Origin: an uncultured delta proteobacterium
Lineage (GTDB): Bacteria; Desulfobacterota; Binatia; Bin18
Length of the DNA: 20,706 bases
NCBI GenBank assembly: GCA_963733195.1
Contig: CAVTCR010000087.1
Location: 1 to 20,706 of the forward strand
Direction of reading: 5' to 3'
A program made the translations under genes and the position numbers. The notes below the pieces were generated by a model, which had not been told where the DNA came from, did not search any database, and was given only the letters and a program-made list of their open reading frames with translations. Positions 1-20,706 of this stretch are shown piece by piece; the first letter of the stretch is position 1, and every line of letters begins with the position of its first letter.

Positions 1-1235
1 TCAAGCGTGAAGAGGCGGCACCCACGTTTCCTACAATGAAACAGCGGCTGGAAAAGAAGGAGCTGGTACTTCGACGCGAGATTGAAAAGTTTCTGGAGGT
101 TCTCAAGGTGCTCGGCACTCCCCTGATTGAGGAGCCGGCTGTCCATTTTGTCTATTACAATCCCACAGCGCATTATGTCGCTGTCAGCGGGGAGTTTAAC
201 CAATGGACTACTACTCCCATGACCCCTCTAGGACAGACAGGAATCTTTTATCATACGATCAGTTTAGCGGCCCCGCACGAGTCGAATATAAATTAGTCGT
301 TGACGGGCAGTGGATAGTAGATCCTTGCTGTCACAACCGTGTCGACAACGGTATTGGGGAGCAGAACTCCTTCTTTGTGGTGGGAGATTTCCAGGAGCCG
401 CCCGAACTGGAGTGGGTGCCAACCATACCCCATGGACGCGTAAAGGAATTCGATTTCACCAGCAAAATACTGAACAATCAGCGGCGGGTATATGTCTATC
501 TGCCTCCAGGGTATAAGAAACATCCCTCCCAACGCTTTGCAACCTTTTATATCCATGATGGCGGTGAGTACCTCTCCCGGGCTCGACTGCCTACTGTCTT
601 AGATAACCTGCGCCATAGCCAGAACATTCCTCCGCTGATGGCGGTGATGGTAGACCCAGTTGACCGTATGGCAGAGTACCGCGCCAGTGAGCTGTATGCG
701 CAATTTCTGGAGAAGGAGCTAATCCCTTATATCGATCATCATTATCGTACGCGCGCAGAGCGCGAGGCTCGGGGTGATGGGCGCCTCAATGGGGGGACTC
801 AGCTCGACCTACCTGGGCTTGTCGCGTCCCCATCTCTTTTCCAAAGTGGCTGGTCAATCCAGCGCCTTATTTCTGGAACAGGACAAGATTATCACTTTGG
901 TGAATGGGTTAACTGCGAACACCAGCTTTTACTTTGATGTCGGAGCGTATGAGCCGCAGTTTATTCCTGCCCATCACCAACTCGTGCCGCTCTTGCAAGC
1001 GAAAGGTTGTCCTTGTCTGTTCCAAGAGTTGGAAGGCGGGCATAACTGGACGAACTGGCGCGCCCACTTAAAGGACCTTCTCACCTTTCTGTGGGGAAAG
1101 AAAAAAGCAGAAGACGTAGAACGGACGCCAGTAATCAAGAAGGCGAGGTCGCCACGAAAAAAGCCAGCTAGCAAGCGCCAACAGCTGACAAACTCTGGGA
1201 CGTTATCTCAGCATGAGGCAGAAGCACGGGGGTGA
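1..1235 (+). CDS. Alpha/beta-hydrolase (Fes/enterochelin-esterase-like putative esterase) with N-terminal CBM48/AMPK-beta-like carbohydrate-binding domain; 5'-partial, split by two frameshifts
   Basis: Frame open from position 3. ORFs 36-296, 203-937 and 774-1235 join into one protein: VAVSGEFNQW...YKLVVDGQWIVDP (CBM48-like), VYVYLPPGY...HDG, nucleophile GASMGG, GGHNW. Breaks fall in short homopolymers (TTT 263-265, GGGG 771-774), so they may be sequencing errors. Confidence 0.85.
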
Positions 1236-1348
1236 ACGCTGTGTGCCCCGCTCAGGAAGTCGTGTGAACAGCCTCTGTCCTATTTCTGGAAAAGATAGCG
1301 ATAAAGAGCCAGCGTGTCACGCTCATCCTCGCAGGTCTGACCCTGCTC

Positions 1349-1801
1349 GTGCTCATACTGTCGCTGCCAGGGTCGCTGCGAGACGCGTTCGAGCGGGGCG
1401 GTTTCTATCTGTTCTCGCGAGCGTTTTTCGCGGATCTTCCCAAGCGCTTGACGGGACCAGGGCGCTTCCGGTTCGTGTTGCAGCCCGTCGTCGCGATCCT
1501 GCTTGGTAGTCGTGACGGTCTGCTCGATGCCCGAGCAGGCCGTCCACCATACCTCTATAACCGACTGTTCAATCGGGGACAGCGCCGCGAACTGTTACGG
1601 AGCAGCTTAGACGCCGTCGTAAATCTGCTGCTCATGGGCATTTTGCTTGATGCCATCGCCCAGTGGCTCATCCTCGGCGCTTCATATCCAGGTGCCGCAC
1701 TCGTCATCGGCCCAGTATTAATTACGATTCCGTATGCGCTTGCGCGTGCGCTGGCAAACCGCGTGGCGCGGCTTCGCAAGTCGGTTACGACGAATGCTTG
1801 A
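1349..1801 (+). CDS. Conserved hypothetical membrane protein (GPGRFRFVLQP...RDGLLDARAGRPPY type); true start uncertain
   Basis: Several hydrophobic segments. The frame is open back to 1268 and continues a hydrophobic helix (VTLILAGLTLLV) upstream of the called GTG, with no ATG. Confidence 0.7.
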   Translation: MLILSLPGSLRDAFERGGFYLFSRAFFADLPKRLTGPGRFRFVLQPVVAILLGSRDGLLDARAGRPPYLYNRLFNRGQRRELLRSSLDAVVNLLLMGILLDAIAQWLILGASYPGAALVIGPVLITIPYALARALANRVARLRKSVTTNA

Positions 1802-1833
1802 ATCCTTGTATGCTTCGGTGATCAGGCCAGAAA

Positions 1834-1900
1834 TTGAACAAGCCTGAACCGCAATTTGAACGGTGTCAGCGTATCCTTGAACAGCGGCGTAATGCATCCT
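1834..1900 (+). promoter_or_regulatory. YTGAACC-box array A with -10-like hexamer, upstream of the TauD-family gene
   Basis: TGAAC at 1835, 1845, 1857, 1878 (spacing 10/12/21), then 12 nt, then CATCCT (1895-1900). Closely similar to 17998-18063. Confidence 0.75.
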
Positions 1901-2089
1901 TGCGGGTGTGAGGTGGGTTTTGCAGGCCGGCACCGGAATCCGGAGGTTCAGCGAGCGCACAACAGCAAAAGAAGGGGGAACCATGACGCCAGCAATCCAG
2001 AGGGAGCCGGAAACACCCTCCATGGAGCGCGCCGGAATCATCGACGACAAGCCCTATTGAGATTCACAACTTCAATAAAAGGAGTTCCT

Positions 2090-2914
2090 ATGGCTCTCGA
2101 ACTCGAACGACTCACTCGCGTCATCGGTAGCGAAATCCATGGAATCGACTTGAATCAAGTTGATGCGGCAATGGCGGCCAAGATTAAAATCGCTCTGAAC
2201 GAGCGCTTGGTGCTGGTCTTTCGCGACCAGTCGCTAACCCGCGAAACGCACAAGCGTTTCGCTCGCTTCTTCGGCACCGGCCAACTCCAGCGCCATGCGT
2301 TGTCGAGGTCCGGGGATCCAGAGATCCTCGATGTGAAGACCGACAAGGATTCGAAATTCACCGCTGGCGAAGGTTGGCACACCGACGTGTCTTGCGAGGC
2401 CGCCCCGATCAGTGCCTCGATGCTCTATCTCACTTGCATGCCGGAAGGCGGAGGCGGCGACACCTTGTTTGCAAACATGACCGAGGCATATAAACGGCTT
2501 TCGCAGCCCGTGAAGGCGTTCGTGCATACTCTCAAAGCGGTTCACGATGGTGCACTTCTCTGGAAGACGATCTACGGCATCGACCCGAAGCCCGGCACGA
2601 CTTATCCGCGCTATGAGCACCCGGTGGTGATCCGACATCCCGACACTAGTCGAGAAGTGCTGTTCGTGAATCGCGGCTTCACCACACATCTTACCGGGGT
2701 ATCTGCTCAGGAAAGTCGTTTTCTGCTCGAGATGCTCTTCAACCACATCGAGGCGTCACCGCAGATTCAATGCCGGGTGCAATGGCTGCCTAACACCATC
2801 GTGATGTGGGATAACGTTGCGACGCAGCATCACGCGGTCTGGGACTACTTCCCTCAGAGCCGCTATGCCGAACGCGTCTCGAGCCTCGGAGTCGAGCTAT
2901 CGGCTGCTGCATGA
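2090..2914 (+). CDS. TauD/TfdA family Fe(II)/2-oxoglutarate dioxygenase
   Basis: WHTDVS (HxD), GGDTLFAN, HPVVIRHP, WDNVATQHHA and a terminal R motif. AGGAG precedes ATG 2090, which is a better start than 1856. Confidence 0.93.
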   Translation: MALELERLTRVIGSEIHGIDLNQVDAAMAAKIKIALNERLVLVFRDQSLTRETHKRFARFFGTGQLQRHALSRSGDPEILDVKTDKDSKFTAGEGWHTDVSCEAAPISASMLYLTCMPEGGGGDTLFANMTEAYKRLSQPVKAFVHTLKAVHDGALLWKTIYGIDPKPGTTYPRYEHPVVIRHPDTSREVLFVNRGFTTHLTGVSAQESRFLLEMLFNHIEASPQIQCRVQWLPNTIVMWDNVATQHHAVWDYFPQSRYAERVSSLGVELSAAA

Positions 2915-3004
2915 CTAACATGTGGCAGTCCCTCAAATCTCCGTTGCCAGCAATGGCGTTAAACCGTCCGGTCCCGTCCATCAAAGTGAACCTGCCGGTG
3001 CATC

Positions 3005-3151
3005 CTACTGTATGTGTTCCGGTACAGTTCCAGGCGGCGAATACCTTATCACCAGTGGCTGCGAGGTGACATTCATCGCGGGATAGGCAAACCGTCTCTC
3101 CCGGGCTCTGTCGAGCATCTGGCAGTAGATTTCATAATTTGCCACCGGCAT
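3005..3151 (-). pseudogene. fbaA: Truncated class II fructose-bisphosphate aldolase (N-terminal ~30 aa only)
   Basis: AAGGAG RBS (3158-3163), then ATG 3151: MPVANYEIYCQMLDRARERRFAYPAMNVTS, matching the FbaA N-terminus (MP.A..E.Y..MLD.A....FAYPA.NVTS). Unrelated sequence follows, with a stop at 3005. Too short for the ORF track. Confidence 0.8.
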
Positions 3152-3206
3152 AACTTACTCCTTTCGTATCCGTCTCCATCGGCGCGCCGACCACGTCTGG
3201 CGAAAA

Positions 3207-3322
3207 AGACTACTCGATGAAGCGGTTCAAGGACGCCATGGCACCGGTTCAATTTTTCACGTCGTCGGTTCAGATTTCGCATTGCACGTTGACCTCTCGT
3301 TCAAGGGTCAGTAAAGGTTCAA
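3207..3322 (-). promoter_or_regulatory. YTGAACC-box array B with -10, upstream of the fbaA stub
   Basis: GTTCA on + at 3225, 3247, 3268, 3299, 3317 (22/21/31/18). On the minus strand the proximal box is followed by 12 nt and TAGTCT (3212-3207). Confidence 0.78.
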
Positions 3323-3437
3323 ACTGATCCGTTAGCGTAAGAAAACAACACCAACGTACACCCACAAGCTAAGATAGAGCTGCGCTCCGCACTCTTTCAC
3401 GGAAAGGTTAACAAACGGCTGTGATGAGGAGATTGCT

Positions 3438-4562
3438 ATGGATTTACAGGAAGCGCGCCAGGCATTGCTAAGGGAAACACCTCCCGCAAGGTCTGAGAGT
3501 ACTCCGCACGGACTGCACGAGCAGTTTTTCGAGAGAACCATTGCCCTGTTTCTGATTGCCGTACTGCTCTTCGCCTGCTTGCAAATCACTGCGCCATTCC
3601 TCCGGGCATTTACTTGGGCAATCATTATGGCGGTATCGACCTGGCCGCTTTTTTTACAGCTTCGTCAAAGGCTTGGTGAGAGAAAAAAACTGGCTGCCAC
3701 TGTGGTAGCAATGACTTTGGCGTTGGCGTTCCTGCTCCCTGGAGTGCTGTTGGTTACGTCCTTAACAGACAGTATCCAGTCAGTCGCCGCACTCGCAACC
3801 GACCTCACCACGCTGAAATTGCCGGACCTGCCCTCATGGGTCACGGGATTACCCGTGGTTGGAGAACGCATCGATAGTGTCTGGCAAAGTGTGAGAACGG
3901 ACATGAGTATGGAAAAACTCCGGCCGTACATCGTAACCGCAACCCAGTGGCTTTTGGCCCAAGGCGCTCAACTTGGACTGACTTTGCTCGAATTTGTGCT
4001 TGCCATAGTTTTTACTGGAATACTTTACGTTACGGGCGAAAGTCTCACTGCGCTGGTGAAGCAGTTCGCGACGCGGGTCGGTGGTGAGAGTAGTCTCAAT
4101 TTATTGCCGGTGGCCGTACAAACCATCCGGAGTGTAGCGTTCGGCGTGATCGGGACCGCGTTGATACAAGCACTATTAAGCGTCGGCAGTTTTGTCATTG
4201 CCGGAGTTCCAGGCGTTGCCGTACTCGGACTATTTTGTTTCGTGTTCGCGATGATGCAGATTGGCACAGCTCTCGTCTGGATTCCTATTGCCATCTGGCT
4301 CGCCTATCAGGACCAAAAGGGCTGGGCGACCTTTATCGTTATTTCAGGGCTTTCCATCAATATCATGGACAACTTCATCAAACCCTATCTCATCAGCCGG
4401 CAAGGTGCAGGCGTCCCAACGATCCTCATCTTCATTGGCGTCCTCGGCGGCCTTATCGCCTGGGGGTTTCTCGGCATTTTCCTGGGCGCGACGCTCCTCG
4501 CTATCGCTTATACCGTGCTGCGAAGTTGGCTCGATCAGGCGCCGTCCGTGGCGACGGACTGA
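3438..4562 (+). CDS. AI-2E family transporter (YdiK-like)
   Basis: 374 aa polytopic membrane protein with DNFIKPYLIS and GVLGGLIAWGFLGIFLGATLLA signatures. GAGGAG RBS. Confidence 0.92.
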   Translation: MDLQEARQALLRETPPARSESTPHGLHEQFFERTIALFLIAVLLFACLQITAPFLRAFTWAIIMAVSTWPLFLQLRQRLGERKKLAATVVAMTLALAFLLPGVLLVTSLTDSIQSVAALATDLTTLKLPDLPSWVTGLPVVGERIDSVWQSVRTDMSMEKLRPYIVTATQWLLAQGAQLGLTLLEFVLAIVFTGILYVTGESLTALVKQFATRVGGESSLNLLPVAVQTIRSVAFGVIGTALIQALLSVGSFVIAGVPGVAVLGLFCFVFAMMQIGTALVWIPIAIWLAYQDQKGWATFIVISGLSINIMDNFIKPYLISRQGAGVPTILIFIGVLGGLIAWGFLGIFLGATLLAIAYTVLRSWLDQAPSVATD

Positions 4563-4575
4563 ATATATGTTCGAT

Positions 4576-5340
4576 TCAGTTCTCTCTCCCATTTTCAGTT
4601 TGTTGACGTCCGATCCTCGTGGGCGGCGGCTTGGCCTTCCCTGTATGTAGCCCAAGTGCGGCGATCTGCCTTTGCAACTCTGCGAATATAACATCCGCCG
4701 GCTCGGTTGCGTCCACCCTCACGAACTCGTACTTCAGGGCCAGCTGATCCAAGGTCTGAATCACACGCGCTTGATAGCGCACGAAGCTGTCGTACATGTT
4801 GCCGCCGAACCGCATATCCATGCCACTCTCCCAGTAATCGAAGACGCCTCGCCCACGGATTACACGAGTAACCAAATCTTTCACTTGTGGGCGCAGATAG
4901 TACACCGCATGTGGAATCAAGGCGAAGTCAGTCCCGTGTTCGATCCAAGCAGAATCCTCGCCACGCGCAATCGCCCGTGCAATAATAGAATAAATATAAC
5001 GATCCGTGAGTACGACAAAGCCGGCGCGGAGCGCGGGAATGATTTCATTTTCCAGACGGTCCGCGAAATCGGTGACATAATAGAGCGTCATGGTCACCGG
5101 TCCCAGGGTGTTCCCTTCTTTGGCTTTTTTAATTCCCTTACCGGCCAGAGCCGAACGTGCCATGCCCGTATCGAGGACCGCATGCCCTTCCTGTTCCAGC
5201 CACTGCCGCAGACGCGTCACCTGCGTAGAGCGTCCGACCGCATCTGGCCCCTCGATGACGATCAAAGCACCGTGCAACTCCGCGCAGTCCACACCTGGCA
5301 GAGGAGTGTTATAGAATTGTAAGGGTCCCTTCGCTGCCAT
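4576..5340 (-). CDS. Thymidylate-kinase-like protein, second of a tandem pair (atypical P-loop)
   Basis: LIVIEGPDAVGRST P-loop (R in place of K), VVLTDRYIYS, DFADR. Confidence 0.88.
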   Translation of the reverse strand: MAAKGPLQFYNTPLPGVDCAELHGALIVIEGPDAVGRSTQVTRLRQWLEQEGHAVLDTGMARSALAGKGIKKAKEGNTLGPVTMTLYYVTDFADRLENEIIPALRAGFVVLTDRYIYSIIARAIARGEDSAWIEHGTDFALIPHAVYYLRPQVKDLVTRVIRGRGVFDYWESGMDMRFGGNMYDSFVRYQARVIQTLDQLALKYEFVRVDATEPADVIFAELQRQIAALGLHTGKAKPPPTRIGRQQTENGREN

Positions 5341-6061
5341 TCTTCCCTCGCTCGACGCTGTACAAGGCTCCAGTGTGTAAGCTCCTGCCTAACTTCTTCT
5401 GCACGATGTCTCGCATCTGTTGTTGCTGCTCTTCAATCGACAGCGTGGCGTCAATCACCTGAAAGCCCATCTCCTCCGTCATCGCTTCGTACTCGTCGAG
5501 TATCCGACCCTGGAAAAGACGAAAGCTCTCTTCGACCTCCCGACTGAGCCCGAGATCCATCCCAGCTTCGTAGTATTTGATCGCCTGGCGCCCGCCCAGA
5601 ATGCGGCCCAGCGCCACTTCCAAGGGCGTCTGGAAATAGAAACTCAGGTGCGGTCGCGGCGCAAAGCTGTAGAGCCGGCGGACCCACTGGCGATCGACGC
5701 CGCGCGCCACATCACGGGCAAAGGCCGTGTAGGCATAGCGATCGGCACACACGACCGCTCCAGCCTTCAACAGCGGCAGAATGTAGCGTTCCATCCGGTC
5801 AGCAAAATCCGTGGCGTGCAGTAAACTGAAGGTCGTGGGAGTGAGCATCTTCCTCTTTTTACCCCGTTGCATCGTCTCACGGACCAGGGGAGAGGAGTTC
5901 CATTCACTGAACGCGACCGCGATCGCCTGCGAACGTAGCCATTGGCTCAGGAGAGAGAGTTGAGTAGATTTTCCTGAGCCATCGATTCCTTCGACCACAA
6001 TCAGTTTCCCCTTGAAGCGATTCGGTGCGAACAAGGCGGCTGTCTGTTGATACTCCTGCAT
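5309..6061 (-). CDS. tmk: Thymidylate-kinase (dTMP kinase)-like protein, first of a tandem pair
   Basis: LIVVEGIDGSGKST P-loop, DFADR, VCADRYAYT. Overlaps the partner gene by 32 nt. Confidence 0.9.
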   Translation of the reverse strand: MQEYQQTAALFAPNRFKGKLIVVEGIDGSGKSTQLSLLSQWLRSQAIAVAFSEWNSSPLVRETMQRGKKRKMLTPTTFSLLHATDFADRMERYILPLLKAGAVVCADRYAYTAFARDVARGVDRQWVRRLYSFAPRPHLSFYFQTPLEVALGRILGGRQAIKYYEAGMDLGLSREVEESFRLFQGRILDEYEAMTEEMGFQVIDATLSIEEQQQQMRDIVQKKLGRSLHTGALYSVERGKNGSEGTLTIL

Positions 6062-6148
6062 AAGGGTTGTTCGTGCTTTAACGAGTTCAGGGTAAATAGA
6101 AAGAGGGGCGTTCTCCTGAAATAGGTGTAATCCTCGCTGTCGGCCAGC

Positions 6149-6204
6149 AATCTACATTCAAGCACTGGTTCAACACGAGTGACAAACGGTTCAATTCTTT
6201 TCAG
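6149..6204 (-). promoter_or_regulatory. YTGAACC-box array C with -10, upstream of the tmk-like pair
   Basis: GTTCA on + at 6168 and 6189 (21), degenerate TTTCA at 6199. On the minus strand the proximal box is followed by 13 nt and TAGATT (6154-6149). Confidence 0.62.
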
Positions 6205-6325
6205 ATTTCACTTCTGAACTTCCCTAGCAGGTGAAAGCTCCTGCAATTGCTTTCCGAGGAATTGTCATGTGCCTGCGGCGCGCCCTTAAGGATGAAAACG
6301 AAACCGGAATCTTGTCTTTCTTGAT

Positions 6326-6360
6326 CCCCCTCACCCGGCCCTCTCCCATCCGGGAGAGGG
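6326..6360. repeat. BoxC-like extragenic palindromic repeat
   Basis: CCCCCTCACCCGGCCCTCTCCC-ATCC-GGGAGAGGG: pyrimidine tail plus a perfect 9-bp stem, the form of a widespread intergenic repeat. Confidence 0.7.
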
Positions 6361-6522
6361 AAATTTCAGGGGAATGACGAAAACGGGAGGACGTAGGATA
6401 TAACCAGCAGTTAAGGATTCAGCCTAGCAGCATTCCGACTTGATCTATCACTATCTGTCTCATCAAGTTCAGATTTTTACACTTTTACTCTGATCCTGTC
6501 TTCGTTTCTCTATCTCGCAGTC

Positions 6523-7386
6523 TTACTGGGGCGAATTGACTACGATATAGGTCACACTGCCGCCACTGTAGGAAGGTTGATACCAGGTTGACCCGCATTG
6601 ATAGTAGGACATCCCGTTCACCGACATTGAAGTACACGAACTCGACTGGGCGCTGAAGGCGGCGGCAGTCATCACGGACCCGATCGCCATGCCTGCTAGC
6701 ACTCCCCCCGCCGCGTATCCTCCGTAGTGGTATCCTCCTCCCCATTCGCCATGGTAGTCCTCCCCGTATTCTTGCCAGTCTTCGCGGCTGTTCTTCCCGT
6801 ATTCCTGTCGGTCCTCGCGCGCATTATTCCCGTAATCCTGCCAGTCTTCCCGGTTTTGATCTTGCTGGGTATTACGGGTGGATTGCCGCTCGCTGGCAGC
6901 GGTTTGGCGGTTCTGCTGATTTTGGGTCGAAGTGCCTTGCCTCTGACTGGCAGCGGCTTGACGGTTCTGCTGATTCTGGGTCGAAGTGCCTTGCCTCTGA
7001 CCGGCAGACCCTTGCCGACTCTGTTGCATTTGGGATCGATTGGCCGACATTTGACTGGCAGACCCTTGCCGACTCTGTTGTCTTTGCGAAGCGCCCCCTT
7101 GCCAACTGCCACTGCTGGCGGCGCCACCACGAGAATAATTTGCACCGCCCGAACGATTGCCACCGAACGAGCCCGTACTCGCTGCACCACTCCGGGAGAA
7201 ATTCCCGCCGCCGCCACCACCTCGACCCCCGCCGCCACCACTAAAACTCCGGCCACCCCCGCCACCACCTCGACCCCCGCCGCCACCACCTCGACCTCCC
7301 CGTGCTTCGACCTGCGCTGCGATAAAGATGCCCATCAACAATAGTGCCATCCATACGGTGTGACGTATCCACGTTTTCGTGCTCAT
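6523..7386 (-). CDS. Exported Gly/Gln/Ser-rich low-complexity protein with a Tyr/Cys-containing C-terminal domain (DUF6515-like)
   Basis: AAGGAG (7394-7399) before ATG 7386. Signal peptide ending VEA, then RGG/G runs, 18-aa Q-rich repeats, REDWQ[DE]Y repeats, a hydrophobic GVLAGMAIG segment and YYQCGSTWYQP. Confidence 0.82.
   Translation of the reverse strand: MSTKTWIRHTVWMALLLMGIFIAAQVEARGGRGGGGGGRGGGGGGRSFSGGGGGRGGGGGGNFSRSGAASTGSFGGNRSGGANYSRGGAASSGSWQGGASQRQQSRQGSASQMSANRSQMQQSRQGSAGQRQGTSTQNQQNRQAAASQRQGTSTQNQQNRQTAASERQSTRNTQQDQNREDWQDYGNNAREDRQEYGKNSREDWQEYGEDYHGEWGGGYHYGGYAAGGVLAGMAIGSVMTAAAFSAQSSSCTSMSVNGMSYYQCGSTWYQPSYSGGSVTYIVVNSPQ
6893..7080. repeat. 54-bp tandem coding repeats (two pairs)
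   Basis: CTGGCAGCGG...GTGCCTTGCCTCTGA at 6893 and 6947; GGCAGACCCTTGCCGACTCTGTTG at 7003 and 7057. Confidence 0.85.
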
Positions 7387-7493
7387 GGCTGTACTCCTTA
7401 TACTCATGCCCAGGCTCTGCCTGGGCATGCTGTGTTTTTGCAGATCTGCCTCACGTCACTCGTTCCTAGCCTCTACCTGGGAGAGAGCGATTT

Positions 7494-8312
7494 CTATTCT
7501 TTCATTTTTGCGTCAGGATCCATGCCGGCCACAAACGCGATCCGCACCGCCCCCTCGGCGGGAGTGAACACGAAGAGCGACTCCGGTGTGTCCGGCGTAA
7601 AGTTCCAGTCGTGAAAGTTCGCCCAGAATTGCGGCTCGCCATCCTCCAATTTATAGGTGACCACGAGCCGCTCCGGTACGGGCTTCTCTCCCTTTGCTAT
7701 CCATAGCTGCATATCAACCAGGTCGTTGCGCAACGCGATATGATCGCAGGGCGTTCCATCGATTGTGGCCTCTTCCACCCAATAGGCCGCACTGACCTTG
7801 TCTTTTATGGTCTTGGGCAAATTGTTGGAGAAGAGTTCGGCCATCGGCAAGGGCATCTGCAGGTCGCGGGTAAAGTAAGTAAACGCAGCATCAAGGTCGC
7901 CGGATTTCTGCGCGGTCGCATACACTTTCTCATTCAGACCAAAGAAAGCGAGCTGTTTGCCATCGAACCGAAAACCGCGCTTGGTCCCATCCCGGTCGGT
8001 AATATCGACGGCAATCCGATCCGGGCGCTGCACGGTGATCTTGCGGGTCGCACCAAACTCTAGCTTTTGCCCCCAGACCTGGTCGACATCGTAGCCGATG
8101 TCCGCCGTGACACTATAACGTTGAGCTTTCGCCAGATAATCTGCCATCCGCGTGAGAGGGGCCATCGCTTTTGCGTCGATTGTCGACACGGTGGCCTTAG
8201 TTTCCTGGGCGTGCGCTGGCGTATTGCCCAACACGAGTGCGCACATCAGGGCAGGCACACAGCGCCACGTCACACGGTTCACTCTCCCGCTCCACATAAT
8301 GACTCTATACAT
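7494..8312 (-). CDS. DUF2092 domain-containing periplasmic protein
   Basis: Signal peptide (AHA-Q), GQKLEFG...VQRPDR, CDHIALRNDLVDMQLWI, PQFWANFHDWN. AAGGAG precedes ATG 8312 (alternative start 8339). Confidence 0.88.
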   Translation of the reverse strand: MYRVIMWSGRVNRVTWRCVPALMCALVLGNTPAHAQETKATVSTIDAKAMAPLTRMADYLAKAQRYSVTADIGYDVDQVWGQKLEFGATRKITVQRPDRIAVDITDRDGTKRGFRFDGKQLAFFGLNEKVYATAQKSGDLDAAFTYFTRDLQMPLPMAELFSNNLPKTIKDKVSAAYWVEEATIDGTPCDHIALRNDLVDMQLWIAKGEKPVPERLVVTYKLEDGEPQFWANFHDWNFTPDTPESLFVFTPAEGAVRIAFVAGMDPDAKMKE

Positions 8313-8360
8313 AGCAAATCTCCTTGCTGATCGCACCATCGGTCAATTCCTCACTTGCTC

Positions 8361-8783
8361 TCACTTGACACCGACATCTTTCATCGCAGTCTTGCAGCGC
8401 GTACTTACATCCTTCTCGTTCTTCTTCAGACACGCCGCCAACCGCCCTCCACCCGCTTCCACTGAGGCGCAGTGCTTCTCTAGATCCGCTTCACATTCGC
8501 TGGCAACGTAGGTCAAAGTCGCAATAGCGTGCTCAAGCTGCGCCGAGGCGTCGTACAAAGCATACTCGCACCGGCTCGAAAGCTTATCCTGGTACGCGTA
8601 CAAGCAGGCAAGAACCCTCCCCTCACCCGGAGTGACCTCCTTACAGAACGAGTCGAGTTCCTTCTTACAGCCGTCCTTGACAGACGCGATTAAATCCTGC
8701 TGCGCCCAGGATGTGTTGAATGCACCGGGCAGCATGAAAAGCACCGCTACAGTCAACAGAAACTTTACCACTCGTCTCATCAT
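8361..8783 (-). CDS. Exported cysteine-rich-repeat protein (GLG1/Cys_rich_FGFR-like repeats)
   Basis: Signal peptide (SWA-Q) and two C-x6-C...GxGR..ACL...S.RC repeats. GAGGAGG RBS. Confidence 0.88.
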   Translation of the reverse strand: MMRRVVKFLLTVAVLFMLPGAFNTSWAQQDLIASVKDGCKKELDSFCKEVTPGEGRVLACLYAYQDKLSSRCEYALYDASAQLEHAIATLTYVASECEADLEKHCASVEAGGGRLAACLKKNEKDVSTRCKTAMKDVGVK

Positions 8784-8872
8784 CTATTCCTCCTCTAGGA
8801 AAAACTTGAATTCTCTTCGCATAGCTGTGGAGAATAATCAGTCAAGCCCACCGCTGCTGAACGGTGTCAGTG

Positions 8873-8938
8873 ACCATACAAGATGCAGGGGGTCAGGTAC
8901 ATACTGACACGGTTCAAGTTGTGGTTCAGACGGTGCAA
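8873..8938 (-). promoter_or_regulatory. YTGAACC-box array D with -10, upstream of the Cys-rich/DUF2092/Gly-rich genes
   Basis: On +: GGTCA 8891, GTTCA 8912, GTTCA 8924, GTGCA 8933 (21/12/9, the same spacing as array G). On the minus strand the proximal box is followed by 12 nt and TATGGT (8878-8873). Confidence 0.75.
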
Positions 8939-8955
8939 TTTTCTCAATGAACCTT

Positions 8956-9612
8956 TCATTCGTCTGCTTGCTTCGCATACAGACTGACCAACCACGCGAC
9001 AAGAACCGTGAGATACATCTGCCCACCCACCGCTTCGAGGATCGTCAATCCCTGCGCCGAGTCGCTCGCTGGGACGACATCACCGTAGCCGACCGTCGCA
9101 ATCGTCACAAAGCTGAAATAGATGGCGTGCGCCAGAGTCGAGATCGCTTGCCGAGCCACCCCGAACGAGGCGGGCCAAGTCTGGTCGAGCAGCCAGTAGC
9201 AAACGGCGAAAATCAGACCAGCCAGCAGATAGGCATCCAAAGCAGCAAAGATATGCTCGGCGTCCACAATCCGAGCTCGCAGCGCATAGCGCACCGTGGC
9301 CGCCGTCGCCAGAAGGCTCGCCGCCACCCACAGAACCTGGCTTATGGGCAGCAGGGCTTCAACGCCGAGCACGGTCCGGACGCCGCGGGTGACGACGAAC
9401 GCAATACCGAGTAATAGCAGTACCCGAATCCACCGCTCGTGCGCGGCGCTCGCGACCGCGGCCACGAGATTCACGGCCAGCAACAGCTCCAACGGATTGA
9501 AGCTTGATACAAGCGCCTCAAGTGCAGGATGAGCTCCAAGAGTGAGCAGCAGCGAGAAGAACAGCCAAGCGAAACGGTGGCGGCGATAGCTGCTGAGAAC
9601 GGTCGTCAGCAT
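8956..9612 (-). CDS. Potassium channel family protein (Ion_trans_2 pore)
   Basis: YFSFVTIATVGYGD selectivity filter and multiple TM helices. Confidence 0.93.
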   Translation of the reverse strand: MLTTVLSSYRRHRFAWLFFSLLLTLGAHPALEALVSSFNPLELLLAVNLVAAVASAAHERWIRVLLLLGIAFVVTRGVRTVLGVEALLPISQVLWVAASLLATAATVRYALRARIVDAEHIFAALDAYLLAGLIFAVCYWLLDQTWPASFGVARQAISTLAHAIYFSFVTIATVGYGDVVPASDSAQGLTILEAVGGQMYLTVLVAWLVSLYAKQADE

Positions 9613-9634
9613 ACAAATGCCCGTCCCCGGCCAT

Positions 9635-9835
9635 TTACTCTTGCCGGTCGGGCTCGCTCAGCACCTTTACCATGAAAGCCAGTAACTCTTCGAGCGAATG
9701 AAAGCGTGCGGCTTGGTAAGACACCAAATGCTCTACCCGGCCCTGCCACTGTCCCTGTTCGACCTTCGCGTCGGCATGAACCTGCACGACAAACGCACGC
9801 TTGGCTGGGAAAGAGACTCGTTGCTTTGATGACAT
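9635..9835 (-). CDS. Small hypothetical protein (66 aa), divergent from the wHTH-STAND regulator
   Basis: AGGAAAG RBS. Compact beta/alpha sequence AFVVQ...GRVEHLVS...F.SLEELLAFM. First gene behind array E. Confidence 0.8.
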   Translation of the reverse strand: MSSKQRVSFPAKRAFVVQVHADAKVEQGQWQGRVEHLVSYQAARFHSLEELLAFMVKVLSEPDRQE

Positions 9836-9895
9836 CTATACTTTCCTACTTGTTGACGGGAAGTTCCTTACAGGCATTGTCGAGCTTGCCAGAAG

Positions 9896-9983
9896 ACAGT
9901 ACGTTTGTTGCCGGTTCAAATATAGAGGATAAGTTGCGTTTTCGGTTCAATTTCGGTTCAAATTTAAGCCGAAAGTGGTTCAA
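9896..9983 (-). promoter_or_regulatory. YTGAACC-box array E with -10, in the divergent region between the small gene and the regulator
   Basis: GGTTCAA four times (GTTCA at 9914, 9945, 9956, 9978; 31/11/22). On the minus strand the proximal box is followed by 12 nt and TACTGT (9901-9896). The distal box abuts regulator ATG 9984. Confidence 0.8.
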
Positions 9984-12900
9984 ATGACCCAAGAAAACAA
10001 TAGAGGCGCAACACTGTCTGAGTCAGAGTTGCACTTTGGGCCGTTTCGCTTAGAGGCAGCTAAGCAGCTGTGGCGAGAAGACCAGCTCATTAACCTGCGG
10101 CGGCAGTCTCTGGCCATGCTGCGGTATTTAGCCGAGCGACCACACCAACTGGTCACGAAAGAGGAGTTGCTCGAACAGTTATGGCCGGGGATTTATGTGT
10201 CGTCCACTGTGGTCAAGGTGTGCGTGCGAGAAATTCGGCATGCTCTTGGGGATGTGGCCACAAAGCCGCAGTTCGTCGAGACGGTGGGAGTGCAGGGATA
10301 TCGGTTCATCCAAGCAAGCTACCTCCAGTTCTCAGTTCCAGTTGTCAGTTCCGCGTTTAGAGGCAGGAGGCGAGTTCCTCAACTGCAACTGATGAGAACT
10401 GGCAACTGCCAACCGGCTTACAGCCACTGACAACTGACAACCGGCGACTGACAACTCACTTTGTCGGGCGGGAGTACGAGTCGGCGCAGTTGCAGGCGTG
10501 GTACGCGCGCGTGCAGCAAGGCGAGCGACATATCATTTTCGTCTCTGGCGAGGCCGGCATTGGCAAGACAGCGCTGGTGGAGCGCTTTCTTGCGCAAGCG
10601 CAAGCGAGGGGGACCGTACGCATCGGGCGCGGACACTGTATCGAGCAGTATGAACACGGGGAAGCCTACCTGCCTGTGCTGCAAGCGTTGCAGCAGTTGT
10701 GTCGTGCCCCCGACGGCGACCAGGTGGTAGCCATACTACGCCGTTACGCGCCCCTCTGGCTTATCCAGCTCTCGGGGGTGATCGAGGGAGACGAACTGGA
10801 AAAGTTACAACGTCAGGTCCAGGGCAGCAGTCCCCAGCGGATGTTACGTGAATTCGCTGAAGCCATCGAAGTGTTGGCGACTGAGACCCCGGTGATCTTG
10901 TTTCTCGAAGACCTGCAGTGGAGTGATGCCGCGACCCTGGAGTTGCTGGAGTATCTGGCACAGCGCCAGGAGCGCGCCCGGCTGCTGGTGCTCGGCTCCT
11001 ATCGACCAGCGGATACGGTGCTGAGCAGGCATCCCCTGCGTCGAGTGGCGCAGAGGCTGATTGGACGTGGGCAGTGTCAAGAGCTGGCGCTGGAATTGTT
11101 CACCCAAGCGGAAGTTAAAGCCTATCTGACCCAACGACTGGCCGGGAGTCCGGTCGTGGACGTCTTGGGACTGGTGATTCACCGCCGTACGGAGGGGAAT
11201 GCTCTGTTTGTGATGCACTTTGTGGACTATCTGCTCCAGCAGGGCTTGCTGGTGGAGGCAGATGATCGTTGGGAGTTGCGGGTGGAGCCGGCTACGCTCG
11301 AGGATCTCATCCCTGACCACGTGCAGCAACTGATTACCAGACAGATTGAAGGGTTGAGCAGAGAGGTGCAGCAGCTCTTGGAAATGGCCAGTGTGGTGGG
11401 GATGAGCTTTACGGCCAGCGAGGTGGCGGCGGTCATCAATCGCCCGCTGGAAGCAACGGAGGCGGTGTATGATGAGCTGGCTAACCAGGGGCGATTCCTA
11501 GAGGTCCAAGGGCTGGCTGAATGGCCGGATGGGTCCATCACTGTTCGCTATCATTTTCGCCATGCCTTGTGTCAGCACGTGCTGTATCACCGCATCGGAC
11601 TGGCGCAACGGGTGCGCTGGCATCGGCAGCTCGGCGAGCACTTCGCTAAGATGTACGGGGAGCATACGCAAGAGATTGCCGGCGAGTTAGCCTTCCATTT
11701 TGAGCGTGGGCGGGAGTACCGGCGCGCCATCCTCTTCTGGCAGCAGGCAGGGGAGCATGCGCTCCAGCAGAACGCGTACCAGAAAGCGCTTGAGCATGGC
11801 CAGGCTGGGATAACACTCCTCACGCAACTTCCAGCCACAGCGGAACGCGGGCAATTGGAACTCAAGTTACGTCAGATTGTGAGTAGTAGCGCTGGCGGTG
11901 ATCCGGGGGTTCACAGATGACGAACTGGAAGACAACCTCCGCCGCGCCCAGCAGCTCTGTCGAGAGCTGGAGGATGATGCCACGCTTGTGTCAGTGGTAA
12001 TAAGCTTAGCTCGACTGCAATTGTATCGTGCCAATCGCCCAGCAACTGGAAGAGCTGGTACGACAGGAAGAGGATTTGGCCGAGCGCCTCCATGATCCGC
12101 TGCTGCTGGTTCAGCTCCATACACAATTGGTGGCTAGCGAGACATTCCGGGGGCGACATACTCGTGCCGAAGAACATTATCAACAAATCCTTAGGCACTA
12201 TAACCCGCAAGCTCACCGGTCTTCTCCTGCTTTCTTGGGTCAAGACCCATTCGTAGGAGCTCTCGGCGCCTCCGGTCTGAACCTCAGCCTATCGGGGTGG
12301 CTCGATCAGGGCTGGAGCCGTCTCGCGCAGGGACTCGCACTTGCGGAAGAGTATGCGCAGTATGTACTTTTGGCCAACGGGCTGTTGCTCGCCGTGCCGG
12401 TGAAGTCCCTTCGCGGCGAATATGAAGAGGCATGGCAGCTCGCCAAAAAAATGGACGCGCTCTCACGTGAGCATGATTTTTCACTGTATGTGCACCTTGG
12501 AGTCCTGCTCCAAGGCGGTATGGCAGTGCAATGTGGCGCGCTAGAGGAAGGGATTGCGGCAATTACCGGTGGGCTCTCACAGTATCGCGCCACAGGAGCC
12601 CAACTCTTCATACCCTATTTTTTGTCGTTACTCGCGGATGGCTATCGGCAACAGGGGAAGGTCGCAGAGGCACTGCAGGTGGTGAGTGAAGCCCTTAGCT
12701 TGACGACAACGAATTTCGACGTCTTCTGGGAGGCGGAGCTGTATCGGCAAAAAGGCGAGCTGACGCTCGCCCAGTCTAGTGTTCAGCGTTTAGAGTCGGG
12801 AAAGAAAATCAAAAATCAAAAGTCAAAAGTCAAAAGTCAAAAATTTCTGACCCCCAATCCCCGACCCCTAACCCCCAAGGAGAAGCGGAGGCGTGTTTTC

Positions 12901-13102
12901 TGCAAGCCATCGAGATCGCCCGCCGGCAGGAGGCGAAGCTGTTGGAGCTGCGGGCGGTAATGAGCTTGGCGCGGCTGTGGCACCAGCAGGGAAAGAAGAA
13001 GAGGCTCGACAGAGGCTGGCCGAGATCTACAACTGGTTCACTGAAGGGTTGGAGACGAAAGACTTACAAGAGGCCAAAGCGTTGCTGGCGGAGTTGGCAT
13101 AA
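9984..13102 (+). CDS. Transcriptional regulator: OmpR/CadC-type winged-helix DBD + STAND (AAA_16-like) ATPase + TPR-like sensor; at least 5 frameshifts (pseudogene or sequencing errors)
   Basis: FGPFRL...LVTKEELLEQLWP...IRHALGD...VETVGVQGYRFI (Trans_reg_C); FVGRE, Walker A GEAGIGKT, Walker B LFLEDLQWSD, RTEGNALF; C-terminal ELRAVMSLARLW...YNWFTEG...DLQEAKALL. Frame changes near 10310-10430, 11888, 12040, 12800-12876 and 12995. Confidence 0.9.
10325..10455. repeat. Inverted heptamer tandem arrays in the DBD-ATPase linker
   Basis: About 4 YCAGTTS units at 10325-10351 face about 9 degenerate RCAACTG units at 10380-10455. Confidence 0.8.
12804..12877. repeat. Heptamer tandem arrays inserted in the regulator's C-terminal region
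   Basis: About 5 AAAARTC units at 12804-12843, then GACCCCC AATCCCC GACCCCT AACCCCC at 12849-12876. Encodes KIKNQKSKVKSQK...TPNPRPLTP. Confidence 0.85.
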
Positions 13103-13150
13103 GGATCAGAAATTTAATAATTTCCCAACCTCATGGGAAGCCAAAGTCCG

Positions 13151-13181
13151 TGTCATTGCGAGGAGCTGTAAGCGACGAAGA
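13151..13181. repeat. Partial GTCATTGCGAG-type REP-like element
   Basis: TGTCATTGCGAGGAGCTGTAAGCGACGAAG matches the left half of the GTCATTGCGAGGAGC...CGACGAAGCAATC repeat family as I recall it. The right arm is absent. Confidence 0.5.
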
Positions 13182-13283
13182 ATTGGGCATTGGCTTGCGG
13201 ATTGACACTCAGTATCTGTTGGATGGCATAGGGAGAGGAGAAGTAGAAGACGGATCCTTCCCCAATCGCTTCTTGCCAGGCTG

Positions 13284-14296
13284 CTATGTGGATGTGAAGT
13301 CACGAATACACGAGGTCTCCTATTTTTTTATGACTTCTTTATCTCCTGACCAAAGAGAGACTGGCTGCTATACGTGGCACGGCACTCAGGCCGTCACACT
13401 GACTTGGGAGGCGCCCCTCTCAAAGGCATCCGGCCCCGGGCTCTCTGTCTCAAGGCGCGAACCGTTAGGAGTGTTTCTCTCCTGCTTCTGCTTGTCGTCG
13501 AGTCGTTCCCTGGGGCACGGTCTCCTCTTGGGTCAACGGAGCCGAACCAACTCTTTTTCTGACCTCATAAGAGCGTTGTTGCATCAAGACCACCGAAAGC
13601 CGCACGCTGAGTTTGCGCGCCACTGCCACAATAGCCACCCTCGCAGCCACCGGGCGCGGATGGGTTTGACAAACCGAGCGATAGAATTCCCGCAACTCCC
13701 CGTCTTGGCGGATCGCCGACCACGCGGCTTGAATGAGTTTGCTTCTGAGCCGTGGGTCACCGCTGTGGGTGATCGAGCCCCGGTCGGTTTTCTCCCCGGT
13801 GGAGTGCTCGGTGGGCACCAACCCCAGAAAGCCGGCCACCTGGCGGATGTTTTTCAGCTCGCGCCAATCTCCGATCCGCGCCAGCAACTGGCTCCCCACA
13901 ATCCAGCCGATCCCACTGATGCTGGTCAGATACTTGAGACACTGCGCCAGCTCGGGATCGTGCTGGCAAAAACGACGGATCTCTCGGGTGGTCTTCACCA
14001 CCTGCTTCTCACTAAACTCCAAACTGTCCAGCAACTGGTCGAGTTTGAAAAGGACCGTCGGGCGCGCAGGGCAGGTGCCGCAGTTGCTTTTTGACCAGCC
14101 CGGACCACTGACTACCAGGAGGCGCGGGAGGAAACTCGAGCCCTTCCAACAACAGCAGCGATTTAATCCGTTGCTTCATCCCCACCATCTCGCTGACAAA
14201 GGTATCGCGCAGCTGGGTCAGGTGGCGCAGCTCTCGGTACGGGACCGAGGGCACGTGAATGCTTTTGAGTTGCCCTCCTCGCAGTGTCTCCGAGAG
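13284..14296 (-). mobile_element. 5'-truncated IS110-family element (transposase remnant 13465-14296 plus 3' non-coding end)
   Basis: LRGGQLKSIHVP...RELRHLTQLRD; LTSISGIG...GFLGLVPTEHSTG...GSITHSGDPRLRSKLIQAAW...AIVAVARKL. The N-terminal DEDD domain is missing and there is a frameshift near 14050-14062. The element end near 13284 is approximate. Confidence 0.88.
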
Positions 14297-14424
14297 TGGG
14301 CTGACTATTAAAGTCAACATATCCATTAAGGACCCGAAACCATCACCATTGTTCGGCCGGGACCACGGTCCTTCTACTGGTCCAGCGTGATCTTGGTGAT
14401 TTTTCTCTGTCTTCTGCCCTGCTA

Positions 14425-15228
14425 CTACTGATCCGTTCCGGCGGGTTCATGCTGAGGCGGGGTAAACTCTTCCCCTGGTACCTGTGCATCTGCTTGCTCA
14501 CACCTCTGCCAGGCTTTTCTTCCTTCCGCCGCATCACGCTTGGTGATCTCTTCCGCTTGCGCTTTGGCTTTGGCAGCGTCCCCACCAACCAAGGGAGGCG
14601 CCTGCAGGTAATATTCCAGCAGGCCGAACCGAGCCTCGAGATTGTCCGGGTTTAGCGCTACGGCTGTTTCGAGGTGTTTTTTTACCTTGCGAGCTAAGAA
14701 AAATGCGTCACCTTCCGCATGCTGCGCTTGCTCTCCATACGTGCGTCCCAGCCAGAGATGATAGTCTGAATTACCACTGTCCAGTTGGACAGCTTTCTCA
14801 AACCAGGTCGCCGCTTGCTCATATCGCTTGCTCTCGAAAGCGAGGCGTCCGAGGTAATAAACCCCAGAAGGGTCAGCAGGGTACTGGCGGACAAAATCTT
14901 CAAAGAACGGCTGCGCCGCGGCGAACTGCCTGCTCTCAAAGAGATTCACTCCAGTTGTGATGTCTTCACTGGCCTGTACCGTAGAGCGGTTTTCAATTGG
15001 ATTGACCTCGGTTCTTCCCCTCACCCCTACTTGCTGTTCTCGTACTGCCCTCTCTCCTTCGACAAGCTCCGGACGGGCTTTAGCAGGGAGGGGGAGAGGA
15101 TGAGGGTCGTAAGCTGGGGAACTGGGGTACACGCAACCGCAAATTGCTGTCAGAGAGACCAAACCAAGAAAGGTGATAACTTCCCACAGCCGGCGGATAG
15201 AATTGTTGACCAGCCCTGGTGGTCGCAC
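14425..15228 (-). CDS. Tetratricopeptide-repeat protein, probable lipoprotein
   Basis: Hydrophobic segment ending ICG-C; TPR helices (YYLGRLAF...FEKAVQLDSGNSDYHLWLG; ALNPDNLEARFGL). AAGGA precedes GTG 15228; start uncertain. Confidence 0.82.
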   Translation of the reverse strand: MRPPGLVNNSIRRLWEVITFLGLVSLTAICGCVYPSSPAYDPHPLPLPAKARPELVEGERAVREQQVGVRGRTEVNPIENRSTVQASEDITTGVNLFESRQFAAAQPFFEDFVRQYPADPSGVYYLGRLAFESKRYEQAATWFEKAVQLDSGNSDYHLWLGRTYGEQAQHAEGDAFFLARKVKKHLETAVALNPDNLEARFGLLEYYLQAPPLVGGDAAKAKAQAEEITKRDAAEGRKAWQRCEQADAQVPGEEFTPPQHEPAGTDQ

Positions 15229-15318
15229 GTTTGAGATCCTTACAGTTGTCAATAGTGAATGAAGGCCATTATTTCTTCCCTTCGCCGTCCAAGCGCATGC
15301 ACGCGCCAAAACGGCCTG

Positions 15319-15899
15319 CTATTCGCCCGGCGTGAGCTTGGTGATTTTTGAACCCTGCAAACCAAGCCCTGCCATCAGTCCCTTCTGGCTGAAGATAAAA
15401 GCGTAGACACCTTTTCGCAGCGTCGTCGAACTCATCGACTTCCCAAAGCCCTTGTCCAAGACGACCACGCTGGGCCCGGTCCCAATCTCCCATCCCCTGC
15501 TTTTTTCAAGATACGCTAGTGACGCATCATCCATGAACAGCAAGACGTAGCCGAAGGATTGCACACCGGCCTGTAAGCCATACGAGGCGGCGAGGGATCG
15601 ATAGTACCCGACCGTCTTGCCCCCTTTGCGGCGAGAACGCCATCACCATATTGCCCACCGACGATAAAGCCGGCCTTGACGATATTGGGAAAGACGAGGA
15701 CGCCCTTAGCCTGCTTCGCCAAGTTTAACGCGCCAGGCGTGGAGGCATACAACGTTCGTAAGGCCTCCGTGGCGTTGCGATCAATCTCGCTCGCACTCGC
15801 CGCCAGCACCACCCGTGCGTTCAGGGTGATCATCGTCACCGTCGCCAGCACCAGCGCAATCGCCAGCCTTCGATACTCCCTCGCTGCTCTTTTCTTCAT
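15319..15899 (-). CDS. YSC84/SYLF lipid-binding domain exported protein; one frameshift
   Basis: AAGGAG then ATG 15899. Signal peptide, AKGVLVFPNIVKAGFIVGGQYGDGVL / GKTVGYY...ASYGLQAGVQSFG...QKGLMAGLGLQGSKIT. Frame change near 15630. Confidence 0.9.
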
Positions 15900-15979
15900 A
15901 TCCACTCTCCTTTGTCGTGGAACAGGCTCGGCGGGGTCAGGGGACCCACGCCGAATAAATCCCCAAAATAGTTTCTGCA

Positions 15980-16055
15980 AAACTACTCGATCACAAGGTT
16001 CAGATACATCGTAACCTCGGTTCAATTATGGTTCAAAGCGGTTCAAATTGATTCA
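15980..16055 (-). promoter_or_regulatory. YTGAACC-box array F with -10, upstream of the YSC84 and TPR genes
   Basis: GTTCA on + at 15998, 16020, 16031, 16041 and ATTCA at 16051 (22/11/10/10). On the minus strand the proximal box is followed by 12 nt and TAGTTT (15985-15980). Confidence 0.8.
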
Positions 16056-16199
16056 CTACCTCAGAAACGAGTAGCAAAGTGTGATATGAACCGACGCAGC
16101 AGGAACATGGTATCAATCGAGACTGTAAGTTATGGTAGTCCCGATTTTTACGGATGAATAGTCGGCGTTGGCTGTTGCCTGGCCGAGCGTGTTCAGTAG

Positions 16200-16372
16200 T
16201 GTTACGTCCGGCTGATGTTTACGAATCTTGGTAGCGGTCCTGCCCACAATCTCAATGGTGGTTTGACCTTCCTGCTCAATGACAATTTGCAACTCGACAT
16301 CAATGGGGGGTTGGAATTAACGGACGTGCGGACGATTATTTCCTCGGCATTGGGCTGGCGTTAAGATTTTGA
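16200..16372 (+). pseudogene. C-terminal remnant of an outer-membrane beta-barrel ('transporter'/MetA-phenol-degradation-like family)
   Basis: HNLNGGLTFLLNDNLQLDINGG / GINGRADDYFLGIGLALRF-stop, with a terminal Phe. Needs one extra G in the run at 16305-16310. In-frame stop at 16197 and no 5' part. Confidence 0.65.
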
Positions 16373-16423
16373 GGTACCCCATTATTGAGACCTCAGTAGT
16401 GATGCCGTTTAGGAGCGTCGGAT

Positions 16424-17656
16424 ATGAGTAGAAAGCCACAACCTATTACATTCCAGGCGTCAACGTCCCAAAACAATATGCTCCGAGAATCGCCGGACTT
16501 CTCGCTGGTTCTGGGCGGGCCGCTTTTCCAGCTTCTGTGCCGGTCACATCTGTCCGGCGATACGCTGGAGCTCATGCGCCGACGCATCATCATCATTCCG
16601 TTGCTCGCCTGGCTGCCGCTCTTGGTGCTTTCGGCGCTGGAAGGACGGGCGCTGGGCGGGAACGTGGCCGTTCCCTTCCTGCTGGACGTGGAAGCGCATG
16701 CCCGCTTTCTGGTGGCGCTGCCGCTGTTGATCGTTGCGGAACTGGTGGTGCACCAGCGCATGCGCTTCGTGGTGCGGCAATTCCTGGAGCGCAATCTGAT
16801 TCCCGCGAGCGCCCTGACACGGTTCGAGGCCGCCATCGCGTCAGCCTCGCGGCTGCGCAACTCAGTGCTCGTCGAGGTACTGCTGATCGCTTTCGTCTAT
16901 GTCGTCGGTGTCCTGATTATTTGGCGCCAGTACATGGTGCTCGCCACGGCCACGTGGTATGCGGTGCCGACCGTCGAGGGTTTGCAGCTCTCGCTCACTG
17001 GAGTGTGGTATGGCTACGTGAGTCTACCGATCTACCAGTTCCTGTTGGTGCGCTGGTATTTTCGCATGTTTATCTGGGCGCGCTTTCTCTGGCAGGTGTC
17101 ACGCCTCGACTTGAGTCTGGTTCCTACCCATCCGGACCGTGTCGGCGGTCTGGGATTTCTGACCAACACGGTCTACGCCTTCATGCCGCTGGCGGTGGCG
17201 CACGGCGCAATGCTTGCCGGACCGCTCGCTAATCGCATTTTCTACCTTGGGGCTGCACTGCCTGAGTTCAAGCTCGAAATCGCCGTCCTCGTCGTCTTTC
17301 TGGTGTGCGTGGTGCTCGGCCCGCTCTTGGTGTTCGCGCCGCAGCTTGCTGAGGCGAAGCGGACGGGCAATCGCGAGTATGGCACACTGGCCCAGCGGTA
17401 CGTACGCGAGTTCGATGCCAAGTGGCTGCGCGGCGGTGCGCCTGCCGATGAGACGTTGGTGGGGAGCGGTGACATTCAGTCCCTCGCAGATCTGAGCAAT
17501 AGTTTTGAGGTGGTGCGGACTATGCGTATCGCGCCGGTAACGACTGAAGCCCTCCTTCGTCTCGTGGCCGCGACCCTTGCGCCGCTCGTGCCGCTGGCGC
17601 TCACCATGATGTCGCTGGAAGAACTGCTGAAACGGCTGTTGGGTATAGTGTTCTAG
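16424..17656 (+). CDS. Conserved hypothetical polytopic membrane protein (410 aa)
   Basis: Long intact ORF with many TM helices, [25 protein letters not shown] and GDIQSLADL motifs. AGGAG RBS. Confidence 0.85.
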
Positions 17657-17790
17657 GAAATCCAGGAAAATGCGTCCTGGGAATTACACGCAAGCCCAAG
17701 CCGCGAGCGGGTCTCCTGACCCGCACCCACAGAGTGGTGCGGTCCAAAGACCGACGCCGAGCAAATGCTCAGGAACAACAGCGGGAGTCC

Positions 17791-17880
17791 AGCCATGGAG
17801 TCCCGCTGATCCTGGCCGGAGATGAAGTGCTGAGAACGCAGCGCGGGAACAACAACGGCTACTGTCAGGATAACCGGATC
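17791..17880 (+). pseudogene. glgX: Internal fragment of a glycogen debranching enzyme
   Basis: [28 protein letters not shown] matches the GlgX signature SQGVP....GDE..RTQ.GNNNAYCQDN. The flanks are unrelated. Confidence 0.8.
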
Positions 17881-17997
17881 TGTCAGAACTCGCGCCAAAT
17901 TTCGATCTTACTACAAGATATAGGGAGCTTTCATTCGTACAGCGCACTACATATAGTTATAGACTGTCTTTTTGGCGCGAAACCTGACAGATCAAAA

Positions 17998-18063
17998 CTG
18001 AACCATCTGAACCGTAATTTGAACCATGTCAGCGTGTATTTGAACCCCGACGTAATGTATACC
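17998..18063 (+). promoter_or_regulatory. YTGAACC-box array G with -10-like hexamer, upstream of the 18282 gene
   Basis: TGAACC at 17999, 18008, 18020, 18041 (9/12/21), then 12 nt after TGAAC, then TATACC (18058-18063). Confidence 0.78.
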
Positions 18064-18281
18064 CATAACTTGTTGAGAGAGTTTCGCAAGTTCGCGCAAG
18101 AATTCGTCAGAGTAGAGGAAAATCAAATGGCCTTTTCCACACGATGTCGCGCGCCTCCTGTCGCCCATTTCAGGGGTAGGGGTTTTTTAAGCTGCAAGGA
18201 GAATCTTATTAGTCGCTCTTAGTTTGGTTACTTTAGGCGAAAACCGATCCTTGGCTAACGGGGATCAGAAAGGAAACGAGA

Positions 18282-18695
18282 ATGAAGATCAAGCAACTGA
18301 CTTTGGTGGCCTCGTTCGTGGTCGCGGCTGTCGTCCTCATAGGGGCTGTGGGCAGCGTCAGAGCTGCGGACGAGTGGTTCGTGCTCAGCGAGCAGACGAT
18401 CAAAACTGCCGATCAAGGCGTGGATATCAAGAGCCAAGGGGGTCGGTGGGATAAGGACGTCAAGCAGGTAAGGATGAGCGTCGAAGGCGCTGACGTGCAG
18501 ATCACGAAGGCCGTCCTTGGCTGGGACAATCGCCCCGACGACACGATCACGGATATCGGAGTCCTGAAAGCAGGCGGCTCGACGACGCCGAAGGATGCTC
18601 CGGGACGTAAGGGCCGGCTCAAGTCGGTGACGGTCGAGTACAAGATCGTGGGGAATGCACCGACGGCCGTGCTCAAGGTCTGGGGCTACGACTGA
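18282..18695 (+). CDS. Exported beta-rich hypothetical protein (possibly DUF2541-like)
   Basis: AAGGAA RBS, signal peptide (VRA-A), beta-strand-rich mature region ending LKVWGYD. Confidence 0.8.
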   Translation: MKIKQLTLVASFVVAAVVLIGAVGSVRAADEWFVLSEQTIKTADQGVDIKSQGGRWDKDVKQVRMSVEGADVQITKAVLGWDNRPDDTITDIGVLKAGGSTTPKDAPGRKGRLKSVTVEYKIVGNAPTAVLKVWGYD

Positions 18696-18734
18696 GCGGG
18701 GCGTGAACGCTGACCGGAGCACCTGCGCAGCGGG

Positions 18735-18830
18735 AGCGTGAGGGCGGCCAGGGAGAAGAAGGTGGCTTGGCGCTCTTCCAGCCGCTCATGCCCTTTGTCC
18801 ACAATCTGGAGCAGGCCCAGGGGGATGCAG
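18735..18830 (-). mobile_element. Possible ISAs1-family transposase remnant
   Basis: A minus-strand frame reads IVDKGHERLEERQATFFSL, resembling the ISAs1 motif DKGHGR.E.R. No other support seen. Confidence 0.35.
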
Positions 18831-19095
18831 GAGAGATCCCCCGGCTGTTGTGGGGAAGACCTGGCAATGGGGAGAAACGATCACGCCGGTCGCAAAGATC
18901 ACGGGGGCGAATCCGGAACCGGACACGGTCCTCTTGACGGGGGAAGGCCAGCTTCACGCACGGGTTGACTGCAACCGCGGCGGCGGCTCTTAGAAGATTT
19001 TCGAGCGCTTGCGGCCGGCCTCATCACACCTGGAGTTGCATTCCGCCCGTTCAGATGGATTCTCAGCAACATTCCAATCAAGAAAGGGCGTGATT

Positions 19096-19740
19096 ATGCA
19101 GTATGCCAAGGAATTTTTTGTGAACACGTTGGTTGGCGGCCTGCTCGTTGTCGTGCCGATTTACCTCGCCGTTTTGCTGCTGCTCAAAGCCATGAAGTCG
19201 GTAGCGGGCCTGGTGCGGCCATTGGCGAAGTTACTCCCGCCCTCGCTCCCCGCTGAGAATATCCTCTCGCTGCTCCTGGTGTTGGGTCTCTGTTTCCTCG
19301 TCGGGCTGGCCGTCCGCGCCCCAAAGGGGCGAGCGATTCGGGAACGCATTGAGAAATCGCTGTTCGAACGCATCCCCGGCTACGCCCTGATTCGGAGTTT
19401 GACCCAACGCCTGGCCGGCGAGGGTGGCGAGAACGTGTGGCAGCCGGCGCTGGCCGAGATTGAGGACGCCCTCGTGCCCGCCTTCATCATTGAGGAGTTA
19501 GCGGACGGGCGCTTCACCGTCTTCGTCCCCTCGATCCCCACGCCCCTGGCGGGCGCCGTGTATGTCCTGAGCCGGGACCGTGTGCATCCCCTGGACGTCC
19601 CCTTCACGCAGGCTGTCCAGACCGTCTCGCGGTGGGGGTCCGGGGCAAAAGATCTGGTGGCGGCGATGCAAAAGCCCAGCCTTGCTGAAGCCGCGGTGCG
19701 ATCAGCCCGGGAGCTCGGCGGCACGCAAGTGACTCGATGA
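19096..19740 (+). CDS. DUF502 domain-containing membrane protein
   Basis: GGLLVVVPI, two TM helices, ERIPGYALIRS, TVFVPSIPTPLAGAVY. ATG 19096 follows AAAGGG. Confidence 0.88.
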   Translation: MQYAKEFFVNTLVGGLLVVVPIYLAVLLLLKAMKSVAGLVRPLAKLLPPSLPAENILSLLLVLGLCFLVGLAVRAPKGRAIRERIEKSLFERIPGYALIRSLTQRLAGEGGENVWQPALAEIEDALVPAFIIEELADGRFTVFVPSIPTPLAGAVYVLSRDRVHPLDVPFTQAVQTVSRWGSGAKDLVAAMQKPSLAEAAVRSARELGGTQVTR

Positions 19741-20044
19741 CGGGCACTGACCCGCGCCCGGTGTTCTCCAGGACCAAGAGAGAGGAGTCGATCGTGAGAG
19801 CTAGGAGTCCTTACCGGTAACGTGCAGAAACCACAAGAGATCATGCCAATTGGCGCTCGCGATAAAATCACTATGGGTGATGTGGCCGCCTTTGACACGA
19901 ATGAGGTCGGGCTAGCGAGCTCTGAAACTGCGATCTCCCCAGGGCTCAGCGCAACATCGCCGAGATATCCTGGCCGCACACGACTAGGAGACTTTTCTGG
20001 GCAAAACGATACGGGGAGCCTTCAACAGCGTCTGAGAGCGGCCA

Positions 20045-20232
20045 GGCTCCATGTTGCTTTACCACAGCTATGCAGTGCTATGAACGGGGAAGCTCAGACT
20101 GAGACGGGGTGTTGCCAAAGGGAAGAATTTAACAAGGAAATCATTTTGTGGGGAGTGAGATGGTATGTGGCCTACCCGATCAGTTATCGGCAGTGGGAGG
20201 AGATGATGAGCGAGCGGGGGGCAGCAATATGA
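20045..20232 (+). mobile_element. IS6-family remnant (left end and first ~30 codons of the transposase)
   Basis: FNKEIILWGVRWYVAYPISYRQWEEMMSERG (20128-20220) is the IS6 transposase N-terminus. GGCTCCATGTTGC at 20045 resembles a decayed IS6 IR. Confidence 0.8.
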
Positions 20233-20507
20233 AGCCTACGGCAAAGCGGCGTGAGGAGGTGCACCAAGAGTGTCGACAGCATGAGGCAAAGTCGGCCGCG
20301 GCGGCGGTGTCCGGGATCAGGGGGACACTTTATCGCGTTTGCTGCGCCAGGGGCGGCTTCGGCCGCTCGCCTCCCGTCGCGAGACCACGAGCCAAATGGC
20401 TCGACACAGTCCGCAAGGAACACAACATGAGCAACAACACCGAGAGAGAAGGGTGGATGAGGAACCCTGAAACACCACAGATGATGAAACCAAAAGGAGA
20501 AAGACAC

Positions 20508-20706
20508 ATGAAGCGAGTAATAGCGATCCTGAGCGCGTGCGGGTTGGTCTTAGCCCTTTCCCTGCCCAGCTGGGCGCAGACAGCGCTCCCGACCCATACG
20601 GTCACTCTGGCGGGCACCGTGGAGACCATCGACCATGGCAAGCGCGTCGTGAACATCAGGACGGCCGATGGCAAGTTCGAGACGATCGACGTGCCCCCAA
20701 GCGCGA
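20508..20706 (+). CDS. Exported hypothetical protein, 3'-partial
   Basis: AAGGAG (20494-20499), then ATG: MKRVIAILSACGLVLALSLPSWA-QTALPTHTVTLAGTVETIDHGKRVVNIRTADGKFETIDVPPSA. Runs off the window and is not in the ORF track. Confidence 0.85.
   Translation, partial: MKRVIAILSACGLVLALSLPSWAQTALPTHTVTLAGTVETIDHGKRVVNIRTADGKFETIDVPPSA

Follow-up and report, generated by a model that had tools for sequence, protein, structure and literature searches.

Phased TGAAC arrays and a candidate winged-helix/STAND-ATPase/TPR regulator family in an uncultured Binatia genome

What reads the short direct repeats that stand between the genes of this locus? The window, by which we mean the whole stretch of 20,706 nucleotides that was analysed, was originally predicted to carry 25 exact TGAAC boxes in seven intergenic arrays, spaced by helical turns, each leading into a -10-like hexamer and all served by one activator. 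The boxes lie where they were placed, in groups of 4, 5, 2, 2, 4, 4 and 4, and the seven hexamers follow the proximal box at 12 nt, or at 13 in array 3:

1835 to 1900, plus strand: array 1; boxes at 1835, 1845, 1857 and 1878, then 12 nt and CATCCT (1895-1900)
3207 to 3321, minus strand: array 2; boxes at 3317-3321, 3299-3303, 3268-3272, 3247-3251 and 3225-3229, then 12 nt and TAGTCT (3212-3207)
6149 to 6193, minus strand: array 3; exact boxes at 6189-6193 and 6168-6172 (gap 21), then 13 nt and TAGATT (6154-6149)
8873 to 8937, minus strand: array 4; exact boxes at 8928-8924 and 8916-8912; TATGGT (8878-8873)
9896 to 9982, minus strand: array 5; boxes at 9982-9978, 9960-9956, 9949-9945 and 9918-9914, then 12 nt and TACTGT (9901-9896)
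15980 to 16045, minus strand: array 6; boxes at 16045-16041, 16035-16031, 16024-16020 and 16002-15998, then 12 nt and TAGTTT (15985-15980)
17999 to 18063, plus strand: array 7; boxes at 17999, 18008, 18020 and 18041, then 12 nt and TATACC (18058-18063)

The enrichment expected over shuffled controls is seen in the window, which holds 63 TGAAC on both strands compared with 40.8 ± 6.4 in 100 dinucleotide shuffles, none of which reached 63. More than half of these boxes (36/63) fall within the non-coding 19% of the window, as divided by an ORF- and Pfam-based gene map made in the analysis. Clusters of at least three same-strand boxes with gaps of no more than 35 bp are found in five of the seven arrays; 300 first-order Markov simulations of the window gave a mean of 0.03 such clusters and a maximum of 1. 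Start-to-start gaps are 10, 12 and 21 bp in array 1, 18, 31, 21 and 22 in array 2, 21 in array 3, 12 in array 4, 22, 11 and 31 in array 5, 10, 11 and 22 in array 6, and 9, 12 and 21 in array 7. All but one of these 18 gaps fit the predicted helical-turn classes (9-12, 21-22 and 31 bp), the lone exception being 18. Comparison with a relative reveals two degenerate boxes in array 4, a distal TGCAC (8937-8933) and a proximal TGACC (8895-8891); counting these, its gaps are 9, 12 and 21, and 12 nt separate the proximal TGACC from the hexamer. Arrays 1, 4, 6 and 7 each measure 42-43 bp from first to proximal box. Arrays 1, 4 and 7 also have sequence in common between their boxes (TGTCAGCGT, CGTAATG), and the hexamers CATCCT (array 1) and TATACC (array 7) each lack one invariant end of TAnnnT. 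The claim of a poor -35 was borne out: none of the seven arrays coincides with a match to the sigma-70 -35/-10 consensus promoter, and a -35-like hexamer is absent.

The arrays face the following genes:

1856 to 2914: ORF of a TauD-family dioxygenase, downstream of array 1; the Pfam match runs from residue 84, and the start is likely ATG 2090
3151 to 3005, minus strand: 48-aa ORF, downstream of array 2
6061 to 5309 and 5340 to 4576, minus strand: two tandem thymidylate-kinase-like genes, downstream of array 3
8783 to 8361: Cys-rich secreted-type protein, downstream of array 4, with a DUF2092 protein (8339 to 7494) and a 301-aa ORF
9635 to 9835, minus strand: sm66, a conserved 66-aa protein, the first gene after array 5
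9612 to 8956, minus strand: ion-channel gene, downstream of sm66
15905 to 15516: 129-aa ORF, downstream of array 6, with a TPR protein (15309 to 14425)
18282 to 18695: 137-aa protein with a signal-peptide-like N-terminus, downstream of array 7

As predicted, all seven arrays read towards the downstream ORF, but this is informative only for arrays 1, 3, 4 and 7, because these are sited between co-directional genes; the other three occupy divergent gaps, which offer a gene either way. The 48-aa ORF after array 2 matches the N-terminus of class II fructose-bisphosphate aldolase over residues 1-33 and is therefore a gene remnant. It is the sole ORF downstream of that array, a point that counts against reading the arrays as operator-promoters.

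The same build is found well outside the window. It consists of three distal boxes, a step of 19-22 bp and a proximal box, 42-43 bp in total, followed by 12 nt and TAnnnT, and it returns on eight or more further contigs of the genome; other genera of the same family have it too. About 13 more TGAAC arrays lie on contigs beyond the window, which rules out a regulon limited to it. We selected sites across the genome solely by three boxes (TGAAC-N4-7-TGAAC-N24-28-TGAAC) and found 15 where about 0.3 would be expected by chance (an arithmetic estimate from TGAAC frequency), although such counts are noisy on their own, since the reversed pattern matched 6 sites here and outnumbered the forward one in G018 and G008. 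Two genomes of the same genus hold 0 and 1 exact matches to the forward pattern. Fourteen of the 15 sites share one build, and TAnnnT follows the proximal box at exactly 12 nt in 11 of the 15, compared with 0.74% of 14,401 TGAAC sites, so the fixed box-to--10 distance of the original prediction holds at sites chosen by their boxes. The arrays outside the window are spaced 12, 12 and 19 and are thus not strictly one helical turn at each step. Array 4 has an orthologue in G013, and the two share about 93% identity over a stretch that starts at the first box and ends about 7 nt beyond the -10; past that point they diverge until the ribosome-binding site.

Winged helices of OmpR/PhoB or SARP type had been proposed as readers of these repeats. 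A gene that encodes the former lies mid-window, divergent from array 5, whose most distal box adjoins its start codon (ATG 9984):

9984 to about 13070, plus strand: candidate regulator
10083 to 10307, plus strand: N-terminal OmpR/PhoB-type winged helix (Trans_reg_C)
10490 to 11920, plus strand: AAA_16 STAND ATPase, with Walker A GEAGIGKT and Walker B LEDLQWSD
12028 to 12960, plus strand: TPR repeats (TPR and MalT-like TPR matches)

The winged helix scores 61.4 bits against Trans_reg_C (PF00486; window positions 9975-10430; cut-off 26.2), and its orthologue in G003 scores 59.4. AAA_16 is matched at 87.8 bits (cut-off 32.6), with both Walker motifs intact. Sequence matches of the winged helix in the PDB are the CadC, ToxR, PhoB, KdpE and OmpR domains; neither AfsR nor EmbR appears in that search at E ≤ 0.001. 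Three familiar identities could be rejected from the domain content of the window pieces and of an intact 1096-aa orthologue ORF. A BTAD domain, which in a SARP directly follows the OmpR-type domain, has no match in either; AAA_16 starts about 46 residues after Trans_reg_C, and the AfsR NCBIfam model matches a TPR stretch alone, scoring 27.8 bits where 1430 are required. The SARP-type alternative of the original prediction thus falls away for this gene. Response_reg is likewise without a match in either, the winged helix begins at residue ~25-36, and all NCBIfam response-regulator models score well under their cut-offs, so that without an N-terminal receiver domain this is not a two-component response regulator. 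Finally, a MalT/LAL protein would carry a C-terminal LuxR/GerE-type HTH, and GerE/LuxR-type HTH models match neither the window pieces nor the intact orthologue.

In this assembly the candidate regulator is broken into at least five frame pieces (frames 3>2>3>1>3>2), which are colinear with intact paralogues of 940-1090 aa. Some of the breaks fall at homopolymers (GGGGG at 11905, CCCCC at 12851 and 12872), and rpoB and several aminoacyl-tRNA synthetase genes are likewise frame-broken here. If the breaks are real, the regulator is a pseudogene, and its arrays are orphaned or served by a paralogue.

The link between regulator and array extends across genera. Orthologues in three other genera (G013, 77% identity; G003, 61%; G016, 50%) retain a divergent TGAAC array, in which the spacers vary but the boxes do not, nor does the GTA of the -10. 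Upstream of a paralogue on C1, which shares 71% identity with the window regulator, no TGAAC array is obvious. Regulator homologues number at least 5984 at E ≤ 1e-20, with 20-48 copies per genome within this bacterial family, and relatives are labelled as Candidatus Binatia or "Deltaproteobacteria" MAGs.

This genome has 48 Trans_reg_C matches, with the domain in N-terminal position in 38 evaluable ones. At least three phased exact 5-mer repeats occur no more than 475 bp upstream of 27 of these 38 regulators; the corresponding figures are 16.6% for 5000 random segments and 484 for the 2989 regions that lie upstream of long ORFs. Four or more occur upstream of 8 of the 38 regulators and in 36 of the 2989 control regions. 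The box word changes with the paralogue (CACCG, AACGC, TTTCG, ATCCC, TCCCA, TCAAC, TAACC and CTGAA are among those found) while the build is constant. Each of these words has distal boxes 11-12 bp apart, and for several, C57, C76, C74 and C8 among them, a proximal box followed by TAnnnT is visible. A tree built from 36 winged-helix domains groups all six regulators beside TGAAC arrays in a single 10-member clade (SH-aLRT 94), together with the regulators beside CGAACC and CTGAAk boxes, a grouping that co-duplication alone could produce because the array adjoins the gene. The proposal of one activator for much of the region therefore goes too far: a candidate is encoded mid-window, but with about ten paralogues in the TGAAC-like clade the role cannot be assigned to a single protein, and cross-talk among them is possible.

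Taken together, the arrays probably serve as operator-promoters for a single clade of winged-helix/STAND-ATPase/TPR regulators, and the gene at 9984 to about 13070 is the most probable source of the reader. We suggest that triggering of the TPR sensor, together with ATP binding, would make the STAND module oligomerise, and that each TGAAC(C) box would then receive one N-terminal winged helix, in head-to-tail order along the direct repeats. Relative to the predicted start sites, the proximal protomer would occupy positions of about -29 to -25, with 12 nt between it and the TAnnnT -10, and would stand in for the missing -35 contact, much as AfsR/SARP or PhoB do in class-II or "sigma adaptation" activation. 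Three more protomers, bound distally between about -72 and -44, would add cooperativity. At array 5 this complex would switch on the sm66 gene and, because the distal box adjoins the regulator's start codon, probably also repress the regulator itself.

Could the same protein family work the other way, as a repressor that oligomerises over the core promoter and keeps RNA polymerase out until released by a signal? We consider this unlikely. The proximal box would indeed overlap the core-promoter spacer, between -35 and -10, and a distal box adjoining the start codon, as at array 5, is a typical autorepression arrangement. However, a repressor has no need of a fixed register, whereas 11 of 15 independently selected arrays keep the same distance between box and -10, to the base pair; together with the absence of a -35-like hexamer, this matches the signature of -35-replacing activators, as described for SARP/AfsR (PMC10936776). 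Less probable still is a classical two-component response regulator of the OmpR/PhoB family as reader of the arrays, instead of the STAND-type proteins. PhoB and OmpR do classically recognise phased direct repeats next to the -10, and a few Trans_reg_C domains of the genome do begin at a C-terminal, response-regulator-like position (residue 104 or later in 6 of 44 tabulated matches, at least two of which, C25 and C83, are N-terminal-type regulators with over-extended ORFs). Against this handful of classical regulators stand at least 15 box words, each beside a different regulator with an N-terminal winged helix, and a TGAAC array that remains beside the STAND regulator in four genera. Least probable of all is that TGAAC is the -35-type element of an alternative, ECF-like sigma factor, whose promoters typically have a GAAC-type -35, or that the arrays are duplicated promoter cassettes without a dedicated regulator, as the shared between-box sequence of arrays 1, 4 and 7 might suggest: a sigma factor reads one -35 about 16-17 nt from the -10 rather than four same-sense boxes with the nearest at 12 nt, arrays 2, 3, 5 and 6 and those on C62 share just boxes and -10, the word varies with the neighbouring regulator, and across genera the boxes are conserved and the spacers are not.

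How does the preferred reading, an activating winged-helix/STAND/TPR clade, compare with known systems? MalT and other LAL proteins are STAND ATPases with a repeat sensor that oligomerise and bind several same-sense boxes cooperatively upstream of weak promoters. The window regulator resembles them in ATPase, sensor and boxes, but MalT has a C-terminal LuxR-type HTH in place of the N-terminal OmpR-type winged helix. PhoB, which has the same DNA-binding fold family (Trans_reg_C), binds head-to-tail to direct repeats of ~7 bp with an ~11-bp period in place of the -35. In contrast to PhoB, the input here is a STAND ATPase and TPR sensor, the lack of a receiver domain means that there is no phosphorylation switch, and the arrays are longer, with a gap of two or three turns before the proximal box. 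The closest analogue is AfsR/SARP. AfsR and the large SARPs of Streptomyces similarly join an N-terminal OmpR-type domain to a STAND oligomerisation domain and a TPR sensor (NOD and TPR domains in AfsR), and they act on same-sense repeats one or two helical turns apart that abut the -10 of a promoter with a poor -35; the afs box lies at -19 to -40 (PMC10936776). In SARP targets, as given there, direct repeats are separated by 11 or 22 bp, and 8 bp lie between the 3' repeat and the -10. The gaps here, of 9-12, 19-22 and 31 bp, agree with the first part of this rule; the distance to the hexamer is 12 nt (from TGAAC) or 11 nt (from YTGAACC) instead of 8. The arrays also differ in having four boxes (3 + 1) over 43 bp against two 11-bp repeats. 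The regulator differs in its missing BTAD/BTA and in a winged helix that matches CadC, ToxR and response-regulator domains but, at E ≤ 0.001, neither AfsR nor EmbR, and its host is not an actinomycete and has dozens of paralogues per genome.

The gene that array 5 faces adds a third partner. The best-known AfsR target, afsS, encodes a small protein. In this genome, 15 of 18 distinct sm66-family loci lie within 350 bp of a Trans_reg_C match, on the opposite strand, and sm66 copies also adjoin regulators in G013, G003, G016, G010, G014 and G001. The linkage of regulator, array and small protein is thus genome-wide and crosses genera. The sm66 family comprises 2907 cluster representatives at E ≤ 0.001. 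It falls in no Pfam family (best E 0.04 among 25 members tested), no NCBIfam model matches it, and its best Foldseek match in the PDB has an E value of 0.67.

It is tempting to go further, and we do so tentatively, in a reading we think rather doubtful. This uncultured soil lineage may hold dozens of orthogonal, self-contained switches, each made up of a winged-helix/STAND/TPR regulator, a private operator word in the 3 + 1 geometry and, as its first target, a private 66-aa partner from a new protein family. Rather than a mere target, sm66 would then be a ligand, antagonist or co-activator of the TPR/NOD module, and it would have diversified in step with the regulators because it feeds back on its own. 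If this is true, the system would be a protein-coded feedback module of a new kind, and its orthogonal operator/activator pairs would amount to a natural library.

The pairing of arrays with regulators offers a testable regulatory code for a large family labelled just "AAA family ATPase" or "winged helix protein/predicted ATPase", and sm66 marks out a small-protein family tied to those winged-helix/STAND/TPR regulators. With so many pairs of box word and winged helix side by side in one genome, the DNA-recognition code of OmpR-type domains could be read from a natural data set, and the paralogous pairs are a possible source of orthogonal promoter/activator parts. By analogy, an AfsR-like logic, in which an OmpR-type domain on a STAND switch replaces the -35, would operate outside the actinomycetes and without a BTAD domain.

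The seven TGAAC arrays of the window are present as predicted and hold 25 of its 63 TGAAC boxes, a total that exceeds the 40.8 ± 6.4 found in shuffled sequences. Five of the arrays contain at least three boxes on the same strand, a kind of cluster that simulated sequence yields at a mean of 0.03 per window. The noted spacings were borne out, with 17 of the 18 gaps measuring 9-12, 21-22 or 31 bp. In each array the proximal box (the one nearest the -10-like hexamer) is followed by 12 nt, or 13 in array 3, and then by the hexamer originally put forward. A scan for the sigma-70 -35/-10 consensus recovers none of the seven array promoters, in keeping with the predicted poor -35. The orientation rule calls for more care: all seven arrays do face a downstream ORF, but this is informative only for arrays 1, 3, 4 and 7, because arrays 2, 5 and 6 sit between divergent genes and would face a gene either way. 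The arrays precede the following genes.

Putative targets of the window arrays
Array 1: TauD-type dioxygenase
Array 2: remnant of an aldolase gene
Array 3: two tandem thymidylate-kinase-like genes, 4576-6061, minus strand (Pfam Thymidylate_kin, 84.5 and 60.9 bits)
Array 4: Cys-rich protein, DUF2092 protein and a 301-aa ORF
Array 5: 66-aa protein and an ion channel
Array 6: 129-aa ORF and a TPR protein
Array 7: 137-aa protein with a signal-peptide-like N-terminus

The thymidylate-kinase-like pair is unusual cargo for an inducible promoter. The aldolase remnant is a 48-aa ORF (3005-3151, minus strand) without a paralogue elsewhere in the genome. Its similarity to class II fructose-bisphosphate aldolase (PDB 4a21/3ekl, E 5e-4) covers residues 1-33 of the enzyme and is lost beyond them. 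The remnant runs convergently to the TauD gene, and a five-box array still precedes it. Long 5' leaders of about 180-210 nt are predicted at 1901-2089 (TauD gene) and 18064-18281 (137-aa gene), and an Rfam search at gathering thresholds gave no matches to known RNA elements in the window, leaders included. On contig C62, ORFs downstream of several arrays encode an OmpA/glycine-zipper protein, a PrsW-type protease, a DUF1207 protein and an aquaporin-type channel. Many putative targets are envelope or membrane proteins.

The same build recurs across the draft genome (6.95 Mb, 87 contigs, GC 0.54), in which the window makes up the whole of contig C87 (20,706 bp). A scan for three TGAAC boxes at the window spacing, expected about 0.3 times by chance (our estimate from TGAAC frequency), found 15 sites, 14 of them with a common layout; the window contains four, C62 six, and C28, C32, C65 and C18 the others. 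Three distal boxes, 10-12 bp apart, are followed by a step of 19-22 bp (31 if one box is missing) to the proximal box, so that first to last box spans 42-43 bp. A semi-conserved CTAT(C) lies 5' of the proximal box, and 12 nt on its 3' side lead to GTAnnnT. The sites were picked by their boxes alone, and in 11 of the 15 a TAnnnT follows the proximal box at exactly 12 nt, against a background of 0.74% over 14,401 TGAAC sites, which upholds the fixed box-to--10 distance of the original prediction. With a weight matrix derived from these sites, the scan additionally picks up window arrays 2, 3 and 4 and further TGAAC arrays on C62, C8, C70 and C76, as well as the same build with a different box word: CGAACC (C12), CTAACC (C8) and TTAACG (C76). 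Across the TGAAC arrays, the 6-7 nt that lead into the proximal box are occupied by a semi-conserved CTAT(C)/GTAT (for instance at window 9919-9926 and 16003-16009). This motif sits at the position of a -35 hexamer, 17 nt from the -10, and is unlike TTGACA; it may be an extension of the proximal site or a sigma contact. A transcription start about 7 nt past the hexamer would put the distal boxes at about -72 to -44 and the proximal box at about -29 to -25. The sequencing runs listed in a search for this genome were metagenomes, several labelled soil or rhizosphere, that shared at most 0.10 of the sequence words, with no RNA run among them. The genome also contains tandem 7-bp TGAAC repeats (TGAACTT/TGAACTC, beside TGGACCT-type units), the build of which is unrelated to the promoter arrays (e.g., C70:103819-103844, C81:119843-119868, C84:57696-57721 and C13:9027-9045), and simple cluster counts are therefore inflated.

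Comparison with other genomes shows conservation of arrays in some relatives and a patchy distribution overall. The window regulator, a winged-helix protein encoded between arrays 5 and 6, has its nearest relatives in other genera (G013, 77% identity; G003, 61%; G016, 50%), and in all three genomes a TGAAC array occupies the same divergent position. Four-way alignment with array 5 shows spacers that vary around unchanged boxes and an unchanged hexamer GTA. G013 also has an array orthologous to array 4, located after its orthologue of the ion-channel gene. The two are about 93% identical over the stretch that runs from box one to some 7 nt past the hexamer, and they diverge from there to the ribosome-binding site. 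Such a block is what a promoter-operator that starts transcription at the originally predicted position would be expected to leave. More distantly, a search of genome contigs gave a single related locus, from a Chloroflexota MAG (28% identity), and a protein-atlas search gave mixed phyla; homologues at 45-49% identity bear the source names "Candidatus Binatia bacterium" and "Deltaproteobacteria bacterium". The exact three-box pattern occurs 15 times in the window genome, 10 times in G013 and twice in G003; the other 28 genomes have 0-3 occurrences apiece, with 0 and 1 for the same-genus pair. The reversed-pattern control is noisy, giving 6 in the window genome and outnumbering the forward matches in G018 and G008. 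On these counts, TGAAC specificity is patchy among relatives.

What reads the arrays? The window genome has 48 Trans_reg_C (winged-helix) matches, 38 of them evaluable with an N-terminal domain, and most larger genomes of this bacterial family have 20-48 strong matches to the regulator family. We looked for phased exact 5-mer repeats within 475 bp upstream, with random segments and the upstream regions of long ORFs as controls. At least three phased repeats precede 27 of the 38 regulators, compared with 16.6% of 5000 random segments and 484 of 2989 long-ORF upstream regions (16.2%); for at least four repeats, the figures are 8 of 38, 0.9% of 5000 and 36 of 2989. The repeated word varies from one regulator to another (AACGC and CACCG are examples). 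A tree of 36 winged-helix domains places all six regulators that neighbour TGAAC arrays in one clade of ten, which also includes regulators with CGAACC and CTGAAk boxes, and by eye a stretch YV(S/T)xT(V/A) opens the presumed recognition helix in this clade and is absent from the others. The tree is weaker evidence than these counts suggest, because the array adjoins the gene and duplication copies both. At C65:133171-141048, three tandem near-identical winged-helix regulators, each with a CTCAG/TCTGA repeat pattern upstream, look like a recent local amplification of the module.

The gene next downstream of array 5, for the 66-aa protein, is real and conserved. Homologues form 161 clusters at E ≤ 0.001 in a 90%-identity collection, and the 120 of these clusters that were listed are 70-100% identical to the query; among 50%-identity cluster representatives, the family counts 2907 at E ≤ 0.001 and 1172 at ≤ 1e-10. 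The protein matches no Pfam or NCBIfam family. Its AlphaFold2 model (mean pLDDT 82) has a confident strand-strand-strand-helix order and no Foldseek match in the PDB at E ≤ 0.001. The window genome holds 18 distinct loci of this family, 15 of them within 350 bp of an opposite-strand Trans_reg_C match, and a module-specific repeat array lies upstream of 11 of the 17 loci scanned. The pairing also occurs in G013, G003, G016, G010, G014 and G001, so the recurrent unit is a regulator, then an array, then a small protein. At C48:29549-31145 two such regulator and small-protein modules stand head-to-head; they differ little in their small proteins or in the DNA upstream, and no exact 5-mer array was detected at this locus. 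A complex prediction for the G003 orthologue (residues 140-1036) with its 63-aa partner scored 0.06, which gives no answer and is evidence neither way.

The window regulator is itself broken in the assembly. Profile searches between arrays 5 and 6 find a Trans_reg_C winged helix of the OmpR/PhoB type (61.4 bits), an AAA_16 STAND ATPase (87.8 bits) and TPR repeats, colinear with 940-1090-aa paralogues in the same genome, in a frame that changes five times; Walker A and Walker B are intact, and some breaks fall at homopolymers. Essential and ordinary genes across the genome are also divided between reading frames, including rpoB (C71:137391-139092), aminoacyl-tRNA synthetases (C31:21728-23334 and C70:111478-113035) and an esterase-like gene in four overlapping frames (window 203-1801). 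These frameshifts are probably sequencing or assembly indels, which makes ORF lengths in this assembly untrustworthy. Given the like damage to rpoB and several aminoacyl-tRNA synthetase genes, we read the regulator breaks as probable assembly errors and consider a true pseudogene the less likely reading.

The intact G003 orthologue (L004:1000-4110) has a winged helix from about residue 35, counted from the ATG at position 1000 of its locus (L004), an AAA_16 domain starting 46 residues past the winged helix, and a long helical/TPR tail; it has no receiver, BTAD or LuxR domain. Among solved structures, sequence relatives of the winged helix are limited to the DNA-binding domains of CadC, ToxR and response regulators. 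We propose that a STAND oligomer, gated by ligand and ATP, would place its winged helices on the four same-sense boxes, with the proximal one replacing the -35 contact. That the proposed regulators instead repress is unlikely, though it is the strongest of the alternatives. It is considerably less probable that a classical response regulator reads the arrays. We give very little credence to an ECF-type or cassette explanation; an ECF-type -10 (CGT/TCT-type, 15-16 nt past the proximal box) was rejected because TAnnnT at 12 nt is common to the arrays, whereas by eye the seven sequences have nothing in common at 15-16 nt. Some close homologues (P0185, P0195, P0199 and P0203) carry a class 3 adenylate cyclase (PF00211) along with Trans_reg_C, and the ATPase-TPR body resembles the "TOMM system kinase/cyclase fusion protein" (NCBIfam TIGR03903 match). 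On these grounds, one sensor module appears to be wired to differing outputs.

The activation that we propose from sequence for these STAND regulators resembles that of SARPs. SARP targets have repeats 11 or 22 bp apart, with 8 bp separating the 3' repeat from the -10; the box of AfsR, at -19 to -40, overlaps the -35 (PMC10936776). The layout of regulator, array and small protein also recalls AfsR and its small target AfsS. However, the regulator here has no BTAD domain, its 3+1 array covers 42-43 bp, the distance to the hexamer is 11-12 nt rather than 8, the host is not an actinomycete, paralogy is massive and there is a partner protein. SARP membership therefore fails, and "works like AfsR" remains the best analogy. 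The papers found on Trans_reg_C with AAA_16 are mostly on Streptomyces, with one on gene-neighbourhood analysis, and those found on STAND activators with OmpR-type winged helices and direct repeats are led by work on AfsR. In the literature listings searched, we found no account of the TGAAC repeat-promoter motif or the 66-aa small protein, nor any of such a regulator architecture beyond SARPs. Taken as a reading of genome sequence, the original interpretation is supported in kind and extended. Directly testable elements have come out of it: a concrete candidate regulator, a concrete operator grammar and a new family of small proteins.

Follow-up and report, generated by a model that had tools for sequence, protein, structure and literature searches.

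A 66-codon open reading frame (ORF) lies between the gene for a STAND regulator and a K+ channel gene, and its position raises the question of what such a small product does: whether it is a dedicated partner of the regulator, serves another target, assists the genes that follow it, or is not a protein at all. The DNA analyzed here, referred to as the window, is a stretch of 20,706 nucleotides and constitutes one whole contig (C87) of an assembly that totals 6.9 Mb in 87 contigs. The ORF (9635..9835, minus strand) begins with ATG and encodes a 66-aa product, P0001, with the motif AFVVQ...GRVEHxVS...F.SLEELLAF. A Shine-Dalgarno-like AGGAAAG (9841..9847, minus strand), read from the sequence, ends 5 nt upstream of the start codon, and 22 nt (9613–9634) separate the stop codon from the ATG of the channel gene. 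Upstream of the small gene, array E places four TTGAACC boxes on the minus strand between 9913 and 9983. The first-pass annotation had described the ORF, its ribosome binding site, and the 22-nt gap in these terms, and the sequence agrees with it on each.

A bare ORF of this size carries little weight, because the window contains 151 ORFs of at least 50 aa. The frame is short, and it might have been a leader or a chance ORF 5' of the channel operon from which no functional protein is made. Conservation refutes this. A word-indexed search with P0001 returned 161 scored candidates, all 161 at E ≤ 0.01, and among the 120 matches listed, identity to P0001 was 70%–86% and length was mostly exactly 66 aa. 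HMMER, run exhaustively against 1.84 billion representatives, identified 827 at E ≤ 1e-3, of which 37 reached E ≤ 1e-10; the 827 family representatives are clusters at 50% identity, and both length and sequence are kept across hundreds of them. The dN/dS of the small gene was 0.17–0.18 against two orthologous loci and 0.24 between those two loci, and its AlphaFold2 (AF2) fold prediction is confident. Given the homologs, the 827 representatives, the low dN/dS (~0.2), and the AF2 model, 9635..9835 is a real protein gene under purifying selection, and the likelihood of a leader or chance ORF is practically nil. A weak hint of expression comes from RNA-library contigs from two libraries of different studies, which cover the small gene at 96%–98% identity. 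One of them (X2) spans 9582–9861 and extends 31 nt into the channel gene, the other (X6) spans 9720–9861, and each has a loose end of 9–15 nt at 9861. As contigs, they reveal neither the strand nor the point where transcription begins, and they could stem from carried-over DNA. At most 0.19 of the window's words were present in any one sequencing run, and the uncovered parts are uninformative.

The small protein is, as modeled, a soluble and folded three-strand-plus-helix protein of an undescribed family. The AF2 model of P0001, built from a 79-sequence alignment (pLDDT 87, pTM 0.70), places strands at residues 15–19, 32–36, and 42–45 and a C-terminal helix at 48–60. Two residues, G32 and E35, are invariant in the family, and A14, F15, V16, Q18, R33, H36, S39, F45, L51, and F54 are conserved in at least 90% of members; the hairpin at 19–31 and both tails are variable. 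The family is mildly acidic (median pI 5.9, median core net charge −2), has only one conserved basic residue, and carries no hydrophobic segment (median length of the longest hydrophobic run, 5 residues). These properties are more in keeping with a protein that binds other proteins in the cytoplasm than with one that binds DNA or is secreted. P0001 matched no family in Pfam or NCBIfam at E ≤ 0.01, and the 79 members searched against Pfam at E ≤ 1 gave scattered matches, none common to more than two members. A PDB profile search with the family found nothing at E ≤ 10, and ESM Atlas matches were limited to small hypothetical clusters without names. A defense-system reading was rejected on 0 PADLOC matches for the small protein. 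No fused or longer forms were found, and the 150 representatives listed were at most 166 aa long, apart from one 1353-aa protein (P0212); this is a repetitive coiled-coil protein, looks spurious, and was rejected as a long family member. A full-text literature search turned up no description of the family, which is not proof that it is unpublished.

Structure comparison brought up one further reading, in which the small protein is a minimal DNA- or RNA-binding domain and acts as a second-tier regulator below the STAND protein. In a VIA-align search, the best Z was 4.2 and none was ≥5; rows for HicB-N, dsRBD, AP2, and MmoD were tied at Z 3–4. The weak top rows include dsRBDs, HicB N-domains, and AP2 (Z 3.2–4.0), all of them three-strand-plus-helix folds, which is what this reading has in its favor. 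We nonetheless consider it unlikely. No match reached a Z of 5, and a best Z below 8 may reflect merely a common arrangement; a Foldseek search of the PDB with the AF2 model found nothing at E ≤ 1e-3; AP2, dsrm, and HicB were absent from the Pfam matches of the 79 members even at E ≤ 1; and the acidity of the family, with its single conserved basic residue, speaks against nucleic acid as a target.

The divergent neighbor (9984..13102, plus strand) encodes the STAND regulator, with the architecture wHTH (Trans_reg_C), AAA_16 NOD, and TPR, and lies in at least four frames in this assembly. An OmpR-type wHTH fragment (9975–10430; Trans_reg_C, 8.9e-17) is followed, in frames other than that of the wHTH, by an AAA_16 fragment (10490–11920; 1.5e-24) and a TPR fragment (12028–12960; TPR_2 / TPR_MalT), all on the plus strand, with AAA_16 beginning ~55 residues past the wHTH. 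The elements that define a STAND protein, a P-loop NOD and then a TPR sensor, plus an effector domain, are found in the window fragments and in the intact paralog P0271 (Trans_reg_C 26–100, AAA_16 156–332, then TPR_12 / TPR_4). The BTAD part of SARP regulators was absent from the fragments and from P0271 at E ≤ 1e-3. A search for regulator relatives gave 5955 at E ≤ 1e-20 among 8000 candidates scored, and their source names include Candidatus Binatia, Deltaproteobacteria, and Blastocatellia.

The first-pass annotation took the regulator to be in need of repair, and this premise did not hold up. In the same assembly, rpoB is in 3 frame pieces and rpoC in at least 3 (C71:133111-141235; L132–L138), which shows a general frameshift error rate of ~0.5–0.7 per kb in long genes. 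Because these essential genes are also split and cannot be pseudogenes, the frame breaks in the regulator are probably consensus or assembly errors; the gene itself is probably intact, and repairing it may be unnecessary. Three 7-nt tandem repeats, CAGTTCT, ACTGACA, and AAAATCA, occur within the regulator frame (10324–10352, 10426–10456, and 12805–12844), and the wHTH-to-NOD frame change sits in the one at 10426–10456. A change in repeat number at these sites would shift the frame. A 32-nt RNA-library contig with a depth of 310 matches the 10426–10456 repeat.

The pairing of small gene and regulator recurs throughout this genome. A profile search identified 18 copies of the small-protein family, 14 of them in one frame and four split across frames (C8:78.4k, C71, C74, and C1:21.6k); the copies are diverged (45%–63% identity). 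Fifteen of the 18 are head-to-head with a wHTH gene (tblastn starts 140–410 nt apart), and 14 of these wHTH genes run on into AAA_16; the remaining one, on C57, has a wHTH match only. The C62 copy lies ~800 nt past the 3' end of a regulator and has CTGAAC boxes of its own, followed by TACTGT, while the copies at C70:8754 and C8:88435 have no boxes and are embedded in other gene strings. Counted from the regulator side, the genome has 34 wHTH+AAA loci, 14 with a small neighbor and 20 without, so the regulator family can work without the small gene. Partnered regulators are scattered over a tree of the NOD region (33 rows, one dropped as having <250 residues), with 6 changes versus a shuffled mean of 10.6; 2 of 500 shuffles were as low. 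This scatter argues that the pairing is old and was several times lost or moved. One locus (C48:26990-33793, L025) has two regulator/small-gene modules arranged tail-to-tail with ~220 nt between the small genes. The two modules are near-identical inverted copies, which could reflect a palindromic duplication or an assembly fold-back. Because the inverted halves are near-identical (tree branch lengths of 0.013 and 0.015), this locus was not relied on, and it was dropped as proof of a cargo-free unit.

The same linkage was found in other genomes and metagenomes. External loci were picked by small-protein similarity alone (92 loci, 93 copies) and comprised nine loci from species-representative genomes, three from 200 other genomes of the phylum, and 80 soil-metagenome contigs, the best of 449 relatives that were confirmed out of 600 pattern matches. 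Upstream sequence of at least 500 nt was available for 59 copies, and 49 of these face a divergent wHTH gene, a median of 170 nt away. Of the 34 copies with <500 nt upstream, 8 also have one. Ten of the 59 assessable copies have no head-to-head regulator. These exceptions include a second copy located downstream of a regulator (L077), and the neighbors of others are unrelated (transposase, XisH, amine oxidase, and methyltransferase). At another of the ten, L012:4850-5896, the divergent neighbor is a 348-aa protein made up of just the TPR region found at the C terminus of these regulators. Within the same class, the family occurs in 50 of 150 other genomes sampled, with 1–9 matches each, compared to 17 for this genome in the same search. 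The first-pass annotation had suggested that similar small proteins lie head-to-head with wHTH-AAA regulators. Homology searches and gene-neighborhood statistics recovered this arrangement both in this genome and among the assessable external copies.

The region between the two genes has features that fit an activator-dependent promoter. The four boxes of array E (minus strand) are at 9913–9919, 9944–9950, 9955–9961, and 9977–9983, with spacings of 31, 11, and 22 bp, and are presumed to be sites for the wHTH. TACTGT (9896–9901, minus strand), a candidate −10 hexamer of the form TAnnnT, lies 7 bp beyond the proximal 11-bp unit, TTGAACCGGCA, and transcription is predicted to start near 9888. In the ortholog L010, the boxes are kept and TAAGGT stands at the aligned place of the hexamer, with the remaining spacer diverged. 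Each pair in this genome has a short direct repeat of its own between the genes, with ~11-bp phasing: TTGAACC in the window (C87; spacings 22, 11, 31), TTTCGAGAAAT on C42, AACGCAAAC on C76, TCAACG on C74, ACCGAAAT on C57, AACCAAA on C8, ATCTGAA on C70, and AATCCCA on C1, C83, C25, C41, C71, and in both C48 copies. An alignment of seven AATCCCA-group regions showed that the repeat units are conserved and that a hexamer with an invariant T, A, and final T lies 7–8 bp past the fourth 11-bp unit in all seven. The small genes of this AATCCCA-box subgroup also share a conserved element, GATTGCAAGCGA, in the presumed 5' untranslated region (L025, L026, L027, L028, L029, and L030; alignment columns about 170–185).

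SARP promoters are described as carrying repeats spaced by 11 or 22 bp, the 3' one of which lies 8 bp from the −10 element (PMC10936776). The last repeat here lies 7–8 bp from the candidate −10, close to the distance in an AfsS-like promoter, a likeness of sequence geometry only. By this geometry, boxes and hexamer are arranged as described for promoters that SARP/AfsR proteins activate. A scan of 8900–10100 for consensus sigma-70 promoters and terminators found nothing, which is unsurprising for an activator-dependent promoter that has no −35 element but lends the promoter no support. The distal box (9977–9983) abuts the regulator ATG at 9984, so the same sites probably affect expression of the regulator too.

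Boxes of this type extend well beyond the small gene. TTGAACC occurs 16 times in the window versus 2.45 expected, and 16 was reached by no shuffle. Arrays of (T/C)TGAACC with 10-, 11-, 21-, and 22-bp spacings were identified at 3224–3322, 6167–6194, 8911–8929, 16019–16046, and 18019–18046. They precede an aldolase-like start at ~3140 (minus strand), thymidylate-kinase-like genes, a Cys-rich gene, and starts at ~15900 (minus strand) and ~18282 (plus strand). The array at 8911..8929 (minus strand) consists of CTGAACC and TTGAACC boxes 12 bp apart and falls in the gap that separates the channel and Cys-rich genes. A TAnnnT hexamer is present 7–8 bp past the last 11-bp unit of the 3.2-, 6.2-, and 16.0-kb arrays, as in array E. 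Clusters of at least three boxes number 10 genome-wide, and four are on this 20.7-kb contig. From the distribution of boxes, the window appears to hold a local regulon controlled by the STAND regulator. These further arrays mean that the regulator has several targets and that the operon of the small gene is not the sole one. The small gene could be merely one regulon member; it is the one regulator target that recurs across the family. The thymidylate-kinase-like genes are two in tandem (4576–6061, minus strand), with two TTGAACC boxes upstream.

The genes that follow the small gene, referred to here as cargo, vary between loci. In the window, they encode the K+ channel (Ion_trans_2, 218 aa; 8956..9612), a Cys-rich repeat protein (8361..8783), and a DUF2092 periplasmic protein (7494..8339), all on the minus strand. 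Two close orthologous loci, L009 and L010, have no K+ channel gene, and a gene similar to that for the Cys-rich protein follows in L009. Other cargo in this genome encodes an EF-hand protein, a sulfatase, NHL/Calx-beta proteins, a beta-propeller with cytochrome c, ExbBD, and uncharacterized proteins. Cargo elsewhere includes Lcl_C, sulfatase, PAP2/VCPO, a histidine kinase with a LuxR-type response regulator, cyclase-AAA_16 proteins, a molybdopterin oxidoreductase with cytochrome c, an aminotransferase, a cupin, a phosphoesterase, and glycine-zipper proteins. Among the copies with at least 700 nt downstream, a crude ORF call placed the next ORF on the same strand in ~38 of 54 and on the opposite strand in ~11 of 54. 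The small protein might serve this cargo, for example by joining the K+ channel as a cytoplasmic subunit or by chaperoning the exported proteins. Its gene is only 22 nt ahead of the channel gene, and many of the cargo products seem to be extracytoplasmic (DUF2092, Cys-rich, Lcl_C, sulfatase, PAP2/VCPO, and Calx-beta). Such a role is very improbable, since the channel is absent from L009 and L010, the cargo changes from locus to locus and includes kinases, cyclases, and cytoplasmic enzymes, and some copies have no co-directional neighbor. A channel subunit in particular was rejected, given the absence of the channel from the orthologous loci and the variable cargo.

These observations can be combined into a mechanism of three steps. 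The STAND regulator would bind the phased TTGAACC boxes via its OmpR-type wHTH, and would then activate the facing promoter, giving the small protein as the first product followed by the cargo (here the channel, Cys-rich, and DUF2092 proteins). We infer this activation of the small gene from promoter geometry and the SARP precedent; the first two steps together rest on geometry, conservation, and that precedent. In the third step, the small protein would in turn bind the cognate regulator and adjust its activity, as AfsS does with AfsR, so that regulator and small protein would make up a single self-contained signaling unit. Feedback on the regulator is probable by analogy, on three indirect arguments: diverged copies are paired one-to-one, the protein is acidic and appears not to be secreted, and AfsR-AfsS provides a precedent. 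The search for fused forms gave no Rosetta-stone support for a link between small protein and regulator. Taken as a whole, a regulator that activates the small gene and its cargo, with a small protein that most likely binds back and tunes the regulator, is our leading reading, held with belief and doubt in roughly equal measure. The two-gene module proposed in the first-pass annotation fares well on the variable cargo, the pair-specific boxes, and the AfsR-AfsS analog; the regulator also has further box arrays in the window.

The main competitor is a small protein that is a conserved output of the regulator but has a different cellular target; RNA polymerase, proteases, and metabolic enzymes are examples. 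In that case, STAND sensors of many different tunings would all induce one generic effector, each from a copy of its own. Near-invariance of the core (G32, R33, E35, H36, S39, F45, L51, and F54) despite differing regulators and boxes suits a common target, and the copies without a regulator and the other targets of the regulator fit as well. In contrast, 18 diverged copies of one effector (45%–63% identity) would amount to redundancy within a single genome, cognate partners are the more typical case of tight one-to-one pairing accompanied by divergence, and a recurring candidate target is absent from the neighborhoods. We regard this alternative as possible and on the doubtful side. Feedback on the regulator, the preferred reading, also allows a stronger version that we put forward only tentatively. 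The small protein would be the obligate second subunit of a large and little-studied class of STAND transcription switches in soil bacteria, in which each regulator makes its own cognate ligand, docking would occur via the face formed by Q18, R33, E35, and H36, and paralogs would be discriminated by the variable 19–31 hairpin. If true, a genome could hold up to 18 such switches, each insulated from the others and either self-reinforcing or self-limiting. They would be a protein-based equivalent of two-component systems and would parallel, in bacteria, the activation of NLRs by protein ligands.

The pair is best read as a non-homologous analog of AfsR-AfsS of Streptomyces. Both combine a regulator of OmpR-type wHTH, NOD ATPase, and TPR with an adjacent gene for a protein of ~65 aa. 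The afsS gene adjoins afsR and is not head-to-head with it, whereas the present pair is head-to-head, has a regulator without BTAD, reaches 18 pairs per genome, and occurs in Binatia and other soil lineages rather than actinomycetes. AfsR is reported to activate afsS, AfsS binds AfsR with a Kd of 4.7 µM (pull-down, MST, and co-IP), AfsS raises the DNA binding and promoter occupancy of AfsR, and AfsS function depends on 3–4 internal repeated sequences (PMC10832544). The promoter features described resemble those here, with repeats 11/22 bp apart and a weak −10, CACTGT in afsS versus TACTGT here (PMC10936776, PMC10832544). AfsS is described as having 3–4 short repeats, whereas the small protein appears from AF2 and its sequence to be one folded domain with no internal repeat. 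Since AfsS is unrelated in sequence and architecture, the analogy carries no weight of homology.

Two other systems show partial likeness. The DNA-binding domain of MalT, a comparison raised in the first-pass annotation, is C-terminal and LuxR-type, not an N-terminal wHTH. Like the present regulator as proposed, MalT is a STAND activator set by the binding of proteins, namely MalY, MalK, and Aes of E. coli (PMC10427625). Its inhibitors are, however, enzymes or transporter subunits encoded elsewhere, and it has no dedicated small neighbor. RRNPP and Rgg-SHP systems share a TPR transcription factor, an adjacent and often divergent small gene, and an autoregulatory loop (PMC10075063, PMC13361665). 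They differ in that their small genes give rise to propeptides that are secreted, and in that an NTPase is missing from the receptors. The small protein here has no hydrophobic leader and is folded in the AF2 model, and the regulator has an AAA_16 NOD.

Regulators of the wHTH-NOD-TPR type are very numerous in soil bacteria, as the 34 loci in this one genome illustrate. To our knowledge, AfsR is the only member that has been studied, and a literature search turned up no description of the type outside Streptomyces. A small neighbor with a confidently predicted fold and an invariant surface motif offers a handle on how STAND switches are controlled. The comparison suggests more than one origin for the AfsR-AfsS logic, in which the small protein is induced by the regulator and then joins it. 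The results as a whole point to a two-gene signaling unit that recurs among soil bacteria and whose small component is not known to have been studied. The pair-specific 7-bp boxes provide a map from regulator to promoters, which could make regulons of uncultured Binatia readable from sequence.

Two arrangements of the cargo and of the regulator domains were also observed. At C1:20443-22216, a frameshifted small gene is followed by a co-directional wHTH-STAND regulator, the closest paralog of the regulator in the window, which means that a second regulator can be the cargo of a module. Among the regulator relatives, P0309, P0319, and P0331 have a class III cyclase domain in addition to Trans_reg_C and AAA_16, and cyclase-AAA_16 proteins are also found among the cargo of small genes (loci L096 and L116).

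Follow-up and report, generated by a model that had tools for sequence, protein, structure and literature searches.

Which protein reads the GGTTCAA boxes that fill the space between a large regulatory gene and a divergent operon in an uncultured soil bacterium of the class Binatia? The locus lies on a contig of 20,706 nucleotides, the whole of which is referred to here as the window, and GGTTCAA occurs in it 16 times against 2.37 copies expected, a number reached in none of 100 shuffles. The sequence-only reading of this DNA named the adjacent gene as the likely cognate, autoregulated activator. This answer is probably right: the regulator would be a one-component, ATP-switched (STAND) activator acting on GGTTCA arrays at its own gene and at neighbouring operons.

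Domains and integrity of the regulator

The proposed architecture of an OmpR/CadC-type DNA-binding domain (DBD), a STAND ATPase and a TPR-like C terminus is borne out by Pfam matches to Trans_reg_C, AAA_16 and TPR families (Table 1). The closest solved sequences to the DBD are CadC (5ju7, profile E 3.2e-17), PhoB, ToxR and OmpR, and its recognition-helix region is VSSTVVKVCVREIRHAL. The window translation contains a Walker A motif, GEAGIGKT, at about 10547-10570 and a Walker B motif, LFLEDLQWSD; residues G167/G170/G172-K173-T174 and E287-D288 (ED..W.D) are invariant across 44 homologues. In the intact orthologue the P-loop domain scores as AAA_16, with NB-ARC below cut-off (E 0.0032). The TPR_MalT match also lies below cut-off (E 1.8e-5), and the family profile matches the TPR region of AfsR (8k60 residues 744-985, E 8.6e-8).

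The AlphaFold model of the intact orthologue (pLDDT 87.7) places a winged helix at residues 17-109 (strands, three helices and a hairpin), a disordered stretch at 116-136, and then an alpha/beta nucleotide-binding domain (NBD), a helical domain, a second winged-helix domain and helical repeats from 518 to 1003. The predicted model thus has the NOD order of NBD, helical and winged-helix domains followed by a repeat sensor, as in STAND proteins. Its best Foldseek matches are the STAND-TPR protein 6mfv (E 4.6e-12), Avs3, MalT (8bob, E 3.8e-7), Apaf-1 and CED-4. No Response_reg receiver domain was matched by Pfam on the window pieces or the orthologue, in which the DBD begins at about residue 17. 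Likewise, no C-terminal LuxR/GerE HTH was matched in either, and the modelled C terminus consists entirely of helical repeats. The structure model shows no hydrophobic helix after the DBD.

Table 1. Features of the window (position 1 is its first nucleotide)
Feature	Position	Strand	Basis and remarks
Array A	3224..3322	+	GGTTCA at 3224, 3246, 3267; CGTTCAA at 3298; GGTTCAA at 3316; outward -10 TAGTCT 3212-3207; ORF start 3151 (-)
Array B	6167..6205	+	Boxes at 6167, 6188, degenerate 6199; outward -10 TAGATT 6154-6149; precedes a pair of thymidylate-kinase-like genes (6061 to 4576, -)
Array C	8890..8939	+	Degenerate GGGTCA at 8890; boxes at 8911, 8923; GGTGCA at 8934; outward -10 TATGGT 8878-8873; upstream of Cys-rich-repeat gene (8783), DUF2092 gene and 301-aa gene (all -); orthologous counterpart G283:C92 11498-11536
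K+-channel-like gene, after the 66-aa ORF	8956-9612	-	Ion_trans_2 match
Conserved 66-aa ORF, first gene of the leftward unit	9635..9835	-	Database clusters
-10-like hexamer TACTGT	9896..9901	-	11 nt outside box 1 of array D; proposed leftward core promoter
Array D, four perfect GGTTCAA	9913-9919, 9944-9950, 9955-9961, 9977-9983	+	Proposed shared operator of regulator and divergent operon
Regulator gene (wHTH, STAND ATPase, TPR)	9984..13102	+	Pfam on pieces; collinear tblastn
OmpR/CadC-type winged-helix DBD	10083..10307	+	PF00486 Trans_reg_C, E 8.5e-17
Low-complexity linker, heptamer-type repeats	10324..10456	+	TRF, three-frame reading; first frame change inside
AAA_16 P-loop domain	10460..10990	+	PF13191, E 3.9e-29
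TPR-like sensor region	12010..13099	+	TPR_2 and TPR_MalT matches (piece 12010-12960); three frame changes
Array E	15997..16055	+	Boxes at 15997, 16019, 16030, 16040, degenerate 16050; outward -10 TAGTTT 15985-15980; ORF start 15899/15905 (-)
Array F	17999..18046	-	Box 1 at 18046; faces + strand genes beyond 18070; outward hexamer TATACC, not an exact TAnnnT

The gene had been called the only regulator in the window, and this stands: a scan of all ORFs of at least 80 aa, the 66-aa ORF and the regulator pieces (E<=0.01 / 0.001) found no further Pfam DNA-binding family among 22 + 47 ORFs. The scan found one other nucleic-acid enzyme, a split IS110-type transposase, and Rfam found no family in the window.

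The regulator gene is divided into six frame segments, which amount to about 1035 codons once joined and end at a TAA stop (13100-13102). With an intact 1004-aa orthologue (L002:9593-12607) as the tblastn query, the frame order is 3>2>3>1>3>2, with breaks near 10349-10421, 11872-11886, 12038-12049, 12858-12861 and 12985-12995. This corresponds to 1.6 frame changes per kb (five in 3.1 kb), compared with about 0.54 per kb for the family in the same genome (183 junctions over roughly 125 loci) and a lower density in the remainder of the window, which has at least three. Because the density exceeds both of these rates, the window copy may be a real pseudogene. The boxes would then be real operators of the clade, occupied by a paralogue with a near-identical recognition helix. 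Paralogues of this general kind exist: at least four with similar helices have GTTCA- or TTCAG-type boxes (C62:204970, C65:91449, C18:49005 and C70:3095), the first three with GTTCA-type boxes before their own starts; no arrays were found at two with near-identical helices, C1:20814 and C62:226404. Given several such paralogues, the window copy may not be the sole binder of its boxes. We nevertheless consider a dead copy unlikely. Frame changes occur throughout this assembly, with one to seven in most of the approximately 125 AAA_16-TPR loci, and they are not concentrated in homopolymers. Moreover, every segment of the regulator aligns in order to intact orthologues of 1004 and about 1030 aa, without internal stops or deletions. 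In addition, position 7 of the box is A in 11 of 15 boxes on the window contig, including all four of array D, versus 1 of 12 elsewhere (Fisher p 0.0014); G takes this position in arrays of other contigs and in the boxes of the paralogues themselves. The window contig could be mis-binned, in which case the within-genome arguments would be weaker; the contamination of the genome is 4.49%.

Two kinds of site were considered and rejected as the main location of the family's frame changes. Homopolymers of at least five occur at 39 of 183 junctions and at 162 of 915 controls, and heptamer periodicity at 12 of 183 junctions versus 15 of 915 controls, which is enriched yet a minority. The regulator gene itself has two heptamer tracts detected by TRF, ACTGACA x4.4 at 10426-10456 in the linker and another at 12805-12876 in the TPR-like region. 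As a side possibility, single-unit slippage at such tracts in coding linkers might switch individual regulators off and on.

Box arrays and predicted promoters

The earlier count of four perfect GGTTCAA boxes upstream of the regulator, one of them touching its start codon, is exact, with the last box of array D ending directly before the ATG at 9984. These boxes are spaced by 31, 11 and 22 nt, and across the arrays the phasing is 10-12 or 21-22 bp. The genome contains ten arrays of at least three GGTTCA, four of them on the window contig, and for each of nine control hexamers the number is 0-2. A restriction of the arrays to this contig was considered but did not hold when GGTTCAG was also counted, as contigs C70, C76 (two arrays) and C62 carry them too.

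Two GGTTCA "arrays" of the genome, those in C59 and C12, are of the short-tandem-repeat kind, and the genome is rich in short tandem repeats, with heptamer arrays even inside the regulator gene. One may argue from this that the arrays are a dispersed repeat family, akin to the heptamer arrays and REP-type elements common in the lineage, rather than protein operators. This is highly improbable: their period is 11/22 nt and not 7, they lie a fixed 11 nt from a conserved TAnnnT hexamer, and they are intergenic, upstream of ORFs and kept at orthologous positions while the flanks diverge.

Of 18 canonical sites from five genomes, 13 have the TAnnnT hexamer 11 nt outside box 1, and the same 18 sites have A-17 in 15, T-13 in 17, A-12 in 16 and C-11 in 15. 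Five of the six window arrays have TAnnnT at offset 11-12, with an ORF 72-106 nt further on and, at four of these five, a purine-rich Shine-Dalgarno-like stretch, none being visible at array B. No full sigma-70 promoter was found in 9750-10050, including a rightward one for the regulator, nor did inspection reveal a conserved TAnnnT at a constant distance past the last box. The arrangement of array and hexamer supports an activator geometry like that of SARPs and PhoB, which would fire leftward. The earlier suggestion that the leftward operon is activated fits, as array D sits upstream of a conserved -10-like hexamer pointing away from the regulator. Beyond the last box of some arrays, at about 45 nt, there is a gene as well, and control may therefore not be outward in every case. 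In SARP targets the repeats are phased at 11/22 bp and the 3' repeat lies 8 bp from the -10 element (PMC10936776). Here the GGTTCA core ends 11-12 nt from TAnnnT, a gap that could match the 8 bp if the recognised unit extends past the core.

From these features we infer how the regulator would work. A protein in which a short disordered linker joins an N-terminal OmpR/CadC winged helix to a P-loop NOD and a TPR sensor would oligomerise under the control of a ligand acting through the TPR region, and several protomers would bind head-to-tail on three to five GGTTCA(A/G) boxes that share one face of the DNA at intervals of 10-12 or 21-22 bp. Box 1 would end 11 bp from TAnnnT and the boxes would centre near -27, -48 and -60, activating a promoter that lacks a normal -35 element and fires away from box 1, a class-II geometry as in SARPs and PhoB. 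Array D would drive the unit of the 66-aa ORF and the K+ channel, array C the Cys-rich, DUF2092 and 301-aa unit, array B the two kinase-like genes, and arrays A and E their adjoining units. Since array D spans the 71 bp before its ATG, the regulator very probably regulates itself; the sign can be guessed at, and repression by occlusion is modestly favoured.

Conservation of the arrays and variation of the repeat word

Both comparisons across genomes that the sequence-only reading proposed, of the upstream regions of homologous regulators and of the co-occurrence of motif and regulator, came out in favour of its assignment. Three orthologues were found (78% identity in G283, 64% in G275 and 61% in G320), and all three conserve array D in the same place, as 3-4 phased GGTTCA boxes ending 0-23 nt before the ATG, together with the same divergent 66-aa ORF. 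At least two triple-box matches are present in all three orthologue-bearing genomes, versus 2 of 397 others; one of these two exceptions contains the same module in a 56% clade member, and the other has an unrelated GGTTCACC tandem repeat. The triple-box pattern as such occurs in 14 of the 401 class genomes searched. Canonical arrays are present in seven, all of one family (G000, G283, G320, G314, G275, G235 and G317), and the other seven have tandem or coding repeats without the -10 signature. Triple hexamer patterns are not free of background, as a reversed-pattern control also matches 8 of the 401. Neither orthologue nor arrays were found in the same-genus genomes G016 and G279, and the single canonical array of G317 lacks a family DBD within 1.5 kb on either side.

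A repeat of similar period is found upstream of the family at large. In the 100 nt before the start codon, the best autocorrelation lag is 10-12 in 20 of 27 homologue loci (about 6 by chance), as it is in 25 of 33 DBD (paralogue) loci of this genome. A cruder statistic, the hexamer with one mismatch, gave p<=0.05 at only 7 of 28 loci and p 0.465 for the window region; it was underpowered and was replaced by the lag autocorrelation. The repeat word tracks the recognition helix, with GGTTCA, GGTAAGG, GGTGGAAT, TCGAACAT, GCGTG.AAT, CTGGGAA and GGTGAYATT among its forms. As for GGTAAG, 2 of 55 family genomes have a triple array of it, in both cases immediately upstream of a family regulator.

These patterns bear on the reading in which an ordinary OmpR/PhoB-type response regulator encoded elsewhere binds the arrays and the adjacency of the STAND gene is incidental. 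The genome does have 48 Trans_reg_C matches, including short frames of response-regulator size, and Streptomyces PhoP recognises GTTCA-type 11-nt direct repeats. Yet the boxes remain at the STAND start codon in 3/3 orthologues and in the 51-56% paralogue modules, and the shift of the repeat word with the helix of the adjacent protein is family-wide, which makes this reading very unlikely. The OmpR-family or PhoP-like regulator that had been offered as an alternative is also weakened by the gene content, as a scan of 37 ORFs flanking 17 arrays in 4 genomes turned up no pst/pho gene.

When 8000 candidate database proteins were scored against the family, 2531 reached E<=1e-20; the best 120 matches listed carry generic names only, where named. 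This genome has about 30 wHTH-AAA_16-TPR paralogues and about 125 AAA_16-TPR module loci. Judging from sequence, the family seems to be big and unstudied, with a private repeat operator for each member. A tentative and somewhat doubtful extension is that the lineage possesses a large repertoire of "NLR-style" one-component factors insulated from one another, each with a private 11-bp repeat operator set by few recognition-helix residues, and many paired with a divergent protein of about 66 aa as primary output or feedback partner, as in AfsR/AfsS, where AfsS is also a small protein. If the operator code is true, it would supply orthogonal pairs of protein and operator ready for use, a first entry point to gene regulation in this uncultured class of soil bacteria, and a test case for a bare OmpR-type domain on a STAND scaffold that activates a -35-less promoter.

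Relation to known systems and predicted targets

To our knowledge, STAND transcription factors are known from few studied cases, namely MalT, GutR, AfsR and other SARP-LAL proteins. In the literature searched, we found no paper on a BTAD-less Trans_reg_C-AAA_16-TPR regulator and none combining Binatia with a transcriptional regulator; the papers sharing both Pfam names appear to concern Streptomyces or gene-neighbourhood methods.

In MalT, ligand and ATP drive the protein to multimerise on arrays of repeated boxes. The regulator resembles MalT/LAL proteins in its STAND NOD and TPR-like sensor, as seen in the sub-threshold TPR_MalT and the Foldseek matches, but its DBD is an N-terminal OmpR/CadC winged helix, whereas theirs is a C-terminal LuxR/GerE HTH. 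AfsR and the large SARPs share with it an N-terminal OmpR-type winged helix, a STAND NOD, a TPR region and a length of about 1000 aa. In both systems the target sites, here predicted, are direct repeats phased at 11/22 bp across the -35/spacer region close to the -10 element, and AfsR activates afsS (PMC10936776). Like afsS, the 66-aa ORF is small and is the neighbouring candidate target. The BTAD, which in SARPs carries the RNA-polymerase contacts, touches sigma region 4, the beta flap and the alpha-CTD in AfsR (PMC10936776). The sequence-only reading saw no BTAD here, and PF03704 indeed has no match at E<=1 in the intact orthologue or at E<=0.01 in the window pieces; the model passes from the winged helix through a 21-residue disordered stretch to the NBD. 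Thus, judged by its predicted domains, the regulator is not a SARP, because it has no BTAD, and its activation contacts must differ from those of AfsR. It further differs from large SARPs in having AAA_16 instead of NB-ARC, three to five boxes instead of two, and, as measured from the end of the box core, 11 bp rather than 8 bp to the -10 element, and in its host, an uncultured soil lineage as opposed to actinobacterial biosynthetic clusters.

Like ToxR, CadC and HilA, the regulator lacks a receiver domain, and its DBD is closest in sequence to CadC and ToxR. NCBIfam CadC and HilA/EilA match the first 120 or so residues (E 4.9e-14 and 4.5e-12) at scores far below the curated cut-offs (52 vs 400 and 45 vs 589). 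Unlike these proteins, which have a membrane anchor and a periplasmic sensor, it would carry a cytoplasmic STAND ATPase and TPR region after the DBD. The AAA_16-TPR module is also common to signalling proteins such as TIGR03903 (TOMM kinase/cyclase fusion) and class III cyclase-AAA-TPR proteins: orthologue residues 138-962 align to TIGR03903 positions 483-1266 (E 2.3e-74), at a score of 251 vs the equivalog cut-off of 706. The output here is a DNA-binding winged helix, in contrast to their kinase or cyclase.

The 66-aa ORF belongs to a conserved small-protein family with the pattern RAFVV..GRVEH..S..F.S..L..F. It has 161 database clusters at E<=1e-3, of which 119 besides that of the window were listed and are 70-86% identical, and in orthologues and distant paralogues, too, it is oriented divergently to the regulator gene. 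Its model (pLDDT 82) has three strands and a helix; the fold search gave no PDB match at E<=0.001 (best E 1.2), and nothing named was found in Pfam, NCBIfam or ESM Atlas. The flanking ORFs with a Pfam match encode envelope proteins, sugar and central-metabolism enzymes and channels, 12 of the 37 being without a match. The predicted targets, which include carbonic anhydrase, glycogen phosphorylase, GAPDH, pyruvate kinase, amylase, envelope proteins and channels, suggest a physiological programme worth identifying.

Proposed repeat operators of the regulator and its relatives

The sequence-only reading noted four perfect GGTTCAA boxes upstream of the wHTH-STAND-TPR regulator gene, one of them touching its ATG, and this arrangement stands (see the table of features). 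These boxes form array D, one of six GGTTCA-box clusters (arrays A-F) in the window, where GGTTCAA occurs 16 times against 2.37 expected, a count reached by none of the shuffled sequences. A scan with one genome per species identified three orthologues, in G283 (78% identity), G275 (64%) and G320 (61%), and the expectation that homologous regulators carry such arrays upstream held in all three: the start codon is immediately preceded by 3-4 GGTTCA(A/G) boxes, whose order is unchanged and whose spacing is similar (21-32, then 11-12), and the same divergent 66-aa ORF is present each time. Boxes also precede the starts of paralogous modules with 51-56% identity (G283:C175, G314:C440 and G235:C25), and the small ORF is found at the first two of these.

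Co-occurrence was assessed with the pattern GGTTCA-N14-26-GGTTCA-N4-6-GGTTCA in a sample of 401 genomes of the class, of which 14 matched; the search has a background, since the reversed control pattern also matched 8 genomes. At least two matches were found in 3/3 orthologue-bearing genomes versus 2/397 others (G314 and G207), in agreement with the proposed co-occurrence of motif and regulator. Multiple hits occur in the window's own genome, G000 (6), and in G283 (10), G320 (7), G207 (4), G314 (3) and G275 (2), and a single canonical site is present in each of G235 and G317. The matches in G207 and in six non-family genomes were rejected as canonical arrays, since they are tandem or coding repeats that lack the promoter signature. 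In the two same-genus genomes both the orthologue and the arrays are missing.

Within G000, arrays of at least three GGTTCA number 10, versus 0-2 for nine control hexamers, and 4 of the 10 lie on the window contig, which makes up 0.3% of the genome. Two of the others, on C59 and C12, were set aside as heptamer or in-gene repeats. The seventh box position is A in 11/15 boxes of the window-contig arrays and G in 11/12 boxes of the arrays on C62, C70 and C76 (p 0.0014, the boxes not being independent); it is A in all four of the regulator's own boxes and G in the paralogues' own. The arrays outside the window may be part of a sister regulon under a paralogue's control (C62:204970, C65:91449 or C18:49005). 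They adjoin genes for OmpA-family, PPIase/HupE, glycine-zipper and carbonic anhydrase/bestrophin-like proteins.

Upstream repeats extend across the regulator family. Autocorrelation at lags 5-18 over the 100 nt upstream of the start codon peaked at lag 11 in 15 of 27 distinct homologue loci taken from many genomes, at lag 12 in 4 and at lag 10 in 1, and among 33 DBD-bearing loci of G000 the best lag was 11 in 19, 12 in 4 and 10 in 2; a cruder repeat statistic was weak (p<=0.05 at 7/28 loci). The repeat word varies among loci jointly with the recognition helix, as tabulated below, and the GGTAAG triple pattern occurs in 2/55 family genomes, directly upstream of a family regulator in both. Because of this covariation, the strongest argument available, each protein is predicted to bind the repeats before its own gene, and the family appears, on sequence grounds, to follow a simple operator code. 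The regulator was earlier proposed as the cognate, autoregulated activator of the arrays, and conservation, co-occurrence and motif-helix covariation support this; DNA binding, oligomerisation and self-repression are presumed.

Recognition helices and upstream repeat words of family regulators
Recognition helix	Repeat word	Loci
TV(V/L)(K/R)VC..E(I/L)R	GGTTCA	six loci
KAVVKECLRAIR	GGTAAGG	L009
DGILKGYIRDLR / EALPKDYIQELR	GGT(G/A)GAAT	L018, L011
DPALTVCMGRLR	TCGAACAT	L012
ESV(L/V)RGTIRELR	GCGTG.AAT	L019, L023
E(S/A)ALTSC.RDLR	CTGG.(G/A)A	L020, L034
(D/E)GVLKVCIRR(L/I)R	GGTGAYATT	L021, L022, L025, L029

Proposed promoter geometry and direction of control

Alignment of the flanks of 18 canonical sites from five genomes, anchored on box 1, revealed conserved bases at A-17 (15/18), T-13 (17/18), A-12 (16/18) and C-11 (15/18); the remaining columns are more variable, the next best reaching 14/18 at -32. 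On the opposite strand these bases read GTAnnnT, a -10-like hexamer 11 nt outside box 1 that is exact in 13/18 sites. The outward hexamer is present at 5/6 window arrays, array F having TATACC only, and in arrays A-E it lies 72-106 nt from the next ORF. A purine-rich, Shine-Dalgarno-like stretch is found in the 16 nt before the ORF start at arrays A, C, D and E and is absent from the same interval at array B. If the hexamer is placed at -12..-7, box 1 covers about -29..-24, boxes 2 and 3 come to lie near -48 and -60, respectively, and the -35 position is occupied by a conserved T(A/G)TA, not TTGACA; no full sigma-70 promoter was found in 9750-10050.

The targets of SARP regulators (OmpR-type DBD plus BTAD) are described as 11/22-bp repeats in which the 3' copy is separated by 8 bp from the -10, the afs box being centred at -29.5 (PMC10936776). 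The array geometry here resembles that description, with the GGTTCA core ending 11-12 nt from the hexamer, so the arrays most likely activate transcription outward from box 1. Activation from array D would then reach the 66-aa ORF and the K+-channel gene, and activation from arrays C and B the remaining leftward gene string, down to 4576.

In the rightward direction, the regulator starts 23 nt past box 3 and a fourth box lies at the ATG in G000 and G283, thus its promoter must overlap the proposed operator. This promoter was looked for and not located, so that the sign of autoregulation is a guess. In addition, at some arrays of G283 and G320 and at window array E a conserved ORF also lies about 45 nt past the last box, so that some sites may exert control in both directions.

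Coordinates of features (window positions unless a contig is named; contigs are those of G000)
Feature	Position	Strand	Remark
GGTTCAA boxes of the regulator	9913, 9944, 9955, 9977	+	ATG 9984 directly after last
Array A, outward -10 TAGTCT	3212-3207	-	next ORF start 3151
Array B, outward -10 TAGATT	6154-6149	-	next ORF start 6061
Array C, outward -10 TATGGT	8878-8873	-	next ORF start 8783
Array D, outward -10 TACTGT	9901-9896	-	next ORF start 9835
Array E, outward -10 TAGTTT	15985-15980	-	next ORF start 15899/15905
Trans_reg_C	10083-10307	+	Pfam, E 8.5e-17
AAA_16	10460-10990	+	Pfam, E 3.9e-29
TPR_2, TPR_MalT	within 9984-13102	+	Pfam on ORF pieces
Thymidylate-kinase-like genes (PF02223)	4576-5340, 5309-6061	-	adjacent, overlapping; E 1.7e-16, 9.8e-24
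IS110/IS116/IS902-type transposase, two ORFs	13465-14326	-	Transposase_20 + DEDD_Tnp_IS110; directly downstream of regulator
CBM48 module + putative esterase, three overlapping ORFs	3-296, 203-937, 774-1235 (overall 3-1235)	+
Canonical arrays outside the window	C62:192444-192492, C70:22675-22713, C76:49455-49493, C76:58044-58082
Example AAA_16-TPR loci	C65:133126-139486, C1:64586-67629, C76:33230-36511

Architecture and reading frame of the regulator

The claimed order of a wHTH, a STAND ATPase and a TPR-like C terminus was recovered by Pfam on pieces of the gene. The scan covered 69 ORFs (every ORF of at least 80 aa, the 66-aa ORF and the regulator pieces), among which other DNA-binding Pfam families were absent, so the regulator stands as the only one in the window. 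For the G275 orthologue, which is intact, AlphaFold (44-row alignment, pLDDT 87.7, pTM 0.74) predicts an OmpR-type winged helix at residues 17-109 and disorder at 116-136, then an alpha/beta P-loop domain followed by a helical and a winged-helix domain, and finally helical repeats up to the C terminus. Foldseek ranked the STAND-TPR protein 6mfv first and Avs3 next, with MalT, Apaf-1 and CED-4 also matched; by sequence, solved relatives were found for the DBD only (CadC, ToxR, PhoB and OmpR), and the family profile additionally reaches the TPR region of AfsR. As suspected earlier, no BTAD is detectable in the regulator family protein; this defining feature being absent, it falls outside the SARP definition, although its apparent working mode is SARP-like. 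It also differs from MalT/LAL regulators in lacking their LuxR HTH and from response regulators in lacking a receiver domain. The regulator is a BTAD-less, SARP-like STAND transcription factor. Its family is large (2531 proteins at E<=1e-20 among 8000 candidates scored) and unnamed: the best 120 hits listed, where named at all, have only generic labels of the type 'DNA-binding winged helix-turn-helix protein/predicted ATPase', homologues come from MAGs labelled 'Candidatus Binatia bacterium' and 'Deltaproteobacteria bacterium', and a literature search, mostly at the level of abstracts, found no study of a BTAD-less wHTH-AAA_16-TPR architecture.

In the window the gene is split over several ORFs, and tblastn with an intact orthologue as query recovers complete, collinear coding in frames 3>2>3>1>3>2. 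The orthologues of G275 (a 1004-aa ORF) and G320 (one frame, full length) are intact, whereas that of G283 has 2 frame breaks, each within a heptamer-repeat tract; removing one CTGGCAA unit at the first would place DBD and ATPase in the same frame. G000 (6.95 Mb in 87 contigs, the window being one entire contig, C87) has about 125 AAA_16-TPR loci, and comparison with an intact homologue reveals 1-7 frame changes in most of them. An N-terminal winged helix is seen in about 30 of these loci. The 183 frame-change junctions of the whole set show modest enrichment in heptamer tracts and none in homopolymers. The window regulator, with 5 frame changes per 3.1 kb, has about three times the family mean density, and the esterase, transposase and Ysc84-like genes of the window are split too. 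On a rough estimate, we lean towards the window regulator being intact in vivo. Heptamer tandem repeats also occur within regulator coding linkers (window 10426-10456 and 12805-12876; L001:1670-1800), and it is the corresponding tracts of the G283 orthologue that contain its two breaks. The tracts, with units ACTGACA x4.4, AAAATCA x5.7 and a C-rich 7/14-mer, could serve on/off switching by slippage or else be an assembly artefact.

The small partner ORF, predicted targets and neighbourhood

The 66-aa ORF is a genuine one, with 161 clusters in the database (E<=1e-3); the 119 listed in addition to the window's own share 70-86% identity, the named ones all being 'hypothetical protein'. The protein has the invariant pattern RAF.V..GR.EH..S..F.S..L..F, and its modelled fold, a sheet of three strands and one helix (pLDDT 82), has no significant match in the PDB. 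The ORF also lies divergently beside distant paralogues (L009, L019, L023 and L034). At L021, L022, L025 and L029, upstream of the family regulators of G196, G207, G178 and G118, a different 78-79-aa ORF (MQDKTYVITEIVGVS...) takes its place, whose product may resemble dodecin-type flavin-binding proteins.

Pfam annotation of the ORFs flanking 17 arrays in four genomes points to envelope proteins (OmpA, glycine-zipper proteins, OprD-type porin, FadL-type protein, DUF1329 and PPIase), channels or transporters (bestrophin-like, SulP and HupE/UreJ proteins), carbonic anhydrase and sugar enzymes (glycogen phosphorylase, pyruvate kinase, GAPDH, ROK kinase, amylase and a GH63-like protein); pst/pho genes were not among them. 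The window's own arrays precede K+ channel, DUF2092 and Cys-rich repeat genes. The two thymidylate-kinase-like genes under array B look out of place in a predicted regulon where genes for the envelope and for sugar metabolism are otherwise plentiful.

The IS110-type transposase is the sole further nucleic-acid enzyme among the 69 ORFs; that it adjoins the regulator, and that neither same-genus genome has the module, is a hint of accessory or mobile DNA, or of a mis-binned contig. The CBM48/esterase split is a probable further frame error. A homologue of this gene adjoins the regulator's 3' end in G283 (L003). After the DUF2092 gene, a 301-aa ORF (6523-7428, -) without a Pfam match contains three tandem-repeat blocks at 6763-7296 (periods 33, 54 and 21) and has homologues at the G320, G314 and G275 loci. 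Lastly, in the stretch from 3151 (-) downstream to about 2915, a short ORF of only 48 codons begins 72 nt outside array A, behind a strong Shine-Dalgarno sequence, AAAGGAG. The gene has probably been truncated or frame-shifted and may resemble class II aldolase N termini, and a 57-aa stretch at 3065-3235 is 75% identical to G283:C520.
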